In this document: positions 1 through 64,000 of the stretch, piece by piece
Position numbering within the stretch: the stretch's first letter is position 1
How the letters are laid out: each line of letters starts with the position of its first letter
IMG/VR virus record: IMGVR_UViG_3300037805_000525
Span: 32,001 to 96,000 of that record
Strand: one strand, 5' to 3'
DNA: 64,000 nucleotides
From: a virus
Program-made: the position numbers and the translations under genes
Notes under the pieces: generated by a model
Databases searched by the model: none
Told to the model about the DNA's origin: nothing
What the model saw: the letters and a program-made list of their open reading frames with translations, nothing else

Positions 1-118
1 CACCTTGGACGGCTGATCCTGCTTGACGTGGTGTACAGCCCCCTGCTGGTGGAGAAGCACCTGCGTGCGCAGGCTGCCCGCAGGCAGAGCGCGCACCGCA
101 GTGTCTGGTGACTCACTG

Positions 119-472
119 ATGCGGTATGTCACCTGCTGCGTGGAGTCCACCGATGAGTTGATCAGCGACATGACCGCCTCGGAGACGGAGCTGACCTACG
201 CCGAGTTCTGCGCCCTTGCGGACGGCGTTGACGAGTGGGCGGCGGCGCACGGGTACGACACGGACTTCCCGATCACGGCCGACGAGCATGTCTCGTACCA
301 CAAGTCCACATACGGGGGAGCGCCGTGCGTGTACCTGCAGTGGTCCGGGATCGAATACATCTGGCTATGGCCTGAGCCAGGCACGGCAGAGGTGCCGCCG
401 GATGACTGGGGCTACGGAACAGTCCCGCACACGACGCGCTTCGGTGCCACTAATTTCCTCGGGGAGCGTTGA
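119..472 (+). CDS. conserved phage hypothetical protein
   Basis: ORF 23..472, ATG at 119 preferred; YVTCCVES...VSYHKSTYGGAPCVYLQWSGIEYIW resembles a recurrent small phage family. Confidence 0.7.
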   Translation: MRYVTCCVESTDELISDMTASETELTYAEFCALADGVDEWAAAHGYDTDFPITADEHVSYHKSTYGGAPCVYLQWSGIEYIWLWPEPGTAEVPPDDWGYGTVPHTTRFGATNFLGER

Positions 473-475
473 CCT

Positions 476-688
476 ATGGCATCGCGAGAAGAGTTGATGA
501 AGCTGTACACAGACAATGAGGCGGAGGCGACGCGGTTCAGCGACGCAGGGTACCCAGGGTGCTACGCCATGGGGTACGTACCCGGTGACACCCCCGGGCG
601 TATACGCAAGGCAACCGCCTACGAACTCGAGGAGATCGAGGTGGTGCGCAAGACCTTGCCGCCGCCTAAACTCACCATCGTAGATTAG
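476..688 (+). CDS. hypothetical protein
   Basis: ORF directly after previous gene, followed by hairpin terminator. Confidence 0.7.
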   Translation: MASREELMKLYTDNEAEATRFSDAGYPGCYAMGYVPGDTPGRIRKATAYELEEIEVVRKTLPPPKLTIVD

Positions 689-708
689 GCGCTGGCGCGC
701 CTACGGTC

Positions 709-733
709 CAAGGGCTCGCGCCCTTGTTCTTAC
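709..733 (+). terminator. intrinsic terminator
   Basis: caagggc-tcgc-gcccttg followed by ttcttac. Confidence 0.65.
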
Positions 734-744
734 CCGTCACTCGA

Positions 745-761
745 TTATCACACTGTGATAA
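745..761. promoter_or_regulatory. 17-bp palindrome site 1
   Basis: TTATCACA-C-TGTGATAA, intergenic. Confidence 0.9.
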
Positions 762-764
762 GCG

Positions 765-791
765 CTAACTCCTCGCACTATCTGGCATAAG
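765..791 (+). promoter_or_regulatory. putative phage promoter
   Basis: ctaa-N15-GGCATAAG. Confidence 0.65.
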
Positions 792-827
792 TATTTTAGA
801 GGCTACACACAACGTTTAGGGGGCTAC

Positions 828-1124
828 ATGCCAGGTGTGCGAAAATACGAAGTTCTTCGGCTGCTCGCCCAAAATGGTATCTGGGTGCTGGGCACGGAGA
901 AAATCGCTGACCGTGTCGAGCTACATGCTGCGTGGAATCATGCAGGCGCGGCGGCGCAGTACGTCAAGCACAACCACGCGACTGCTACGCGTTCTGGGCG
1001 TATCATCGGCATGTGCGAGTCGTTCGCCGTTCGCGCACCAGACGACAAGCGCTGGGTCCCGGTGGCGGTGCACATCGACTACGCCCCGCGCATCGTCGCC
1101 AAGCGTATGACGCGGCCCATGTAA
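828..1124 (+). CDS. hypothetical protein
   Basis: ORF with RBS aggggg downstream of promoter motif. Confidence 0.7.
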   Translation: MPGVRKYEVLRLLAQNGIWVLGTEKIADRVELHAAWNHAGAAAQYVKHNHATATRSGRIIGMCESFAVRAPDDKRWVPVAVHIDYAPRIVAKRMTRPM

Positions 1125-1266
1125 GAGATACGACGCATCGGAGAGTTGGCCCAGCACGAGCCACACATGGTGCCTCGCAGTAATAATTGGGAAGGGTGAA
1201 CATGTTCGTTCTGAAGGTTCTCCCGCCGAAATCAAGCAGCGCAATGCAGCGCGAAAGGTCGCTATC

Positions 1267-1473
1267 GTGTGTGAGCCTAAGCAACTGACTGATCTGGACT
1301 GGAAGCGTTTGAAAGAGTGTTACAGCGAGGCAATCTTCGAGTGTGCAAAGGATGGTCGGGAATATGAGGGTGAAGGGGTCATGACGTCCCTCGGTTATGT
1401 CGATCTTTGGCCTGACGGCGATGTCACGGCATTTGGTGCAGTGGTGGGATCGGCGAAAGCGCAACAAACGTGA
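1267..1473 (+). CDS. hypothetical protein (start uncertain)
   Basis: frame open from 1111; GTGA overlap with next gene. Confidence 0.5.
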   Translation: MCEPKQLTDLDWKRLKECYSEAIFECAKDGREYEGEGVMTSLGYVDLWPDGDVTAFGAVVGSAKAQQT

Positions 1474-1739
1474 AGGTGGTTCGTGACAGAAGCGTGCTGT
1501 GCAATTCACAGCACCCGAATGGTAAACCTATCCTCGCCGAGCCCGGCACATTCGTTGTCGCCCTGGCAGTCGAGGCGGAAGACCTCCTCATGGGTCGCAG
1601 CTTCGCAACCGAAGCCGAAGCTGCTGACTGCGTAAAGGCGCTGCGCGTTGGCTGGCCTGACGCCGACATTGGCATCATCACCCCAGAGAAGTGGAACGCC
1701 GCCTTCGTCGACACGCCCCAGTCGGAGATGGGTGGGTGA
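1470..1739 (+). CDS. hypothetical protein, 'WN-domain' paralog
   Basis: PGTFVV...RSF...TPEKWN pattern shared with 1761, 2392 and 7124. Confidence 0.7.
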   Translation: MKVVRDRSVLCNSQHPNGKPILAEPGTFVVALAVEAEDLLMGRSFATEAEAADCVKALRVGWPDADIGIITPEKWNAAFVDTPQSEMGG

Positions 1740-1760
1740 CATGTCACAGAAACGACCACG

Positions 1761-2048
1761 GTGGTGCAGAACGTAACTGCTCGCCGCGTTATGAGTATCC
1801 CAGCGGAGGCCGGGGAGTACGTGGTCGTGCAGTCGGTTGACACGGACATAGGGGACGGCGTCTCTGTACGCGCGCGCAGCTTCGCGAGCGCCGAGGACGC
1901 GACCACCCACCAGAAAGCCCTCGTGGCAAGTGGTGACCTCGAGGCGATCACACTGACAGCCAAAGAGTGGAATGCGCAGATGGTGGACCACCGAAGGCTG
2001 ACCAGCGAAGAGTGGGATTCCGAGCTTGGGACGGGTGAACACGGATGA
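1761..2048 (+). CDS. hypothetical protein, 'WN-domain' paralog
   Basis: AGEYVV...RSF...TAKEWN. Confidence 0.7.
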   Translation: MVQNVTARRVMSIPAEAGEYVVVQSVDTDIGDGVSVRARSFASAEDATTHQKALVASGDLEAITLTAKEWNAQMVDHRRLTSEEWDSELGTGEHG

Positions 2049-2527
2049 TTAGGGACATGAAGATGAGTAACACACACCGTGCCGTCGCTGTGGCGGTAGG
2101 GCTGATGCTCACCGCAACGATCGTCTACTGGGATGGTACTACTGGTGTCGCGGGCGACACGTACCGCCTCCGGCACGTCGTGAAGCGCGCTACGACGATG
2201 GTCACCACAGATGACACCGTGGTCAAATCTATGCAGTGCGTCTACATCGACGACCAAGCTGTGGACGCGCAATGCCTTGCGACGCTCGTCGGCCGTGCGG
2301 GGAACACCTCCGTGCGCATCACGTGCAGTCACGGCGAGTTTGAAGTTGCGTGCTGGGTGGCTGACGCCGATCCAGCCGCTGATGGGGGGACATGGTGGGG
2401 CAGATACGTAGTACCGTCCTCGCACTCGCCGCAGACGCGGCCTTCGAAGAGGACCCGTCACGCAGAAGCGCGATACTTGCGCTGGTGGAGAAGGAAAACT
2501 TTATCCGTTACCTGCGCGGACACGTGA
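2045..2527 (+). CDS. hypothetical protein with N-terminal hydrophobic segment
   Basis: ATGA overlap; AVAVAVGLMLTATIVYW; 3' end overlaps next ORF. Confidence 0.55.
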   Translation: MIRDMKMSNTHRAVAVAVGLMLTATIVYWDGTTGVAGDTYRLRHVVKRATTMVTTDDTVVKSMQCVYIDDQAVDAQCLATLVGRAGNTSVRITCSHGEFEVACWVADADPAADGGTWWGRYVVPSSHSPQTRPSKRTRHAEARYLRWWRRKTLSVTCADT

Positions 2528-3066
2528 GCCTGGGCCGCGCAATACTGAGCATGGGCGACGCGCGGTGCGCAATCATGAAAGAGCTGTACAGGCGTCGTGC
2601 CGAGCTCACGGACGCCGAGCTACCTGTCACGCCGTACACGCTCATCACAGTGCGCGAACTCGGTGAGCACGGCATGTACGCAGTGGCTATGGATGGCTCC
2701 ATCACGGATTTCCCCGTAGAAGACGCTATCGTGCACACAGGGTCGACACCCAGGACGGGACGACGCTGGTGGGAGTTCTGGAAGCGTGACGTGGTGCTCG
2801 TTGTGTGGAACGGGTGGCCGGATCGTGTGGTTGCAAACGTGAAACCACTGCGTGCGATCACGTCCGCTGGCCGCCCACTGCCCGTGTCGGAGGGTCGCTA
2901 CGTTGCGGTGTTCGATCAGGATGACGGTCGACGCGCGTACTCATTCCCGCTGCGCTCGGTAGCTGCGGCGTTCGTGGTCCGACAGGCCGAGAAGCATGGC
3001 AATTTCAACAAAGCGAATGTGCTGACCGCCGAGGGGTGGAACAGCAAGGAAGGATTGCGCAGGTGA
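2392..3066 (+). CDS. hypothetical protein with C-terminal 'WN-domain'
   Basis: EGRYVAV...YSF...TAEGWN. Confidence 0.7.
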   Translation: MVGQIRSTVLALAADAAFEEDPSRRSAILALVEKENFIRYLRGHVSLGRAILSMGDARCAIMKELYRRRAELTDAELPVTPYTLITVRELGEHGMYAVAMDGSITDFPVEDAIVHTGSTPRTGRRWWEFWKRDVVLVVWNGWPDRVVANVKPLRAITSAGRPLPVSEGRYVAVFDQDDGRRAYSFPLRSVAAAFVVRQAEKHGNFNKANVLTAEGWNSKEGLRR

Positions 3067-3512
3067 GTTACCCCAAGATGCCCGAGCCCGAGCCACACAG
3101 TAGTCCGCGTGTGCGTGCGGCGCACAACATGCTGGAGCGGGCTAAGAACGTCCTCTCGGTAGCGGAGGCTGCAGATGAACTACACGTGCAACTGCAGGAC
3201 GCCCTGGACCGGTCAGTGGCTGACTTCATCTCAAAGATCGACCGCACGAAGCTGGCGTGGCTGCGGCTGAAGTACGACGGGTTGTACTCGGTCTACGCGG
3301 CAACGAGCACGTCGTCGGACGAGTACATGCGCCGCAAGGATCGTACCGACCGCGCGGAATACGTTTACCGTCGTGAGCAGATGCGTATTGACGAACTTGG
3401 GCACCGGGCACGCGCTATGCGCGTGCAGCACACGTCTGGGACGTTGGCCGCGCGTGACGCGCTTCACCACGCACAGGAGTCTTACGCCGAGGCCTTGGAG
3501 GCTGCCATATGA
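3063..3512 (+). CDS. helical hypothetical protein, paralog of 5861..6355
   Basis: GTGA overlap start; SP..R.A / ID / VY.RE / RA.RV shared. Confidence 0.7.
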   Translation: MSYPKMPEPEPHSSPRVRAAHNMLERAKNVLSVAEAADELHVQLQDALDRSVADFISKIDRTKLAWLRLKYDGLYSVYAATSTSSDEYMRRKDRTDRAEYVYRREQMRIDELGHRARAMRVQHTSGTLAARDALHHAQESYAEALEAAI

Positions 3513-3946
3513 CGTACGTGGACGAGGCAATCGAAATCGCGTGCCAGCGCTGGCCGTGGCAAAAGGAGATCTTCCAAGCACTCCGTCACCGTACGTCTGC
3601 GGCTGCTTGGCTTCTGTGCTTCAACGACCTGGACCGCGCGCACCACGACTTGCTGGTCGCACAGGAGCGCCTGCGCGCTGCGTTGGCGGTCGTGTTCCCG
3701 TGCGCCCCCGTATACTCGCGGGCGATCATGCCCATCTACGCTGTGCGTAGGCAGGCGGGCCTACGAATGGTGTGGGGTGCAGACAAGCTGCGGGACGCGT
3801 TCAGCAGTGTAGACGACGCGACGGACCGACTGGACGTACTCCGGCGCGGCCGGGCAGATACGTGGTTCACGCAGTCTGCGGTGGCGTTTACGTGGAGTGG
3901 CTGGCCTGTGCTGGCGCTCCAGGAGATGCCAGATGACGCGCCTTGA
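3509..3946 (+). CDS. hypothetical protein
   Basis: ATGA overlap, RBS ggagg. Confidence 0.7.
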   Translation: MTYVDEAIEIACQRWPWQKEIFQALRHRTSAAAWLLCFNDLDRAHHDLLVAQERLRAALAVVFPCAPVYSRAIMPIYAVRRQAGLRMVWGADKLRDAFSSVDDATDRLDVLRRGRADTWFTQSAVAFTWSGWPVLALQEMPDDAP

Positions 3947-3972
3947 GTATCCGTAGGCGGTGAGCCGCCAAA

Positions 3973-3989
3973 TTATCACACTGTGATAA
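3973..3989. promoter_or_regulatory. 17-bp palindrome site 2
   Basis: TTATCACA-C-TGTGATAA, intergenic. Confidence 0.9.
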
Positions 3990-3993
3990 TCCG

Positions 3994-4020
3994 CAACATC
4001 GGGCACTACGCGGGCATAAG
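3994..4020 (+). promoter_or_regulatory. putative phage promoter
   Basis: caac-N15-GGCATAAG. Confidence 0.7.
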
Positions 4021-4117
4021 AGTTATAGCTGCCGAGAAGATGACGCGAATGCCGAGGTGGTACGCGGAATGCGGCGGCTTGGCCTGGACACACCTTACGA
4101 GGATACGGAGAGCTGAG

Positions 4118-4678
4118 ATGTCACACGAAATGGAACTCACACAGGCGGACGCGGAAACCTTGCAGCGCTGCAAGGTTGTCGTTGAGTGGTTTACCGGGGA
4201 CGGTATCGTTGCCATCGGTGAGTACGAAAAGCTCGACTTAGCTGGGAAGCGGCGCGTGCTTGGCACGCTTGGGTTCACGCGAACGGGGTTTACGGCGGTT
4301 CCTGCGCTCGTCCCAGGCGACCATCGGAATATCGACACCGTTGTGGACCTCATCCACAATGCTGCGGCGTGGGGGGCCGCACGCCGCGGGCGGGAGCTAG
4401 CGAGCGACGAGGAGGCGCGTCGGAGTTCCCTCGAGCAGCTCCGCGCAAAAGACGACCTCAAACACGTGGAGCCGTGTGCCCGCGTCGACTACGTGCACAC
4501 CCGTTGGCTGGATGGGCCGAAGATGTCCGCAGCGCGTCTGTTCCGCATGCTGAGCTCCGAGCGGCAGACTGAGTTCTGTGACTTGATTGGGAATCCGCGT
4601 TTGTGCGCAGAGCTCCTCCGCCTTGTGGTCGCCACCATCGACGAGGACCACCGTGCCCTCATCGCGCCCGTGCCCTGA
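4118..4678 (+). CDS. hypothetical protein
   Basis: ATG at 4118 with RBS ggagag; single-gene unit between promoter and terminator. Confidence 0.7.
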   Translation: MSHEMELTQADAETLQRCKVVVEWFTGDGIVAIGEYEKLDLAGKRRVLGTLGFTRTGFTAVPALVPGDHRNIDTVVDLIHNAAAWGAARRGRELASDEEARRSSLEQLRAKDDLKHVEPCARVDYVHTRWLDGPKMSAARLFRMLSSERQTEFCDLIGNPRLCAELLRLVVATIDEDHRALIAPVP

Positions 4679-4718
4679 AGGTCGTACGATTGCCTGCGGG
4701 TCAATACGCAGGTAGTCG

Positions 4719-4764
4719 GTGGCGTCCCGGATTCGTAGCGTTGCCGGGACGCCACATTTTTAGC
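4719..4764 (+). terminator. intrinsic terminator
   Basis: gtggcgtcccgg...ccgggacgccac followed by atttttagc. Confidence 0.7.
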
Positions 4765-4772
4765 CGTTACCG

Positions 4773-4799
4773 CAAACACCTACCGACACATGGCATAAG
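4773..4799 (+). promoter_or_regulatory. putative phage promoter
   Basis: caaa-N15-GGCATAAG. Confidence 0.75.
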
Positions 4800-4845
4800 A
4801 CCTATGTAGGTGTGCATTCCGTACACCCGCATCTAGGAGGATGCA

Positions 4846-5349
4846 ATGAATATCATCGTTAAGCATGTCTGCCATGTGCGCGACGAGTGCGACTGCGAAG
4901 GTCCGACCACCGACGTGGTGGTCGTGTTGTCCGTGCAGGATATCGAGGTCACTAAGGCGGCGTTCGCCGACGCGCCGTGCGCCATCCACGGAGCGGGTAC
5001 GGTGGCCATCCTTGAAGAGGTTGGCGCGCCGCTTCGCGATCAAGTGAGTCGCGCGGAGATGTTTGCGACTGAACTGGGCGTGTTCCAGTCGCGGGAGACG
5101 GGGCGCGCCTACGGTCGCGTCGCAATCACGTACCCGGGTGCACACCGGGAGTTTGTGATCGGCGCGCTCGTCGCTATCAACCCGGACGGGGGATACGGCC
5201 AGGCTACGGCACTGTGCAGGCGTGCGCGACTGTTCGATTTCCCTGACGTGTTCGAGGGTGAACTCATTGAGTGTGCGCACGCCGCAGGACTTCTACGTGC
5301 TGCAGGCGCCACCACCGTCATCTACCAGACGCACGTGGTGGAAAAGTGA
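4846..5349 (+). CDS. hypothetical protein
   Basis: strong RBS aggagg. Confidence 0.8.
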   Translation: MNIIVKHVCHVRDECDCEGPTTDVVVVLSVQDIEVTKAAFADAPCAIHGAGTVAILEEVGAPLRDQVSRAEMFATELGVFQSRETGRAYGRVAITYPGAHREFVIGALVAINPDGGYGQATALCRRARLFDFPDVFEGELIECAHAAGLLRAAGATTVIYQTHVVEK

Positions 5350-5864
5350 GTCGCGTCATAAACAGCTGGGTGTCGGGTGGGGCCAAGTGGTTCGCAATCT
5401 GGGACACGTCTTCGGACCGTCCGGTGACGCCTGCGTACACGAAGTCCGAGATGAGTGCTTACCTGCACATGCTCGGACCGTACGAGCCCGAGTACAGCCA
5501 CGCACACCCGGCCAACAGGATAGCGCGCGCGGCCGATCACGGTTCGTCGTCGCTCGTGTCCCGCAGGTGCGATATGCGTAAGAAGCACAAGGCCCTCGCG
5601 TTGGAATACCGGACGGCGCGTAGACAGCCTGCGAGCCTCAACGGCGAGATCGTTACCATCCGTCAGTTCGCTGAGGCATGGCACGACTCGTTGGTGGGCG
5701 TGACCAACGTGCTACTCGAGGAGACGCTCCTGGAGGATAGCGCCGTAGGACGGGGGCTGTACCGCAAGTCGTGCGAGTACCTGGCGTTTCACGAAGGGTC
5801 TCCGTCGCCGGTGTGGTGGCGTACGTTCTTCGGCCCACTTGACCAAATACAGGAGAAGAGATGA
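5346..5864 (+). CDS. hypothetical protein
   Basis: GTGA overlap start. Confidence 0.7.
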   Translation: MSRVINSWVSGGAKWFAIWDTSSDRPVTPAYTKSEMSAYLHMLGPYEPEYSHAHPANRIARAADHGSSSLVSRRCDMRKKHKALALEYRTARRQPASLNGEIVTIRQFAEAWHDSLVGVTNVLLEETLLEDSAVGRGLYRKSCEYLAFHEGSPSPVWWRTFFGPLDQIQEKR

Positions 5865-6355
5865 CTACGAAAGACCCGAAGTGCGGGCTCAGCCCCGAAG
5901 CGCGTACTGCAAGCCGGGCACACATCGTCGCCGTACAGGATGTGCGCATTGCGCGATCCGTCGAGAACCTCGTGAACGACGCAGATGCGCTCGTAGAGCG
6001 CTTGATCGATGAGTCTGTCCGCGCCATCGACACGTCCGTACTCCGTGCGCGGCACGCGGCCTGGAAGGACGCGCTGGCTGACCTCGTGAAGTTCACGGAT
6101 TCAACGCCGGGCTCGCCGTCCAGCATTGACTATGATTTTGCGAAGGCGCAGGAGCTCAGCGCTGAGGCCCGTTTCGCGTATGGCGTCTACATTCGTGAGC
6201 GGTACCACGTACAACGCCAGGCGGAAGCCATACGCGCCATTCGAGTGATTCCTGGGTCCATGAGTGTCGGTGCGGCGGAGTACGCCGCAGAAGCGACCAA
6301 GGCCGACTTCGCTCTCGCAAAGAAGGCATACCCGCGCACAAACGTCAATGCGTAG
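5861..6355 (+). CDS. helical hypothetical protein, paralog of 3063..3512
   Basis: RBS aggag, ATGA overlap. Confidence 0.75.
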   Translation: MTTKDPKCGLSPEARTASRAHIVAVQDVRIARSVENLVNDADALVERLIDESVRAIDTSVLRARHAAWKDALADLVKFTDSTPGSPSSIDYDFAKAQELSAEARFAYGVYIRERYHVQRQAEAIRAIRVIPGSMSVGAAEYAAEATKADFALAKKAYPRTNVNA

Positions 6356-6602
6356 CGGGTGGGGCTGCGTGGCGAAGCCTGAGGAGCTTGAGACGTACCT
6401 TGAGCGCGACATCGTGAAGGACCCATACTCCGGCAGTATCTACATCGCCGACAAGGGGCACTCATACGGCTCGTTCGCCAACGTGGCGCACTGCAAGGCG
6501 TTCATCGACTGGATGGAGAAGCCTGATCGGAGTGTGCACGAATGGGCCGAGACCGAGAAGCAATTCCTTACAAAAAAAGGAGGCCAAGATGACCGAAGTT
6601 AA
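6348..6602 (+). CDS. hypothetical protein
   Basis: fills gap in operon, ATG at 6348. Confidence 0.65.
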   Translation: MRSGWGCVAKPEELETYLERDIVKDPYSGSIYIADKGHSYGSFANVAHCKAFIDWMEKPDRSVHEWAETEKQFLTKKGGQDDRS

Positions 6603-6915
6603 GGAGCCGACGCTGCGTCGGCGGTACGAAAAGTGCAAGCGGTTGATCGATGCGGTGCGCTGGGGGTCGACCATTGCGGCGCTCTGCGTGCTCGGCGGGA
6701 TGTACGCAGCTGATAGTGGCTGGCGCGACATCCTCATCGTTGGGTTTGCACTTGGCATCGTGGAGCTGATGATTCGCGCGGCGTTGTGGCGGAAGCTCGC
6801 CAAGGAGCTGCTCGACAACGCGGTCTCGCTAGAGGACGTGCAGGCCGCGGCACGCCTCCTGACGGTGGAGCTCGTCAACGGCTCACATGGCATTGGGGTG
6901 CTGAAACCAGACTAG
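6589..6915 (+). CDS. small membrane protein (2 TM)
   Basis: RBS ggagg; two hydrophobic segments. Confidence 0.7.
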   Translation: MTEVKEPTLRRRYEKCKRLIDAVRWGSTIAALCVLGGMYAADSGWRDILIVGFALGIVELMIRAALWRKLAKELLDNAVSLEDVQAAARLLTVELVNGSHGIGVLKPD

Positions 6916-6973
6916 CTGGCCACACGGATAGCGGTTGCACTCGAGAGGCCTTCGGGTCGATGCAGCCGCGGGT

Positions 6974-7006
6974 ACAGGAGGGGGATTCGCCTCTTCTGTT
7001 CTTAGC
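6974..7006 (+). terminator. intrinsic terminator
   Basis: acaggaggg...cctcttctgt followed by tcttagc. Confidence 0.55.
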
Positions 7007-7048
7007 TGCGGCTGCCCTTTTCTTAGCCACAACCGACCCCAAATAGCG

Positions 7049-7076
7049 CAAAACGGGCCCCACCTATTGGCATAAG
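7049..7076 (+). promoter_or_regulatory. putative phage promoter
   Basis: caaaa-N15-GGCATAAG. Confidence 0.75.
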
Positions 7077-7123
7077 AACTATGTAGCGGAGGCACTTCGC
7101 ACCCACAAAGACGTAAGGAGTCT

Positions 7124-7591
7124 ATGAGCACCCGAAGAGAAGTTCTCCACGGGGACACGCTGAACCTTGTAAAAGCCGGCGCCTGCTTGTTCGCCCCCGA
7201 CGCATCGGAAGTTGTGGTCGCGGCCCTGTACGAGGACGGGACAATCGTGGCGTGTGGGTGCGCAAAGCGCGAGCGCGGTGTTGAAATCCAAGCTCTGTGG
7301 GCCGAGGCGTACCCAGACGCAGAAGTCGTACTATCCCGCGCAGAGGTGTGGAATGGCGGCATTGAGATCGCAGAGATCAAGCACTGCCTTGGCGACTCAG
7401 TTAAGACCGGCGCTCCATTGGTCGGACCAGGGATGTTCGTACTGATCGTGCACGCGACGCGGTGGCGCGTCGGATTCATAAGCACCTTCGGAAGCCGGTG
7501 TGCCGTAGACGCGCTGCATGCCCAGTTGGAGGCGTTGCCGTTCTACGTCAACGTTGATGTCTTCAGCGCCGAGGATTGGAACGCGGCGTAA
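7124..7591 (+). CDS. hypothetical protein with C-terminal 'WN-domain'
   Basis: RBS aaggag; PGMFVL...STF...SAEDWN. Confidence 0.75.
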   Translation: MSTRREVLHGDTLNLVKAGACLFAPDASEVVVAALYEDGTIVACGCAKRERGVEIQALWAEAYPDAEVVLSRAEVWNGGIEIAEIKHCLGDSVKTGAPLVGPGMFVLIVHATRWRVGFISTFGSRCAVDALHAQLEALPFYVNVDVFSAEDWNAA

Positions 7592-7607
7592 CCCACGTGG
7601 AGGACGC

Positions 7608-7796
7608 ATGCTCATCATCATTGCGCTCGTTGGCGGCGCTATGCACGCCATGACCGGCCCCGGGTTCCTGAACGGCGTTGCTGAGGTCGTACTGACCCTG
7701 GGAGCGTTTCAGGCCGCAATTGACGCGGGTACCCAGGCACACATCTTTAACAAGTATCTCAACGACAAGGAGGCAACATGTTCGAGAAGCCAGTGA
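7608..7796 (+). CDS. small membrane protein
   Basis: RBS ggagg; MLIIIALVGG hydrophobic N-terminus. Confidence 0.6.
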   Translation: MLIIIALVGGAMHAMTGPGFLNGVAEVVLTLGAFQAAIDAGTQAHIFNKYLNDKEATCSRSQ

Positions 7797-7999
7797 TTGA
7801 CCCAAGCCGGCACGCGGAAGGCAAAAACCCGATGACTGTCGAGGAGCAGGAGAATTTCGTAGACGACGCGTCCACTGCCTACCACGCGTACGGCGCGCAC
7901 ACATCTGACTGCCAGGCGTTTCAGAGCCATTACGGCCGGCGGTGCGACTGCGAGAAGGCTGGGTACGCAGCCCTGCGCCTCGCCGGCTACCCGGGGTAG
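7778..7999 (+). CDS. small His/Cys (possible Zn-binding) protein
   Basis: RBS aggagg; H..DC...RCDC. Confidence 0.7.
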   Translation: MFEKPVIDPSRHAEGKNPMTVEEQENFVDDASTAYHAYGAHTSDCQAFQSHYGRRCDCEKAGYAALRLAGYPG

Positions 8000-8003
8000 C
8001 CGG

Positions 8004-8588
8004 GTGCCAATCGAAGACTACAGCGAGGAAGTGCAGGAAGCACTCTCGAAGATCCATGCGGACGCACGCAACGTCCTCGTTCTTGCGATGGACCTTGGGT
8101 TGCAGCGTGGCATCAGCCTTGAATATTTGGAGCGGGGGGCCATTAATATGGCAAACACGTGCATCGTAGCGGAGCCGTGGTCGGAGCCCGAACTGAATGC
8201 CTACTGTGGGGTTGGCGCAGTGCCTTCACGAGGCCGCATCGCCGGCGAAACACGACGCCTGAACGCGCTGCACGACGAAGCGCACCGTGAAATCGCAAAT
8301 GCCGCACAGTCGCACGCCGAGTACATCGCGCAACTACGCCGCACACTATGGGCAACGAAAGGGAACAGTGTGCAGGTGCTCGCGCGTGAACGCGGCGTCT
8401 CTGGGCTCGGCCCTAAGTGGAAGATCATCGCGCGACTTTGTGCAGGGGCACCATTTGAGATGACTCTGCGTCGAGAAAGGTACCGCGTCACCACCGATGT
8501 AGGTGACCCGCCGAAGTGGGCGGTGCCGTACGTGGGCGATGTCCCCGCCGATGCGTGCGGCGCTCAGCCGTACGGCCGTGGACGATGA
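8004..8588 (+). CDS. hypothetical protein
   Basis: ORF ending before terminator. Confidence 0.7.
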   Translation: MPIEDYSEEVQEALSKIHADARNVLVLAMDLGLQRGISLEYLERGAINMANTCIVAEPWSEPELNAYCGVGAVPSRGRIAGETRRLNALHDEAHREIANAAQSHAEYIAQLRRTLWATKGNSVQVLARERGVSGLGPKWKIIARLCAGAPFEMTLRRERYRVTTDVGDPPKWAVPYVGDVPADACGAQPYGRGR

Positions 8589-8630
8589 CATGGCGTGGTT
8601 GATGAGCTACTCGGACGAGTAGCCGTGGAG

Positions 8631-8660
8631 GGAGGCGCCGAGGCGCCTCCTATTCTTAGC
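8631..8660 (+). terminator. terminator between convergent genes
   Basis: ggaggcgcc-ga-ggcgcctcc followed by tattcttagc. Confidence 0.7.
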
Positions 8661-8671
8661 TAGCGGCGGGG

Positions 8672-9493
8672 CTAAGGGGTTAACTCCTTCTCCATCGGAC
8701 CAACCTTCGACATCTGAACAGCCACCTCCTGGGTGTAGCCCTGCTTCATGGTGTCGTTGCCGTCTATGACGCGCCAGACTGCGCCGTTAGCGTTTCCAAG
8801 CCTGAGGAGTAGATCAAACGCGTCCTCGCGCGTTTCGCCAGCCACCCTCATTTGCAGCTGGCACGTGAACATTTTCAGGTCTGGGGTGTCGTGCGCAGCG
8901 GTTGCAGCGACGAAGCCTGCATCACTCAGCGCATCCTTCGTGCCCACGGTGCCGTCAGGATGGATGTCGACGAGCTCGCCATCCTTGCTGTCAAGCAGTT
9001 GCTCCAACTCAGAGCACGTAGGACGCTCCTGGTCGTCTGTGAGATCTGCGGCCTCCATGGCGTGGCGATCCGCGTCAGCGGTCGACATTGCCACCCACCC
9101 ATTGTTGGGCAGCTTCTTGAACTCGTGGAATGGGTCGCCCTCGGCCCAACGCCCAGACTCCATAAACTCCGTTGCGTCCGTGGCGCCGATAACGCCCTCA
9201 CCCTTCCATGACTCGACTAGGGCGTGTCCGATCGGCCGGTTGTCCGGATCCGGGCGCCACTCGCCGGCCACCCAGCACCGCGCTCCGTCGATGATCGCAG
9301 TTGCGAACACAATGTCGGAGCCGACCCTGTGCTGGACGCTTGAGCCCGGGGCGTTCGCAACATTGACGTACTCACGCAGCGCGTCAGGGGAGCGGTCGAG
9401 CGGAGCAGTGAACGCTGCGTGCGCTGCACTAGTGGCCCACCCATCCTTGTCGATGGTCATGACCTTGAGCAGCTTAGCTTCTTCCGGGATCAT
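8672..9493 (-). CDS. hypothetical protein
   Basis: ATG (MIPEE) with RBS ggag inside ORF 8672..9712. Confidence 0.7.
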   Translation of the reverse strand: MIPEEAKLLKVMTIDKDGWATSAAHAAFTAPLDRSPDALREYVNVANAPGSSVQHRVGSDIVFATAIIDGARCWVAGEWRPDPDNRPIGHALVESWKGEGVIGATDATEFMESGRWAEGDPFHEFKKLPNNGWVAMSTADADRHAMEAADLTDDQERPTCSELEQLLDSKDGELVDIHPDGTVGTKDALSDAGFVAATAAHDTPDLKMFTCQLQMRVAGETREDAFDLLLRLGNANGAVWRVIDGNDTMKQGYTQEVAVQMSKVGPMEKELTP

Positions 9494-9524
9494 TGTGCTT
9501 CTCCAGTGTGTAGTTGTGCTGGCG

Positions 9525-9935
9525 TTAGAAGTCTGACTGCTCGATACGGTAGCCGTCAGGTGAGTCGCCCTCAGAGACCCCGAACTTGGCGCATAGCTCA
9601 GGAAGCCAGGTGTCCAGGATGGACTCGCGCCATTCGAACATGAACCCGACCTCCTCGTAGAGCGCACGTGGGTCAGCCACCATGAACCGTGTGGGCACGC
9701 GTTCGCAGGCAACGATCACACAGTCCTTAATGATCACGCAGTGGCGCTCGCGGATGACCTTATCCGGGTCGGCGCCCAATGCGTCAGGCTCGGTACCGCT
9801 GCAGCCCATGTACCACCCGTCGCTTGGCGCGTTGTCCATGGTGTCGCCCACTTGGTGATCATCGTGAAAGTCATTCCCGGTACTGAACTGTGCGTCGACG
9901 AATTCGTCGTTGGTGCGCACCGTGCTGTAGCTCAT
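9525..9935 (-). CDS. acidic hypothetical protein
   Basis: ATG (MSYST) with RBS ggggg inside ORF 9525..10091. Confidence 0.7.
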   Translation of the reverse strand: MSYSTVRTNDEFVDAQFSTGNDFHDDHQVGDTMDNAPSDGWYMGCSGTEPDALGADPDKVIRERHCVIIKDCVIVACERVPTRFMVADPRALYEEVGFMFEWRESILDTWLPELCAKFGVSEGDSPDGYRIEQSDF

Positions 9936-9979
9936 GTGCGTGTCCCCCCATCCATTGTATGGCGAAGCGTACCACGCAA

Positions 9980-9996
9980 TTATCACAGTGTGATAA
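9980..9996. promoter_or_regulatory. 17-bp palindrome site 3
   Basis: TTATCACA-G-TGTGATAA between divergent genes. Confidence 0.9.
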
Positions 9997-10022
9997 TTGG
10001 CCGTACCTAGTTGAGTAGAGCG

Positions 10023-10049
10023 CAAAAGTGGGTTGGTGGCGGGCATAAG
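10023..10049 (+). promoter_or_regulatory. putative phage promoter
   Basis: caaa-N15-GGCATAAG. Confidence 0.75.
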
Positions 10050-10090
10050 ATACTTAGCGCCAGGCTTCTTGGTGCATGGAGGATTTGACA

Positions 10091-10339
10091 ATGGCTACGT
10101 ACGATTTCCACACAGCGGAAAACGCAGCGGTTGCGCACGTTGTTGTGTACCGCGCAAACCCCGACGGATCGCCGGAGGCGGTGATCGCGGACTTTTACAT
10201 GCTCCCTGGGGAGCCCGACATCCGGAACGCTGAGGAGCGCGCAGGACTGTTTCTGGAGGCCCTACGCCTGGTGGAGCGCGCCGCAGCTTCCAAACGTGCG
10301 TACGAGCGTGCACACGGAGGGGTTGAAGACCATGGATGA
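10091..10339 (+). CDS. hypothetical protein
   Basis: RBS ggagg. Confidence 0.7.
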   Translation: MATYDFHTAENAAVAHVVVYRANPDGSPEAVIADFYMLPGEPDIRNAEERAGLFLEALRLVERAAASKRAYERAHGGVEDHG

Positions 10340-11288
10340 CGCAAACAACATCGGTGTTTGGGGTGGCGGAGACCACGACTTGGTCACGCAGTTCAATCTT
10401 GACTCAGCACTCGAGCAGGCATGCCTGGGTACCCCGTGCGCTGATGGGGTGGACGCCGCGCGAGTGTGGCTGGGGGAGTACGGGTCCCGACGTATGGACC
10501 CGCAAGCAATCTTCGACCTGGAGGCGTACTGCAGGGATGAGTACGTCGATAGTGGTGGGGAGGAGCCAGAAGAGGACCTTCAGGTGGTCGACTGGTTCCT
10601 GGCCTCATGCCGCGCGCCATGCGAGTACCTTGAGTACGCCAAGGTGCACAAGGTACTCTCCTGGCTTCCTGGGCTGGCCGCTAACGAGGCGTTGCCGCTT
10701 GACGAGGCACACGCACTCCTGCAGCGTAGGGACTTGCTTCAATACGCGTTCGACGTGCGCCGGGCACTAGCAACACGCCCACTGCACCTGCACACGGCAA
10801 AGATCCTAGCTACTGACGGCGACGAGCATGTGCAGGCAGCGCTGGGGGTCTTCGATGGTACGCACGAGGAGGTTCTCCGTATTGTTAGTGAGAGCACAAG
10901 CAACTTCGCGGCTGCGTCAGTGCTACGAAACCGCAACACGCCTCCTGACGTGGTCGCACGGCTCACGCAGGGTTACCCGGAAGGGGTGGTTGTGCGTGCA
11001 TACCTCTGCCGTGCAGACTGCCGCGAAGACGCGCTGGCGCGCTGGGAGGGGCACACAAGCGCCCACGTACGTGTCTTGGTGGCGAGTACCTCGGGCAGGT
11101 CCGCGGAGTCGCTGATGCGGCTCGCGAAAGATCGAAGTGGTCGCGTCCGGCGCGCAGTCTTCTACAACCCAGAAGCGTCCAGTGAGATCCGCAGCGTTGC
11201 GTGGGACCTAACGCCAGAGCTTCAAGAGTACCGGGCGCGCCCGGTACCCGCTTCTCAAATGTACGTGGACGATGCGGAGCAGGTTTAG
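10332..11288 (+). CDS. leucine-rich-variant/HEAT-like repeat protein, paralog 1
   Basis: repeats such as LAKD...VRRAVFYNP and NRNTPPDV; N-terminal PC...DWFL. Confidence 0.75.
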   Translation: MDDANNIGVWGGGDHDLVTQFNLDSALEQACLGTPCADGVDAARVWLGEYGSRRMDPQAIFDLEAYCRDEYVDSGGEEPEEDLQVVDWFLASCRAPCEYLEYAKVHKVLSWLPGLAANEALPLDEAHALLQRRDLLQYAFDVRRALATRPLHLHTAKILATDGDEHVQAALGVFDGTHEEVLRIVSESTSNFAAASVLRNRNTPPDVVARLTQGYPEGVVVRAYLCRADCREDALARWEGHTSAHVRVLVASTSGRSAESLMRLAKDRSGRVRRAVFYNPEASSEIRSVAWDLTPELQEYRARPVPASQMYVDDAEQV

Positions 11289-11521
11289 TGGAAATCAAGG
11301 ACGCAGATAGCTGGGGCCCTCTCGGAGACCCTTACCCCGGCGATGACCAGCACCTCGCCAGGTACAAGGGCGCATCGGTGGTTGACCACAACGGGGATGG
11401 GTTCCTAGTTGCCAAGTGTGCGCGGTCAGATGACATGTACCTCGTTAAGTTAGCGACAGGCGACCTGGTGCACCACAGCACAGCAGCTTACCCCGTGTGG
11501 CTGACGCCAAATAGCTTCTAG
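11288..11521 (+). CDS. hypothetical protein
   Basis: GTG start overlapping previous stop. Confidence 0.55.
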   Translation: MEIKDADSWGPLGDPYPGDDQHLARYKGASVVDHNGDGFLVAKCARSDDMYLVKLATGDLVHHSTAAYPVWLTPNSF

Positions 11522-11560
11522 GTAGGCACGCGCCACACATAACACATTCAGGGAGTACAC

Positions 11561-12544
11561 ATGACCACACAGATTGATCTACCAAAGTTCCACGACGGTC
11601 TGTCCGTCCGTACCGTGATTAGCGCGCATTGTGGGCGTAAGCCGTGCGACGAGGCAGTCGAACGGCTCGACACCTACCTCGCGTCCAGCAATGGGTATGG
11701 CAACCGCGCCGTTGAACTCAACGCAGAGTTCGTCGCCGGTTACATGGGCGCTGGCGATATGTTCGCTGACGAGAAAGGCTACTACGACCCAGACGATGAC
11801 GGCCCCGAAACAGACGTCGATTGGTTCCTGTAGCGCTGCCTGAACCCGACGCATTACCTCGAGGCGGACGAATGCAAAGGAAACCTGGTGTGGATGGCGG
11901 CGCTGGCACGGAACTCGCGGTGCAGTGCAGAAGAGTTGGACGCGCTCGTGGCGATAAGCGGCGAGCCGGAGTATGAGTACCAGCACGATGTCATCCTCGG
12001 TGTTGTCGGCAATGTGTGTACGTCGGCCACTACGATACAGCGCGTGCTGGACGCACCTGAGTGCCAGAGCCTATGGCGGTTCGTCGCGAGGGCCCCGAAC
12101 ATCACGCCGGAGCAGATCGAGCAGCTGTGGAACGCCGAGACTATGCATGTGACGGTCTTGGAGATCCTGGCCGGCAACGCGAGACTACCCGCGGACATCC
12201 GAGAGCAGGCCAGGACGCACGCCAACGCACACGTACGGCGCGCCTACATGCGCAACCCCTTGTTCACCAAGGAGGACTTGGTGGCCGCGTGCGCAGACGA
12301 GAACCCGTGCATTAGGTGCGCCGCGGTATACAACACGCGCATGACCGGTGAACTACTCGCAACCATGGCGGACGACTGTTCCACGATGGTTCTGCTGGGA
12401 ATTGTTGGGTCGGCGCATGTGCGCTCCGACACCCTGCGTTACATCGCCGACCGCCCTGACGTCACCCTCGAGGTCAGTTCTGCGGCAACCTCACGACTTG
12501 CAAACCTCAGCGTGCTCCAGGCGCATAAAGTGGTCACAAAATGA
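11561..12544 (+). pseudogene. LRV/HEAT-like repeat protein, paralog 2, interrupted by in-frame TAG at 11831-11833
   Basis: ORFs 11561..11833 and 11888..12544 are in the same frame; DWFL*RC aligns with YWFLLRC and DWFLASC of the paralogs. Confidence 0.75.
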
Positions 12545-13542
12545 CGAAGCCCACATACGACGTTCCGCTACCTCCGCTCGCGTCTAGCCTCTCTGTTGAG
12601 GAGGTGTTGGAGATGTACTGCTCCGAGGAGCCGTGTTGGGAGGCTGTATCCCGTGTGACAGCCTTTTTGGAGGTCGTACACGCGTACAGACCTGTCGAAA
12701 TCAGCGCTGAGTTGCTGCGCAGCTACATCGACACCCAAATCGAACTGGAGGATGTGCGGTGCGGCAGCAACACTCGAGAAGGTGACGTGTACTGGTTCCT
12801 GCTCCGGTGTCCGTCCCCAGAGGCGTACAGCGGGGTAGTGATCGGACCGGGGGGGCCCAACGGGCTGTCCGAGGCTGTGGCGCGCAATCCGGGGTGCAGC
12901 CCAGATACGTTGCACGAGCTGCGCATGTACCCCAGGTGCATAGTGCACGTAGCGCACAACCTGTCGACACGCGAGGATACGCTTGAGGAGGTGGTGCAGA
13001 TAGCCACGCGAGGCGGGAATACGGAGGGCTGGCGAGGCGGGTTGGGTTTGGCGCCCTCGGGTGAGTGGCGGAATGTCTTGAATACGGCGATCATGAACCC
13101 GAACGTGCCCGAAAGTCTTCTCTGTAGGCTATGGGACGAGGGGGACGATGTCCTGCGCGCGGGGATTGTGCGCCACGCGAACGCGTCCGAAGCGCACCGC
13201 GAGTATGGTTACCGAAGCGCAGATCCGTACATGCGTGTGTCGGCCATGCTCAGCCCGCATGCCTCGAGCGAGTACCTGTACGCGTCGTGTACCGACCCCG
13301 CGGTTCGAGTGCGAAAACTGATGGCAGGCGATGACCGCGCAACCGCAGAGATGCTGGGCATCCTCGCGGAGGATATGGACCCCGACGTGTTGTGGCGCGT
13401 GGCGCAGCGCGACGACATTTCGGACGAGGTCCTCCTACGTGCATGGACACGCATGAAGAAGCTGGCGACGTGGTCGCGGCTTGGGTTCATGAACTCAAGG
13501 GCATCTTCTAGGCTGGCCGCGCTTCTTGAGGCGCGTCGCTAG
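12541..13542 (+). CDS. LRV/HEAT-like repeat protein, paralog 3
   Basis: VARNPGCSPDTL, NPNVP and LAEDMDPDVLWRVA repeats. Confidence 0.8.
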   Translation: MTKPTYDVPLPPLASSLSVEEVLEMYCSEEPCWEAVSRVTAFLEVVHAYRPVEISAELLRSYIDTQIELEDVRCGSNTREGDVYWFLLRCPSPEAYSGVVIGPGGPNGLSEAVARNPGCSPDTLHELRMYPRCIVHVAHNLSTREDTLEEVVQIATRGGNTEGWRGGLGLAPSGEWRNVLNTAIMNPNVPESLLCRLWDEGDDVLRAGIVRHANASEAHREYGYRSADPYMRVSAMLSPHASSEYLYASCTDPAVRVRKLMAGDDRATAEMLGILAEDMDPDVLWRVAQRDDISDEVLLRAWTRMKKLATWSRLGFMNSRASSRLAALLEARR

Positions 13543-13554
13543 GCTCGCCGGGCG

Positions 13555-13581
13555 AAGAGGGCGCGAGCCCTCTTTTCTTAC
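13555..13581 (+). terminator. terminator between convergent blocks
   Basis: aagagggc-gcga-gccctctt followed by ttcttac. Confidence 0.7.
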
Positions 13582-13995
13582 CTATGGCTTGGCCGGGGCG
13601 GGTGCGGGTGCGGTGGCTTCGCGTAGCTGCTTGATCGTGGCGAGCACCTTGTACTTGAGCAGTGAGATCTTGGCCATCTCGGTGCGGCCGCCTGCGTACA
13701 TGGCGTCGGCGGTATTGAAGGGCAGCTCCACATCTGCCGAGTCAACCGGCTCAGGCAATGGCGGACCAATCTTGGCGATGCGTCGGTCCACCGACTCCAG
13801 AAGACTGAGCCCCGTGTAGAAGGAGTCGGCTCGAGTACTGCTCTCGATGAACTGCAGCGCCTCTTGTAATACTTCGTGGATCTTCTCTTGCTGCAGCTGC
13901 GTGGTCTTGGCTGCAGCAGGCACCTGGTAGGGCAGCGGTATGTTCGCTGGGCTCAGCAGGTTGTCTACGCCGAAGACAAATCGTTCATCAGGCAT
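13582..13995 (-). CDS. hypothetical protein (end of structural block)
   Basis: overlaps stop of upstream 827 aa gene. Confidence 0.75.
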   Translation of the reverse strand: MPDERFVFGVDNLLSPANIPLPYQVPAAAKTTQLQQEKIHEVLQEALQFIESSTRADSFYTGLSLLESVDRRIAKIGPPLPEPVDSADVELPFNTADAMYAGGRTEMAKISLLKYKVLATIKQLREATAPAPAPAKP

Positions 13996-16471
13996 CGTCG
14001 ATCTCCGCGATGTAGTCAGACATGAGGGACGTGCCGAGCGAAGAACTCGCCGCAGGCTCGCTGCCGTATGTACGCATTGCTGCAGCGAGCAGTGCCTCTA
14101 CGGAGTCAGTGTCTGTGAGCGACGTGGGCTCCGTCAACCCGAACACGGACCACTCGAGCGCCATGAGTTTGGTGTGTACCCAGCTCAGGTTGGCTTGGTG
14201 GAGTGCGTTGGACAGGTCAGCGAGCTCCTGGGGTGCGGCGGCACTGTAGCTGGACGACGCGCTGGCTATGCCGTCGAAGATGAGCATGAGCGTGCTGCGT
14301 ACATACGCCCAGGCATCCGGAGACACGCCGTTGAGTGGATGCTGCAGACCAGGGGCGTAGCGTTGGTCTGCTAGTAGCTTGCGAACGGTACGCAGTGTGC
14401 CGCGTAGGTAGCTGGCGGTTACCGGTGTGGTCGTGGGGCCAGCACCATAGATTGCCGCGCCTGCTTCTGCGTAGGCTGCCAGGGTGACCACGCCGCCCAT
14501 GGACGAGCGAACCTCCGCCCATCCGCCGAGGGGGCCGACTGCGTAGTCGCCGGCGCGGATACGGTAGCGAGGACCCGACGCAGTGTATGAGTAGCGGGGC
14601 TGGGTGGCGAACGCCTCGTCGGGCAGTCCGAACTCAGGCCCAGGTCCTCCCCCGGGAACAAGCTCAAAGAGTTGGTTGGAGTCGATGACAAGCTCTGTGG
14701 TCTCCAGGGCGAAGGTGATGTCTACGCTGCCGGCCACGCCCAGTACGTCCAGAGGTAGGACGATAGGGGTGAGCAGCGTGACCTGGGTGGGGTTGGCGGA
14801 GACGACCTGGTGGTACCCGTCGTATGGGGTAAGGACGTGCAGGAACGCAGCTTGTGTTCCGTCGGCTACGTCAATGAGGCTCGCACCGGCTGCGGTGATG
14901 GTGGCTGCGGCAGGCGGGCTACGGTACTGCGTGTTCTGCGTAGGGACGATGTCTAGCGCAGCCGGGTTGGTAATGGTGAGGTCGTTGAACCATACGTCAA
15001 CGCCGTAGCCCTCTACAGGCACGGTGGTGAGTAGGTCATTGAGCGTGGTGGGTGGGGTGATCCAAGTGACGCCATCTACTGCAGTGCTGAGCACGGGAGT
15101 GGTACTGCCCATGGGGATACCCATACGAGCTGCAGAGCCTGCGGTGTCGTAGGTGAACAGCAGATTGCCGCCGGTGGTGTGCACACAGTCTACCGAAGCC
15201 GTAAAGTTCGAAATCTCGGTTGCGAGTTCGGACAGGTTGTACTTCACCGGAGGGGCAAATATCACAGTGTGATAAATCGAATTACCTGCTGCGACGGTGA
15301 CTGTGTAGAAGGGTGACTCGTCGGTTACGAGGTACTTGCGGTAGCTGAAGTGGAACTGCGTGCCGACGGGCAGTTCTTGATCGGTGCCTGGCACAGTGAG
15401 GTCAGCGTAGGCAATAGTGACCTTGCCGGACGTGTAGTCGATGCCGCTAGAAATGTCGAGCGGCCAACCACTTACGCTGACTAGGTTGCCGGTTCCGTCG
15501 TCCGTTATGTGGTCGTTGGCTACGTGCAGCACCAGGGAGCCCGGTACGACATGTTCTCGCAGCGTTCGAACGTACGGACCCTTCCCGCCAGGTGCGTTTA
15601 TCGAGTGGATCCCACTAAACGGGGCAGCCAGGTCCGCACCGTAGACAGAGGTAGTGGTAGCCATCGCCCGGATGGCTGCGGGGGAGGAGATGGTCACCGT
15701 ATTTCCCGGCTCGCCCGAATACTGCAACTCTGCGGAGTCGGTACTCAGGCTGTGGAGCGGAAACGTGCTCCCTTCCATCTTGAAGGGGCCGACCGCAACC
15801 AGGTCTGTGCCCTTTGGGGCGTCTAGGTCTATGTCGACCGCGCTCTCTTCGACAACAGAGGCGGACACAGCGGCTATTGCGGACAAATCCTTGGTTGCGG
15901 TGCCGTCCGGGCGCACGTTAGCTCGTACAGCGTCGTCTACGCTCTGTACAACACGTCTGCGCGTAGCAAAGGCGACGTCTGCCGCCTCCCAGGCTGTACG
16001 AGAGCGTGTAAGCGCGTTCAGTGCAGTCTCGAACTCTACTAGTGCAAGCTGGATCGAGCGCACAGCATTTATCACAATGTGATAATCCACCTCGCTGGAC
16101 GCGGCGGTGGACGAGGCGGACAGTTCGTTGAGAGCGCGCACTGCGCCGCTGCTGCCCTGGTCAAGGTGCAGCAGCGCGTTGTCCGCGGCGTCCACGCTCT
16201 CTGTTGTCAGGGTCTGCGTAGGCGCTCTGCGGGTGGATATGAGCGTAAGGAGGTGTTCCCGCGCTGTACTGGACTTGGCGGCGAGTGTACGAAGGTATGT
16301 GCCGTAGATGGCGTAGTACCCGCATTGGTCGTACTGGAGTGTGCGTGAGCAGAGGTCTAGTGCAACCTCCAGTATCTCCGCGGCTGTCTTGCCTCGCATC
16401 GTTCCGAGATCTACGCTCGGGGACAACCCCTGAGCTAGTCCCGCGATGTAGGCCTCAGAATATCGAGGCAT
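13988..16471 (-). CDS. putative virion structural/baseplate protein
   Basis: VVPGSL...ITDDGTGNL...IDYTSGKVTI motif typical of large myophage baseplate/tail proteins. Confidence 0.65.
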   Translation of the reverse strand: MPRYSEAYIAGLAQGLSPSVDLGTMRGKTAAEILEVALDLCSRTLQYDQCGYYAIYGTYLRTLAAKSSTAREHLLTLISTRRAPTQTLTTESVDAADNALLHLDQGSSGAVRALNELSASSTAASSEVDYHIVINAVRSIQLALVEFETALNALTRSRTAWEAADVAFATRRRVVQSVDDAVRANVRPDGTATKDLSAIAAVSASVVEESAVDIDLDAPKGTDLVAVGPFKMEGSTFPLHSLSTDSAELQYSGEPGNTVTISSPAAIRAMATTTSVYGADLAAPFSGIHSINAPGGKGPYVRTLREHVVPGSLVLHVANDHITDDGTGNLVSVSGWPLDISSGIDYTSGKVTIAYADLTVPGTDQELPVGTQFHFSYRKYLVTDESPFYTVTVAAGNSIYHTVIFAPPVKYNLSELATEISNFTASVDCVHTTGGNLLFTYDTAGSAARMGIPMGSTTPVLSTAVDGVTWITPPTTLNDLLTTVPVEGYGVDVWFNDLTITNPAALDIVPTQNTQYRSPPAAATITAAGASLIDVADGTQAAFLHVLTPYDGYHQVVSANPTQVTLLTPIVLPLDVLGVAGSVDITFALETTELVIDSNQLFELVPGGGPGPEFGLPDEAFATQPRYSYTASGPRYRIRAGDYAVGPLGGWAEVRSSMGGVVTLAAYAEAGAAIYGAGPTTTPVTASYLRGTLRTVRKLLADQRYAPGLQHPLNGVSPDAWAYVRSTLMLIFDGIASASSSYSAAAPQELADLSNALHQANLSWVHTKLMALEWSVFGLTEPTSLTDTDSVEALLAAAMRTYGSEPAASSSLGTSLMSDYIAEIDDA
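15259..15275. promoter_or_regulatory. 17-bp palindrome site 4 (inside CDS)
   Basis: ATATCACA-G-TGTGATAA, encodes YHTVI. Confidence 0.85.
16069..16085. promoter_or_regulatory. 17-bp palindrome site 5 (inside CDS)
   Basis: TTATCACA-A-TGTGATAA, encodes YHIVI. Confidence 0.85.
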
Positions 16472-16869
16472 TAGTCACAGCTTTCGGGGTTGGTTCCGCG
16501 CAGTCGGCGGATGCCTTGTGCGTCAGCAGTACGGGCCAGCTTACGGACCGTGTGCGGGGAAATGTTGAATGCACCGCATACCGACTCGAACGAGTAGATG
16601 TACGTGGCTGTCTTGAAGTCCGTGATCAGGTCAAATATCCACGACGCAGCATCAGCGCCTAGCTCACGCTTCTGCGCGTCTGGGCTGGACCGGTACAGTA
16701 CATAGTCAGAGACGCCACGACGTAGGACAGCCAACATGAGCTGTGCCGCCCCGGAATCAGCACCCTGATGCGCACGATCCAGTTTGAGGCACTCACACGT
16801 CTGTGGGTCGCAGAGGCCGAGCTGCTTGAGCGTGCACTCGTAGTTTGGATTGTGCTTATTCCTGCTCAC
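16471..16869 (-). CDS. conserved hypothetical protein, possibly DNA-binding
   Basis: LMLAVL...D...A..WIF...YSFESVC..FNISP.TVR pattern with HTH-like C-terminus. Confidence 0.65.
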   Translation of the reverse strand: MSRNKHNPNYECTLKQLGLCDPQTCECLKLDRAHQGADSGAAQLMLAVLRRGVSDYVLYRSSPDAQKRELGADAASWIFDLITDFKTATYIYSFESVCGAFNISPHTVRKLARTADAQGIRRLRGTNPESCD

Positions 16870-17783
16870 GCGACGGTGACCTCAATCGCGCCAACGAGCG
16901 CGCTCACCAGGTCTCCACCGAACCCAAACCCTTCGGGCAGCTCGACGGGGATTAGCGTAGGGGTGTAGGTGACCACGCCAGCGGCGAGGCCCGTGAACTC
17001 TACGGCCGTGCCTTCAAGAGCCAGGTCAGCCACGTCGGGCACATCCTCGCTCAAGTACACGCGCGAGTCGGTCAACAAGACACCGCTGGTGAGCAGTATC
17101 TTGTAGGTGAGCTCCTTGACCTCGGCTACAGCCAGCGCAAGGGCGGGTGCGGCTCGTGAGAGTTCCGCTGCGCCGTCGAACCAGACAATCCCCGCAACAA
17201 CCGGGAAGATGATGGACATCAGGTCGGCAGACGGAGCGTCTGGTACGTGTATGTACCAGCTGCCTAGCTGCGTGCCCAAGGCTACGCTGTACGTGCGCCC
17301 ACGCAGTAGCGAGACGGACATGCGCCCATCTTTGTCTGCCACGACATCCACCGGCGCTCGGTTGAGTCCGAGGAGGACACTGGATACGTCGCGAACAGAG
17401 TCCCCGCAGTGGATGGTGATTCGCGCGGTGAGATCACCAGACGGCGAGCCGTCCAGGTCCTCGAAGTACCCAGTGCATAGGCACCGTCCGGGGTCGGCCG
17501 ACTGCGGTAGGGTGGGCGACGCCACCAACACTGTAAACAGCACGGGGGCCGCTTGATCGGGCACCACGGCGGAGAACGTGTTGCCGGCGTGTGCGGTGAG
17601 CGGTTGCGGCCCGTGTACCCGCATGGAGTATGTTCCTGCGGGCTGGTCTCCGAGGAAGACGCGCCCCGCTACGTCGGTGTACCCACTGCCTACGAGCGCA
17701 AGCCCGGCGTCGTACATCGCGACGAACACATCCGCGCGGACATCGGCAGGGGTTGAGACCGCTTCAGCGAATACTTGTGGCAC
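16866..17783 (-). CDS. Ig/transthyretin-like beta-sandwich virion protein
   Basis: TD..G...PAGTY repeats; similar to 20104..21288. Confidence 0.6.
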   Translation of the reverse strand: MPQVFAEAVSTPADVRADVFVAMYDAGLALVGSGYTDVAGRVFLGDQPAGTYSMRVHGPQPLTAHAGNTFSAVVPDQAAPVLFTVLVASPTLPQSADPGRCLCTGYFEDLDGSPSGDLTARITIHCGDSVRDVSSVLLGLNRAPVDVVADKDGRMSVSLLRGRTYSVALGTQLGSWYIHVPDAPSADLMSIIFPVVAGIVWFDGAAELSRAAPALALAVAEVKELTYKILLTSGVLLTDSRVYLSEDVPDVADLALEGTAVEFTGLAAGVVTYTPTLIPVELPEGFGFGGDLVSALVGAIEVTVA

Positions 17784-17786
17784 TGC

Positions 17787-18416
17787 TCAACTCCAGGCTT
17801 TGGGCATGAACGTGGTTTCGGGGTAAGTGTAGCCCCATTCTTCTGGATACAAGCTGCCTTCTTTTGAGACACACCACGCAACAAGCTGCGCGCTCGTCAC
17901 CACGCCGCCACTGCTGTTGAGCATCAGGACACGCTGGAGTAGTTCGGTGAACGTGTGCTCCCCGTAGCGATCCCCCCAGTTACCCGTGGCCCTGAACATC
18001 GTCTCGACGCCCAAGTACACACATATGGCGTGTCCGTGCAGCTTCCCGTCAGCGCCGATGTAGTTCAGCGACACAACACGGGCAAGCCGATCCGAAGGCA
18101 GTACGGCGGCGGCCCAGGATGCGAAGTCGTCGCAGTCCATTGCCATGCGCGGTGGCTGCGGTTTCCCTTCGGCGATGAGGTCCAACACGTACTGTGTGCG
18201 GCACGGGTGGCCGACGGCGTCCCACAACTCGCGCCAGCCGTCAGACCTGTACGTGAGTTTGTCCATCTCTGTGACCACGCGTGCCGGAGGCAGCTCACGT
18301 GGAAGATGCGCGCTCCACGGGCCGAACAGGCGGTAGAGGTTGGACCAGGCGGCTCGGATGTATCGGTGCGTGCTGTAAGCAGCTCGCCAGACCCACGTTC
18401 GGTAAATATTCATCAC
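17787..18416 (-). CDS. transglutaminase-like (papain-fold) cysteine peptidase
   Basis: MDCDDFASW catalytic Cys motif and GHAICVY His motif. Confidence 0.65.
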   Translation of the reverse strand: MMNIYRTWVWRAAYSTHRYIRAAWSNLYRLFGPWSAHLPRELPPARVVTEMDKLTYRSDGWRELWDAVGHPCRTQYVLDLIAEGKPQPPRMAMDCDDFASWAAAVLPSDRLARVVSLNYIGADGKLHGHAICVYLGVETMFRATGNWGDRYGEHTFTELLQRVLMLNSSGGVVTSAQLVAWCVSKEGSLYPEEWGYTYPETTFMPKAWS

Positions 18417-20107
18417 ATCGTGCTCTGCTGCCAGCGGTTGTACGGTTGGCGCGCGAAGTTGGCTGCGCCCTGTGCTGCGCCCTGTGCTGCGCCCTGTGCT
18501 GCGCGTGCACCACCGCCCAACGCGCCACGCGCTGTGCGGTATAGTTCGGGGCCAAACATCGCTGCGGGTAGGCCCCAGTTCTTGACGCCAGACCAGACCT
18601 TCTGGCCGGTGCTCTGCGGCATGACACCCTTCAGCGCAGAGACGACCGCCGGGAACATCGTGATCGCCTGCTGAAGCGGGAGCTCGTGTTTGATGCTGCC
18701 GTCTGCATTCAGCGTCCGCACTTTCCCGTTCGCGTACTGCATCTGCTGGTTGTTGATCACTCCGATGTCCACGGCTTGGTTCTTGTCCACCACCTGATCG
18801 GCGGGCCGAGGCTTGCGAGAGAGTGTGCCCCGTCCCGCGCGCTCCTGCCAGTTGGCTGCTGCGTTGTCGAGTCGTGGCTGCCGCGCCACGGCGGTTGCGT
18901 GCTCGTAGTTACGCGGCTGGATCCCTGCCGCGTGCGTGCGACCGGCTACGATGTCCGCCCTGTTGAGGGCCCCGTACTGGCGCTGTGGTGCGACCCAGTC
19001 CGCTGGCGCCTTCTTGGGGCGCTTGACCGCCTTTACCGGACCGATTCGAGGCGAAGCGTTGTACAGCTGGTCTGCGTCGTTCACCCGCCGCTTCACCTGC
19101 CCCGTACCCCAACTGCGCCAGCCGTGCTGGGTTAGCCCCGCGTCCACGTGGCGCGCGGCGTCGGCACCAGGACGCGGCCCAGCTATGTTGATCCGCCTAC
19201 CGAGCTCCTTGGCGCGGCGCGCATCTTCGTAGCCGAGCGAGCCCGCGTCGAGACGCTTACGCGACAACCCCTGAAGCTCGTCAGAGTAGCGAGTCAGGTC
19301 GCGCTGCGCGCCGATCCTCTTCTGGTTCGAGGCGACCACGCCAGCGGCGCGCTGCCGCCCATACCCGGGGATACTACGCCACGCGCCCGCACGTGAGCCG
19401 GCGCCCGCGCTACGTGCGATGGACGCCGCACCAAGGCCTCGGGCTGCATGGGCGCCACGTATGGCGCCCCCCGCTACGCGCAGGCCACCGCTAAGGGCCG
19501 CGCCTGACCCAATCGCGCTGTTACCGAACGGGTTGATTACGTTGAGCCCGGCGCGAACGTAGTTACCCTTCGCCCAGTTGTCTGCCGCGGGCTTACCGAA
19601 TATGGTCTGTCCAATCCGACGACCGATGCTCTGATTACTGTTCGTGCCGCGGAAGTTGTTAGCCATCTGGCCCGCGGCGGCAATGCCACCGAGTACGAGC
19701 GGCACCAACGCGGTCTTCTCCACACCAACAGGTATGTTGCGCATGTGCGCCGACTTCACCTTCATGTTGTCGTTGCCTGCGTTGCGCGGAAGCGACGGCG
19801 CCTTGTCAAACGAGCTTCCCGGGTTGATCGGCGCGACCCGGGCCTTTGGACCAGCTGCAAGGGAACCGCCCCCAGCAATTTGCATTGGCATCTGGTTCTG
19901 CGACTTGCGCTTCGGTGCAGGGGCAGGGATTGCGCGCGTCTGCGCGCTCATCGTTGTGGGCGCCCCCATCGACGCTGTGGGGGGTGGCGCAAAGATCCCG
20001 TCGGCGTTGCCATTCACAAAGCCAGGGTTCGCCAGCGCACCCTCCTTCAGGAGTCCTTGGGACATCACAAGCTCTGTGAACGCGCGTGCGCTCTCTGCCG
20101 TACTCAT
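18413..20107 (-). CDS. basic Gly/Ala/Arg-rich putative internal virion protein with K-x-A motifs
   Basis: VKSAH and VEKTA followed by amphipathic segments; C-terminal AAQG repeats. Confidence 0.65.
   Translation of the reverse strand: MSTAESARAFTELVMSQGLLKEGALANPGFVNGNADGIFAPPPTASMGAPTTMSAQTRAIPAPAPKRKSQNQMPMQIAGGGSLAAGPKARVAPINPGSSFDKAPSLPRNAGNDNMKVKSAHMRNIPVGVEKTALVPLVLGGIAAAGQMANNFRGTNSNQSIGRRIGQTIFGKPAADNWAKGNYVRAGLNVINPFGNSAIGSGAALSGGLRVAGGAIRGAHAARGLGAASIARSAGAGSRAGAWRSIPGYGRQRAAGVVASNQKRIGAQRDLTRYSDELQGLSRKRLDAGSLGYEDARRAKELGRRINIAGPRPGADAARHVDAGLTQHGWRSWGTGQVKRRVNDADQLYNASPRIGPVKAVKRPKKAPADWVAPQRQYGALNRADIVAGRTHAAGIQPRNYEHATAVARQPRLDNAAANWQERAGRGTLSRKPRPADQVVDKNQAVDIGVINNQQMQYANGKVRTLNADGSIKHELPLQQAITMFPAVVSALKGVMPQSTGQKVWSGVKNWGLPAAMFGPELYRTARGALGGGARAAQGAAQGAAQGAANFARQPYNRWQQSTM
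18466..18503. repeat. 12-bp tandem repeat (AAQG) x3
   Basis: gcgccctgtgct repeated. Confidence 0.8.
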
Positions 20108-21288
20108 AGGTCTCTCCTGAAAGCGGCGGTATTTGTTAGGACCAGCATATCAAACGCATCGTCCGCGGCCTGGGATAGAAGGCCGGCGAGGTCGATCGGG
20201 TCCTGCGCGTCCACTCCAGATGGCACCGTGATGGTCCGACTGAACCCCGCAATCGGCAGTCGTACTGCCAACTTCGCTCCCTGGATCGCCGTGAATTCTG
20301 TGTAGCCGTTCGAGTCCGTGTAGTACGTGTGCACTCGGTCAAGCACCGTAACGCCAGCCAGGAGTACACTCGACGCCAGCAACTCAACCTGCACTGGTGC
20401 GTTGACGTGTGGTGTGGCGTCCGAGCGCCACATGCGGATGTACAGCGTCGCCGCCTCCGGCGGAGGCACTGCCGGGCTGACCGTTGGCGTGAGCGTGTCT
20501 ACGAGTATGTTGACCGTATTGGTCTCGTTCTCGACCACCTCGAACGCGATATTGTTGTAGGAGAACACGTGGCCGTCGCGCAGCAGCGCCACGGTGTACG
20601 CACCTGGCTGAAGGTACCCGTGCGCCTCCCCAGATATGTTCGTGCGCAGCGTAAGCGTCGCAACGCCCTCGCGCATCACAACGAGTTGTGTGGCTGAGTG
20701 CGGCTCTGACGGAGCCGACGAGGTCAGGACCAGGAAGTTACACAGCTCCGTGCCCGCAGGCATGAACAGCGACAGCGTCTCCATGAACTGCGGGATCATG
20801 AACCCACCGACGTCCATTAGCCAGACGACGGTGTACAGGCCTTCCTCGACCAGAGTCAGTGGGTCGGAGACGTACGCACCCTTACCCGCGTCGAACACAA
20901 CTGGGAGCGCGCCGAGCGCGGAACTACCGTGCTGATCGAGGATGTCAAACGTCCACGAATCACCTGCCGGCTGCTCTAGCGGCAGCACGATCTCAGAGCC
21001 GACGAGCGCGTCGCCTGACGGCACTTGGGAACATACCGCTGGTTCAATCTCGACTGAGTCTCCGTCGTAGTCCCACTGAAGCAGGTACGACCCGACGGCG
21101 AGCAATGTGACAGCCTCCGATACGTACACGTTGGGTACCGCGGCGCTCTGCGTCATCGCAAGCGGTCCGACTACTACGACATCATCGCTGTCGGTTACGG
21201 TCAGCGTCAGCAGGGTAATGTCGAGGACGGCGCCGGCACTGTCTAGGTACCCTGCGCGGGTCGGAGTTCCTCTTCGGAAGACAATCAT
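20104..21288 (-). CDS. Ig/transthyretin-like beta-sandwich virion protein
   Basis: TNISG...LQPGAYTV and YTDSNGY motifs. Confidence 0.6.
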   Translation of the reverse strand: MIVFRRGTPTRAGYLDSAGAVLDITLLTLTVTDSDDVVVVGPLAMTQSAAVPNVYVSEAVTLLAVGSYLLQWDYDGDSVEIEPAVCSQVPSGDALVGSEIVLPLEQPAGDSWTFDILDQHGSSALGALPVVFDAGKGAYVSDPLTLVEEGLYTVVWLMDVGGFMIPQFMETLSLFMPAGTELCNFLVLTSSAPSEPHSATQLVVMREGVATLTLRTNISGEAHGYLQPGAYTVALLRDGHVFSYNNIAFEVVENETNTVNILVDTLTPTVSPAVPPPEAATLYIRMWRSDATPHVNAPVQVELLASSVLLAGVTVLDRVHTYYTDSNGYTEFTAIQGAKLAVRLPIAGFSRTITVPSGVDAQDPIDLAGLLSQAADDAFDMLVLTNTAAFRRDL

Positions 21289-21497
21289 CGTAGAGCTCCA
21301 AGCTGCGCAACAGCGTTGCGTACGGCGGACGAGGTCACCGTGTTGGAGTAGACACGTAGTGCAGCATCTGCGCCGGTGGCTTCGCGTACAGAGATGAGAA
21401 AGGCACGCTCACTCGTGAGCTGGGCCGCGCGCTTTGCGACGTGCGCAAGGAACGCGGACTCTAGCTCATCGAGCAGCGCATCATTTGGCGTAGGCAC
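21285..21497 (-). CDS. small hypothetical protein
   Basis: GTG start with RBS ggagg inside ORF 21285..21644. Confidence 0.55.
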   Translation of the reverse strand: MPTPNDALLDELESAFLAHVAKRAAQLTSERAFLISVREATGADAALRVYSNTVTSSAVRNAVAQLGALR

Positions 21498-21583
21498 GTT
21501 AAACCCTCCGTAGATCAATACCTTGAGTCTACCGACTAAACGTCCGCGGGGGGAGCGTGTGTTCGCGAACTTGCGCGGGACAC

Positions 21584-21610
21584 CAAGTGCGTGGCGTTTG
21601 GGGGTATAAG
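21584..21610 (+). promoter_or_regulatory. putative phage promoter
   Basis: caag-N15-GGTATAAG. Confidence 0.65.
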
Positions 21611-21637
21611 TACTCGAGTGGCTAGGTAACAACGCGG

Positions 21638-21654
21638 ATATCACAGTGTGATAA
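21638..21654. promoter_or_regulatory. 17-bp palindrome site 6
   Basis: ATATCACA-G-TGTGATAA with gcgga/tccgc flanks. Confidence 0.9.
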
Positions 21655-21673
21655 TCCGCAGGGAGGCGAAGAT

Positions 21674-21970
21674 ATGACTATATCTGTGGGGTCTAAGAGG
21701 TACGACGCGCGCATCGTTGGTGACGCGGTCATAGTTGTGCAGTTCGTATGCACCGGTGTGCTGTCCACGCACACCACCTGGGAGCGTGTGGGGCGCGAGC
21801 CACAAGAGATGCAAGTGTCCGGTTCAGACGACCCGTGGTCACGCACCAAAACTGAAGCGGTTAGTCGCCTACGGTCCGAGTGCGAACGCGCAGTGCGCGC
21901 GGACACAGCGGCGTTAGCTATCGCGCGTGAGTCGCTGCGCAAGGTCACTCAGTATGCGCGCCGTCCGTAG
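21674..21970 (+). CDS. hypothetical protein (plus-strand island)
   Basis: RBS ggagg, own promoter motif. Confidence 0.65.
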   Translation: MTISVGSKRYDARIVGDAVIVVQFVCTGVLSTHTTWERVGREPQEMQVSGSDDPWSRTKTEAVSRLRSECERAVRADTAALAIARESLRKVTQYARRP

Positions 21971-21983
21971 GTTGGTGGGGGTG

Positions 21984-23327
21984 TCAGCTCGTGAGTAGGT
22001 AGCCGCCGCCAGCGACCCCTGCGGCCGGAAGGAGCCGCAGCATCTCGTTCTTGACGCGTTCTGCACGGATGCGGGCGGACAGCGCGGTGATTCCACGCGC
22101 TGTCCCAAGACCTGCCACAGAGCCCGCCAGCGCGCCAGGGACGGCCTTGCGTGCGAGCAGCGACCCGGCAACTGCGCCGAGCATCGGTAGGGACCGCAGA
22201 GCTGACGCGGACTTGACGTTGGCGCCAAGCAACTCACGTAGCTTGCGCACAGCAGCGCGTGCAGCCGCCGGCGGGTCCATACGTGTCTCTACTGATCGCA
22301 CAGGATTCAGAAGGTCATGCAGGTTACGGTTTGGCCGCACTCGGCCAAGGAGATCAAGGCGCCCACCCGCGGGGGCTCGCAGCTGGCTCCGCACCAGGCG
22401 CGACAGCTCACCGGGTACCGCAATCGCGCGCTGCAGGATTTCTCGGGCACCCGCGGTCTTCTCGTGAGACACCTTGGTGACCGGGGACCCTGCGCGCCAC
22501 AACGCTTGGTTGAACGCATCGTGGAACGGCGGATCGAACTTCCTACCTGCCGCGACCCGGTCGTAGCGTGCCTGTGCGGCTGCGACGTCGGCGGGCATTC
22601 CGCGTGCCTGCGCGGCTGCGCGTCGGTGCGTGGGGCTTGCTGCCCGGCGCGCACCCGCCATTGCCGGACGCATACGCATACGCAACCAGCTAAGCAGCCC
22701 AGGTACGGATTTCACGCCCCGGCCTGCCATCCGCGCACTACCTAGTAGGCCACGGCCTGCCAGCCGCGCCCCGCCCACTGCGCCCTTACCAAGAAGCCGA
22801 GCGCCGGCAACTGAACCAATGAGCGCGGCGCGGCTGGCTGGGTGGTTCATGGCCCTTGTGAGGCCATGGCCTAGGTCCCAAGCCATGTTGCTGCGCAGGT
22901 TGGAGAAGATCTTGCCGAACGGGATAGCCGCCTCTTTAACAGGGAGCTGATCCGCGGCGAGGTGTGCCGCGACAACGGCGTCTTCAGGTGTTTCGCCGGG
23001 GCGGCCTATTACGCTCCGTGTCTTGTCGCCGAGCATGTCGGCTAGTTCGTCACGGTTGTGGTACGCCAACAAGCCGGCGCCAGCGGCGGCCAGAGGCAGG
23101 TACGGGAACGACCGACGTGGCCGTACCGTGTGGCCAAGCAGCGCGGCCGCGGCAACAGGTGTCAGCGCACCGACTGCCGCGATTCCCGCATCGCGCGCAA
23201 ACGTGGTTTGCGCGCTGGACCTCTTCTCGCGAAGCTCGGCCATGACGCGGCTACGCACGCCGCGGCGCTCAGCGTGCGTAGCCGCACTGACGTGTATGGT
23301 AAGTCTTGGTGAGTCCATTATGCTCAT
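21984..23327 (-). CDS. basic glycine-zipper putative internal virion polyprotein with K-x-A motifs
   Basis: VKEAA, HEKTA and VKSAS separate amphipathic Gly-zipper segments. Confidence 0.7.
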   Translation of the reverse strand: MSIMDSPRLTIHVSAATHAERRGVRSRVMAELREKRSSAQTTFARDAGIAAVGALTPVAAAALLGHTVRPRRSFPYLPLAAAGAGLLAYHNRDELADMLGDKTRSVIGRPGETPEDAVVAAHLAADQLPVKEAAIPFGKIFSNLRSNMAWDLGHGLTRAMNHPASRAALIGSVAGARLLGKGAVGGARLAGRGLLGSARMAGRGVKSVPGLLSWLRMRMRPAMAGARRAASPTHRRAAAQARGMPADVAAAQARYDRVAAGRKFDPPFHDAFNQALWRAGSPVTKVSHEKTAGAREILQRAIAVPGELSRLVRSQLRAPAGGRLDLLGRVRPNRNLHDLLNPVRSVETRMDPPAAARAAVRKLRELLGANVKSASALRSLPMLGAVAGSLLARKAVPGALAGSVAGLGTARGITALSARIRAERVKNEMLRLLPAAGVAGGGYLLTS

Positions 23328-24223
23328 GGTGCCTCGTCCAGGTATCCGCGCAATCTCTTCGCGAGGTCCTTTTTTATACGTGATACTCGGTAGCTTTCGA
23401 TGCCGAGCTTTTCTGCGATCTCGCCGGTGCCCAGCATGGGGGCCCCGAGCCCTACAACGTGTCGGTAGACCTTCTCGTCTTCCCCGTCCAACTCGTACAC
23501 GAACATGCGCATGACCTCAGTCTCGCGCTCCGTGGTCATTGTGGTGGGGTCAACCTCAAAGTTCTGACTTACCAGGTCCCCACGTAGCTCAGTGTCCATC
23601 CGGGCGACTTCGGCCTCGGACCAGTCCAGGTGGTCCGCGAGCTCCGCGTCTGTCGGTGTGCGCTTGTGCTGCTCGGACAGTTCCGCGTGAGCGACGGAGT
23701 ATCCCTGAATCTTGTAAACACGGTTCTCTGGGATGCGCGCCACATTCTGGTGCGCGGCCACGTAGCGCTTCACCTTGTGTAGATGGTTCGCAATGTGGGT
23801 GTTGAGCTGTGTTCCACGTTCCGGGTCGTACGTGCGCAGTGCCTTGACCGTACTTAACTTGTACTGCGCCATCAGTGCCTTGTCCGGGATCATCCGTACG
23901 CGGCCCATGTGAATCTTGGCACGTGATTTGATGAACGGGGTCAGGCTCTTCATCAGCGGGGCGAGCTTCTCAGGATCTTCGCCAGAGTCCTTCCACGCCT
24001 GCCACATCGCCATCTCAGACTCACGTCGAGACAGCTTCATGGCGTCGGCAGCACGCTCTTTGACGCCATCACGCGTGTAGCGGGTGACGATGGTGAGCGC
24101 GCCGTCGCGCTTCTTGCGCAGGTGGGCCTTGACGTCGATGCGTCCGGCGGGTCCGGCGGGTGCGCGCTTCTTCTCGGCGAGCTTCAGAAACTCCCCGATA
24201 TGATCTTCACTCGAGGTCGTCAT
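23324..24223 (-). CDS. phage RNA polymerase sigma-70 family factor
   Basis: region 2 ALRTYDPERGTQLNTH...ARIPE; region 3 KRTPTDAELADHLDWSEAEV; region 4 HTH TGEIAEKLGIESYRVSRIKK. Confidence 0.85.
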   Translation of the reverse strand: MTTSSEDHIGEFLKLAEKKRAPAGPAGRIDVKAHLRKKRDGALTIVTRYTRDGVKERAADAMKLSRRESEMAMWQAWKDSGEDPEKLAPLMKSLTPFIKSRAKIHMGRVRMIPDKALMAQYKLSTVKALRTYDPERGTQLNTHIANHLHKVKRYVAAHQNVARIPENRVYKIQGYSVAHAELSEQHKRTPTDAELADHLDWSEAEVARMDTELRGDLVSQNFEVDPTTMTTERETEVMRMFVYELDGEDEKVYRHVVGLGAPMLGTGEIAEKLGIESYRVSRIKKDLAKRLRGYLDEAP

Positions 24224-24271
24224 CAGTCACCTTTACGGAAGTTGGCGCACACGCCGGAGAGGGCGGTGCGA

Positions 24272-25042
24272 CTACTCCGACTCGGGGCGGAAGTTGAGCG
24301 TCTTGCCCTTGAGGATCGTGGCCGGCTTCTTGCCGAGATTTGCCTTGGCTGGGCCGGCGACGCTGGTGTTCAGCGCGGGGAGCTTGGCCGAGGCCGGGAC
24401 ACCGCCGCTCGGGGGCTTAGCACCACCAAGCCCACGAGCAGGCGTGGGTGCGTCGATCCCACCAGGTGATGTGGCGCCCATGACGCCGCTGCCGCCGCCA
24501 GGGATCTTCGCGTCCTTCGCGAACTTGTACATCTGCCGGATGCAGCGTGGGTCGAAGATGTTTACGAGGTTGTCGTCGGGGTGGCTCATATGGGCTCCTT
24601 GCGTGCTCGAGTTATCCGAGCTGTTTTTCATCATACCAAGTCCGGCGCCTGCCAAACCTGCATATAGCAGATGTTTCGGTGCGAGCCCTGGGCGAGTGGC
24701 TCCTGCGGCGGCACCATACATGTTTCGCAGGCGGCTGGCGCCCAGGCCAGCTTCAGCAAGCGTGTCGACCACGGCACCGCGCTGCGAGGCCGCCTGGTTT
24801 CTTATCAACGCCTCCATGCTACGCCTGCGGCGATCGAACTGCCACTTGCTAAGCAGTGGAATGTCCCCTTGCCCGCGCGCGAGTGCGGCCTCGAGACGTT
24901 GTGTGGTCACCTTCTTAGGAAGGCCGAAGAAGTGGTCCATCTTCGTCACAGGGCGCCCAAGTCCAGCGAGGCTGGTGGCGTCGTAGGGTAGGCGCTTTGC
25001 GCGGCGCCCCACTGCTTGTAGGAGTAGCTGCTTCAGGGACAT
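24272..25042 (-). CDS. basic low-complexity putative virion protein
   Basis: ORF with RBS aggag; internal RBS plus ATG at 24589. Confidence 0.6.
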   Translation of the reverse strand: MSLKQLLLQAVGRRAKRLPYDATSLAGLGRPVTKMDHFFGLPKKVTTQRLEAALARGQGDIPLLSKWQFDRRRRSMEALIRNQAASQRGAVVDTLAEAGLGASRLRNMYGAAAGATRPGLAPKHLLYAGLAGAGLGMMKNSSDNSSTQGAHMSHPDDNLVNIFDPRCIRQMYKFAKDAKIPGGGSGVMGATSPGGIDAPTPARGLGGAKPPSGGVPASAKLPALNTSVAGPAKANLGKKPATILKGKTLNFRPESE

Positions 25043-25103
25043 TGGTACGCTGCTCCTGCGTGGGGCGGTTAGCCTACATAGTACACGTGGTCTAGGGGCT
25101 ACC

Positions 25104-25130
25104 CAAATAACAGGTGCTGCGGGGTATAAG
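25104..25130 (+). promoter_or_regulatory. putative phage promoter
   Basis: caaa-N15-GGTATAAG. Confidence 0.75.
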
Positions 25131-25166
25131 AACTACGTGCGCGATGGTCGCGCGTAGGAGGTAGCT

Positions 25167-25976
25167 GTGCCGGATATTATTCACGTAGTCGCCATGTGTG
25201 TGTCAGACAAGTCGTGTGGGGTGCGTAAATACTTGGTCGGGCGCCGAGCACCCGGCCGTGACTACGAGGGTCTGTGGGAGTTCCCTGGTGGAAAGACGGA
25301 GGTCCACGAAACCTCGTACGATACTGGGCGCCGCGAGATGTTTGAGGAGCTCGGGCTGGCAGCAGAGGCAGATGAGCTAATCGCCTCCGTGCACGTCGAC
25401 CGCCAAGACGCCCCATGTTTTGTGGTGCATATCTACGAGGCCACCGAGGTGTCCAGCCTCGACTGGGACCTCGACTCCGCGCTACCCCTCTGTTCGATGG
25501 ATGGCAGCCACGACCTGATCGAAGCCAAGACGCTCGAGGAGATCGGGAACTTACCTTGCGTCCCATCCATGGACCCGCGGGTCCTGTGGCGCCTGTCGGC
25601 GCACTACGATGACAACTTCGTGAACCGTGCAAGTACGTTGGTGCACACGCGGCGAGCCCTGCAGTCTTCCGACGCTGCTGCTGAGTCCTTCCGCGCGCTA
25701 ACACGTGGGTGCGACCCCTCTAGGCTCTCCACTCACATGTACCGGGGAAGCGTTCGTCGGTGTAACGCCGCGGATTGGGCGGTGCTGCTGGCCTATCACC
25801 AAGACGTCGGTGATAAGGACGCTTACGAAATGTTGACGAGCGAGCTGCCGAGCGTCGGCATGCTCCGTACACTCAGAAGGGTTGTGGATGAATGGGTAAT
25901 CAAAACGAACCTGCTGCTCGATGCGGCTCCTGCGGCCTTGTCCGTCGACGAAAAGGAGACGCGGAGCGAAACCTAG
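25167..25976 (+). CDS. NUDIX (MutT-like) hydrolase with extra C-terminal domain
   Basis: GLWEFPGGKTEVHETSYDTGRREMFEELGL Nudix box. Confidence 0.9.
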   Translation: MPDIIHVVAMCVSDKSCGVRKYLVGRRAPGRDYEGLWEFPGGKTEVHETSYDTGRREMFEELGLAAEADELIASVHVDRQDAPCFVVHIYEATEVSSLDWDLDSALPLCSMDGSHDLIEAKTLEEIGNLPCVPSMDPRVLWRLSAHYDDNFVNRASTLVHTRRALQSSDAAAESFRALTRGCDPSRLSTHMYRGSVRRCNAADWAVLLAYHQDVGDKDAYEMLTSELPSVGMLRTLRRVVDEWVIKTNLLLDAAPAALSVDEKETRSET

Positions 25977-26114
25977 CGATCATCCTCATGACCATCGCAT
26001 CCTCGCCTTCAGACGAGGACATCGAGCTCCCGCCAGATGATGTGTGCGACGTGTTGGCGAGATGCTGGAGGCCTGACGACGACTCGTGCCGGCGGCACCT
26101 AGCGCGCGGGGACG

Positions 26115-26152
26115 CGTAAGAATAGGGGGGCACGTGCCCCCCTATTCTTACG
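26115..26152. terminator. perfect 38-bp palindrome, probable bidirectional terminator
   Basis: cgtaagaataggggggcac|gtgcccccctattcttacg between convergent genes. Confidence 0.75.
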
Positions 26153-26157
26153 TATCA

Positions 26158-26174
26158 ATATCACAGTGTGATAA
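26158..26174. promoter_or_regulatory. 17-bp palindrome site 7
   Basis: ATATCACA-G-TGTGATAA. Confidence 0.9.
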
Positions 26175-26357
26175 TTACTGTTTCTTGGATGAGCCGCCCG
26201 GGTCACAGATCTCGTTGAGCGACGTACGCCGAGCCACCTGTACTAATCGGAGGGTGCAGCATGCACGCTCTCCGGCCTCCCCTCGGGGGAACATGTCACG
26301 TACAGCCTGTTGCGCAGTGCGCGGCTCCTGGGCCTGTGTTCCGGGGCTATTCATCAT
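26175..26357 (-). CDS. small hypothetical protein
   Basis: overlaps stop of hub gene; weak support. Confidence 0.4.
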   Translation of the reverse strand: MMNSPGTQAQEPRTAQQAVRDMFPRGEAGERACCTLRLVQVARRTSLNEICDPGGSSKKQ

Positions 26358-29300
26358 TTGTCGTCCGCCTCTTCAGCAATGCGCCCTGTAGTAGCTTGGC
26401 GCGTATGTAACGTTCTTCACGAACGTCGATGGTGGGCGAGACGGGCGTCTTGGCCGTCTCCCCGGGTGATGGTTTTATGAACTTGGGTATCAGTTCGCTG
26501 CCGTCCCACCGAAGTAGTGCGTTGGCGGGGATAGGTGCGCCGTCGCGAGAGTCGTAGTCAAGTGTGCCCCACACAGCCCGCGAGCGGCGCTCACCGCTGT
26601 AGAACGCCTCCGCATGGAAGCCGGACCGCTTCGGGTCCCACAGCAGCGCCTCCGCCTGGTCTCGGGTATTTATGTCGATGTCCAGGTTCGCGTTACCTGC
26701 GAACATATCGGCGAACCCGGCGTACTTGCGTGCGATGTACCCGGTTGTGTAGTAGGGGACGTCGCCGCCGGCGTTGCGGATTTCAACCCACGTGCGCGCC
26801 AAGTGCTCCGCCGCGTCGAGTATCGAGTGCTTCTTCTCGAAGAACGTGCGTGGTACCTCGAATGTCTGGTCGCTCGATGGATCCTCTACGTCGAGCTGGA
26901 CAGTGACGTTGACCGCCTCATCCACCAGGTTGCCCTCGCTGTCGAAGTCTCCCGCTCCGGATGGGTCCAGACTAAGGACATCTGAGCTTGTCACGTCGGC
27001 GACGCTGCGGGATGCGGTCGTCCGAACGCCGATCCCCTCAGTGGCCTCCGCACCACGCGCGTCCGTGAACGTACCTTCGTCGATTATGGACGGGCACCCA
27101 ACTACGATGTCGTAGTACTCCTTGCCGATGTTTGACGCATAGAACGACGCGTCAAACCAGGGTGGTGTCAGCAGGTCCTCATTGTCGTACGTGACGGTGA
27201 CCTCCTTAGAGGACGTGCCGCTCTCATAAATGTCGACCACCACACCACTATGTCCGGATAGGCTGGACTGTTTACCGTTAGGGCCGTCGGTGAGTACGTT
27301 GTACCTGTAGCTGACAAACCGCGCGCCTGACGGGTCGATCTCCTCCCCGCCGTACCCGAGTATCTCGCGGTCGCGCCCAACAAGTCCCTGCTCCGCATCC
27401 TGGTCGTTGTAGTTCTTCACGCTGGCCACATACTTGCGGCCCTTGACGCGAGCGTACTCACGCGCACCAGGCTTGAGCGCGAGTGGTGCGCCGTGGCCGA
27501 GAGGCCCGCCCGCGCGCCCGGTGAACCCGGTGCTGCCGGGTACGCGGGCTTCGGTCTTTATGTAGTCGCTGAGCGGTATCACGCCTACTGGTGTCCCAAC
27601 TGGCGTTCCGCTTAGTACATCCGCGCTCGGGCCGGTCGCGTTGTAGACCTGCTGGCTAACAGCTGTCGTGTGATCCTGGATCATGAACAGCTTGTCCAAC
27701 GCACCCAGCTTCCGCCGGATGCGCGCGTCACCCTTCTCGTTGAAGAGCGCGCCGTCCGCGTGCGGAACCACGAACTGGCCCCCGCCCGTGGGCGTAAGCT
27801 TCCTGCGGAACCTACGCATAACATCACGGCGGACCTGGCCCCTCTCCTGGAAGAGGTCTAGGTGCTCGTCGTGGTACCTGCATTTGGTCAGCTGCACCGT
27901 CGTACTCGTGTGGCCGTCGGCGAGGCCATGCGATACGGAGCTCACCATCCCTAGAATGTGCCGCGCGGTGTGTGGCGTTGCCGCGTCGTCAGCAAGTGCG
28001 TGGTCGAGGACCAGCGCAGGAAGGCCGGGCACCAGGTTAGGCATGTACTGCCCAGTGACGGTGCATTGTCTGGAGGCGAAGCGGCTCAGGTAGAAGTAGT
28101 AGTTCGCCGCACGCTGTAGGTAGTTGTTTTTTGTATGCGCTGTGCGGTTCTCGGCCTCCTTCTTACTCACGCGCTTGGACCGGATTGCGGCCTTCATGAT
28201 CCGCCCGAACGCGTCGTCCTCGTCTGCCGACCGGATGTCGGGGATGATGCCGGTGAACCGCTCGTGGTCCATGATGAACCGGTGGCCTTTTGTCACGGCC
28301 TCCTTCGCGGAAATGGTCGCAGATGTCTTGGACTTGGCCTTGAACCCGAGCATGTCGACATTCGGCGCGAAGTACATATTTTTCTTGTCACGCCCGCTGT
28401 TGTAGCGGGTGAACAGCCACAGGCGCGTTGTCTCTGTTAGCCACCGACGCGTAAGAGTGACTGATGTGATCTGGTTAGGGAATATGGTGTTGCACTTCGG
28501 CGGCGGCGCCATGTACAGGTCAGGCATGAGCAGGTACGCATGGAGGCGGTCTCCATACTCGGCATCGACCTCGGTGGTCTTGTATATGCCGTGCCTGCCT
28601 GTACGGAGGTGTTTCAGTGCCTCCGCGAGCAGCCCTCGTGCGGCGCGGAGATTCGGAAGGTTATGTTGGAGGTAGGCGCCCTGAGAGACGGCGACTAGCG
28701 CACTCAACGGGGCGCGCCACGCCGCGAGCAGTGCGTTTAGTCCGTTGCGCAACTTCTGCAGCTTGGACTTGGACCCCGCTACTGACTCCGCCTCCTTCTC
28801 GAACTGCGCCTCCAGCTTTTCGATACCACCTGCGGCGTAGAACGCGGGGAACCCGGTGCCTGTTATGCGCTTGTCAAACAGCGCGTGTTGCTTGCCTGCG
28901 GGCTCCAGCTTCGTGGCGCCTAGCTCGCTCTGCGCGGTGTCCCACCGTGATATGTCCACGCCGTCTGGCGCGGTACGCACCACCTTGATCGCGAAGTCTA
29001 GTCGCGTACGTACGATCTTCTCCATCTGGTCGACCATCTTGAACAGGCGGTCCGCCTCTGTGCCTGCGCCCACGGTTCCGATTCGTACACTTACCTTGCG
29101 CTTCCCGCGCTTGCTGTTGAGGGGCATGTACGGCGGCGCGAGCACCCCAGCAGTACCGTGGAACGTCTTGCCTAGTACTGCGTGTATGAGCTGAGACACG
29201 CTCGCCGTGGCGCGTATGGAGCTGCTAATCCTACGGAAGTGGCGCTTGAACGACGCGTCGTCGATGAACAACCTGGACGTCGTGTCTGAGAACGGGAGGC

Positions 29301-29997
29301 CCAGCATGTGGGTCAGATTCAGGCGGACACCATTGAACGTGAGGAAGTCGTTCAGCCCCTTCGCATACCTGAACACCTTCGCAGTGTTGGTCTTTACCTT
29401 GTTTCCGTGTGAGTTAGGCCCTCCCGGATAAGCCCCGACCGCCAACTCAATCAGGGATATGACGCTGCCGCTGACGCCGTTCAGATGCGGGGCCGAAGTT
29501 GGTTTGCGGCTTAGGATCATCGGAAGTTGGTTGTGCCCGGTGTTCTTCCCGATCTGCGTCGTGACGGCTCCCGCGAATGCGGTACGTCGCGTGTCGTGTG
29601 CGCTGAGGGATCGCGAACCCCAGTACAGCTTCGCGTGGTCCAGGTAGCTCCACATGCCCGTGCACGAGTACGCGACCACCTGCCCGGTAGGTGTGCTGCG
29701 GTACGAGTACGAGTCGATCTCGCCCACGAACAGTAGCTTCCACAGGGAAAGATCATGATGTGAGCTTGCGTGCGTAAGGACGCCGTCCGGTGCGACAGTC
29801 ATCCCATTGTGCGCCTCGAAGTACCACACGGTCACGTACGTGCGTGGCTTCAGTAGCGTCGCTTCACGCACGTATGGTACTGCGATCTGCGCCTGCGTCG
29901 GCGAGCCGATCCCGCCGGACACAGACACAGAGGAGACGGGGACCTCTACACCCTCAACGACCAGGCGTGTTACAACTTTGCCGCCGCTTACAGACAC
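26347..29997 (-). CDS. putative baseplate hub / tail-associated protein
   Basis: N-terminal RLVVEGVEVPV...LLFVGEI; middle CTVTGQYMPNLVPGLP...VSSVSH typical of gp27/late-D-like hubs; downstream of tape measure. Confidence 0.65.
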   Translation of the reverse strand: MSVSGGKVVTRLVVEGVEVPVSSVSVSGGIGSPTQAQIAVPYVREATLLKPRTYVTVWYFEAHNGMTVAPDGVLTHASSHHDLSLWKLLFVGEIDSYSYRSTPTGQVVAYSCTGMWSYLDHAKLYWGSRSLSAHDTRRTAFAGAVTTQIGKNTGHNQLPMILSRKPTSAPHLNGVSGSVISLIELAVGAYPGGPNSHGNKVKTNTAKVFRYAKGLNDFLTFNGVRLNLTHMLGLPFSDTTSRLFIDDASFKRHFRRISSSIRATASVSQLIHAVLGKTFHGTAGVLAPPYMPLNSKRGKRKVSVRIGTVGAGTEADRLFKMVDQMEKIVRTRLDFAIKVVRTAPDGVDISRWDTAQSELGATKLEPAGKQHALFDKRITGTGFPAFYAAGGIEKLEAQFEKEAESVAGSKSKLQKLRNGLNALLAAWRAPLSALVAVSQGAYLQHNLPNLRAARGLLAEALKHLRTGRHGIYKTTEVDAEYGDRLHAYLLMPDLYMAPPPKCNTIFPNQITSVTLTRRWLTETTRLWLFTRYNSGRDKKNMYFAPNVDMLGFKAKSKTSATISAKEAVTKGHRFIMDHERFTGIIPDIRSADEDDAFGRIMKAAIRSKRVSKKEAENRTAHTKNNYLQRAANYYFYLSRFASRQCTVTGQYMPNLVPGLPALVLDHALADDAATPHTARHILGMVSSVSHGLADGHTSTTVQLTKCRYHDEHLDLFQERGQVRRDVMRRFRRKLTPTGGGQFVVPHADGALFNEKGDARIRRKLGALDKLFMIQDHTTAVSQQVYNATGPSADVLSGTPVGTPVGVIPLSDYIKTEARVPGSTGFTGRAGGPLGHGAPLALKPGAREYARVKGRKYVASVKNYNDQDAEQGLVGRDREILGYGGEEIDPSGARFVSYRYNVLTDGPNGKQSSLSGHSGVVVDIYESGTSSKEVTVTYDNEDLLTPPWFDASFYASNIGKEYYDIVVGCPSIIDEGTFTDARGAEATEGIGVRTTASRSVADVTSSDVLSLDPSGAGDFDSEGNLVDEAVNVTVQLDVEDPSSDQTFEVPRTFFEKKHSILDAAEHLARTWVEIRNAGGDVPYYTTGYIARKYAGFADMFAGNANLDIDINTRDQAEALLWDPKRSGFHAEAFYSGERRSRAVWGTLDYDSRDGAPIPANALLRWDGSELIPKFIKPSPGETAKTPVSPTIDVREERYIRAKLLQGALLKRRTTNDE

Positions 29998-30074
29998 AGC
30001 ACCACCCTCAGGTAGTCATCTTCGTGAACTTCGATGTTACTACAGATGCGCAGCGGCGGCACAGCAGTGCTTGA

Positions 30075-30091
30075 TTATCACAGTGTGATAT
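30075..30091. promoter_or_regulatory. 17-bp palindrome site 8
   Basis: TTATCACA-G-TGTGATAT, intergenic. Confidence 0.9.
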
Positions 30092-30100
30092 TGGCGCGCG

Positions 30101-31552
30101 CTACAGGAACTGCATACCCTGCGCGCCGCGATTGTCGTACGCCGGCGGCTTCCAGGTGGCAATCACATCAGGCGACTTGCCTGTTACAGTGCCGCGCAGC
30201 GTGGTGGCTACCGCGGGTACGATGGCGTACGCCATCTTGTCCACAATCTGCTCAACGCTGCCCTCGGTGAAGTACGGAGCAGGGACGCCGCGTGCGGCAA
30301 TTGCGCTACTCCCCCAACCTACACCAGCTGCGAGCGAGCTCGTTATCGTACCGAGATAGCCGAACCAAGCGTTCACCTCACCACGCTGAACGCCCATGTT
30401 GGATTCGAAGTCGCCAGTCTTGGAGACGCCGAGGGCGGTTTCGACCTCGAGCACCGCCGCGGTAGCGCCTGCGTGCAGCACTGAGCGAAGTGATTGCACC
30501 GCTGTCGCCTGCAGGTAGTTCGCGAAGTTGGCTGGGCCACTCAACGCGGCGAATGCCCCGCGCCGTACGGCGGCCAGCGACTCGCCCACGAACTTCTGTG
30601 TGAACGCGTCCGGCGAGGCGCCTGGTACATCCGACTCAGCTGCGGCTGCTGCTGTGGCAGTGATCCACTTATCGCCGAGCACAGGCAACCAGTCGATAAT
30701 CGACTTACGCGTCGAGTTCATATACCTCCCTGGCCTGATCTGCGCGGTGGCCTCCACCTGGTTGTAGTAGTTCCCCTTCCCGGAGAGGAACCCCTTCGTG
30801 CTGGACAGGTCGACGTACCGCGTAACCAAGAACGACATACTGAACGGGAGTAGAGTGTCGGTCTGCGCGTTCTGGCTTGCGGACGCGTTGAGCGGGTACC
30901 CTTCGATCAACACGTCGTCAAACACCAAGTACATCCGCGCATCCATGGCCAGTAGGCGGGACGCACGAAAGAAGTTGTCGTAGTTCTTCCAGAAGACCGC
31001 ACGCCAGTTGAACTCAACTGTGTTGAACAGCTGCCCCGTCAGGTTCAGTACAACCGGCTTCTGGCCGTACGCGTACAGGAAGTTTCCGGAGAACGTCTCG
31101 AGGAGCTGCGTTTTTTCGACGCGCTGTTCCTGGATCCCGGTGAGCGACCAGTCGGTCCATGCGTAGGAGTTCGGCTTGTCGAGCCGCGCCTTGTTGCGTG
31201 CTTGGTCAACGTCAGGCTGTGCGGGTAGTCCGGCGGAGTTCACACGCAGTCGGACGTTGTCCGCACTAACGTCGATATCGCTTAGATTGCTGTACAGCTC
31301 TACGGGCGTGCCATCCGACCGAACAACCTGTGCGAATGCGAAGCTATCTGGCTTCGTGGAGTGCCCGACGTACGGCCGGGACACACGTGTGGTGTCCGTG
31401 ACGTGCCGGCTGATCCCTGCGCGCTGCTCTGGCGCCCCGTCGTACAGGCCAGGGTGCTCAAGTCGTGACTTGATCGAGGGGATGTACGACGCGCGCGTCG
31501 ACGCTGCGGTGAGGAACGGATCGGGCGTAATCATGAACGTTGGGTGGGCCAT
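30101..31552 (-). CDS. putative tail tube initiator/baseplate protein
   Basis: EQRVEKTQLLETFSG.FLYAYGQKPVVLNLTGQL tube-like fold pattern. Confidence 0.55.
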   Translation of the reverse strand: MAHPTFMITPDPFLTAASTRASYIPSIKSRLEHPGLYDGAPEQRAGISRHVTDTTRVSRPYVGHSTKPDSFAFAQVVRSDGTPVELYSNLSDIDVSADNVRLRVNSAGLPAQPDVDQARNKARLDKPNSYAWTDWSLTGIQEQRVEKTQLLETFSGNFLYAYGQKPVVLNLTGQLFNTVEFNWRAVFWKNYDNFFRASRLLAMDARMYLVFDDVLIEGYPLNASASQNAQTDTLLPFSMSFLVTRYVDLSSTKGFLSGKGNYYNQVEATAQIRPGRYMNSTRKSIIDWLPVLGDKWITATAAAAAESDVPGASPDAFTQKFVGESLAAVRRGAFAALSGPANFANYLQATAVQSLRSVLHAGATAAVLEVETALGVSKTGDFESNMGVQRGEVNAWFGYLGTITSSLAAGVGWGSSAIAARGVPAPYFTEGSVEQIVDKMAYAIVPAVATTLRGTVTGKSPDVIATWKPPAYDNRGAQGMQFL

Positions 31553-31603
31553 GTGCGCGCCTCCAGCAGGTCTGGCGGTTGCCCGCGGTTGGGGATCTTA
31601 CGC

Positions 31604-31747
31604 CTATTTGGGGGGGACCGGAATGGTGCGTCGGGGCACTGTAGGCGCGAGGGCTGCCTTCTGTGCGCGGCTTGTGGTCCGCACTGCCTGTTGGATGCGG
31701 TGCTTCGCCAGGAGCAGCTGCTTGAGTGTCATCGAGACCATGCGCAT
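31604..31747 (-). CDS. small basic protein (not in ORF track)
   Basis: RBS ggag, ATG 31747; MRMVSMTLKQLLLAKHRIQQ...PPK*. Confidence 0.5.
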   Translation of the reverse strand: MRMVSMTLKQLLLAKHRIQQAVRTTSRAQKAALAPTVPRRTIPVPPK

Positions 31748-31759
31748 GTAGCACTCCGA

Positions 31760-31987
31760 TCAGTAGCGCGGCACGAGCTGCGCGATGGTTGTTAGCGGTA
31801 CGGGCGTGATTGGCACGCCGTCGCGCATCTTGAGGTTGAACAAGTACACGCCGGACTGGTGCAGGAGAACCATTTCGGGCGAAAGTTTGTCTACAAGACG
31901 TACACGGTGCGCACCTGTTGGCGACCTCACAACTGTAGATGTTTCGTTTCCGGGCGTGCCAGAGACGAGCTGCGATTCGTCGGTCAC
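31760..31987 (-). CDS. small hypothetical protein
   Basis: GTG with RBS ggagg inside ORF 31760..32059. Confidence 0.5.
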   Translation of the reverse strand: MTDESQLVSGTPGNETSTVVRSPTGAHRVRLVDKLSPEMVLLHQSGVYLFNLKMRDGVPITPVPLTTIAQLVPRY

Positions 31988-32040
31988 GGGCGCCTCCAAG
32001 ACGTCGATTAGGCTAAGTATTACACGCGTGCGCCACGCGG

Positions 32041-32067
32041 CAAAGATATGAAGCGCCATGGTATAAG
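32041..32067 (+). promoter_or_regulatory. putative phage promoter
   Basis: caaa-N15-GGTATAAG. Confidence 0.75.
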
Positions 32068-32105
32068 CACAATACTACGTAGCACCAAGACCTACGTATG
32101 GAGGT

Positions 32106-33002
32106 GTGATGGAAGCCCTATTGACGACGACATCAGAGACCACCGCCAGGCTGTACACCGAGCGGTGGGAGACTTGGGTCGAGTACTGCGCGGAGAATGG
32201 CGTCGACCCCGAAGCGGTTGAGGAGTACTCGACGTGGGTGAATTTCCTGCAGTCGCGGATCGACGCCGGCGAGGACGCTAGCAAGTACGTGACCGCCGTC
32301 CGGCATGTGTACCGCGCACACGAGTACGAGAACGTGTCGGACTTCTACGCGACGGTGAAGTCTATGCTTGACGCTGGTGAGCTCACACAACCAGACGTGG
32401 TGGAGGTACCCAAGGTAGTCGAGGCTGCAGCCAAGAAGGCGGCCAAGCACACAGTTGACGACGACGGAATCGGCCCGTTCGGTAACGAGCACGTGGGTAC
32501 GCGTGCGCAGCTTCCGGCTGGTCCGCGGTGGGACAAGCTGCAGAAGGTGGCGCCCGCTGACGCAGAAATCGGGTGTGTTTACAAAATGGCGAACGGCTCG
32601 CTGTGGTTCCGCCGCGCCGGATCGTGGTGCGGCTTGGACGAGGACGGATCGTTCAAGGGCACAGTCCTCACCGACACATACATAAGTAAACTCCGTGTGC
32701 TTGGCAAGGTGGAGTACTACGAGGACGAGCTCACGCGAGTGGTCGTCACCACACTGGGGGAGTTGCTCAACGCGGCCCTCCCAGATGACGCGCCCACAGG
32801 CGGGCGCCTGGACAAGAATCCGCGCATGGAGCGTGTGCTGTTGGAGCTTCTCGCTCGTCAGGGCGGGTGGGGGAGCTACGCGGACTTCCTCGAAGAGATC
32901 GCACTGGGCGACGGCGCCCAGGTTCTGACCGACCCGAAGAAGGTTGGAACCCTCCTCATGGACGCATGGGTAGAGGCGTTCACCGAGGATGAGGAGGAGT
33001 AG
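32106..33002 (+). CDS. protein with N-terminal integrase SAM-like (core-binding) domain, no catalytic domain seen
   Basis: SETTARLYTERWETWVEYCAENG..P...FLQ...YVTAVRHVYRAH. Confidence 0.55.
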   Translation: MMEALLTTTSETTARLYTERWETWVEYCAENGVDPEAVEEYSTWVNFLQSRIDAGEDASKYVTAVRHVYRAHEYENVSDFYATVKSMLDAGELTQPDVVEVPKVVEAAAKKAAKHTVDDDGIGPFGNEHVGTRAQLPAGPRWDKLQKVAPADAEIGCVYKMANGSLWFRRAGSWCGLDEDGSFKGTVLTDTYISKLRVLGKVEYYEDELTRVVVTTLGELLNAALPDDAPTGGRLDKNPRMERVLLELLARQGGWGSYADFLEEIALGDGAQVLTDPKKVGTLLMDAWVEAFTEDEEE

Positions 33003-33059
33003 GCCAACACACACGGGTACAGTGGTAGGATTGTTGGGTTGCAAACTAAGGTGAGCTGA

Positions 33060-33560
33060 ATGGGTCAAGGAACAGACTTCGGATTCATCACAATCAAGAG
33101 CAGGAACCACCCTAAGTTACTGGCGCACATCTTGGCGAAAGACCCCCGAGCGTACGTGTTTGGGAAGTTTGTAGGCTTCCAGCTAGCCACCACCCACAGC
33201 GGAGCGTACATACGCGTACGGCGGTTCAATCTGCTGGCGGGTGGTAGGCAGTGGCTGCCCGAGCCGCGTATAGGTTACGCATTCCTATACAACACCATAC
33301 GCGCGCTAGGCGAGCGCATGCCGCGCGACGACCAGTACGGGAACCCGTTTAACCTGGCTCACCTTGCACACGCCGTACACTCAAGCGAGGGTATGTGGGA
33401 GCCGTATTGGGATGCCGTTCGGTTCGCTAACATCGTTGAGAAGGAAGCGCCTGGAGAGTTCGTGGAGCTCGTACAGGCCCTGCGGAATAACAAACCACCC
33501 GCGCGGGTAACCCGTGTGGAGCTACGGAGATTGAATTGCCTCGTACAAAAGATCAGCTGA
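33060..33560 (+). CDS. hypothetical protein
   Basis: ORF in plus-strand island. Confidence 0.65.
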   Translation: MGQGTDFGFITIKSRNHPKLLAHILAKDPRAYVFGKFVGFQLATTHSGAYIRVRRFNLLAGGRQWLPEPRIGYAFLYNTIRALGERMPRDDQYGNPFNLAHLAHAVHSSEGMWEPYWDAVRFANIVEKEAPGEFVELVQALRNNKPPARVTRVELRRLNCLVQKIS

Positions 33561-34135
33561 TGGAGCTAGCCACGGGCGGCTCACACCTCAACTACCTCGC
33601 GCACATACAGTTCCAGGCAACTACCGCCAACCTACTGCACGCGGTTGAGGTGCTCAGAGGGAACGCGCTATACGGGCTTGAAGCGCGCAGCACAGCTGAG
33701 AAGATCGAAACCGTACTGACCACGGTCGACGCGATTAAGGGCGCGCTCAGCTCAGCGAAGGACATGCTGGAGAACTTGTCCGTCAACCTCGTGTGGGAGG
33801 TCCTGCTCGGAGAGGCCAAGGGCGACAAGGAGCTACTCGCCAAGTTACGTGATGCGGTGCCTACGGGCACGCTAGACGAGTTGGTGGGGCGCCTCACTGA
33901 AGCCGCTGAGGCCGTGAAGGAACTCGAGCGCCGGGAGCACGATGCCGATCAGACCGAAAATTCCTCCGGCGGGGTCGCAGGCCCAGAGTCCGCAATCTTC
34001 GGAGGGTCCGTGGGGAGCCACGAGTCGCCCATCGAAGAGCCACCCGTCGGGCCGAGCAGCGTGGCACCAAGCAACGCAGAGGCGGAGGAGTCCGACAACA
34101 CAGACGACGCTGAGGGAACCGTATCAGACTTCTGA
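33560..34135 (+). CDS. coiled-coil protein with acidic tail
   Basis: TGATG overlap start. Confidence 0.65.
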   Translation: MELATGGSHLNYLAHIQFQATTANLLHAVEVLRGNALYGLEARSTAEKIETVLTTVDAIKGALSSAKDMLENLSVNLVWEVLLGEAKGDKELLAKLRDAVPTGTLDELVGRLTEAAEAVKELERREHDADQTENSSGGVAGPESAIFGGSVGSHESPIEEPPVGPSSVAPSNAEAEESDNTDDAEGTVSDF

Positions 34136-34757
34136 GCGGGAGTACGCACGACTCCCGCTAGACTTCGTTGACGGACCCCCTACACACCCAGGTACGTGGC
34201 TGCTGCGCATGGACGCGCCTGTACCGGGGGGTGTGTTTCTGGTCGTCAACTACTACATCGACGAGCGTGGGCGCCTAGCGCCCGAGTCCGGTTACGCGGG
34301 ACACACGGTACGCGGATGGGACAAGGAGCTAAAGATTGCAATGCTTAGCGTAGGCGAGGGACCCGGGGATATCGCGCACTGCGCGTTTGTAATGGACGGG
34401 CTGCTTCGCGTGCTCCTGTTCATGGGTGTTATCCAGGTCGACCACGGCAGGTACCACACCACGGTCGTAGACGGATTTGTCCTGATGGCGTACGAGCTGT
34501 GCCACGCGACCAAGTCGGGCGTCTCTGGTACCGCGTGGATTGTCACGCATGAGGACTCGAACGCGGGAGGCGCGTCAGTGCAGGTCGTGCTCGGAAACAG
34601 CAATGGCGACGGGGTACGTGCAACCTACGACTGTACCGCGAAGGGTGGTGTGGTGTGGGGGGTAACCAACGCACGTAACGGCGATGAGGGGGAGGAGAGG
34701 GGGGTGAAAACGGCGGACCTTAGAGATGTGTTCGAGCGGACGCTACGACACCTGTAG
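33942..34757 (+). CDS. hypothetical protein (true start probably after 34130)
   Basis: ORF; 5' part overlaps previous gene. Confidence 0.55.
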   Translation: MPIRPKIPPAGSQAQSPQSSEGPWGATSRPSKSHPSGRAAWHQATQRRRSPTTQTTLREPYQTSEREYARLPLDFVDGPPTHPGTWLLRMDAPVPGGVFLVVNYYIDERGRLAPESGYAGHTVRGWDKELKIAMLSVGEGPGDIAHCAFVMDGLLRVLLFMGVIQVDHGRYHTTVVDGFVLMAYELCHATKSGVSGTAWIVTHEDSNAGGASVQVVLGNSNGDGVRATYDCTAKGGVVWGVTNARNGDEGEERGVKTADLRDVFERTLRHL

Positions 34758-34760
34758 TAA

Positions 34761-34777
34761 TTATCACAGCGTGATAA
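34761..34777. promoter_or_regulatory. 17-bp palindrome site 9
   Basis: TTATCACA-G-CGTGATAA between convergent genes. Confidence 0.85.
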
Positions 34778-34788
34778 TGGCCGAACCG

Positions 34789-35136
34789 CTACGCGATCTT
34801 CCGGGCTGCGACTGGAACCTCTTCACGCAGCGGTTCGGCCTCAATGTATTGCTCAGAGTGCTCACCCAACTTCAGCCGCACACCCCACTCACGCACCTTA
34901 TGGATCTGGTTGCCCTTTCGGACCATCTCCGCGGCAGCCGCTTCGAAGTCCGCGAGGCTTGTGAAGTTGAGGCTGTTGAGCACCTCTTCACCTGTGCGCG
35001 TGGAGCAGTAGGTCACGACGCGGCTGCCGTCGGGACCAAACAGGCGGATCACGTCCTGGTCACGCATCCACTTGTGTGACGTAGGAACCCATTCTCCGTT
35101 AAGCAGCCTCTTCTCGATAAGTAGTGCGTGCGACAA
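34789..35136 (-). CDS. hypothetical protein
   Basis: TTG start with RBS aggagg. Confidence 0.65.
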   Translation of the reverse strand: MSHALLIEKRLLNGEWVPTSHKWMRDQDVIRLFGPDGSRVVTYCSTRTGEEVLNSLNFTSLADFEAAAAEMVRKGNQIHKVREWGVRLKLGEHSEQYIEAEPLREEVPVAARKIA

Positions 35137-35240
35137 GCTGCACCTCCTAAACCAACCCACGTGTTCGCGGGGTACACCTACTTTCTACTGGGCCGGTCGG
35201 CCGGCCGCAAGCGCAAAGTTCGCGCGCCTGCGCGACTGCA

Positions 35241-38200
35241 CTACTCAAATACGTTAGTCATCATGTTTAAAGTGCGCCCGACGAAGCCGGGCTCCGCCTC
35301 CGCTCCGGTGAACTTACGCAGGTGTGCCCCAGCCGCGTCCAGGCTCTTGAGGAAGGTGTCGAACTTAGCCTCGATCATCTTTGTGTTTGTGGCCGCGCCC
35401 GCGGAACCCTGCACCTCGGCGGTGGTTGTCCAAAGATCAAGCGCGTCTGCGGCGGCGGTCAAGTCCCCGGACTTGGCGTGCTGCGCAGATGTGCGCAGCT
35501 CCCCCATCAGCTTGCTGACTAGGGACTGGTTGTCCCCGGGCTCCATGCCAGCGCGGCGCAGGTGGTCCTCCGCCATTGTGCGGAGCCCCTGCTCCGACTT
35601 CTCGGTGTACTGCCCGTCTTTTTTATTTAGTACATCCATATCGTCCGAATCAGTGAACATCGTCCGCTTCATCGTGGAGAGCTGCGTACCTGTAAGCCGA
35701 CTGAGGTACTTGAGCGGGTTTCCCTTGGAACCCTTGGCGGCAGCTTTGGCGGCAGCCACGCGCCGCAGCACGCCAGCGGCCGCTGCGCCTTCCGGCCCGG
35801 CGTTGACCAGCTGCTCCGCGGCGTCGTATAGCTCGGTCACGCCATGCCTGGACGCCTCGTCCTGCACGCGCTTACCGAAGTCCAGGAATTTTCGTGTAGT
35901 CTCCCGCGGGTTTACGCCGTCGCCGTACTCTCCGCCGGCCAACGCATCTACGTCGATACCGCTCACAATGGCCGCGCGCCGTAGCCCGGACTTGTACCGT
36001 CCTCGGGCGTCACTAGCCTGTGCGGCGAACCGTTTCGTGCCCTCTGCTGCGGGGACGTACAGCATGGCGTCCGACAACGTGTTCAGCTCGCTCATGTCGA
36101 GCTTCCCGCGCGTGGCGAGGCCCGAAATGATCTCCTTCCGGCCCTTCAAATCACCCGTCTTGAATCTCGCCAACACCTCGCTTATCGCGCGAGCCCGCTG
36201 ATCCTCTGTCACATCCGGACCGGACAGATCGCCCGTCTTTAGCCGAGTGTTCAGCGCGGCTAGGTGGGACATTCCCTCGTTCTGTGCTGCGTGCTTGTAT
36301 AGCGCCTGCATCTGCGAGGTGTGTTTTGCCGAGCCAGTGAGGCCGCCGGAGCTCGCTTGATCCGCGTTCGCCCGGTCATTTTCCGCAGAGCTTATAGTCC
36401 TCGACGACGCGAGGTCGTAGCCCGTATTACGTTTTCCAAGCGCGCCGTAGGTGGCCATCGCGTCCAGCTTTTTTATCTCAGATCGCAGCCCACCGTCGTC
36501 TGTTATGCGCGACGACGTAGTGAGCCCCATCTTATCTGCGGCACCCGTGGCGTACAGAAGCCTGGCGATCTGCGCGCCGGTTGCCTTCGGGTGCAGACGC
36601 TTTATCTCGTCTACGGCGCCCTCCCCAGTTACAGTCCCGCGCGTCGCGCGCTTCACAAGGTCAGCGGCGGCGGTAGGGCCGCCGAACGCGTCTAGGGCGG
36701 CATCCTGATCGTCTTTGAGGGCACGCTCGTACTTGAGCATGTTCGCCTCTTGCGCCGTGTCCAGCGTGTCGCGACCAAATCCGTCACCCATGCCGATACG
36801 GGACACCTGGTTCCCTATGTGGTCTTCCGGGTCGGTCTTGCGCAGGAACCCGTCGCCGCCGTCCATCCGATCTGTGTGATCGAGGAACCGGGTCGTTCGT
36901 GCGTTACGCCCAGTGATCGTAGGCATGTTCGCGGAGCTCTCTCCGGCTGCCCAACGTGCGATCGCTGGACCACTGTTCAGCGCCAAGTTTAGTCCGACGG
37001 CGCCCAGGCCAAACGCGCGCGACTTCATGATCGCCCCGCTGCCGCGAAGTACCGCGCCGGCTGCGCGTACGCCGCCGAACCCCATACTCGCTGTACCGCG
37101 GATCAACCCCTGTCGGCCAGACGACAGGCCCGAGCCAAACTGCCCGACTCCGCTGAGCATCTTGCCTACGCGACCGATCGGGTTGAGGCCCAGCATGGAC
37201 GACGCGCCAAGCATGGTGGCTCCGACGGCCATACCCATCGAATGCTTCGGCATCGTGAGGCCGAAGTTATCAAACTCGGTGAACGACGTTCCGGGAGACA
37301 TGCTGTCAAGCCGCATCGCGGGAGGAACGTATGCGCCGATTCCAGTCGCCGCAGTGTTGGCGATTGACGCGCCGCCAACATGCCCGCCCGAAGAGGCAGA
37401 CATATTTGGGACGCCTGCGGCCTCACGGGCTAGCGCAGACTGAAACGCCCGCTGGCCTCCGCCAAACCTGGCAGGTGTGTAGCTCCCACCTGTGAACGAC
37501 TTCTCCGCACTACCTACCGCCTCGGATACGGACTGCGCGACGCTAGACCCGACGCTGCGCATCTTGTCGCGGATTGGGCCCAAAATCATCTGGTCGGCGA
37601 TGGCAGACACCATCTGGCCTACCCCGATGTTCCCCGTGCCCTCACGATACCCGGACATCGCGGCCTGCTTCACGCGCGCCTGCAGCCCGGATGTTGACGC
37701 CGCATACTGCGACATCTGGTCGAGTCCAGTGCGCGATAGGCCCGACAACCCCTGCGCCTCGGAGCTCTGGTTTGCGCGGCCTTCCGTCATCCCGCGTATG
37801 CCGTGCACAGTGGAGGCCGCGCCGAACTGCGACATGTACTCGCCGGCCAGCTCGGACCGACTACTCCTGAACATGTCGAGGTTCCCGGCGCGGTTGCGTG
37901 CGGCGCGTGCCCGCATCTCACTCCCGTCCATCCCCCCGCTGGACGCACGGCGAGCTGCGGACATGTCGAGCGCGCCAGTCTCCGGGTCCATCATCGCGGC
38001 CAGGAATGTACCGCCCTGCCGAGACCCGAGGAACCTGCTCGCCGCCCCCTGGAACTCTCCGAAGCTCTCCTGCCGCAGTCCCGGGTTCTCCGGACCACGC
38101 ATCGCTTGGCTGAACATCGCACGCTGGTTGATCGCACCTAGTGCGCCACGCATGGGGCTCGAGCCAGTCGCACGACCAAAGGCGGCACCCTGCTGTGCGG

Positions 38201-38978
38201 CCCCAAACATGTCTCCGGGCGACATGCCAGCGCCGCCGTACATACCCATGTTGGCAATCAGGCCGCCGGCCTGCTGCGCAGAGAACCCCATGGATTGCAC
38301 GCTCTGCAGCCCGGCGTACGCCTCCGTCGGGCTTGTGTTCATGATCATTGCCGCGCGTCGCGACTGCTCGACGATCTGCGAGAACCCAGACTGGAACGTG
38401 GAGAGCGAGCTTGTATCGATCTGCCCACTTCGGATTCCGCTACCCATCAGCTGGGTGAGCTGACCGAGGTTCGCGCCAGAGCTCGCGGACAGGCTTGAGG
38501 TAAACGCCGACATCTGCCCCACTGCGCTGTGTGAGGCGCGCGGCAGCATCCCGGAGATCTGCGCGTTGAGCGCCCCACGTTCTTGAGCGCCCTGCTGAAA
38601 CGGCTTGAACGCCAGCGAGTTGGCGGCGGCACCCGCGGCAGCGTAGCCTCCGTACGCGGCCGCACCGGCGGCTATACCTCCGGCCACACCCGCTGAGGCG
38701 AAGCCAGCCCGCCCTGCGGCGAGGGTGCCTGAGAACGGAGACAACATGCGCGGGCCGTGGCCAAACTCAGCCGCAAGCACGGCGCCCGCTGCAATGTAGT
38801 CGGGCGCGGCACCAGCCATGCGGGCGACGGATTCCTGCGTCGAGATAATCCCCTGCATTCGGGAATCTGTACCAGCTTCTGGTGCCCGGTCACCTCCGGC
38901 CATCTGACGGAAGTACGCATTCTGCTGGTTGATCAGCCTGGAGATTTCCTCAGATGAGATCGGCATGGTAGCTCCCAA
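35241..38978 (-). CDS. tail tape measure protein
   Basis: 1245 aa Ala/Gly/Ser-rich helical protein upstream of tube initiator and hub genes. Confidence 0.75.
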   Translation of the reverse strand: MGATMPISSEEISRLINQQNAYFRQMAGGDRAPEAGTDSRMQGIISTQESVARMAGAAPDYIAAGAVLAAEFGHGPRMLSPFSGTLAAGRAGFASAGVAGGIAAGAAAYGGYAAAGAAANSLAFKPFQQGAQERGALNAQISGMLPRASHSAVGQMSAFTSSLSASSGANLGQLTQLMGSGIRSGQIDTSSLSTFQSGFSQIVEQSRRAAMIMNTSPTEAYAGLQSVQSMGFSAQQAGGLIANMGMYGGAGMSPGDMFGAAQQGAAFGRATGSSPMRGALGAINQRAMFSQAMRGPENPGLRQESFGEFQGAASRFLGSRQGGTFLAAMMDPETGALDMSAARRASSGGMDGSEMRARAARNRAGNLDMFRSSRSELAGEYMSQFGAASTVHGIRGMTEGRANQSSEAQGLSGLSRTGLDQMSQYAASTSGLQARVKQAAMSGYREGTGNIGVGQMVSAIADQMILGPIRDKMRSVGSSVAQSVSEAVGSAEKSFTGGSYTPARFGGGQRAFQSALAREAAGVPNMSASSGGHVGGASIANTAATGIGAYVPPAMRLDSMSPGTSFTEFDNFGLTMPKHSMGMAVGATMLGASSMLGLNPIGRVGKMLSGVGQFGSGLSSGRQGLIRGTASMGFGGVRAAGAVLRGSGAIMKSRAFGLGAVGLNLALNSGPAIARWAAGESSANMPTITGRNARTTRFLDHTDRMDGGDGFLRKTDPEDHIGNQVSRIGMGDGFGRDTLDTAQEANMLKYERALKDDQDAALDAFGGPTAAADLVKRATRGTVTGEGAVDEIKRLHPKATGAQIARLLYATGAADKMGLTTSSRITDDGGLRSEIKKLDAMATYGALGKRNTGYDLASSRTISSAENDRANADQASSGGLTGSAKHTSQMQALYKHAAQNEGMSHLAALNTRLKTGDLSGPDVTEDQRARAISEVLARFKTGDLKGRKEIISGLATRGKLDMSELNTLSDAMLYVPAAEGTKRFAAQASDARGRYKSGLRRAAIVSGIDVDALAGGEYGDGVNPRETTRKFLDFGKRVQDEASRHGVTELYDAAEQLVNAGPEGAAAAGVLRRVAAAKAAAKGSKGNPLKYLSRLTGTQLSTMKRTMFTDSDDMDVLNKKDGQYTEKSEQGLRTMAEDHLRRAGMEPGDNQSLVSKLMGELRTSAQHAKSGDLTAAADALDLWTTTAEVQGSAGAATNTKMIEAKFDTFLKSLDAAGAHLRKFTGAEAEPGFVGRTLNMMTNVFE

Positions 38979-39273
38979 GTAGCTGGGCGATCTTCTCGCG
39001 CACCTTGCCGAGAACCTGTCGTGTGACGTCCTCGCCGTAGGGAGTCATGTGTGGGGCAAGGAACGAGGCCACCACCTGCTGCTTGTCTCCGCGCGTGCGC
39101 TTAATGACTGCGAAGCTGCCGTCGTGCATACGGACAAAGCTCCGCGGCTGTACGAGGCGTCCCGCCTTAGAAGCGGCCTGTACCTTCTGTCGCAGGTCCG
39201 CCAGGTCCGCGGAGCTTAGACGCGTTCGGGATTTCCGACGCTGCTCCTCGTGTGGGATCTTCCGTGTAATCAT
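38950..39273 (-). CDS. small basic hypothetical protein
   Basis: RBS aaggag. Confidence 0.65.
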   Translation of the reverse strand: MITRKIPHEEQRRKSRTRLSSADLADLRQKVQAASKAGRLVQPRSFVRMHDGSFAVIKRTRGDKQQVVASFLAPHMTPYGEDVTRQVLGKVREKIAQLLGSYHADLI

Positions 39274-39298
39274 CTCGACTCCTTGCGCGGCGCGTAAA

Positions 39299-39315
39299 TT
39301 ATCACAGCGTGATAA
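39299..39315. promoter_or_regulatory. 17-bp palindrome site 10
   Basis: TTATCACA-G-CGTGATAA. Confidence 0.85.
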
Positions 39316-39359
39316 TCGAGGCTCGTTCCATCCAGTTTAGGTGCTGCGCAACTCTCCGA

Positions 39360-39386
39360 CAAATAGCTACGTGCGTGTGGTATAAG
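39360..39386 (+). promoter_or_regulatory. putative phage promoter
   Basis: caaa-N15-GGTATAAG. Confidence 0.75.
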
Positions 39387-39392
39387 AATTTC

Positions 39393-39824
39393 GGAGCGAA
39401 AGGAGTTGCTATAGGCAATTTGTGCGTGGCAGCAATCGTTTTGAGACTGTTCCTAGTTACACCAGGCATGACGCCTGAGCACTGCGCTCAGGCGAATGAG
39501 GGTCACTGGCTGGGGCAGATAGTCTTGGGGTTGGGCGTTAAGCGCCCGGTACCTGGGCAACTCCAGAACGAGAAGCTGCGAGGACCTAGGGCGACGCCAT
39601 TTTTCGAGGGCGTCCCGACAAGTCCGCATGAGTGGTTGCCTGCGCCGAACCAAGGACATGCCCACGGACGTATTGTCCGGGACACAGTCCTCGAGATGTT
39701 CTGCCCAGGTACATATCGGTGCGTAAGAGCCTGACGGCCGGCACCACGCTTATGACGGCTACCAAGCACCCCCGGGCCCGGCACGTACATCGAAAGGTGC
39801 GTGCGCGGGCCCGTTGTTTTTTAG
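39393..39824 (+). ncRNA. candidate structured non-coding RNA (~430 nt)
   Basis: own promoter and terminator; no convincing ORF; many nested stems, including an 11-bp perfect pair 39549-39559/39702-39712. Confidence 0.65.
39773..39824 (+). terminator. intrinsic terminator
   Basis: cgggcccggcacg...cgtgcgcgggcccg followed by ttgttttttag. Confidence 0.7.
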
Positions 39825-39827
39825 CCC

Positions 39828-40637
39828 TTAGTCTTTGACGAGCTGCAGCGGCGCTGTCCGCGTACGCTCGGCGCACGCCTCCGTCGCGTCAAACGCCTCC
39901 ACAAAAGCATCGGTCATGATGTGCCGCATTGGGCGCGTCATAGCGGCGAACTGCTGCAATACGCCGCGCCCATCTAGGGAGTCGTCCATCGATCGTAGGC
40001 TGAGCAGCACCTTCTCGAGCTGAGCTTCTGCGTCCTTGTCTGAGAGGCCGCGCATCGCCATGATCTCGCTTACTGAGTCCGCAAGGTGTACGACGAGCGG
40101 CTTAGTCGCGTAGGCCAGCGTGGGGCAGTGTCCCGTGATCGTGTACGTGAGGCTTCGCACGCATTCCTCAGAATCAGTGCACTGGTGCGCTTCGGACGCG
40201 AACGGACCTAGCCCTTTGCCGCCAAGACCTGCGTGGATGCCGTAGGCCACGCACAGCGCGGCTATGGCTTTCAGCAGCTCACCGATCTCCTGGTACGGCT
40301 TTACCGCCCCGTAAAGCGCACGCAGGCTCGCGGGTGGAATCAGCTGAGAGAGTGAAGCTACGTCCTCCACGCTATTCCCGGACTTGACCCAGACCAGGAT
40401 CTTATTTGCAAGGTACGCGTTGTCTGCGTGCGCTGCTTGCCGCGTAAATTGGTCATGGCGGCATGCCGATGAAAGCGCGCTACTCACTGGTCGGGCGGCC
40501 ATGCCGAGTGCGGCGCACGCAAGCGCCTCAGCGCGCGCGATAGACGCGGCCATGACCGCGTAGCGTGCGTCGCGGTTCGCGATCTCGAGTTCCAGGTTTT
40601 CAATCTTGCGTAGTAGGCTTTTTGTATTTTGGGTCAC
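39828..40637 (-). CDS. hypothetical protein
   Basis: RBS aggagg, GTGA overlap. Confidence 0.7.
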   Translation of the reverse strand: MTQNTKSLLRKIENLELEIANRDARYAVMAASIARAEALACAALGMAARPVSSALSSACRHDQFTRQAAHADNAYLANKILVWVKSGNSVEDVASLSQLIPPASLRALYGAVKPYQEIGELLKAIAALCVAYGIHAGLGGKGLGPFASEAHQCTDSEECVRSLTYTITGHCPTLAYATKPLVVHLADSVSEIMAMRGLSDKDAEAQLEKVLLSLRSMDDSLDGRGVLQQFAAMTRPMRHIMTDAFVEAFDATEACAERTRTAPLQLVKD

Positions 40638-40852
40638 TTTGCTACCTCCTGTGTTTCCAGATCAGTTATCTCGGCAGAGATATCTGCCGCGAGATCAGCT
40701 ATGAGGCGCGCGGCGCTGGACAACCCGTTACGCCTGTTACCAGGGAGGTCTTCGTCCAGGGACTTCACGCGTAGTTCAGTCGACACATCGCGTAGGATGC
40801 CTTGTACGTTGCGTTGTGCGCTTATGCGCTCGAGTACCTCCAGTACATTCAT
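40634..40852 (-). CDS. small coiled-coil protein
   Basis: ATGA overlap. Confidence 0.65.
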   Translation of the reverse strand: MNVLEVLERISAQRNVQGILRDVSTELRVKSLDEDLPGNRRNGLSSAARLIADLAADISAEITDLETQEVAK

Positions 40853-41565
40853 AGCGCCCTCAGAAACGCCCGCATCTTACTGAACACCGTGCCGCCCGCA
40901 CCGACGTCCGACAGTATCTTTTCGTGTCGGTAGACCACCTCTTCTCGATCAGTGGCACGCGACAGCGCGGACTGGTAGGCCGACGCAGAACTCTTTGCTC
41001 TGCGTCCGTCACGCTGCACGTTTCGTAGGTTTTTTTGCTTGTGCACCACAGCAAGGATGTCGCACCCGCCGTGCGGAAATGACAGCCATAGCCGCTCGAC
41101 GTTGCGCGCGAGTTCATCACGGCTAACCGCGTAGAAGCTGCTCGTGTGCATATTGCCACGGGCTGTTATCGTGCCGCATACGGGGCACATGAAACTGTCG
41201 TTGTTTACGCCTGAAGGGTACTCGTGCCCAAGGCACCCGTTACGCGGGCACCACCGCAGAGACATGCGCGACTCAGCGTATCGCGACATCATCGTCAGCT
41301 CAACCGCGCTGGCACCGTCGGGATCATAGAACCAGAGGGAGGTGCCGCACCACAGCTCTCCACGAGAGCCGCTACTTGGCGCACGCATCAGGTCGATCTG
41401 GACGATGGCCCGGTCAGGCCGCTTCACTTTGTACGCGGCGGGGAATAGTTCGCGAAGGAGCTTGTCAGTCTTCTCCGCGGTGAGCGTCTCGATGACGGCA
41501 GTTTCAGTGGACTCTGCCGGTTCGAGCGCGGCGCCCGGCGACGGCAATTCAGGCATTCTGTTCAT
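40849..41565 (-). CDS. zinc-ribbon protein
   Basis: CPRNGC...CPVCG. Confidence 0.7.
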   Translation of the reverse strand: MNRMPELPSPGAALEPAESTETAVIETLTAEKTDKLLRELFPAAYKVKRPDRAIVQIDLMRAPSSGSRGELWCGTSLWFYDPDGASAVELTMMSRYAESRMSLRWCPRNGCLGHEYPSGVNNDSFMCPVCGTITARGNMHTSSFYAVSRDELARNVERLWLSFPHGGCDILAVVHKQKNLRNVQRDGRRAKSSASAYQSALSRATDREEVVYRHEKILSDVGAGGTVFSKMRAFLRAL

Positions 41566-42137
41566 TGCGAGCTCCTCGCGGGCATGATCACGTCAGTGAG
41601 TAGGGCGTCGGACACAACGTAGCTAGCACCCTGCGGGCTGCCGTCCGCGCTGAACTCCTCGTTGAAGGTCTGCCACACGTGGGCGGAGAACGCACTTAGC
41701 GCGCGGGCAACACTGCCGCTCGTAGTCGCCCTGAATGACCATACATAGCCTAGGGTGCTCTTTCGCGGCTTCCGGTGCTCAGTCCTATATAAACGCGCCT
41801 GTATGTCGAGGTCGTACATTCGACCGGCATCGCTGCGGAGCAGCCCCGCAGCCAGGTGTAGGTGCGATACGACGTCTCGTGCACGCACAAGAACTTCGAA
41901 CTCACCTGCCCCGTGCGCGGCGGAGATCACCTTGTAGAGGGTGAGCGGGTCCGAGTACGCCTGATCGGGGTAGCAGATCTTGAGGCTCTGTAGCGCTTGT
42001 GTGAGCGTGAGCAGCGCTGCCTCAGGTATTGCGTCCATCGGGGAGGGCACCTCCAGCGGCTGCGCCGGGAGCGTGCGTGCGGCCTCAGTTGGTCGGCTCC
42101 CGGACCGGAGGCGTAACGTTGGTCGTGACTTACCCAC
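41562..42137 (-). CDS. hypothetical protein
   Basis: overlapping operon gene. Confidence 0.65.
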   Translation of the reverse strand: MGKSRPTLRLRSGSRPTEAARTLPAQPLEVPSPMDAIPEAALLTLTQALQSLKICYPDQAYSDPLTLYKVISAAHGAGEFEVLVRARDVVSHLHLAAGLLRSDAGRMYDLDIQARLYRTEHRKPRKSTLGYVWSFRATTSGSVARALSAFSAHVWQTFNEEFSADGSPQGASYVVSDALLTDVIMPARSSQ

Positions 42138-42762
42138 TGAACGCGTCCTGCACTTCGAGTCGTAGTGCCGCGTGGATACCCTCTGTCCGCAGAGTAGGCA
42201 GCCTGCTCAAAAACACCACGGGTGCCCCTGCAGCGACCTCTGAGCCCTCGTACACATACGTGGGGGCACCGAGCAGCGTGGCGGTCCCGTCGGGGCATCC
42301 GATGCGTACAGCGCGCATATAGACCTCCCGCTCCGCATTGCTGGAGAATACCGTGCGGACGATGCTGACGCGATTAGTCAGCACGTACTCTGCGATGTAG
42401 CGCAGTGCCTCACGAGGAGCGCGCACCTGGATGGCGTGCACCTCCTTAGCTCGATCAAGTGCGGCCACATACTCTGCTGTACTTGGCGCAGGGTCAGTGA
42501 ACGACGCGGGGTGCTCTGCTCGACGATCTTCGGGCTCGGATACGTCGAGCACGATGGCGGCGGTCACCTTGCAGATCGGCCCGAACAGTAGGATGTTTAT
42601 CGCAGACGCACCTTCGTTGAGGAACCGCACGACGGCAGGGAGTACCGCAGTCGGGCTTCGCGCGACCTCGAGCTCGTACATACGGGTTTCACCGCCCGCA
42701 GTGTCTGTGTCTGCGACGTCGGACAACTGCATGTCCGGATCGATCTTCTTTGTATCAGTCAC
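42130..42762 (-). CDS. hypothetical protein
   Basis: RBS gaggag. Confidence 0.7.
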   Translation of the reverse strand: MTDTKKIDPDMQLSDVADTDTAGGETRMYELEVARSPTAVLPAVVRFLNEGASAINILLFGPICKVTAAIVLDVSEPEDRRAEHPASFTDPAPSTAEYVAALDRAKEVHAIQVRAPREALRYIAEYVLTNRVSIVRTVFSSNAEREVYMRAVRIGCPDGTATLLGAPTYVYEGSEVAAGAPVVFLSRLPTLRTEGIHAALRLEVQDAFSG

Positions 42763-42772
42763 CGTCTACTCC

Positions 42773-43492
42773 TCATGCCGTGATGTTGTTTACGAACCCG
42801 TCGCTCATGTGCCCCACGTCGTCGTCGGGTATCTGCGCGAATCCGAAGGAGGCTACCGCCGAGGCGCGGAAGGCGCGGACACAGCGTCGGACGACGGCAA
42901 CCTGACTCTCGCCGCTGGCTAGCGCGTACGACTTCAGGAAATCGCGTGTGTCGGCTGCGAGCCTGAACTGCGTCATGACGAGCTTGTCTGCGCGAACGCT
43001 GACCTTCTGAATTAGCAAGCTGTTCACCATCGCCTTTCCGCGAACGTTGTCTGTGTCTGCAGACCACCGCCGGCCGCCTGCGAACAGTACCACCCGTGGC
43101 CGGGAATACTGGTCTTTGTGTTTGCCTATCTGCGCGGCACGAAGAACCGCTTTACGTGAGCGGTAGGTACGCTTCTTGGATAGGTCCAGGTACACGGCAA
43201 CGCTCTTTAGCAGGAGGCGGTGGGAGGCGGCCCAATAAGCACGAGCAGGGCCACGCCGCGCATTACGAACGATGTGCGCGTGTAGCGTGGTCACCTCTTG
43301 GCAAAACCTGCAGAACGCGTAACCACCGTCCGCGCCGTTCCCGTGCGGAAATAGGCATTGTGGGCAGTACCACAGCGCGGAGAACAGGTGGCTCACCGGC
43401 CAGACGCGTAGACCGACAAAAGGGGCCCCTGCGCGAAGTGGTCCGCCGTCTCCGCGTGTTTGGTGTGCAAGTGGGTAGTTACGTGCGACCAC
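42773..43492 (-). CDS. Zn-finger plus C-terminal ribbon-helix-helix-like DNA-binding protein
   Basis: CPQC...CRFC; MTQFRLAADTRDFLKSYALASGESQVAVVRRCV resembles CopG/RHH. Confidence 0.5.
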   Translation of the reverse strand: MVARNYPLAHQTRGDGGPLRAGAPFVGLRVWPVSHLFSALWYCPQCLFPHGNGADGGYAFCRFCQEVTTLHAHIVRNARRGPARAYWAASHRLLLKSVAVYLDLSKKRTYRSRKAVLRAAQIGKHKDQYSRPRVVLFAGGRRWSADTDNVRGKAMVNSLLIQKVSVRADKLVMTQFRLAADTRDFLKSYALASGESQVAVVRRCVRAFRASAVASFGFAQIPDDDVGHMSDGFVNNITA

Positions 43493-43495
43493 GCG

Positions 43496-43885
43496 CTAGC
43501 TCTTTCGGCGCTTCTTACGTGAACTGCCTCGGAGGACGATTGGTCCTTGAGCAAACACGTCGTTCAGGAACTTCTCGGCGTCGGCAACCTTCTTCTTCTC
43601 GAAGTCTCCGGACCCAGGAATGTAGTCCTCTCGAAGTACGGCACGGATACTGTTCACGTACTCTGTCGAGGATTCCGAGGTCACTAGGTTGCTTATCACG
43701 CTGTGATATTCGGTGCGCTGCTTCCGGTTAAAGATGTGAATCCAAATCAACTCAGCCAGCGAATCCCTCGCTGGGACTGGCAGCGCACCTGACCGAATCA
43801 GCTCGTAGTAGAGGCAACCACGCGCCCACCCGATTGGATCACTTAGCTCATTTTTACGGTGCCGTGCATGACACCCGACTTCCAC
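43496..43885 (-). CDS. putative tail assembly chaperone (downstream part)
   Basis: overlaps 3' end of 43843..44622 in another frame. Confidence 0.45.
   Translation of the reverse strand: MEVGCHARHRKNELSDPIGWARGCLYYELIRSGALPVPARDSLAELIWIHIFNRKQRTEYHSVISNLVTSESSTEYVNSIRAVLREDYIPGSGDFEKKKVADAEKFLNDVFAQGPIVLRGSSRKKRRKS
43693..43709. promoter_or_regulatory. 17-bp palindrome site 11 (inside CDS)
   Basis: TTATCACG-C-TGTGATAT, encodes YHSVI. Confidence 0.8.
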
Positions 43886-44622
43886 AAGCTACTAACCCGG
43901 TCGTCCAACCAACGAACCTGTGTATGTAGCGCCGCCTGTAGCGGCGGAGGCACGTTGTCGATCATGTAGTTCGTGGTGTTCAGCACACGCTTGAACTCGT
44001 CCCGCCGGTGAATCTTGCGATCTGCTGAGGCGGGTGTGTTCGGAGCGTCGTTGTCTGGCGGGTACGGGCGCATGTTCCCAGGTGTCCCGACCTCAAGGAT
44101 GCGACTCGACAACAGCGCGCATTGCGCTACGTTGCTCGCCGCGATGTCCGACTCGTCGCTGAACGAGTCGGTGACCTTACGTATCACCTTGGCCATGATG
44201 ATCTCGTCGAGAGAACGTTGCGTGCGTAGAGTGGCCCACAGGAACGGCTCGCCGTCTGGGCCGAACAGTACGGGGACGTCTTGGGTCATGTACCCAGACA
44301 TGACGTGCTCGATGAGCGAGAGTTCGCTTTCGATACGGTCTTCGGTTGCCGCCCGGTAGTCGGGGGTGTCGAAGAACGAGCCCGACCACTCGTACCCGGC
44401 GAACCGGTCGACTTTGGGAGCGTCGTCCTCTGCGGCCACCTCGGGCTGTGAGTTCAGCGCCTGGTAGTCCTCGACGAAGTCTGCGGCCTGCTCACGAATG
44501 TCGGCGCGCATCTTCCGCCCAGCGGGGGCTGGTGGAGCCACCTGCTGCGCCGGGTCGGGAGCCCGCTGCTGTGAGCGGGCCTTGACCTGTTCACGGATGC
44601 CACTCATCTTATCATCGCTCAA
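43843..44622 (-). CDS. putative tail assembly chaperone
   Basis: acidic 259 aa protein between tube and tape measure genes. Confidence 0.45.
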   Translation of the reverse strand: MSDDKMSGIREQVKARSQQRAPDPAQQVAPPAPAGRKMRADIREQAADFVEDYQALNSQPEVAAEDDAPKVDRFAGYEWSGSFFDTPDYRAATEDRIESELSLIEHVMSGYMTQDVPVLFGPDGEPFLWATLRTQRSLDEIIMAKVIRKVTDSFSDESDIAASNVAQCALLSSRILEVGTPGNMRPYPPDNDAPNTPASADRKIHRRDEFKRVLNTTNYMIDNVPPPLQAALHTQVRWLDDRVSSLWKSGVMHGTVKMS

Positions 44623-44975
44623 TTCACAACTCCGTCAGGGCCGGGTGCTGGTTCGGTGTTCGCCCATCGAACCCGGGCACTGTAGCACCCGCTGCAGGTT
44701 AGGCTGGGCCAATTGTAGAGTGCTGCGACATCGAGGCAGTCGCCGTAGTGCGGACAATCTAGCTCCCGGCTGAACTCGATTGCGTAGGTCGCTACGAAGT
44801 GGTCGTCGTCGGAAAAGATGAACGGCCCGACCTCAGCGTCCAGGTCAGCGTCCACTCGACGACGAACACCGTAGTAGCCCCAGATTGTGTTCACCGCGGT
44901 GGTTGGCTCGGGCATTCGACTCTCGCAGTTTGGCCGGAAAAGCGATTGAGGCGTGGATGATATACACTTCTGCAC
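44619..44975 (-). CDS. Cys-rich hypothetical protein
   Basis: DCPHYGDCLD...CSGC. Confidence 0.6.
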   Translation of the reverse strand: MQKCISSTPQSLFRPNCESRMPEPTTAVNTIWGYYGVRRRVDADLDAEVGPFIFSDDDHFVATYAIEFSRELDCPHYGDCLDVAALYNWPSLTCSGCYSARVRWANTEPAPGPDGVVN

Positions 44976-45013
44976 CGAGAGTCAACTCTAATGTTGAAAC
45001 ATTTTTGGTGCGT

Positions 45014-45040
45014 CAAACACACCTGTTTGTTTGGCATAAG
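45014..45040 (+). promoter_or_regulatory. putative phage promoter
   Basis: caaa-N15-GGCATAAG. Confidence 0.75.
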
Positions 45041-45150
45041 CACTATGCGTCAGTACTCGCACCCAGCGAGTCACGTTCCGTCAACAGCAGCTCTTGGTTG
45101 GAAGCCTACGGAGCTGCGCTGACACAACGGTTTAGTGCGCGGAGGATGTT

Positions 45151-45702
45151 GTGAAGCAACAAGCAATTCAGTGGGTGGACCTGAACGGGAATAGGTGGCA
45201 TTGCTCGGAGCATACGCCGCAGGTTGTGTCCAAAGGTCGCCGAGGAAACTTTCAGCCAATGTCCTGCGGGATGATGCGTCGGTGGCTGCGGTGGGTCTGC
45301 TCCGAGCGGATCTCGAACGAGGACATCGACAGCTGGTTGGTGTGCCCCCCGGTGCTCGGGCCGGGGGAGGTGTTCGACGAAGATGCGCTGGTCGCGGAGC
45401 GTACGGGGGACCCCGAGCTGTGCCGGTTCCTTGAGGACATGGTCCCGCTCGCAATCCAGCTCAGCGCTGAGGACGCGGGCATCTTCTACGACATCCCACG
45501 AACCGAGGCGGCCCTTTGCCTCATCGAGGAGGCGCTGCGGCTCCCGCACGGTGTTCGGCTTTCCTGGGAGATTCAGGGCGTCGATGCGACGGAGCCGCTC
45601 GGCATCCGTGTGCGGACCCTGATGGAGTCTTGGCCGGGTCTGAAGAACGGCGCTTTGGCGACACTCTTCCGATTGGGCGCCTTCATCATACCGGCCAACT
45701 GA
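45151..45702 (+). CDS. hypothetical protein
   Basis: RBS ggagg. Confidence 0.7.
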   Translation: MKQQAIQWVDLNGNRWHCSEHTPQVVSKGRRGNFQPMSCGMMRRWLRWVCSERISNEDIDSWLVCPPVLGPGEVFDEDALVAERTGDPELCRFLEDMVPLAIQLSAEDAGIFYDIPRTEAALCLIEEALRLPHGVRLSWEIQGVDATEPLGIRVRTLMESWPGLKNGALATLFRLGAFIIPAN

Positions 45703-46135
45703 GCAAGGGCCTCGTGTGCGTGTACATGTGCGCACCACGTGCCCACGTGGTGCGCGCACGCGCTCCCACCCGCATTAAACACCCCACAAAACCCCTAAAG
45801 GGTTTTTGGGTGTGTTTACTTTTATTGGCGTAGTTTGGCTAGGTAACTTGGGCACAAACCTACTATCCCGAAAAGATGTGGGTAGACTGGCCTACCGAAT
45901 GCCTGGGCGGACGCATCGGCGCGTGGATGTATCGGCGTGTGTGGATGCATCCACACACGGGTGCATCCACGCCCGCACGAGGGAAACTCCTCGCAGGGGC
46001 CTTCCGCTTGCGCTTGCGCGCACTTAGCACGTGCCCCTATTTGCGGTGCAAATAGGAACCCGCGCTTCTTTTTTTTCTAGTCGGCTTCGCCTCCAAGACA
46101 CCCGGCTGAAGCCCCGGAAACACAGGGATTTTTTA
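45703..46135. other. palindrome-dense non-coding region (origin or RNA candidate)
   Basis: perfect 24-bp palindrome at 45936-45959, four ggRyGyATC-like repeats, several further hairpins, AT-rich patches. Confidence 0.5.
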
Positions 46136-47269
46136 ATGCGAAAGATAGGCATTGTCGACGACCTGCTCAACAAGTGGCCAGAGCTGCACGCCACACTCAC
46201 GCAGACCCTATCGAACCTGGAGGGGCAGACTGCGATGTTCGATCTACTGCTATCCGCTCCCCAGGATATCGTGCTCCTGCCGGACAGTGAGCAGGGCGTG
46301 TTTTTCCAGGCGCGGCAGAAGCTGATCGGCGGCGTTGAGGACGGCCTTCGGATGTTCTTTTACGCCGATGGGACGTTCATAGACGACGCGTCGGAGGCGA
46401 AGTACGCGGTGCAGCAGGGGTGGGTCTACAGGTACTACCCAGTCGAAGGGGACCGCATCCTGGTCGAGGTTCCGTACCGCGAAATCGACAGCGATCTGGC
46501 GCGGCACTTCTTCTATGGCCTGGCCTCGCTGAACGTGCAGGAGGGGCGAGGGGCGTACCACAAGCGTGTTACGTCAGTTCGGTACGCAGTGCACAAGGTG
46601 ACGCTCAGTATGTCGGACTTCAAGGAGTTCGCTAACCGGTGCGACGAACACCAATGGGACGTAGAGGATTTCGACGACGTCAAGGAGATCGTCGGGCAGG
46701 AGCTCGCTCACGCAGAGGCCGCAGTGGCACGGGCGGCGGACCACTTGGAGGACTTCAGGCGGATCGTCTCAGACGGTGCGGCCATGTCCGCGATACACAA
46801 CGAGGCGTTCAAGGTTGTGAACGTTCGGTCGGCCATGACCTCAGCGATGGCACACGCAAACGCACGAATCCGATCGCTCCCTGCTGGAGGGTTGCGGGCG
46901 CAGTACCAGCGCCAGATGGACGTGCTCAGTGAACGTGCGGCAGGTATTAAGGAGGTTAACCTGACGGCGATCGCTACGTCTGCGGTCGTCGACCCAACAG
47001 CGCGGGCGGCCTCTCTGTACGCACCGCTGAAAGATGAGCTGGCCAGGCTCGCGCGTGCGTACCCGGTGCTGCGCGCGCTCACCGTCCACGAGGACGATCA
47101 CATAGAGGTTCGCAGCGCCACCGGGTCGGTGCACCTCAACGGAGACGGTTCGTCGAGGATCACGGGCACCTTGACGGACAACGTTAGGACGAGTACTAAG
47201 GCCCGCGCAACACGCATGCAAGGCATACGTGCGCAGCGCAAGAAGCGGCTCGAAGCCGCCAAAGACTAA
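46136..47269 (+). CDS. hypothetical protein with coiled-coil C-terminal half
   Basis: ATG at 46136 in ORF 46031..47269. Confidence 0.7.
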   Translation: MRKIGIVDDLLNKWPELHATLTQTLSNLEGQTAMFDLLLSAPQDIVLLPDSEQGVFFQARQKLIGGVEDGLRMFFYADGTFIDDASEAKYAVQQGWVYRYYPVEGDRILVEVPYREIDSDLARHFFYGLASLNVQEGRGAYHKRVTSVRYAVHKVTLSMSDFKEFANRCDEHQWDVEDFDDVKEIVGQELAHAEAAVARAADHLEDFRRIVSDGAAMSAIHNEAFKVVNVRSAMTSAMAHANARIRSLPAGGLRAQYQRQMDVLSERAAGIKEVNLTAIATSAVVDPTARAASLYAPLKDELARLARAYPVLRALTVHEDDHIEVRSATGSVHLNGDGSSRITGTLTDNVRTSTKARATRMQGIRAQRKKRLEAAKD

Positions 47270-47286
47270 GCCCCCCTCTGCCGGAA

Positions 47287-47303
47287 ATATCACACTGTGA
47301 TAT
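47287..47303. promoter_or_regulatory. 17-bp palindrome site 12 (extends to a 27-bp palindrome, 47282-47308)
   Basis: cggaaATATCACA-C-TGTGATATttccg immediately upstream of the ParB promoter. Confidence 0.9.
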
Positions 47304-47308
47304 TTCCG

Positions 47309-47335
47309 CAGTTTCACGAAAATAGCTGGTATAAG
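47309..47335 (+). promoter_or_regulatory. putative phage promoter
   Basis: cagt-N15-GGTATAAG. Confidence 0.6.
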
Positions 47336-47385
47336 CAATTTACTCCTAGGACACCAACAGCCCCTAGGACCTGGAGATCGCGCTC

Positions 47386-48636
47386 ATGTCCGACGTTGAA
47401 ATGACGACCGAAGAAGAAGCCGCCACCGAAATCACCGAGCTTGAGATCCCGCCCGAAGAAGAGCTGCTGCTCGTTGAGCACGGCACCGAGTGGATCGCGC
47501 TGGGCGACATCGACACCGAAACCTTCGTGAACCCGCGCGGTGACGTGGGTGATTTGACCGAACTCAAGCAGTCCCTCCTTGCCTCTGGCGTGCTCGTCCC
47601 GCTGAGCGTGGTGATCATCAGCCCAACCGGCATCCTCGACGAGGACAACCAGGCGGAAGCCGTACTGCTGCTCGACGGTCAGCGCCGCCTCGCTGCGATG
47701 CGGGAGCTCCACGACGGCATCAACGAGCACAACGAGCGGGTTGCCCGCGATGGCGGCTTCGACGACCTCGACAGCACGTACCTGTTCGTGGTTGACGACG
47801 GCAAGGGCAACATGGTGCCCAACCCCGACGTGATCCCGCAGGCGTTCTCGGAGCAGTCCTGCAGCGTGAGCATCGCGCGCGCCTGGAGCGAGGAGCTCCA
47901 GAGCGAGATGCTCGTGCGCGCAGCGCTCATCAACGAGAAGCGTGAGTCGATGACCGACTACGACCGCTACTGCTACGTGTGCCGCCTGTCCGAGCTGGGC
48001 ATGCGCCAGGTCGACATCGGCAAGAAGCTCACTCGCGCACAGGCGTGGGTGTCCGGCGCGGTCAGCGTCAAGAAGAACGGCTCCAGCGTGCTGATCACCG
48101 CGATCAAGGAGGGCAAGGTCTCGCTCCGTCGTGGCTTCGAGATCGCCAAGCACAACAAGCGCGAGCAGGCTGCGCTCGTCGCAGGCAAGGCGCCGGCGAA
48201 GAAGTCGACCTTCCGCTCAAGCCGTGAGATCTACGCCGACGTCGTGGCGATGAGCAACCCCGAGGCCTACGTCGATGTTGACGAGGCGCATCGCCAGATG
48301 ATGATTCGTACGTTCCGCTACATCATGGGCGATGCGGGCGTGACGCTCGAGCAGCTGATGTACCCGCCCGAGCCCGAGAACGATGTGGCCACGTCCACGA
48401 AGTCCCTGCTCGACCTGATCCCCGAGGCACGTCGTCGGGCGCCCAAGGCGAAGGTCACGCCCAAGAAGCCCGCAACGAAGAAGGCGCCGAAGAAGGCCGC
48501 GCCGAAGAAGGCCGCACCGAAGAAGGACGCACCGAAGAAGGTCGCCCCCAAGGCGAAGGCCCCCGCCAGCACTGCCAAGCCCGCGCGCCCTCGCCGGGCC
48601 GCGCGCCCTCGCCGGACCAAGCCCGCCGCTGAGTAA
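47386..48636 (+). CDS. parB: ParB/Spo0J-family protein with histone H1-like PKKA tail
   Basis: NPR...LKQSL..GVLVPL...DGQRRLAA ParB N-domain; NEKRE; HTH MRQVDIGKKLTRAQAWVS; KKAAP repeats. Confidence 0.85.
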   Translation: MSDVEMTTEEEAATEITELEIPPEEELLLVEHGTEWIALGDIDTETFVNPRGDVGDLTELKQSLLASGVLVPLSVVIISPTGILDEDNQAEAVLLLDGQRRLAAMRELHDGINEHNERVARDGGFDDLDSTYLFVVDDGKGNMVPNPDVIPQAFSEQSCSVSIARAWSEELQSEMLVRAALINEKRESMTDYDRYCYVCRLSELGMRQVDIGKKLTRAQAWVSGAVSVKKNGSSVLITAIKEGKVSLRRGFEIAKHNKREQAALVAGKAPAKKSTFRSSREIYADVVAMSNPEAYVDVDEAHRQMMIRTFRYIMGDAGVTLEQLMYPPEPENDVATSTKSLLDLIPEARRRAPKAKVTPKKPATKKAPKKAAPKKAAPKKDAPKKVAPKAKAPASTAKPARPRRAARPRRTKPAAE

Positions 48637-48659
48637 GGCCTCGGCAACCACCTAGAAGG

Positions 48660-48695
48660 GGCCGCGATTCTCACGAGTCGCGGCCTTTTTTTTTT
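48660..48695 (+). terminator. intrinsic terminator
   Basis: ggccgcgatt...agtcgcggcc followed by T10. Confidence 0.85.
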
Positions 48696-48723
48696 GCCAA
48701 ATTTTAGAGGACGAAAGTGGAGC

Positions 48724-50409
48724 ATGGACGCCAGACTCGAACTACGTAACCGCCTGCGGGCGATTCACCCACTCATCGCAATCCAAACCCTGGAAGAGGA
48801 GCGGACGATACTGGAGATCGTACGCATGCTCGAGCAGGAGGCCGCCGGACTCGAGGAGGCGCGTGCGTACGACATCTTCCAGTGGGACGTGATCAACGCA
48901 CTACGCCCTATCCAGTCGGTAACGCCCGCACTGCTTCCGGGTAAGAAGAAAGACGTGCGTCCACTACTCGATATCGTAGACCGCGCTATCTCCACTGAGT
49001 ACGCCGGACATCTGGTCATCTTTGTGAAGGACGCCTACGAGATCTTCATCGCCCCCACCACGGCGACCTCGCTGCGGCGCGTGCTCAAGACAATGGTCAA
49101 CCGTGACCCCGAGCGAAAGCTGTACCTCACGGTCATCCTGCTGGACCACACGATGCCAGCGCACCCGACACTTGAAGAGGACATGGTCGCGATCGAGTGG
49201 CCGTTGCCCACACGTGAGGAGCTCGGTGAGTGCTTCTCATCGGAGGCGCTACTCTCGCTGGTTGGCGACGAGCTGCGTGAAGGCCTCGCGTTTTTCGATG
49301 ACGATGTCAAGGCGGGCAGCGAGTGCGAATCTGCGCTGGAGCACATTCAGAACCTCGCGGATGCGGCGCAAGGGCTCAAGATGTCCGAGGCCAAGCACGC
49401 GTTCGTGCTGGCGTTCGGGTCGGAGGCGGACCTCGGCGGTGTGTCCCCGCGGCATATCGTCAAGGCGAAGGAGCAGCTGATTGGCCGCAGTGGTCTTCTG
49501 ACGTTCCACCAGCCTGAGGGGACGTTGGCGGACGTTGGTGGCCTGGACCTGCTGAAGGGTTGGCTGCGCGAGCGGCGGCGCGCGTTCGGCCCGGACGCCG
49601 CAGCCTTCGGACTCCCCTCGCCAAAGGCTGTACTCCTGGTGGGCCCGCCGGGTACAGGCAAGAGCATCGTCCCGCGACTTGTAGGCGCTGAGTGGGGCAT
49701 GCCCGTTCTGCAGCTAGACATGGGGCAGCTGATGAACTCCATGCTCGGGCAGTCCGAGGCCAACTTGCGTGACGCGCTCCGAACTGCTGAGGCGGCTGCG
49801 CCGGCAATCCTGTGGTTCGACGAGATCGAGAAGGCGATAGGCACGGGTGGCGACCGAGACGGCGGCACCAGCGGACGAATACTTGCTACCTGGCTCACCT
49901 GGATGGCCGAGAAGGAGGCGCCGGTGTTTGTCATCGCGAGCGCCAACGACCCCTTGAAGCTCCCCGCGGAGGTGACCCGCGTCGGCCGATTTGATCGGAC
50001 GTTCTACGTTGGGTTCCCGAATACGAAGGAGCGCGCAGAGATTTTCGCAGTACACTTGCGAAAACGTGGCCGGGACCCGGACGACTTCAACCTGCAGCTT
50101 CTGGCAAGCCGCTCTGACGGATTCAGCGGCGCTGAGATTGAGGGCGCTATTATTGGCGCGCTCTTCAAAGCGTTTGACCGGAATGCGCCCGACGTGGAAA
50201 TGGTCGACCTACTTGACGAGTGCGCGGGACTTACCCCACTGAGCGTGTCAAACGCGGAACAGCTCAGGCCTATGATCGAGTGGGCGGAGAGCAACGCGAA
50301 GCACGCAAGTGTCCACGACACACCGGCTACAGTGGCGTCCGGTGGGCGCGGTCGTAGCCGCGTTGTCTCGCGCCGAAACCGGCTGGCGATGAACAAAAAG
50401 ATCGGCTAG
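48724..50409 (+). CDS. Ycf46-like AAA+ ATPase
   Basis: VGGLDLLKGWL, Walker A GPPGTGKS, Walker B ILWFDEIEKA, GRFD; inactive N-terminal AAA domain. Confidence 0.9.
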   Translation: MDARLELRNRLRAIHPLIAIQTLEEERTILEIVRMLEQEAAGLEEARAYDIFQWDVINALRPIQSVTPALLPGKKKDVRPLLDIVDRAISTEYAGHLVIFVKDAYEIFIAPTTATSLRRVLKTMVNRDPERKLYLTVILLDHTMPAHPTLEEDMVAIEWPLPTREELGECFSSEALLSLVGDELREGLAFFDDDVKAGSECESALEHIQNLADAAQGLKMSEAKHAFVLAFGSEADLGGVSPRHIVKAKEQLIGRSGLLTFHQPEGTLADVGGLDLLKGWLRERRRAFGPDAAAFGLPSPKAVLLVGPPGTGKSIVPRLVGAEWGMPVLQLDMGQLMNSMLGQSEANLRDALRTAEAAAPAILWFDEIEKAIGTGGDRDGGTSGRILATWLTWMAEKEAPVFVIASANDPLKLPAEVTRVGRFDRTFYVGFPNTKERAEIFAVHLRKRGRDPDDFNLQLLASRSDGFSGAEIEGAIIGALFKAFDRNAPDVEMVDLLDECAGLTPLSVSNAEQLRPMIEWAESNAKHASVHDTPATVASGGRGRSRVVSRRNRLAMNKKIG

Positions 50410-50411
50410 CA

Positions 50412-51329
50412 ATGCGCAGACGTCTATGCGGGATCCCGTCGCTCGACGCACACGGCGGGCTGTCACCCGGCGTCGTAGAGCTCTACGGTGCTGCGGATGA
50501 CTTCATGGATGAGACCGCGTGGTACCTAGTAGAGGCACATGACGGGCCGTGCGCCTGGGTGGCGGCCGCGGATTCGGATACCACCGGGATCTCGCGCACG
50601 GATGTGGCACACATACGGCCGGTTACTAGCGAGGCCGCCATCGAGGCCACAGACTTACTCCTGGGAGTTACTGGGATGTTGGTCGTGGTCGACCGGATGA
50701 CGGCGCTACCGCCACACGCATACATGCAGCAGCTGGAAGTGTTGGACAGGTACGAAGCGCAGATCAAACTGCTGTCGCACGCAATGATCATCTGGCGTGC
50801 GTCAGCTGAGGCGCACGGGTCCACGCTCATCCTGATCAATGAGCTGCGCTACTCCAGGGACAACGGAATTCGACCGTTCCTACCCGCCGCGACAGCCGGG
50901 CGTACGTGCGCGCGGATACGCTGTAGGCGTGGGACGACCGAGGCACGCTACGAGCTCCCGTACATGTTGCGGGTGCATGTCGACTGGCAGGCCCACGGTA
51001 CATTCGGGTCGTCTGAGCTAGAGTTCTTCGCAGGGAGGGTGCCATCACCAGGGTGGCAGTACTACAGGATACTGATCCCGCTTCCTTGCGTAGAGCGCAG
51101 GGGCACGTATTCGTCGTTCACGTTCGACGGGGAATCCGTGCGGTACGGACCAGGTAAGCTGGACATGGCCGACCAGATGGCCGCACACGGAACATTCGAC
51201 AACATTCGTGAGTCTTGCCTGACTCACCTAAGGGAGCTTCATGAAATTCCGAATCACTATAACCAAGGCCGGCGACGTAAAGCAGGACATCGAAAACGTA
51301 TCCGGGCAAAGCTGCCAAGGCGAAGGTGA
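50412..51329 (+). CDS. degenerate RecA/UvsX-like protein lacking Walker A
   Basis: GIPSLDAHGGLSPGVVELYG, LVVVDRMTAL and LILINELR present, GKT absent. Confidence 0.65.
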   Translation: MRRRLCGIPSLDAHGGLSPGVVELYGAADDFMDETAWYLVEAHDGPCAWVAAADSDTTGISRTDVAHIRPVTSEAAIEATDLLLGVTGMLVVVDRMTALPPHAYMQQLEVLDRYEAQIKLLSHAMIIWRASAEAHGSTLILINELRYSRDNGIRPFLPAATAGRTCARIRCRRGTTEARYELPYMLRVHVDWQAHGTFGSSELEFFAGRVPSPGWQYYRILIPLPCVERRGTYSSFTFDGESVRYGPGKLDMADQMAAHGTFDNIRESCLTHLRELHEIPNHYNQGRRRKAGHRKRIRAKLPRRR

Positions 51330-51441
51330 GCGCTTCGCCAACCACATGATCGGTACTACGGGCCACATCGTGGACGAGACGCTCAAGCCCGAGTTCTACT
51401 TGGCTGAGGAAGAGGACGTCACGCAGGGCACGCTGGTATGA
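51241..51441 (+). CDS. DUF2997-like small protein
   Basis: ITITKAGDV...SGQSC...LKPEFY; adjacent to Ycf46-like AAA. Confidence 0.75.
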   Translation: MKFRITITKAGDVKQDIENVSGQSCQGEGERFANHMIGTTGHIVDETLKPEFYLAEEEDVTQGTLV

Positions 51442-52019
51442 CACCGGGCCCTAGCATCGCCGAGGTCAACGTCCCGGCGGCAGGTGCGCTCGGCGAGGGC
51501 GTGATCGCGACGGTACATTTTGACGGCTGCACCCTCGCGTGCGCTGGGTGCTGGAATAAACACCTTTGGCCGCACAAGGCGTGCGACGAGTCCCTGGGGT
51601 CTGTCGCTAAGGCCGTGGCTGCGAAGCTGGCTTGTACACGCCTTGACGGCATTGTATGGAGCGGTGGTGAGCCTCTCCAGTACCCCCACTTCCCAGCATT
51701 CTGCCAGCAGGTGCTAATCGAGCTCAACCGGCCTAAGGTGTGGACGTTTCTGTACACGGGCTACGCGGGCTGCGAGCTGCCGCGCATCCGCTTCAGCGAC
51801 TCTGTCCTGCGGATGTGTGGTGTGGACGGGCTGTGTGGCGGGAGGTACAACCCAGAGAAGGTAGAAGGCGCACGCTGGCCAGCAACTTCAACGAACCAGG
51901 AGGTTGTGTGGCTCACCGACAGAGCGCGTGGGAAGCTGCGCAAGACCTCAGTGACCCGCATCACCGCAGCCACAACAACACAGCTCGGGGCTGACGGCCC
52001 CCTGACGGAGGTACTATGA
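51438..52019 (+). CDS. radical SAM / NrdG-like activase
   Basis: GCTLACAGCWN (CxxxCxxC), SGGEPLQ, YTGY, STNQ. Confidence 0.85.
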   Translation: MTPGPSIAEVNVPAAGALGEGVIATVHFDGCTLACAGCWNKHLWPHKACDESLGSVAKAVAAKLACTRLDGIVWSGGEPLQYPHFPAFCQQVLIELNRPKVWTFLYTGYAGCELPRIRFSDSVLRMCGVDGLCGGRYNPEKVEGARWPATSTNQEVVWLTDRARGKLRKTSVTRITAATTTQLGADGPLTEVL

Positions 52020-52462
52020 GCCACCAGGTTAAGCTAGTCACGGCAATCGACGACATTGACGACCTTGAGACGATGCTCGAGGAAGTGTTCGGGCTGAAGT
52101 GCGTTCGCAACGGCATCGGCAAGGGCTACTACAAGAAGGATGTGGTCAACTACGACCTGATGCTGGTGTCCGACTTTAAGCGGGACTTCGGGTTCAGCGC
52201 GGTGGACGGGAAGATGCAGCTGCAGCTGGACAGCATGGACCATGGCCGCCTGGACGAGCTGCTGCGCGGTAAGGTCGACGAGGCGTACGCGCCCGTCGCA
52301 CAGGTTGCCACCCGGTACAAGCCAATAGAGATGCTCACCATGTGCTACCAGGCGCACAAAGCAGTCACGTACCACGAGCAGCTCGGCCGGAGCATTGAGA
52401 TGTCAGTGCTTGGCGGCGTCCTGGAGATCGTTGCTGAGGACGCGGGGGCCGTTCGAATCTGA
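52016..52462 (+). CDS. DUF1257/Ycf35-like protein
   Basis: MSH....T.I.D...L..L N-terminus and DFGF motif; cluster context. Confidence 0.7.
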   Translation: MSHQVKLVTAIDDIDDLETMLEEVFGLKCVRNGIGKGYYKKDVVNYDLMLVSDFKRDFGFSAVDGKMQLQLDSMDHGRLDELLRGKVDEAYAPVAQVATRYKPIEMLTMCYQAHKAVTYHEQLGRSIEMSVLGGVLEIVAEDAGAVRI

Positions 52463-52478
52463 CAGCGCCTTCGGGCGG

Positions 52479-52505
52479 AGAGGCGCCCACGCGCCTCTTT
52501 TTTAG
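52479..52505 (+). terminator. intrinsic terminator
   Basis: agaggcgc-ccac-gcgcctct followed by tttttag. Confidence 0.75.
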
Positions 52506-52516
52506 CGCACACCCAA

Positions 52517-52533
52517 TTATCACACTGTGATAA
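52517..52533. promoter_or_regulatory. 17-bp palindrome site 13
   Basis: TTATCACA-C-TGTGATAA. Confidence 0.9.
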
Positions 52534-52562
52534 TTTGCTACGCACGTAACAGGAGGACAGTG

Positions 52563-52934
52563 ATGGTTTTTCTCACCCTCAAGAAGCTCGCGTCTAATGC
52601 ATGGGATGGGCTACGCCAAGTGCCTGGGTGGTTAGTGTTCGTGGTGTTAGTCGCGTTCGCGACGCTGGCGTACCTGTACAGGAGGCAAGTGCTCCTGGTG
52701 CGCGTTGCGGAGATCCGACGCGAGGAGATGGACATAGAGCGCGAGCTTGCGGTCAGGCGCAAAGATGCGGCAGGCCGCGCAGATGCCCGCGTGGACGCGG
52801 CCGAAGTTGCGCTCAAGAAGCGCGTCAAGGAGATCACTGAGGTCAAGCTGAAGATCAACGCACAACGCGCTGAGGGGATTACGGGGCTAGCTGACGCCTG
52901 GAACGAGCGTATCCGCAGGCGGCGTAAGTCGTGA
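52563..52934 (+). CDS. putative inner-membrane spanin-like protein
   Basis: N-terminal TM plus coiled coil; near holin. Confidence 0.5.
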   Translation: MVFLTLKKLASNAWDGLRQVPGWLVFVVLVAFATLAYLYRRQVLLVRVAEIRREEMDIERELAVRRKDAAGRADARVDAAEVALKKRVKEITEVKLKINAQRAEGITGLADAWNERIRRRRKS

Positions 52935-53341
52935 GGGCGCTCACGCTACTACTTACGCTCAGTACGGCCCACGCACAAGTCGGCGGGCTACCCTGCGAAG
53001 AGGCCATCCCGATGACGGTACCGTGTGCCGGGATCCTGCTTCCCGAAGTGGACACGTACGAGGGCTTCGAGTGTCTTGAGGTGACCATCCCGGAGATGAA
53101 GGCGCAGACCGAGCACCGCGACCTCCTGCACGCGGTGGAGGTCAAGGAGCTCGCAGATAGCATCTTCGCGTGCGAGGACGCGCGCGCGAAGACTAAGGCG
53201 CTCCTAAAGAAGGCCCTCGGGACGGTACCCGTGCCCCCGAAGGAGCCCTGGTACCGCGCAACGTGGGTGGAGGTGACTGTAGTGGTGGGTGCGTTTGTTC
53301 TGGGCGGGGTCGCGGTTCATTACATAAAGAAGGCCGACTAG
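52931..53341 (+). CDS. putative spanin-like secreted protein
   Basis: signal peptide, coiled coil, PWY motif, C-terminal TM. Confidence 0.5.
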   Translation: MRALTLLLTLSTAHAQVGGLPCEEAIPMTVPCAGILLPEVDTYEGFECLEVTIPEMKAQTEHRDLLHAVEVKELADSIFACEDARAKTKALLKKALGTVPVPPKEPWYRATWVEVTVVVGAFVLGGVAVHYIKKAD

Positions 53342-53350
53342 AGGTGTGGC

Positions 53351-53656
53351 CTACTCGGGCTTGAAGTTTTCAAGGTAGGCGCGCACTTTGGCATAGATGA
53401 TCGTAGAGAACATCCCACCAACACCGCCAGCACACAGCCGAAGAAGGCTGAAGTCCGCATCTGACGACTCCGGAATGAGGCCAATTGCCAACCCAAAGCT
53501 GATCGCCGCCACGCGAATCAGCCAGTCGCTCATCCACTCAGCGAGGAATCGCTTGAATAGCGGCTTCACCATCTCGACGCCGAAGCCGGCAAACAAGCCG
53601 GCAACCACTACAAGCTGGAGGGCGGCGCCGTAGTTGTCTGGTCGTAGTATCTCCAT
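53351..53656 (-). CDS. putative holin
   Basis: 101 aa, three hydrophobic segments, charged C-terminus. Confidence 0.55.
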   Translation of the reverse strand: MEILRPDNYGAALQLVVVAGLFAGFGVEMVKPLFKRFLAEWMSDWLIRVAAISFGLAIGLIPESSDADFSLLRLCAGGVGGMFSTIIYAKVRAYLENFKPE

Positions 53657-54061
53657 TCAATCTCCCAGTAGTTTGTGCATGGCGTACCCGCCGAGCGTGA
53701 GAGCGCCTAGGTGCTTCAGCGCACGCACGCGGTTGAGTACACGAAGTGGCTTTGTCGAAGCCTCGTACCCGCGTACTGCGTGCAGGTCAGCAAGCGCGCG
53801 ACCACCTATGTGAGCGCCGATATTCCGGGTGGTGGACGAGCCGCCACCCGGCGCCAACGTCCCAAAAACGCCTGCGAGCTGTGCGCCGCGGCCGCCGTGG
53901 GACAAGCTGCGCTTTAGTGGCGCCACCTCGGAATACCCAAGGCGGCGGCCGAGACGCGTCCCGCCGAGCGCTTCCGTACCAGCGTCCAGGCGCTGCAGCA
54001 ACTTGTTACGCAGAATGGCCTGGTAGGACTTCTGCAGTTCGGTGGGTGCGTCAGGCGGCAT
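53657..54061 (-). CDS. basic glycine-zipper putative virion protein
   Basis: Gly/Arg/Leu-rich like 21984..23327. Confidence 0.55.
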   Translation of the reverse strand: MPPDAPTELQKSYQAILRNKLLQRLDAGTEALGGTRLGRRLGYSEVAPLKRSLSHGGRGAQLAGVFGTLAPGGGSSTTRNIGAHIGGRALADLHAVRGYEASTKPLRVLNRVRALKHLGALTLGGYAMHKLLGD

Positions 54062-54072
54062 GGGTGTACTTT

Positions 54073-54852
54073 CTACGCGAGGCGCGGACCGTTGTACCCG
54101 CCGGTCTCGTCAGGCGCGTTGAATGTATCAACGAGGCCGACGGACGACAGGTTGATGGGCTGCATGCGCTCAAACTGGATGGCAGTGGACTCCTGTACAA
54201 GGAGGCCGCTGGAATCGAAGCCGAAGCTGTGGTTGGGCACCATGCAGGACTCAAGGTAGAACGCGCCGTAGTTGTTGAGCTCGTTGTCCTTCAAAAGGAC
54301 GAACATGCCGAACGCCTGATCGAACAGGTCGGACGCCAGGTTCACGAACAAGTTGTTGTACCCCGGCGGGATACGCACCGAGTGTAGCCCATTTTTACGC
54401 ACGCCAGCGGCGGCAGGGTTCGGCTGCGTGGTGAACGGGGTCGTTCCTGCGCCACCGGTCTCGATGAGCGGACGAACCTGGAAGGCGCCGGCAGCGGAGT
54501 CGCCGCGCGTGTCGTAGTACGAGTACAGCGCCCGAAGGAGCGAAGGACCGTGGTACATCGGGCGACTGAGCGACGCCTGTCCAACGGTCCGCCCGCTGAA
54601 CGGGTACGACCGGCTCGAGCCGATCTCGAACAGGCGAAGCACCGACTTGTTCATCCCAAGGTTGAAGCCTTGGGCGAGTGCGACGGGGTTGACCATCGTG
54701 TTGGCGGCATCGCCGGCGGCGTCACCAATCTGGTTGTAGAAGGGCGGACCAACACAGATCAGCGCGTGCTTCGCGCTGATGTAGTTGTTGTCGGGCAACC
54801 CGCCCTGGACGTGCTGCCCGTAAGAGCGCCATCCGTTCATTCCTTGGGCCAT
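54073..54852 (-). CDS. tail tube protein
   Basis: RLFEIGSSRSY...YLESC...QFER; downstream of sheath. Confidence 0.7.
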   Translation of the reverse strand: MAQGMNGWRSYGQHVQGGLPDNNYISAKHALICVGPPFYNQIGDAAGDAANTMVNPVALAQGFNLGMNKSVLRLFEIGSSRSYPFSGRTVGQASLSRPMYHGPSLLRALYSYYDTRGDSAAGAFQVRPLIETGGAGTTPFTTQPNPAAAGVRKNGLHSVRIPPGYNNLFVNLASDLFDQAFGMFVLLKDNELNNYGAFYLESCMVPNHSFGFDSSGLLVQESTAIQFERMQPINLSSVGLVDTFNAPDETGGYNGPRLA

Positions 54853-54902
54853 ATCAGAAGCTCCTTAGGCAGCTCGTTCAGTTTGGACTGCGCAGTCCGG
54901 TA

Positions 54903-55541
54903 CTAGACCGCGGCGCTGAAGGTGTAGCCGAGGGCGGCGATCCCACCAACGGCGGCGACCACAAGCGTGGTGGCGCCTTCCGCGAAGATCGTGAACCCTG
55001 CGATTCCGATGTTCGCGGCGGTTGCGACGGCATCCACCGGCGCGACCGTGATCTTCGGCGTATCGAGCGCGTACATGTTGGTGTAGCTGACGTTGAGGGC
55101 GATCTGCAGCGCCTCAGCAAGCGCAGCAGTCGCGGTGTGGATGTTCGTGATGCCGCCGCCGCCGGCGTCAAACTTGACAATGCCGCCGTCGTACTTGATC
55201 ACGCCGCCGCCGCCGCCGATGTAGCCGAGGACGCTAGCGACGAGCTTCCCGTCCAGTGTGACGGTGAACCCGTCCGTGTCGGCGAGCGCAGCGGCGGCGT
55301 CGAAGAGCGGATCGGCCGCCGGTAGCGCGAGGGTGACCGTGGACGTGAGGCCAACTCCGGCGACCGGGCCCGCCTCAAGCGCGGTGATACGCCCGGTGGC
55401 GTTATCGATCTCGACCTCGGCCGCGACGAATCCGGAGTCAACGTCGGAACGCAGGTCATCGATCGCTTGCCCGAGTACGCCGGTGCGGTGTGCCTGGCCG
55501 GAGGGCTTGCGCTGTGCGCCAAAGTTACGGCTGTCGCCCAT
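54903..55541 (-). CDS. putative virion structural protein
   Basis: Ala/Gly/Thr-rich, between sheath and tube. Confidence 0.55.
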   Translation of the reverse strand: MGDSRNFGAQRKPSGQAHRTGVLGQAIDDLRSDVDSGFVAAEVEIDNATGRITALEAGPVAGVGLTSTVTLALPAADPLFDAAAALADTDGFTVTLDGKLVASVLGYIGGGGGVIKYDGGIVKFDAGGGGITNIHTATAALAEALQIALNVSYTNMYALDTPKITVAPVDAVATAANIGIAGFTIFAEGATTLVVAAVGGIAALGYTFSAAV

Positions 55542-55671
55542 GATGGGTACCTCGTAGTAATGCGCGGCGAAGGTGCTGCGCTCAAGACGATTCTACGAGG
55601 TATGAGGGGGTGGGCAAACGTGCGGTGGGTCTTTGTGGAGTGGGGGGCGCTTACAGCGCCCCCGGTCCCCC

Positions 55672-58600
55672 CTAGAACTGCAGCTCGACGTCGATGCCGT
55701 CCAACGCGTCCCAAGGTGTGACCCGGACGACCACCTCAATGCGGCCGCGCTCGGTAGGCGATGCCTGCAGGCTAATGATCTCGAAGCCCTGCACGCGGTT
55801 GCCTTCACCACTGTACTTCTGCTGCAAGCTGCCCAACGCCAAGCTGAGCAGGTCCATCGTGTTCCCGGTCAGGTTCTTGCCGACCATGAACCCAGTGCCG
55901 ATCCGGTAGATCAGGTTGGACATGAAGTCTACCTGCCGGGTCACGCCGGGCTGCCGGGTATCCGCGTCGGACAGGTCCGTCGTGAGGGCGTGCCGGATGA
56001 TCACCGGGCCGTTGGTGCTGTCCTGGATGAGCCAGCAGATGCCGCCCCCCGCCGCGAGGGCCATCTGGCCCCGCTCAACGAAGACGTCACTCGAGCCGAG
56101 CACACGGGAGAACCCCTGAAGGACGTAGCCCGTCAGGTTCTTCTCGGGGTCGGTGGACGCGATGACAGCTGCGAGTGCGGCAGCCGCGTAGAAGCCAGGA
56201 ACGATCACATCCTGGCCGGCGTAGCTGGTGACGAGCAACTCTGGCTGGAGCGCCCACATGCGGCGACTGCCGAGACCGGTACCCATGTCGGAGAGCGCCT
56301 GGCAGATGAGCCCGCGCCCCGTCGAGGTGGTCTTGTCCAAAGCACCCTGTCGGATGTTGACCGACGTCGTGTCGCCGTCGGCCGGGAATACCGCGAGGTA
56401 CTCCGAACCAAGGTTGTAGAAGGCGTCGTCGTTCCCGTCGCTGCCCGGGCCGCTACCGGGGTTGAACGCGTCGGTCAGGTCGATCTGGATCGTGCTGGCG
56501 CTGACGAGCGCAGACACCCGGTAGCGGTACGCGTCGCCACCAAAGTCCAGGTAGATCCCCTGTGCGGGCGAGTAGACCTCGCCGATGCCACCAACGATTG
56601 CGACACCATCGGCACCAATCAACCCGTTGAGTGCCAACGCGAGGTTGACCCCCACCTCGGTGAACTCGAGGTTGTACTTCGACCCACCGACCGACTCGGC
56701 TGTAGCCACGCCGGAGAACGCGAGCAGCGGAGTCTTCTCGGTCGGCATGTCGAAGGTTGCGATTGCCGTGCGCCAGCGGTGCTCCGACGCGGTGGACATC
56801 GCCTCGACGTGCACCTTGTACAGGCCAGCGATCTGCTGGTCCGTGGTCAGTGGCGCGAGGACGTAGGCGTCCTTCGTCTCCAAGAACTCCAGCGCGCGCT
56901 GGTGGGACTCGTAGGTGCCGTAGGGCGCGTCCGCCGTGACCTCGTCGATGCCCAACGCCTGGATGTTGGTCGTGACGTTGTTGGCGAACGCGATCGACAG
57001 CGCGAACGCGAGGGGGTTCTCGGGGCTGATGGGCCCAAAGAGTGCGTCGACCTCAGCCAGGCTATTGAACGACCACAGGACCGGGTCGGAACCCGAGGCG
57101 CTGGCGTCGAGGCGGAGAGCCTTGTACCCGATGTAGACCGGGTTGAGTGCGCCGAGGATGGCGAACCCTGCGGCGTCTCGAACGGCGCCGGCCTTGACCA
57201 CGAACAGCTCCACGGCGTCGTACGGGACGACCTCGGCAGCCATTGGGGGGCTGTCCTCGTCGAGCTTGTACGAGCGGCTGTACCAGCTGGTCAGCTCGGC
57301 GCCGGCCTGGACCGAGTACTCGCTCAGCACGAGGACGGCACCCGAGTAGGTGTTGCCGCCCACCACGTGGTCTTCGATCCCAACAATGCGCCCGAGCACG
57401 CTGCCGTTGTCGTAGAGCATGTCGCCAGCCACGAGTGCCTCGTGGCCACCCGAGAACAGGTAGTTCTCGTAGGTGTGCAACGCGCCGCTGATGTTTGGTG
57501 CGCCCCGGCGGTAGTCCACCCCGAGCGTGGTGGTGCCCGACACTGCGTACAGCGTGGCTGCGAAACCCGCAACCGACCCCTGCAGCGACAGCTGGATGTC
57601 ACGCGCCTGGTAGTCGAAGGAGCTCGCCGCGGACAGGCACATGCCCGTCAGGTCGACGTAACTGGTCGGCGAGAGGCCCGCAGGCAGCACGCAGTTCGAA
57701 AGCGAGTTCGAGATACTCTCTACGCGGAGAGCAAAGTTCGTGCCCGCATCGGTGATCACCGCGTCCACGCCGGACACGTTCGTCGCGTACGTATCGAACA
57801 GCGTGTTGTCGATCGCGAAAATCGACGCAGCGGTCCCGACTTCGGTGAGCTCGAACTGTTGGCCGGCGGTGTCGGTGATGCTGTGCAGCACCAGGTACGA
57901 GACACCGTTGATGGTGGCCTCCGCAAACATCATGTAGCTGTCTAGGATCGCGTTCTTTGCCAGCCCTGCGCCTGCACCGTTCAGCGCCGCAACCAGCGCG
58001 GTCAGCGTGATGCCCTGCCAGGTGACTGTCAGCGTGTCCGTCAGCAAAGGCGCAGGCATGCTGATCACCAGATCGAGTGCGCCTGCGTCCACCATGGACA
58101 GGAGCGCCGGGTCTGAGATCGGGATGAAGATGGCGCCGCCAACCTTCGCATTCGTGAGCTGGAACACGGTGGAGCCCTGAACGAGCCCCTGCTCCATCGG
58201 AATGGCGGCCTGCGTGTTGATCTCTGTCGAGGACAGGGTCAGCTCGTGGATGCGTCCGTTGACGTCAAACACGGGTGACAGCGCTGCGACGGCGTACGAC
58301 TCGGAGCCCGCGTACGAGCCGCCGAACAGCTTCTCGAACACAATGCTGTTCGAAGCGCGGAGCGCGATCGACGTGTCCCGTGTCGTTCCGCCAAGGGAGA
58401 CGATGCGGAGCACATCGACCGACGATGCGCCCGTGTCGCCCGCCGCGACGCTGTGGGACGGGAACACCGCGTCGATCGAAGCGGTTGCGCCGACGAGACC
58501 CGCGAGGGCCACAGTCGTGATGGCGCCAGACAACACGAAGCGCTGCCACTCGCCGCCGTCGACAGACACCTCGAGCCACTGGCCCTCGACGCCGAGCGCA

Positions 58601-59913
58601 GCCGCTGTGTCCGCAATCCCGACCTTCACGCAGCCGAGCACTCCAGCGCCGACCGTGAGGCCCTGCCCGAAGTTGACTGGGTCGGACCCATTGTTCAGGT
58701 AGAACGAGCGCGCGGGCGCGTCGTCCATGAAGTGCGTGCCCGCCGCGTCAGCGTGGTACGTGACCGAGACGGCCATGTGCAGTGCCTGGTCGAGCCCAGT
58801 CGCCGTAGCGATCGCGGTGGCGAGGTCCTCGAAGTACGGGCCAGAGCCGTTGTTGTCACCCTTGGTGATGGTGAGCGTAGACCCCGCCCACGCCGCGGAC
58901 ACGGTCCCTGCGAGAGGGGCGCCGCCGTCGACAAACGCGACTTGCAGCGCGTTTCCGTCGTCCCCCACGTAGTTGCCAGCGGTGTTGTCATCCGCGAGGC
59001 GGCCGAGACCCTGTGCGGTGGCCGTGAGGTAGTTGTTCCCGCTGACGTCCGGGTAGACCACGGAGCCTCCGAGAAACGACTCTCCCAGAGGGATGATCAC
59101 ACTGGCGTCGTTCCCCAGGTGGAGTACACGGTTCGTGGACGGCCCAAGCTGCTGGAGCCCGTGCAGCGCCGACCGGGCGTTGCCGAGCGCTGGCGCTTCG
59201 CGGCGGTCCGTGGCCACGTTTACAACGTGCGAGGGACCGCCGATGTGCGAGTTCACGTTGATCGCGCTGTCCTTGGACAGCTGCGAGATGACCCGGTTGG
59301 ACAGGATGTACATCTCTGCGGCGTCTGCGTCGAAGACGATGTCGTCTCGGTCGGCGAGGGGCGAGGGCACGGAGTTGTACGGGATCTCCAGGTTGATGCC
59401 CTCGTACCCGTCCTTGCCGAACACCGCGTCGTCAACGTCGGCGGTGAGGTTGAGCGCGGCGTACGCGCTCACGGCGGGCGGCGGCACAGTGATCAGCTTG
59501 ATCGACGCGGACGAACCCTTTGACACGGTCTCGAGGACCAGCTTGCCGTCGGAGATCTGGGCGGTCACGCCGGACAGTGCGGCGCGGATGGTGGACAGCA
59601 CCAAGTTGTGTGCGAGTCCGACGCCGCCGATGGTGTTGGGGAAGTTCACGGCGACGGCGGGGTTACCGTTCACCGACACCAGGAGCGACGCGCCCGCGAC
59701 GAGCACAGGCTCAGCGATCGCGACCGAGGAGATCACGCGGGCTGCGGCGGTGACCAACGCGTCCACGTTCGCGGAGCCGTTGGTGTCGATGGGGGCTACG
59801 ATCTGATACAGCGCTCCGACGATGCAGGCTGGCTGCGTGGGGTCCGCGACGGTCACTTCGTCAGGTACGTTGACCTGGGTGACCAGCGTGGAGGGCCTCT
59901 GTAGTTCCGACAT
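55672..59913 (-). CDS. contractile tail sheath protein with large insertions
   Basis: N-terminal RP...Q...ACIVG; C-terminal VPGFYAAAALA...IIRHALTTD...IEVVVRVTP. Confidence 0.85.
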   Translation of the reverse strand: MSELQRPSTLVTQVNVPDEVTVADPTQPACIVGALYQIVAPIDTNGSANVDALVTAAARVISSVAIAEPVLVAGASLLVSVNGNPAVAVNFPNTIGGVGLAHNLVLSTIRAALSGVTAQISDGKLVLETVSKGSSASIKLITVPPPAVSAYAALNLTADVDDAVFGKDGYEGINLEIPYNSVPSPLADRDDIVFDADAAEMYILSNRVISQLSKDSAINVNSHIGGPSHVVNVATDRREAPALGNARSALHGLQQLGPSTNRVLHLGNDASVIIPLGESFLGGSVVYPDVSGNNYLTATAQGLGRLADDNTAGNYVGDDGNALQVAFVDGGAPLAGTVSAAWAGSTLTITKGDNNGSGPYFEDLATAIATATGLDQALHMAVSVTYHADAAGTHFMDDAPARSFYLNNGSDPVNFGQGLTVGAGVLGCVKVGIADTAAALGVEGQWLEVSVDGGEWQRFVLSGAITTVALAGLVGATASIDAVFPSHSVAAGDTGASSVDVLRIVSLGGTTRDTSIALRASNSIVFEKLFGGSYAGSESYAVAALSPVFDVNGRIHELTLSSTEINTQAAIPMEQGLVQGSTVFQLTNAKVGGAIFIPISDPALLSMVDAGALDLVISMPAPLLTDTLTVTWQGITLTALVAALNGAGAGLAKNAILDSYMMFAEATINGVSYLVLHSITDTAGQQFELTEVGTAASIFAIDNTLFDTYATNVSGVDAVITDAGTNFALRVESISNSLSNCVLPAGLSPTSYVDLTGMCLSAASSFDYQARDIQLSLQGSVAGFAATLYAVSGTTTLGVDYRRGAPNISGALHTYENYLFSGGHEALVAGDMLYDNGSVLGRIVGIEDHVVGGNTYSGAVLVLSEYSVQAGAELTSWYSRSYKLDEDSPPMAAEVVPYDAVELFVVKAGAVRDAAGFAILGALNPVYIGYKALRLDASASGSDPVLWSFNSLAEVDALFGPISPENPLAFALSIAFANNVTTNIQALGIDEVTADAPYGTYESHQRALEFLETKDAYVLAPLTTDQQIAGLYKVHVEAMSTASEHRWRTAIATFDMPTEKTPLLAFSGVATAESVGGSKYNLEFTEVGVNLALALNGLIGADGVAIVGGIGEVYSPAQGIYLDFGGDAYRYRVSALVSASTIQIDLTDAFNPGSGPGSDGNDDAFYNLGSEYLAVFPADGDTTSVNIRQGALDKTTSTGRGLICQALSDMGTGLGSRRMWALQPELLVTSYAGQDVIVPGFYAAAALAAVIASTDPEKNLTGYVLQGFSRVLGSSDVFVERGQMALAAGGGICWLIQDSTNGPVIIRHALTTDLSDADTRQPGVTRQVDFMSNLIYRIGTGFMVGKNLTGNTMDLLSLALGSLQQKYSGEGNRVQGFEIISLQASPTERGRIEVVVRVTPWDALDGIDVELQF

Positions 59914-59994
59914 GGTGTACCTCTCAAGGTGGTGCCTGCTAGGCGACGCTGTTGATAGGATACTTCATGCGGGCGGGGGCGCACAGGGCGCGAC

Positions 59995-60684
59995 TCACCT
60001 AGCGGAGTTGAGCAGTGCATCTACGTGGTACTGGAACCCATCGCGCACCTGCTCGTAGTAGCCCTCCGCGTTGTGTTCTACCGTAACCGCGTAGTGCACC
60101 GGAACGATAACTTCCACCTTGTTGAACTCCTCATTGGGCGAAGCCGGTAGAAGCCCGCGGAACGCTGATGGAGCGGTGAGCTGCATGCGTTGGGTGATTA
60201 GCTCCGCGTTTCGGGAGGCGATCTGAATGTCTGCGCGCATCGCCAGCAGGCTGTTGAGTACGTGCATCCCAATCTTCGCGCACTCGTCGGAGTTTCGGGA
60301 GGTCACGCGGAACACCAGTGACAGCGCCATACGGTCCAGCATAAGCATGGTGCCGTCCTGGCTACCAAACGAGTACTTCGCGATCTGCGAGGTGCTTAGC
60401 CCCATCATCGTCGCAGCACTCCGCATGACCGTGATGCGCGGAAGCGTACGCCCGAGCTCTTCGTCGTATTCGGCCCCCTGCCCCCCGATTAGGATCTCGC
60501 TCTCGTCGGTTTTGATGTTCCACTGGAAGCTTCCGGAGGGGCGGAAGGCGAACACGGCACGGGCCCACAAGATGCAGATGTCGACGAAGTTATCCAGCAC
60601 GTTCGCGTTATCGAGATCGCTGGGTAACCCGTGGTTCGGTGTAGCGCGTCCTGTGTCAGGCTTGCCTGGTACGATCTCGGTCAC
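59995..60684 (-). CDS. tail completion/terminator protein
   Basis: position upstream of sheath; LPRITVMRS motif. Confidence 0.55.
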   Translation of the reverse strand: MTEIVPGKPDTGRATPNHGLPSDLDNANVLDNFVDICILWARAVFAFRPSGSFQWNIKTDESEILIGGQGAEYDEELGRTLPRITVMRSAATMMGLSTSQIAKYSFGSQDGTMLMLDRMALSLVFRVTSRNSDECAKIGMHVLNSLLAMRADIQIASRNAELITQRMQLTAPSAFRGLLPASPNEEFNKVEVIVPVHYAVTVEHNAEGYYEQVRDGFQYHVDALLNSAR

Positions 60685-61565
60685 GTGGACCCCCTACGCG
60701 TGAATGCCGCGGCCAGCGTGTCCGTGTAGTTTGTTGTGCCCAGATCCTGCGGGGAAGTCATGGCACGCACAGGCGTCCCAAACCAGTCGTCCGCGTCCAC
60801 GTTGATAGGCACCTTGTACTCGATGTTACTTGTGTCCAACTGGACCACGGTAACCTCCTGGCGAACAACGAACCTGCCGAGCGCCGGGCGGTTTTGGTTG
60901 CCACCTACGAGCCAACGCTTGTTCTCCGCCTCGACCACCAGGTCCCCGTCCCGAAGTAGCGGGAAGTGCCCGAACTTCATCATCGACTGCCGGATGGGGA
61001 TTTTACCTTCAGGCTGTGTCAGCGAAACGGCGCGTGGTTCTTCAATCTGTGCGTAGACGACGACTGGGCGGTAGAACCCCAGCGCGTATCCGGTGTTGAA
61101 GCAGGATACGCAGTTCGACTTCGTACGCTTCATACGTAGCGTGTTGAAGCACTCCATGCATCGGGCACCGGAATGTCTGCGCTGGAACAGCAGGACCCGC
61201 CGCCCCTTGTACTCCCGCAGCACGACCTGCTCGGTGCGCGCGATCTCCAACGCGGGTAGTGTCGCTTCGGCCTCCAGCGAGGCCCCATTATCACAGTGTG
61301 ATAATTCGCTGAGCCCGTTCCCTCGGATCTCAATCCGGTAGAAGTAGTCGCGGTGCGTGCCGTAGCGCCCCACGCTTGTGTCGAGGAAGGTGTTCATGGA
61401 GCTCTGCAGCGGCCCGGCGATTTCGACGTAATCACTGTGCGGGTTCCGCGAGCGGAGCACATAGAACTGGAAGTCGTCGACACCGGGGTTGTAGTCGCGC
61501 AGCTCCCAACTTATGTGTAGCGACCGAACAGACATCGATCGCACGAGTACCTTTGAGAACTCCAT
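60681..61565 (-). CDS. neck / head-closure protein with Zn-finger
   Basis: FN3-like N-terminus; RCMECF...NCVSCFNTGY..GF..P. Confidence 0.6.
   Translation of the reverse strand: MEFSKVLVRSMSVRSLHISWELRDYNPGVDDFQFYVLRSRNPHSDYVEIAGPLQSSMNTFLDTSVGRYGTHRDYFYRIEIRGNGLSELSHCDNGASLEAEATLPALEIARTEQVVLREYKGRRVLLFQRRHSGARCMECFNTLRMKRTKSNCVSCFNTGYALGFYRPVVVYAQIEEPRAVSLTQPEGKIPIRQSMMKFGHFPLLRDGDLVVEAENKRWLVGGNQNRPALGRFVVRQEVTVVQLDTSNIEYKVPINVDADDWFGTPVRAMTSPQDLGTTNYTDTLAAAFTRRGST
61288..61304. promoter_or_regulatory. 17-bp palindrome site 14 (inside CDS)
   Basis: TTATCACA-G-TGTGATAA, encodes LSHCDN. Confidence 0.85.
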
Positions 61566-61576
61566 GAACCGACCCC

Positions 61577-62203
61577 CTATCCCTCGTTCTCGGCGAACTC
61601 GGCGAACTCATCGCGCTTGCGACGTGTAAGCATTCGAGCGATGGCCGCGGCACCGAGACCGCCGCCAAGCAGTGCCAGCAGCTTGCGCGAACGAACTGCC
61701 GACCGACGCGCCTGGTGCGCGGCTATCTCCGCCTTGACCTGCGGGATGTACTTGTGGAGCGGACCCTTACTGAGGACACGGTCGGTGCGGCCGCCCTCTG
61801 GGAACATTCCGATGATCCCTCGCTTCTTGTCCTCCATCTGCGCGAGCTCAGCAAGCACGCGAGGTGTCGCGTACGGAGACATGCCACGTAGGGCGCGGGC
61901 ACTACTCGCGCCGGGGCGCGCGAACGCGGTCGCGTCGTCAACGGCGTTACGGAGCCACTTGTCAGGCCGCGGTATCTGCGCACCGAGCGGGATGTTGTGC
62001 CCAGGCAGCCACTCCGCACGCTTAATCGTTACAGACCCCCCCGCACTGACCAGGGTCTTGCTCGGGTTAGCTGGTGGCGGAGGTAGCGCCTGACCGTCGA
62101 TCCCCTTCGGGGTCATCTGCTCACGAAGCTCTCGCGGGATGTTCTTCAGCGTGGTGACAGGCTTGTTCGGTGGTGGCTTTGGCAGCTTAGCGTTTGCGCT
62201 CAC
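61577..62203 (-). CDS. basic putative internal virion protein with K-x-A motif
   Basis: TIKRAE; C-terminal LLALLGGGLGAAAIA. Confidence 0.6.
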   Translation of the reverse strand: MSANAKLPKPPPNKPVTTLKNIPRELREQMTPKGIDGQALPPPPANPSKTLVSAGGSVTIKRAEWLPGHNIPLGAQIPRPDKWLRNAVDDATAFARPGASSARALRGMSPYATPRVLAELAQMEDKKRGIIGMFPEGGRTDRVLSKGPLHKYIPQVKAEIAAHQARRSAVRSRKLLALLGGGLGAAAIARMLTRRKRDEFAEFAENEG

Positions 62204-62558
62204 AGACCTGCTCCCCTACGGACATGTGCGTCACGATGGTGGTCGTGGCACCAATGGAGTTGTCGTTGCCTGCGATGGTGAGTACCAGGCGCGTACCGTG
62301 GCACGGGCGGTCGTACTCGTAGTACCCAGCCCCCGTGACCGCCGCCAACGCCGCCCAGCCAGCAGGCGTCACGTCGTGAAGAATTGACGGGTCGGCTGCG
62401 TTCCGCGCAGAGAGCGTGGGCGTGACCGCGGCTTTCGCACCCACGATGCAGATGATGCAGCGCTCGCTCACGCCCGACATCTTTAGGTCGAGGACCAGAT
62501 CGGCCGCTACGCCCGGATTATCGAGCTCGTACGTGTTCCTATGGTCGATGCCTTGCAT
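62187..62558 (-). CDS. small beta-sandwich structural protein
   Basis: TAATG overlap start. Confidence 0.55.
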   Translation of the reverse strand: MQGIDHRNTYELDNPGVAADLVLDLKMSGVSERCIICIVGAKAAVTPTLSARNAADPSILHDVTPAGWAALAAVTGAGYYEYDRPCHGTRLVLTIAGNDNSIGATTTIVTHMSVGEQVCERKR

Positions 62559-63097
62559 TAGCCGTCCAATCCGTCGATCCAAGAGTTTTCGTTGATGAGT
62601 GCGTAGTCCGACCCGACGCCGGATCCGGTCATTGCGCCGCGTAGGTTCTCGGACAGCTTCTGCGTACGCATCTGCTGCTTGAACTCCGCGATCATGCGCG
62701 TGAACGCGCCCTGAAGCTGCTTCCGGTCACTCACCGATACGGACACCTGCCCGTCGGTGTACCGGAGCTCGTTGCGCTCTGCGAGGAACCACAGCGACTG
62801 GAGGAGGTACCCCAGCGCGCCGTCGATCAGCAGACCTTTGTATGGGAAGTTGCTAACGGTGTACACCCCCACCGGGGGTAGTGCGTCGTTCCACGCGGAG
62901 ACTGTACGGAGCAGCGCAAGTCCGATGGACTTATCGCTGTGCTCCACTCCGGCGGTGAGGCGGTTGAGCTGTGAGTAGTCGCGTAAGACCATCCGGACTG
63001 AGTTGATCAGTCCGCGCACCACGGTAGGCGTTGCCGGGATGCCCGCAGCAACCTGTGCGTCGATATCTGACGGGACGTCTGCGGGCAGGTCGGCCAT
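62558..63097 (-). CDS. head-tail adaptor/neck protein
   Basis: VRMVLRDY..LNRL...RNELRYTDG; downstream of capsid gene. Confidence 0.6.
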   Translation of the reverse strand: MADLPADVPSDIDAQVAAGIPATPTVVRGLINSVRMVLRDYSQLNRLTAGVEHSDKSIGLALLRTVSAWNDALPPVGVYTVSNFPYKGLLIDGALGYLLQSLWFLAERNELRYTDGQVSVSVSDRKQLQGAFTRMIAEFKQQMRTQKLSENLRGAMTGSGVGSDYALINENSWIDGLDG

Positions 63098-63107
63098 TGG
63101 ATCGCTC

Positions 63108-63698
63108 CTACGACTTCTTCAAGAGTGTCTTGCGCGGTGCACGACTGCGCGGGCCGCGGGGTTTGCGCGGGGCCTTCTTGGGTTCGGGCTCCGGCTCCGG
63201 TTCGGGCTCCGGCTCCGGTTCGGGCTCCGGCTCCGGTTCGGGCTCGGGCTCGGGCTCCGGCTCGGGCTCCGGCTCGGGCTCCGGCTCGGGCTCCGGCTCG
63301 GGCTCCGGTTCGGGCTCCGGCTCCGGTTCGGGCTCGACCTCGGGCTCCGGCTCGGGCTCGACCTCGGGCTCCGGCTCGACCTCGGGCTCCGGCTCGACAA
63401 ACACCTCGCCACGTAAGGCGGCTTGGTACTTCGCCCACTCGGCCGGGTCGCTACCCGGTAGCGGACGAACGAAGATGACGCGTACGTCGTTCTGGAGGCG
63501 GACCAGCTCGGGCATGTTGGCGAACACGACATCCGCGGATACGGGCGTACCTGCGCGTAGCGGGCGCAGGCTCAGCGTGCTGCTGACGTGTACTCGAGCA
63601 CGCGACAAGATACGGGTGCGCTCGGTCTGGTGCGTGCGTACACGCCATGTGCTGCGCATCGCGCGCGGCACGCAGTTACCAGAGTGGATGAGAAACAT
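63108..63698 (-). CDS. protein with long Pro-Glu repeat and basic tail
   Basis: RBS ggagg; (EP)n tract. Confidence 0.75.
63181..63397. repeat. hexamer repeat encoding (Glu-Pro)n
   Basis: ggctcc/ggctcg/ggttcg tandem hexamers. Confidence 0.9.
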
Positions 63699-63719
63699 GT
63701 GGCCTCCAGAGGTGGTGAT

Positions 63720-63755
63720 AAAAAAATACCCGGGCGCCTCGTGGCAACCCGGGTA
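63720..63755 (-). terminator. terminator after capsid gene
   Basis: tacccggg...cccgggta followed by a T-run on the minus strand. Confidence 0.65.
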
Positions 63756-63804
63756 CTTAGCTAGCGACTCGCCATGGGCTAATCCTAGCAGGCGTGGGCC
63801 AAGA

Positions 63805-64000
63805 TCAGAAGTCGGTCACGGTGCCGACGGTGCCGCCCTTGCTGATCAGGTTGTTGAGCGCGCCGAACTCGCTCTCGGCCAACGGGGCGAACCGCGCCTG
63901 CATGGCGGTGTTCGCGCCGCCGGCGACTGTCTCAGCGCTGCCCGCGTAGAGCTCGAGCTTGCGCACGCCGGCGATGTTGCCGATGTACGTGGCGATGATC
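63805..64000 (-). CDS. major capsid protein, C-terminal fragment (runs off window)
   Basis: ..[16 protein letters not shown].. resembles an HK97-fold capsid end; upstream of neck genes; followed by terminator. Confidence 0.55.

Follow-up and report, generated by a model that had tools for sequence, protein, structure and literature searches.

Palindrome copies and the ParB operon

The window, a stretch of 64,000 nucleotides from a large uncultured marine phage, contains exactly 14 matches to the palindrome TATCACA-N-TGTGATA with two or fewer mismatches, versus a mean of 0.08 and a maximum of 1 in shuffled versions. A sequence-only reading of this DNA had reported 14 copies. All were recovered and the gaps listed between them were correct, with starts lower by one because the flanking W had been counted. 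The copies are:

746..760, copy 1: ACT centre, intergenic with plus-strand genes on both sides; promoter-like motif GGCATAAG begins 39 nt after the copy start
3974..3988, copy 2: ACT, intergenic between plus-strand genes; GGCATAAG starts 40 nt downstream
9981..9995, copy 3: AGT, divergent genes either side; GGCATAAG starts 62 nt downstream on the plus strand
15260..15274, copy 4: within an 803-aa gene (13988-16399, minus strand); TAT CAC ACT GTG ATA, encoding YHTVI
16070..16084, copy 5: within the same 803-aa gene (13988-16399, minus strand); reads YHIVI
21639..21653, copy 6: AGT, 141 nt before the gene that opens a minus-strand block; plus-strand promoter-like motif 35 nt to the left
26159..26173, copy 7: convergent genes either side; adjoins a bidirectional terminator hairpin
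30076..30090, copy 8: two minus-strand genes either side; 78 nt upstream of a 1216-aa gene
34762..34776, copy 9: AGC centre, convergent genes either side; 4 and 12 nt from their stop codons
39300..39314, copy 10: AGC, 26 nt upstream of a minus-strand gene start
43694..43708, copy 11: GCT, within 60 nt of the start of an 84-aa ORF, or in its leader (gene call uncertain); YHSVI
47282..47308, copy 12: perfect 27-bp palindrome (13+1+13; match start 47288), 83 nt upstream of the ParB-like gene
52518..52532, copy 13: ACT, intergenic between plus-strand genes; after a terminator hairpin, next start codon 30 nt on
61289..61303, copy 14: within a 294-aa gene (60681-61565, minus strand); TTA TCA CAC TGT GAT AAT, encoding LSHCDN

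The features around copy 12 are:

45900..45980: local repeat cluster preceding the 377-aa gene and the parB operon; four tandem 16-nt units with a GGATGCATCC core
46136..47269, plus strand: 377-aa protein, function not assigned by homology; syntenic, preceding parB in each of the three lineages
47386..48636, plus strand: ParB/Noc/KorB-family protein of 416 aa, candidate reader of the palindrome
48724..50409, plus strand: AAA+ ATPase, immediately follows parB; synteny shared with relatives (Pfam AAA, 2e-28)

The site is 73% A+T in a window of 61-63% G+C, and two copies (26159 and 34762) lie between convergent genes, both as previously noted. The four peptides given for in-gene copies were also read correctly, but copy 11 may sit in a leader, since the ORF called at 43694 is short (84 aa). 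Copy 12, whose 15-bp core lies 26 nt from a GGTATAAG motif, had been singled out as the most symmetric; it is perfect, but it is tied by a second 27-bp copy outside the window.

Copy number and spacing

We extended the survey to the 109-kb record and a 50.7-kb contig that overlaps the record end and is probably its continuation, about 160 kb of a roughly 180-kb genome. The record holds 24 copies and the contig adds nine. The arms TATCAC/GTGATA are perfect in all 33, that is, all 12 arm positions are invariant. There is no degenerate tail: matches with 2-3 mismatches numbered 17 versus 28 expected, at or below chance.

Copies follow one another at intervals of about 4.4 kb, never above about 9 kb. 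The coefficient of variation (CV) of the gaps is 0.39, compared with 0.87-0.96 for random sites (0.94 for uniform placement, 0.87-0.92 when random placement was confined to intergenic DNA); 20,000 simulations, random or intergenic-restricted, gave no set as even. Short and long gaps are both depleted, which fits a distance-dependent function, and 11 of the 32 gaps measure 4152-4686 bp. This distribution is narrow but out of phase: a Rayleigh test revealed no phase-coherent genome-wide lattice (P = 0.42-0.96), so the proposed quasi-periodicity holds as evenness, not as a lattice. In-gene copies fall where intergenic sites are missing; their removal opens gaps of 8.7-14.9 kb.

Gene context

About 26 of the 33 copies are intergenic, with intergenic DNA making up only 8.8%. 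Ten lie between plus-strand genes, eight between divergent, four between minus-strand and four between convergent genes, while 5-7 lie within genes; early-type and structural blocks carry them alike. The in-gene copies use rare codons (TAT, 8% of Tyr; ATA, 13% of Ile; TTA, 1% of Leu), which indicates that the DNA itself is selected. The palindrome copies are thus selected DNA elements.

Among 26 intergenic plus-strand GG[CT]ATAAG promoter-like motifs, 16 are preceded by a palindrome at 30-85 nt and two are followed by one at 35 nt. Palindrome and motif are 16-50 nt apart, at distances that show no helical phasing. An operator function had been proposed as secondary; copies upstream of about half of the plus-strand motifs agree with such a function but suggest that a transcriptional role may be primary. 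Of 20 co-directional contexts, 16 have a centre base that agrees with gene direction and four have the opposite polarity. A gene end precedes 18 of the 26 intergenic copies. Three copies, at genome positions 7422, 14963 and 17645, extend to 10-11 bp and run directly into TTTCTTA, resembling an intrinsic terminator, and the latter two share about 16 nt of additional flank. Several copies have a separate GC-rich terminator before them and a promoter motif after them, in intervals where transcription is probably low.

The ParB-like protein and its neighbours

The 416-aa protein consists of an N-terminal CTP-binding-type domain, a helix-turn-helix (HTH), a helical region and a lysine-rich, histone H1-like tail; its N-terminus is acidic and disordered. 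Besides the HTH it carries N-x-R, GxRRxxA and N-x-x-R (ENxxR-type) motifs. It matches a ParB-like PHROG (E 7e-8), while with Pfam ParB_N the single sequence stayed above E 0.01. Searched against the PDB, the family profile matched Spo0J (2.5e-18), Noc (1.2e-17) and also ParB structures. An AF2 model (mean pLDDT 74, core about 90) gave KorB, Noc and ParB as best Foldseek matches (probability 1.0). The earlier identification of this gene as parB is therefore confirmed. Its codon bias is capsid-like (rank 8 of 184 genes), which points to an abundant protein.

In about 160 kb we found no ParA, integrase, HTH_3 repressor or Cro/CI-type protein, nor any other recognisable repressor among 148 small proteins, and the phage shows no sign of lysogeny. 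Two proteins previously described as SAM-like (32106) and RHH (42773) have no Pfam or PHROG support.

The repeat cluster contains a perfect 24-bp palindrome (45936-45959) and is a rival candidate for a ParB site or an origin-like element. For the 377-aa protein there was no Pfam or PHROG match and an Atlas search was uninformative; it is 23% identical to a 358-aa protein of the relative G005 (E 4e-7). The AAA+ ATPase (PHROG 8638, 3e-113) has homologues in many phages, including Cluster O.

Related phages

Relatives with the same ParB family carry a homologous dyad, TATYA-N5-TRATA, although their ParB proteins are only about 25% identical. In L022 it reads TATTAA-N3-TTAATA (18 copies versus 0.4 expected), in G005 TATTA-N5-TAATA (17 versus about 0.14). 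Lineages differ in their arm sequences at fixed positions, suggesting that the site co-evolves with a partner. The ParB recognition helix begins with R-x-Q where the half-site has C:G and with I-[ST]-Q where it has T:A, a co-variation seen in two clades only. L022 has its own dyad variant before the parB promoter-like motif, with the same motif at the same distance as at copy 12. One in-gene copy in the G005 clade has invariant arms in four genomes. Even spacing is significant only in the present phage: the homologous dyad is present in relatives, but its spacing is not significantly even in the complete relative G005 (CV 0.78), nor is dyad spacing in the Cluster O phage Catdawg (CV 0.95).

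At its parB operon, every lineage has in addition a local cluster of dyads that are longer than the dispersed one and different from it: four copies of CTGTCAACAACGTTGTTGACAG in L022, and GTGACA-N10-TGTCAC, kept in four genomes, in G005.

Known systems

KorB of the IncP-1 plasmid RK2 (PMC11790492, PMC13768133, PMC13584720), the best Foldseek match, is likewise a ParB-family CTP clamp with an HTH, and its near-invariant short palindrome is dispersed over the whole replicon with one site at its own operon. The replicon here is instead a phage, neither ParA (IncC) nor a recognisable KorA/TrbA clamp-locking partner was found, the protein has a lysine-rich tail, spacing is statistically even, and the site is 6-N3-6 or 7-N1-7 rather than 6-N1-6. 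The phage protein is a candidate palindrome binder. RK2 has 12 OB sites over 60 kb, about every 5 kb, as uniform as the present 33 copies and falling into promoter-proximal, distal and intragenic classes. Noc of Bacillus subtilis (PDB 7ol9, 7nfu) also resembles the present case as an orphan, ParA-independent ParB paralogue with many dispersed palindromic sites; it differs in its membrane-targeting N-terminal helix and its role in division-site selection.

Cluster O mycobacteriophages (Corndog, Catdawg) carry 17-bp dyad repeats (7-N3-7) in more than 30 dispersed copies, some in genes and most off promoters; no orientation bias was seen and their function was left open in a study that also discusses stoperators (PMC4351075). 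Like the present phage they lack integrase and ParA and encode a homologous AAA ATPase, and their ParB-like protein matches the present family in N-domain and HTH (E 3e-12). Their dyad, TGTTCGG-N3-CCGAACA, is unlike the present palindrome, the copies in Catdawg are spaced much as random sites would be and crowd toward one end, and host, morphology and genome size all differ.

Interpretation

By analogy with KorB and Noc, our tentative best explanation is that the palindromes are loading sites for the partner-less ParB encoded at 47386-48636. Several observations support it: an all-or-none site set, depletion of short and long gaps, in-gene copies kept against codon usage, copies in all gene contexts, and a genuine ParB-family gene next door with capsid-like codon bias and no recognisable repressor, ParA or integrase in the survey. 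The perfect copy directly before the parB promoter-like motif and its L022 equivalent, the homologous dyad in relatives with its helix-base co-variation, and the invariant in-gene arms of the G005 clade point the same way. Of the parS-like grid envisaged earlier, selected and even sites, a true ParB and a dyad in relatives stand; the link between protein and palindrome is one of proximity and co-occurrence, and the roles in packaging, ejection or segregation also suggested for the grid would be conjectural. Several points count against ParB as the reader. The parB operon is the classical location of ParB sites, and if ParB reads the local clusters there, the dispersed dyad needs another reader. 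The co-variation is limited to two clades, ParB_N fell short on the single sequence, spacing is not significantly even in G005 and Catdawg, and the survey covers about 160 kb of the roughly 180-kb genome. An ordinary regulator would give the same promoter-proximal pattern, and a symmetric dimer should be indifferent to the centre base.

It is possible, if on balance doubtful, that the palindromes are instead operators of another, not yet recognised phage repressor or activator, exerting local control of promoters and forming a roadblock where units meet, with ParB reading only the cluster at its own operon. The intergenic bias, the promoter-proximal copies and the site polarity argue for such a network. 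Promoter-like motifs in the plus-strand block are themselves fairly evenly spaced (CV about 0.44, computed from motif positions), so that even palindrome spacing could partly reflect cassette size. The local clusters provide a separate plausible ParB target, and since most proteins of this phage belong to no recognisable family, an undetected regulator is easily imagined. P1 C1 operators, phiC31 conserved inverted repeats and the Cluster A stoperators of L5/Bxb1 are similar in having one short site in tens of mostly intergenic copies. Each is bound by one phage protein. These phages are temperate and their repressors are known; the stoperators and C1 operators lack symmetry and vary in sequence, and we know of no report of even spacing for any of these sites. 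Graded operators vary in sequence, unlike uniform site sets, and the 33 copies show no affinity gradation. The unphased promoter distances, the four convergent copies, the in-gene copies with rare codons, the presence in both early-type and structural blocks and the lack of an integrase or Cro/CI-type protein in the survey also speak against operators, which leave the absence of gaps above 9 kb unexplained.

A conserved AU-rich RNA hairpin, UAUCACA-C-UGUGAUA, serving as terminator, processing site or protein-binding element, would explain why the loop base follows transcription, and would suit the three terminator-like stems and the many copies downstream of gene ends. We consider it improbable: the eight divergent copies leave no place for a terminator or 3' element, several copies lie in intervals with probably little transcription, terminator stems need no fixed sequence while all arm positions are invariant, and four co-directional copies have opposite polarity. 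The polarity could also be inherited by duplication of a terminator-site-promoter module, as the shared flank at 14963 and 17645 would allow. There is a similarly slight chance that a host nucleoid-associated protein or global regulator reads the palindromes, with the phage using it for timing or DNA organisation. Nucleoid proteins are attracted to AT-rich sites in GC-rich DNA, and a conserved host factor could account for a dyad core kept across phages with such divergent ParB proteins. The lineage-specific arm differences suggest a co-evolving partner instead, the 19-mer of the site had six isolated, near-chance matches in 596 Gb of bacterial genomes without regulon-like clustering, and we know of no host-factor consensus (CRP, Fur, DnaA, LexA, FNR) that it matches.

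If the palindromes do load ParB, each would be a double-stranded DNA site read by a phage-encoded dimer through its HTH domains, as KorB reads RK2 and Noc the Bacillus chromosome. CTP binding would close the dimer into a clamp that slides off from the site, and the lysine-rich tail may add non-specific DNA contact. Sites roughly every 4.4 kb would keep the whole phage chromosome near some loading point. Transcription units across the genome would probably be modulated or insulated as a result, and the phage DNA perhaps coated or compacted.

Copy number and sequence of the palindrome

Searching the window for TATCACA-N-TGTGATA with at most two mismatches returned 14 matches (shuffle mean 0.08), exactly where the sequence-only reading had placed its 14 copies, and a window G+C content of 61–63% agreed with its picture of an AT-rich site in a GC-rich genome. 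The whole 109,093-bp IMG/VR record to which the window belongs (IMGVR_UViG_3300037805_000525, hereafter G000), rated 61% complete by CheckV, holds 24 copies. When viral contigs were scanned with the 17-mer, a single other contig contained many copies (nine in the 50,656 bp of G001); the remaining loci returned were unrelated low-GC contigs. Since bases 10–116 of G001 are identical to the final 107 bases of the G000 record, it is probable that G001 continues this genome. The assembly broke at a repeat of ~136 bp (G000 107330–107465 and 108987–109093, outside the window), the second copy of which overlaps the start of G001 at 100% identity.

Together, the two contigs comprise ~160 kb with 33 copies, and the TATCAC and GTGATA arms are perfect in 33 of 33. 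That is, one near-invariant palindrome recurs across the whole replicon, as would be expected of a system of the KorB–OB type (plasmid RK2). Variation is found in the centre of the site, and AT is preferred in both flanks. Matches with two to three mismatches were not above the shuffles (17 seen versus 28 expected), and the set is therefore all-or-none. Four seawater DNA runs matched the stretch at ≥99% identity, essentially without variants, and are thus uninformative on site conservation.

Centre triplets of the 33 palindrome copies
ACT/AGT: 25 of 33 copies
GCT/AGC: 5 of 33 copies
ATT/AAT: 2 of 33 copies
GTT: 1 of 33 copies

Spacing of the copies

The gaps between the 33 copies have a mean of 4612 bp and a median of 4435 bp. 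Their coefficient of variation (CV) is 0.39, versus 0.96 for random positions and 0.87–0.92 for placement among the 97 intergenic regions, and none of 20,000 simulations of whatever kind was as even as the observed set. Both tails of the distribution are depleted (only two gaps below 2 kb, none above 8.9 kb), while 11 of the 32 gaps fall within 4152–4686 bp. The claim of quasi-periodicity thus stood as far as the narrow gap distribution is concerned, but a genome-wide lattice was rejected (Rayleigh test, P = 0.42–0.96): the sites obey a narrow gap rule rather than a fixed phase. They are real, selected, double-stranded DNA elements that obey a distance rule.

Gene context and promoter-like motif

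Gene context was assigned with a set of 184 genes from our own codon-usage gene caller. About 26 of the 33 copies lie between genes, in the 8.8% of the genome that is intergenic.

Gene context of the palindrome copies
Between two plus-strand genes (+/+): 10 copies
Between divergent genes: 8 copies
Between two minus-strand genes (−/−): 4 copies
Between convergent genes: 4 copies
Inside genes: 5–7 copies

The copies inside genes are spelled with rare codons (TAT, 8% of Tyr; ATA, 13% of Ile; TTA, 1% of Leu; ACT and AGT, ~9–10% each), which argues that the DNA sequence is kept and not the peptide. Without them, gaps of 8.7–14.9 kb would appear. In 16 of 20 co-directional contexts, the centre base of the palindrome agrees with the direction of the genes (two-sided binomial P ~0.01, the true significance being weaker because neighbouring sites share context).

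A second motif, GG[CT]ATAAG, has 26 intergenic copies genome-wide, all on the plus strand. It lies 25–226 nt (mostly <100 nt) upstream of a plus-strand gene start, save for the copy at 71380, which is located within a minus-strand block with no plus-strand gene within 5 kb. From its position it looks like a promoter that serves the plus-strand cassettes; for genes on the minus strand we saw no counterpart. The fuller form is tgG[CT]ATAAG, often with a TAG-containing element after it, and it may be read by a sigma-like protein or RNA polymerase of the phage itself.

Starts of G[CT]ATAAG in the window
785, 4014, 4793, 7070, 10043, 21604, 25124, 32061, 39380, 45034, 47329 (+): promoter-like motif

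For 16 of the 26 motifs a palindrome is found 30–85 nt upstream, at variable distance, and for two it lies on the downstream side, at 35 nt. Promoters thus often have a palindrome close by, but the palindrome itself is not the promoter. We also considered its right half, TGTGATAAT, as an extended −10 promoter and rejected this as a general explanation, given the separate promoter-like motif 16–50 nt beyond and the equal conservation of both arms.

A divergent ParB-family protein

The sequence-only reading had named the product of 47386–48636 (+) ParB. Profile and fold comparisons upheld this: the 416-aa protein is a real, divergent member of the ParB family. On its own, it gave no Pfam match at E 0.01, ParB_N included (single-protein and six-frame search), and no phmmer match in the PDB; its only matches were to PHROG ParB-like families (7e-8 and 7e-5). 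An exhaustive search of 1.84 billion proteins yielded 34 relatives, including a coherent family of roughly 390–440 aa that shares a helix-turn-helix (HTH) and a lysine-rich tail. The closest are P0002 and P0003 (Logan only), whose recognition helix, like that of ParB here, begins R-x-Q. No loci related to ParB, P0002 or P0009 were found in viral contigs, and cultured phages gave no match by megablast of 12 kb or tblastn of ParB.

With the family profile, structure matches were obtained to Spo0J (2.5e-18), Noc (1.2e-17) and also ParB, covering the N-terminal domain and the central HTH (profile positions 153–276 against those of 1vz0 and 7ol9). The GxRRxxA arginine patch of the N-terminal ParB/Srx-type nucleotide-binding domain is present as DGQRRLAA, aligned by the profile to Spo0J and Noc; in family alignments A104 is conserved, and G98, R100 and R101 vary little or not at all. 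The N-x-R and ENxxR boxes, motifs of nucleotide binding and hydrolysis, are present as well: N49, R51, N183 and R186 do not vary among 12 family members, G98 and R101, too, count among the invariant residues of the coherent family, and the second box lines up with ENLQRE in Spo0J and Noc. An AlphaFold2 model built with the alignment reached a mean pLDDT of 74 and ~90 over residues 30–270 (34 for the single-sequence fold), and Foldseek returned KorB, Noc and ParB as its best matches, with probability 1.0. In codon bias, parB ranks 8 of 184 genes, level with the head genes.

Dyads and ParB in related phages

The idea that relatives would carry the motif was borne out in variant form. L022, a related metagenome contig (54% G+C), has a matching gene order (407-aa gene, ParB, AAA ATPase) and 18 copies of GTATTAA-N3-TTAATAC in 20.7 kb (0.4 expected). 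One of these lies 27 nt upstream of the parB GGTATAA motif, in near-equal geometry to the 26 nt of the window phage. A viral-contig scan with the L022 motif gave single chance matches only, in AT-rich phages. In the complete IMG/VR genome G005 (180,106 bp, 51% G+C), the same ParB family adjoins the ATPase, and TATTA-N5-TAATA occurs 17 times (~0.14 expected). Aligned at their centres, the motifs of the three phages are variants of one dyad, TATYA-N5-TRATA. A copy inside a gene is conserved in four G005-clade genomes (ParB 72–100% identical), with invariant arms and varying spacer and flanks. What did not carry over to relatives is the regular spacing, which is not significantly even in G005 (CV 0.78) or in the Cluster O mycobacteriophage Catdawg (CV 0.95).

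The recognition helix of ParB starts with R-x-Q in the subclade of the window phage, where the half-site has C:G, and with I-[ST]-Q in the L022 and G005 lineages, where it has T:A. This pattern, seen in two clades only, is suggestive of co-variation between ParB and the dyad.

We compared 78 further phage loci that encode the AAA ATPase: 77 lack a match to this ParB family, and the remaining one (L042) has two weak matches (E 4e-08 and 1e-06). Dispersed palindromes are absent from nearly all of them, and the ATPase alone is therefore no predictor of the array. One locus with the ATPase and without this ParB family, L046 (IMGVR_UViG_3300017963_000025), has five copies of a 16-bp palindrome, CCGCAAACGTTTGCGG, in 21 kb, which may be terminators. 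A family of large marine phages has conserved the palindrome system. As in the window phage, a homologous ATPase occurs in Cluster O mycobacteriophages, together with a ParB-like protein that fits this ParB family over N-terminal domain and HTH alike (E 3e-12). Dispersed 7-N3-7 dyads number more than 30 in these phages, and the authors who described them left their function open (PMC4351075).

Gene content

ParA (PF13614), the Walker-type ATPase partner of a ParABS system, was found neither in the ~160 kb (~20 kb of the phage genome being unseen) nor in the complete relative G005, while all control genomes matched. The same sequences gave no integrase (PF00589) and no Cro/CI-type HTH_3. Pfam analysis of 148 small proteins from G000 and G001 detected one each of Sigma-70 region 3, D12-class N6-adenine DNA methyltransferase, DHFR, dUTPase, UDG, RNase H and NUDIX, and no repressor-like protein other than ParB; for a clamp-locking co-repressor of the KorA/TrbA type, coverage extends to this general Pfam analysis of recognisable small repressors.

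Some phage ParB-like proteins are partnered by a TET/JBP dioxygenase (bioRxiv 10.1101/2025.08.14.668559); our search gave no match in the phage and none in the control genomes either, and is thus uninformative. The parB operon includes, after the AAA ATPase and a 305-aa weakly RecA-like protein, a 193-aa radical-SAM protein (51438–52019, +; Fer4_12 and Radical_SAM, NrdG- or QueE-like). A QueE-like identity, if correct, might point to a pathway of DNA modification; further genes for such a pathway were not recognised. Outside the window, G001 encodes a 2470-aa protein (L015:1048–8460, −) matching several PHROG families of phage multisubunit RNA polymerase beta-type subunits, which by these matches looks like a fused phage RNA polymerase. 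Nearby are a DNA polymerase, a DnaB-like helicase, a UvsX-like recombinase and a Cas4-like exonuclease.

Candidate readers of the palindrome

ParB sites or iterons are usually located beside the partition genes, and in every lineage a local cluster of other, longer dyads is found at the parB operon. In L022 this is CTGTCAACAACGTTGTTGACAG in four copies; in G005 it is GTGACA-N10-TGTCAC upstream of both a 358-aa gene and parB, kept in four genomes.

Repeats near the par genes of the window
45703–46135: 430 nt of non-coding DNA preceding the 377-aa gene, with several long imperfect inverted repeats
45900–45980: local cluster of four tandem 16-nt units (GGATGCATCC core) and a perfect 24-bp palindrome (45936–45959); candidate ParB site
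47282–47308: one palindrome copy; candidate ParB site

The 45703–46135 stretch may serve as an origin, as iterons or as a centromere, or may form a structured RNA. It has no Rfam match, and Rfam and tRNA scans of the whole window returned nothing.

We tentatively read the dispersed palindromes as a KorB/Noc-like loading array for the orphan ParB of the phage, with somewhat less than even confidence. The case for ParB as the candidate reader is circumstantial: its gene lies beside a palindrome copy, relatives have both together, and one residue seems to co-vary with a base of the site. A dispersed operator network of an unrecognised regulator appears less probable, and on balance unlikely. It draws on the local clusters, which offer ParB a separate plausible target; should ParB read those, the dispersed dyad would need another reader. 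Against a classical network of the temperate-phage kind (P1 C1, phiC31, L5), no integrase, ParA or HTH_3 repressor was found in the ~160 kb of this incomplete genome.

We give little credence to an RNA hairpin. A TTTCTTA-type tract lies close to ~10 copies (by eye), and in three copies outside the window an extended palindrome is followed by TTTCTTA in a terminator-like arrangement. The impression that most copies lie beside terminators was rejected, since a strict scan for a hairpin plus T-run identified 4 of 33 copies versus 11 of 97 intergenic regions. Recognition by a host factor seems just as improbable; bacterial genome contigs contained six isolated matches to the phage 19-mer, none related to the phage, two of them being one and the same conserved stretch of coding sequence in Sphingomonadales. 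Another of the six lies in a Pseudonocardiaceae MAG (L244:617–651, an actinobacterial contig of 69% G+C), where the 19-mer is part of GCCATGTGATTATCACAGTGTGATAATCACATGGC, a perfect palindrome of 35 bp present as a single copy. The four readings together leave some probability unassigned.

Implications

Among CTP clamps of the ParB family, ParB itself segregates chromosomes and plasmids, Noc controls the division site and KorB silences plasmid genes. We found no paper on such an array for a phage ParB; the closest worked example is KorB (PMC11790492). A bolder and rather doubtful extension of the ParB loading array is that a large virulent phage coats its whole chromosome with a ParB clamp bearing a histone-H1-like tail, loaded at evenly spaced sites. 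Such CTP-driven viral 'chromatin' would insulate transcription units, silence or time distant genes, or shield and compact the DNA, and would also explain the dyad arrays of Cluster O and other large uncultured phages. The even spacing predicts a reach of the bound protein of ~2 kb to each side.

Even if another protein reads the sites, the array is, to our knowledge, among the most regular site distributions in phage genomes. If ParB does read them, loading at even intervals along the entire genome of a phage without sign of lysogeny would put the ParB-type clamp to a new use, and could account for the Cluster O dyad repeats left unexplained in 2015 (PMC4351075).

Follow-up and report, generated by a model that had tools for sequence, protein, structure and literature searches.

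We suspect, at a probability of about one half, that the 554-bp gap between two minus-strand tail-region genes of this phage (39274-39827) holds an RNA gene whose product would be non-coding, highly structured and about 430 nt long. The candidate unit inside the gap is embedded antisense in the minus-strand tail and tape-measure block, and it is headed by the same promoter and palindrome as the cassettes that lie on the plus strand. Throughout, the window is the whole stretch of 64,000 nt that was analysed, bases 32001-96000 of a 109,093-bp IMG/VR virus record with a CheckV completeness of 61%, and positions are counted from its first base (Table 1).

The contig comes from seawater metagenomes, has a GC content of about 61% and encodes a tail sheath, a baseplate wedge protein and a GpA-type large terminase (minus strand, L007:9868-11913). 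The phage is a large one of myovirus type and belongs to a little-known marine phage lineage. Among approximately 15 billion public proteins, the closest terminase is 58% identical and the second 50% (both from Logan contigs), and the terminase relatives in IMG/VR, many of which are fragments, reach at most 45% identity. Relatives of this GpA-type large terminase occur at 462 loci in IMG/VR and form a sizeable, poorly described group. Complete IMG/VR records with a related terminase are about 175-210 kb long, some of them with direct terminal repeats. Among the relatives from the search of public proteins, several also carry Pfam domains of the Hint or LAGLIDADG type (PF14890, PF14528, PF01079), a domain content that suggests inteins. 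In the phage studied here, DNA-metabolism functions are found among the plus-strand genes and the structural genes are on the minus strand.

Table 1. Coordinates of the candidate RNA unit, its signals, its predicted structural elements and the flanking genes, in positions of the window.
Feature	Position	Strand	Description
Flanking 107-aa gene	38950-39273	-	Adjoins the 1245-aa tape-measure-like gene and lies directly upstream of it; codon usage normal
Palindrome ATTATCAC-AGC-GTGATAAT	39298-39316	.	TATCAC-N3-GTGATA core (15 bp) at 39300-14
Open frame	39309-39734	+	141 codons open; judged non-coding
Bipartite promoter ACAA-N16-GGTATAAG	39359-39386	+	ACAA 39359-62, then 16 nt, then GGTATAAG 39379-86
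Predicted transcript, about 430 nt	39393-39822	+	Start about 7 nt after the -10, end in the U-tract; both ends predicted
5' hairpin	39393-39442	+	z -2.56; AAGGAG (39400-05) largely in an internal loop
84-nt hairpin	39443-39526	+	z -4.69; MFE frequency 0.33; 9-bp perfect apical stem 39472-80/39486-94
Short GC hairpin TGGGCGT-TAA-GCGCCCG	39532-39548	+	Pairs 39532-38/39542-48
164-nt domain (rod)	39549-39712	+	11-bp perfect closing stem 39549-59/39702-12, P = 0.96-1.0; z -4.33
95-nt arm inside the 164-nt domain	39602-39696	+	About 34 bp, near-continuous, with small bulges; z -4.35
Weak 3' hairpin GGTGC/GCACC	39718-39754	+	Pairs 39718-22/39741-45; z -0.70, no better than shuffles
Intrinsic terminator	39773-39822	+	Hairpin 39773-39813, then TTGTTTTTT 39814-22
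Flanking 269-aa orphan gene	39828-40637	-	T-tract of the plus-strand terminator ends 5 nt from the stop codon

Judged by the promoter and terminator signals of the phage itself, the candidate is a plus-strand transcription unit. The initial annotation had described it as bounded by a palindrome, a promoter and a terminator, and all three match signals that the cassettes of this phage use genome-wide. The palindrome core TATCAC-N3-GTGATA occurs in 24 copies across the 109-kb contig. The copy in the gap precedes the plus-strand GGTATAAG by 62 bp and, on the minus strand, the ATG of the 107-aa gene by 24 bp. Copies in the window are found, for example, at 746, 3974, 9981, 15260, 16070, 21639, 26159, 30076, 34762, 39300, 43694, 47288, 52518 and 61289. 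Where a GYATAAG promoter follows the palindrome, the spacing varies between 15 and 70 bp, and some copies are located within minus-strand genes or upstream of them. The window also encodes a stand-alone ParB-like protein (phrog ParB, 47386-48636); we take the palindrome array together with this gene to resemble a KorB/OB-type global regulon (as for KorB of RK2) or a parS array.

The core promoter motif, G[CT]ATAAG, has 23 plus-strand copies and a single minus-strand copy in the contig, for a chance expectation that we calculate at about seven per strand. Most of the plus-strand copies are intergenic, with a strong SD and a start codon within about 25-60 nt downstream. At the copy in the gap, ACAA stands exactly 16 nt upstream, as it does at the sibling promoters, and the downstream part of the promoter reads as an extended -10, TG-G-TATAAG (39378-86). 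Elsewhere in the window, a second plus-strand GCATAAG promoter was seen at 45034-45105, between the minus-strand genes 44619-44975 and 45106-45759. Neither an SD nor a start follows within 90 nt, and that promoter would transcribe antisense to a 217-aa gene.

About 12 cassettes on the plus strand end in a hairpin followed by a T-tract that finishes in AG or AC (TTAG/TTAC). The terminator of the unit, a 16-bp GC stem with one bulge and an 8-nt loop (about -33 kcal/mol) that is followed by TTGTTTTTT-AG, is the most stable of these (-33.6 kcal/mol; z -5.79 against shuffles). The same scan of the minus strand gave six weaker candidates. On the minus strand the terminator hairpin is followed by GGGGUGCUUGG, and thus it would stop plus-strand transcription only; the minus strand of the gap has no hairpin with a T-tract behind it. 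Given the weaker hairpins and the single promoter copy, the minus-strand structural genes must use signals other than the cassette promoter and terminator, and no conserved late-promoter motif is visible upstream of them. The unit, then, has the palindrome, the ACAA-N16-GGYATAAG promoter and the hairpin with T-tract and AG that characterize the cassettes. It lacks what the cassettes otherwise contain, namely a strong SD with ATG, GTG or TTG at 3-9 nt and the codon usage of the phage.

The predicted fold of the unit is exceptional. The minimum free energy of the 432 nt is -195.5 kcal/mol, compared with -164.8 +/- 5.6 for dinucleotide shuffles (z = -5.46), and 0 of 100 shuffles fold as well; this was one of the checks that the initial annotation had proposed. 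Without the terminator the unit still gives z = -3.43, and the two flanking coding genes, which served as controls, are shuffle-like (z -0.80 and +0.60). When 504 half-overlapping segments of 432 nt from the whole 109-kb contig were folded and their MFE was regressed on GC, the unit ranked second of the 504. The only segment ahead of it falls in the gap at 45.5-46.0 kb. After GC correction no stretch of the contig is more structured than this divergent gap (45545-46135; residual z -3.95), in which a 24-bp perfect palindrome, AT-rich patches and GGATGCATCC-like repeats occur together with a terminator on the plus strand at about 46069.

Approximately 69% of the bases of the unit are predicted to pair (148 pairs), and the helices that had been read from the sequence by eye were found where they had been placed. 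The nested rod described in the initial annotation is retained in its outer 11-bp stem and in its inner helices (39612-17/39678-83, 39618-21/39673-76, 39626-30/39657-61 and 39633-37/39648-52), but one of its proposed strands, CGAGGAC at 39579-85, pairs as proposed with a probability of only 0.055, and forcing this pairing costs 2.8 kcal/mol. In the thermodynamic ensemble GTCCTCGAGA (39687-96) pairs instead with TTTCGAGGGC (39602-11), with P = 0.92. The lower 17 bp of the 84-nt hairpin include six G-U pairs, which can form on the plus strand only. Complementary segments for a possible pseudoknot, CGTAAG (39722-27) and CTTATG (39749-54), are present as sequence. Behind the 5' hairpin comes UUUU (39439-42); together they resemble a weak attenuator, from which a short RNA of about 50 nt could also arise.

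Two properties of the fold limit how it should be read. Removal of the terminator changes the global arrangement, which leaves the local hairpins as the robust part, and the minus strand reaches equally good folds (z -5.85 and -5.36). Since both strands fold well, folding alone does not assign the strand; it is the promoter and the terminator that assign the unit to the plus strand. More generally, a good modelled fold of one single sequence is weak proof of function.

The alternative that survives best, although we consider it doubtful, is that the unit is a small moron-type or recently decayed protein gene of about 104-107 aa, read from the SD-like AAGGAG with ATA 39411 or TTG 39420 as its start. 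In the decay variant it would be a pseudogene whose ATG became ATA, and the RNA structure would then be that of an mRNA. The initial annotation had seen neither a convincing open frame nor a ribosome-binding site. The frame does look non-coding, but the AAGGAG at 39400-05 was understated: it lies 13 nt after the promoter, in the same place as the ribosome-binding sites of the other cassettes, and 104-107 open codons follow it in a frame whose overall length also speaks for a gene. The GC contents at the first and second codon positions (0.66 and 0.51) are similar to those of phage genes, a foreign codon usage is conceivable for a moron-type gene, and a distant relative carries four opposite-strand protein genes at the equivalent place (see below). 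Against this, no ATG, GTG or TTG lies within 4-12 nt of the SD in the open frame. The ATA follows the SD by 5 nt and the TTG by 14 nt, and ATG 39468 has no SD and is buried by pairing within the stem of the 84-nt hairpin.

Codon usage also argues against a protein. With the 30 longest genes of the phage as the reference, the codon score of the frame is -0.11, which is the 1.4th percentile of real 112-codon windows (0.255 +/- 0.144) and falls inside the null for shuffled open frames (-0.195 +/- 0.085), 15.5% of which score as high or higher. By our own arithmetic from these scores, the likelihood ratio is about 28 to 1 for non-coding. A crude SD-based set of small genes proved too contaminated for calibration of the coding score and was set aside. 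The GC content at third codon positions is 0.58-0.64 in the frame, compared with 0.74 in phage genes and 0.71-0.72 in the neighbours, and frames of at least 80 open codons arise in 47% of dinucleotide shuffles of the region. The region is also far more structured than the coding DNA of the phage. AlphaFold2 gave the 104-aa frame a mean pLDDT of 42.6, a value that says little for an orphan folded without an alignment.

Database searches with the frame point the same way. HMMER with the 107-aa translation found no match, and no self-hit, among 1.84 billion protein cluster representatives, a library built from gene calls that include the contigs of this phage. Both neighbour genes are on record in that library and the frame is absent, so no pipeline ever called it. 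Back-translated scans of JGI metagenomes, IMG/VR and 185,579 prokaryote genomes gave no relative of the frame either. Taken as sequence, the open frame looks non-coding and untranslated. On the opposite strand, a 96-codon ORF (39586-39876) is read in the -1 frame relative to the 269-aa gene, overlaps its last 16 codons and crosses the gap; it is probably spurious. We rejected a -1 frameshift of the tail-assembly-chaperone type (G/GT) here, because no X XXY YYZ sequence occurs in the last 24 codons of the gene and the codon score of the ORF is -0.23.

A cis-antisense or insulating transcript is a reasonable rival, if a rather improbable one. No minus-strand terminator is present in the gap, and thus the late mRNA probably crosses the unit on its way from the 269-aa gene to the 107-aa and tape-measure genes. 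The plus-strand RNA would be perfectly complementary to the spacer of this mRNA, and duplex formation or convergent transcription could lead to RNase III cleavage or to a block of read-through, so that expression of the tape-measure gene would be uncoupled or delayed. The position of the unit exactly between two late genes, its early-type promoter, the high structure of the minus strand of the spacer and the contrast between the clear plus-strand terminators and the weaker minus-strand candidates are all consistent with such a role. Unlike known cis-antisense regulators, however, the RNA has no overlap with the site where ribosomes would bind for the 107-aa gene or with the coding end of the 269-aa gene, and 430 nt of elaborate structure would be unnecessary for this purpose. 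Nor could late promoters be recognized by a conserved motif upstream of the minus-strand genes.

Less probable still is an element that acts as DNA, or a structure that acts in the minus-strand mRNA. In the first case the inverted repeats could serve replication, recombination or packaging, or they could be left from a former MITE-like insertion with 11-bp terminal inverted repeats; in the second, a structured spacer could shield a long untranslated late mRNA from Rho. The equal folding of both strands and the perfect 11-bp inverted repeats that bound the 164-nt domain are what such elements would predict. However, the promoter and terminator are specific to the plus strand and of the standard type of the phage, and in their nesting and bulges the repeats resemble RNA helices, with the six G-U pairs of one hairpin available to the plus strand only. 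The phage contains no second copy of the element, and the gap at 45545-46135 is a better candidate for a replication origin than the RNA unit is. A MITE in particular was rejected on the collections covered: among 185,579 genomes of bacteria and archaea, a scan for the terminal repeats gave four chance loci with unrelated interiors, and IMG/VR contained none.

Searches for copies and homologues of the unit returned only the unit itself. Apart from the palindrome, the 109-kb contig holds no second copy or complement of it, which argues against a DGR template, a repeat family and an antisense RNA that would act in trans on phage genes; a DGR or retron template was rejected on this ground. RNA duplex folding of the unit with 164 translation-initiation regions of the phage gave implausible energies with long loops and was set aside. 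Neither blastn nor megablast of the unit against 50,697 phage records found anything. Against 20 large related IMG/VR records, blastn of the RNA gave chance matches only (E >= 0.1), and a covariance model built from the single sequence of the 164-nt domain recovered only itself among 54 related records. Both neighbour genes are orphans: back-translated scans of IMG/VR with the two proteins found no relatives, and a word-based protein search with the 269-aa neighbour found only the query. The locus is present in seven seawater sequencing runs, none of which is an RNA library. In the four runs that were compared the gap is identical, and a single A>G change occurs at 40482, in the 269-aa gene.

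The surroundings of the gap can be compared over a greater distance. The tape-measure-like protein is common to four related large phages, at 31-35% identity; these phages have GC contents of 48-51% and little synteny. In one of them (L099, G017:C1:47000-60000, 4924-7850) there are four genes of 133, 213, 164 and 304 aa on the opposite strand. With the shared tail genes on one side and the tape-measure homologue on the other, they occupy the position of the RNA unit. The junction upstream of the tape-measure gene thus seems to be a hot spot for insertion that accepts foreign cassettes on the opposite strand.

From its sequence, the putative RNA belongs to no described RNA family. A search with the covariance models of Rfam 15 (4227 families), one of the checks that had been proposed for the unit, gave zero matches at the gathering score in the whole window and zero at E <= 10 in 39200-39900. 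The families covered include GOLLD, ROOL, HEARO, pRNA, riboswitches, ribozymes and marine IMES RNAs. Because Rfam E-values are multiplied by the 4227 families, the models for RNase P and 6S RNA were also run singly. The bacterial RNase P model (RF00010; P4 core, regions I-V) had no match in the contig at E <= 10 and recognized 11 of 14 control genomes. A resemblance of GGAG.GAAAG and GGUGCG.UAAGAGC in the unit to RNase P RNA did not hold up in the RF00010 test. ARAGORN found no tRNA or tmRNA in the window. The view that the unit has no tRNA, tmRNA or RNase P signature is thereby borne out. The functional suggestions of the initial annotation fare less well. The 6S model (RF00013) recognized the control genomes and, at E <= 10, nothing in the 109-kb contig, and the fold is without a large central bubble, so the idea of a 6S-like RNA fails. 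Nothing speaks for an anti-defence RNA, and a new class cannot be claimed from one sequence.

If the gap does hold a non-coding RNA gene, the unit would be transcribed together with the early or middle plus-strand cassettes for DNA metabolism, and a stable RNA would accumulate, its ends protected by the 5' hairpin and the terminator hairpin. This RNA may act in trans by its shape, binding or sequestering a protein or serving as a decoy or a scaffold. Given that about two thirds of the bases would be paired and that the 109 kb of phage DNA offer no complementary partner, a role based on shape is likelier than one based on base-pairing. We put forward this protein-binding mode tentatively, as one part of the RNA gene reading. 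A further step, which we regard as unlikely, is that the unit is the first-seen member of a new class of large (about 430 nt) phage RNAs, a kind of 'RNA moron' that captures host or phage proteins. Such an RNA would be switched on early or midway from the palindrome-associated promoter and would form a particle of several hairpins, which may capture a polymerase, a nuclease or a defence sensor during takeover. It would be an RNA counterpart of the protein factors of host takeover, mobile and carried in the tail module.

Only a small number of non-coding RNAs of more than about 200 nt are known from phages, and among them pRNA, GOLLD and ROOL have proved structurally remarkable. The present candidate is a clean one, in that its promoter, terminator and fold can all be defined from the signals of the phage itself, and it is a concrete target that could be synthesized, probed for structure and used in pull-downs at low cost. 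As a singleton, its value at present is that of a lead, and not that of a result or of a demonstrated new class of RNA. It also indicates that the cassette system of this phage, with its palindrome, promoter and terminator, can carry cargo that is probably not protein.

From the perspective of known systems, several comparisons can be made. The lambda-type transcripts OOP, PaQ and the PR'-tR' '6S' RNA measure 77-194 nt, and they overlap a coding or translation-initiation region of their target or precede an antiterminated operon. The unit is like them in having a promoter, a length of at most a few hundred bases and a strong terminator, and in lying between genes of a different temporal class or antisense to them. 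In contrast to them, it overlaps nothing, and only the antisense strand of tail genes lies downstream. Type I toxin mRNAs such as hok are about 400 nt long, very stable and highly folded, with a sequestered ribosome-binding site. The unit would likewise be a very stable, highly folded transcript of about 400 nt with a sequestered ribosome-binding site, and its candidate frame begins with a hydrophobic stretch. A hok-type mRNA is nevertheless not supported, given that the frame has about 105 codons and is not a short membrane peptide, that there is no antisense promoter and that no family matches.

The packaging RNA of phi29, pRNA, is about 120-174 nt long and is represented in Rfam. Like it, the unit is predicted to be a phage-encoded structured RNA that has its own promoter and acts as RNA and not as a message; unlike it, the unit has no Rfam match, is longer, and nothing ties it to packaging. 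With 6S RNA the unit has in common rod-like hairpin domains, a long closing stem and an independent transcription unit with a terminator. The differences are that the phage unit is more than twice as long, and that its 95-nt arm is near-continuous, with bulges of 1-4 nt, the only large loop of the fold being one-sided (39560-39601).

A last comparison is with ROOL, of about 580 nt, and GOLLD, of about 800 nt. Both are large structured non-coding RNAs of phages and prophages whose function is unknown (10.1101/2024.12.08.627333). They are families with many members and support from covariation, whereas the unit is a singleton of about 430 nt without an Rfam match. What the candidate would share with GOLLD and ROOL is that it is free-standing, several hundred nucleotides long, heavily structured and phage-borne, and without a known biochemical role.
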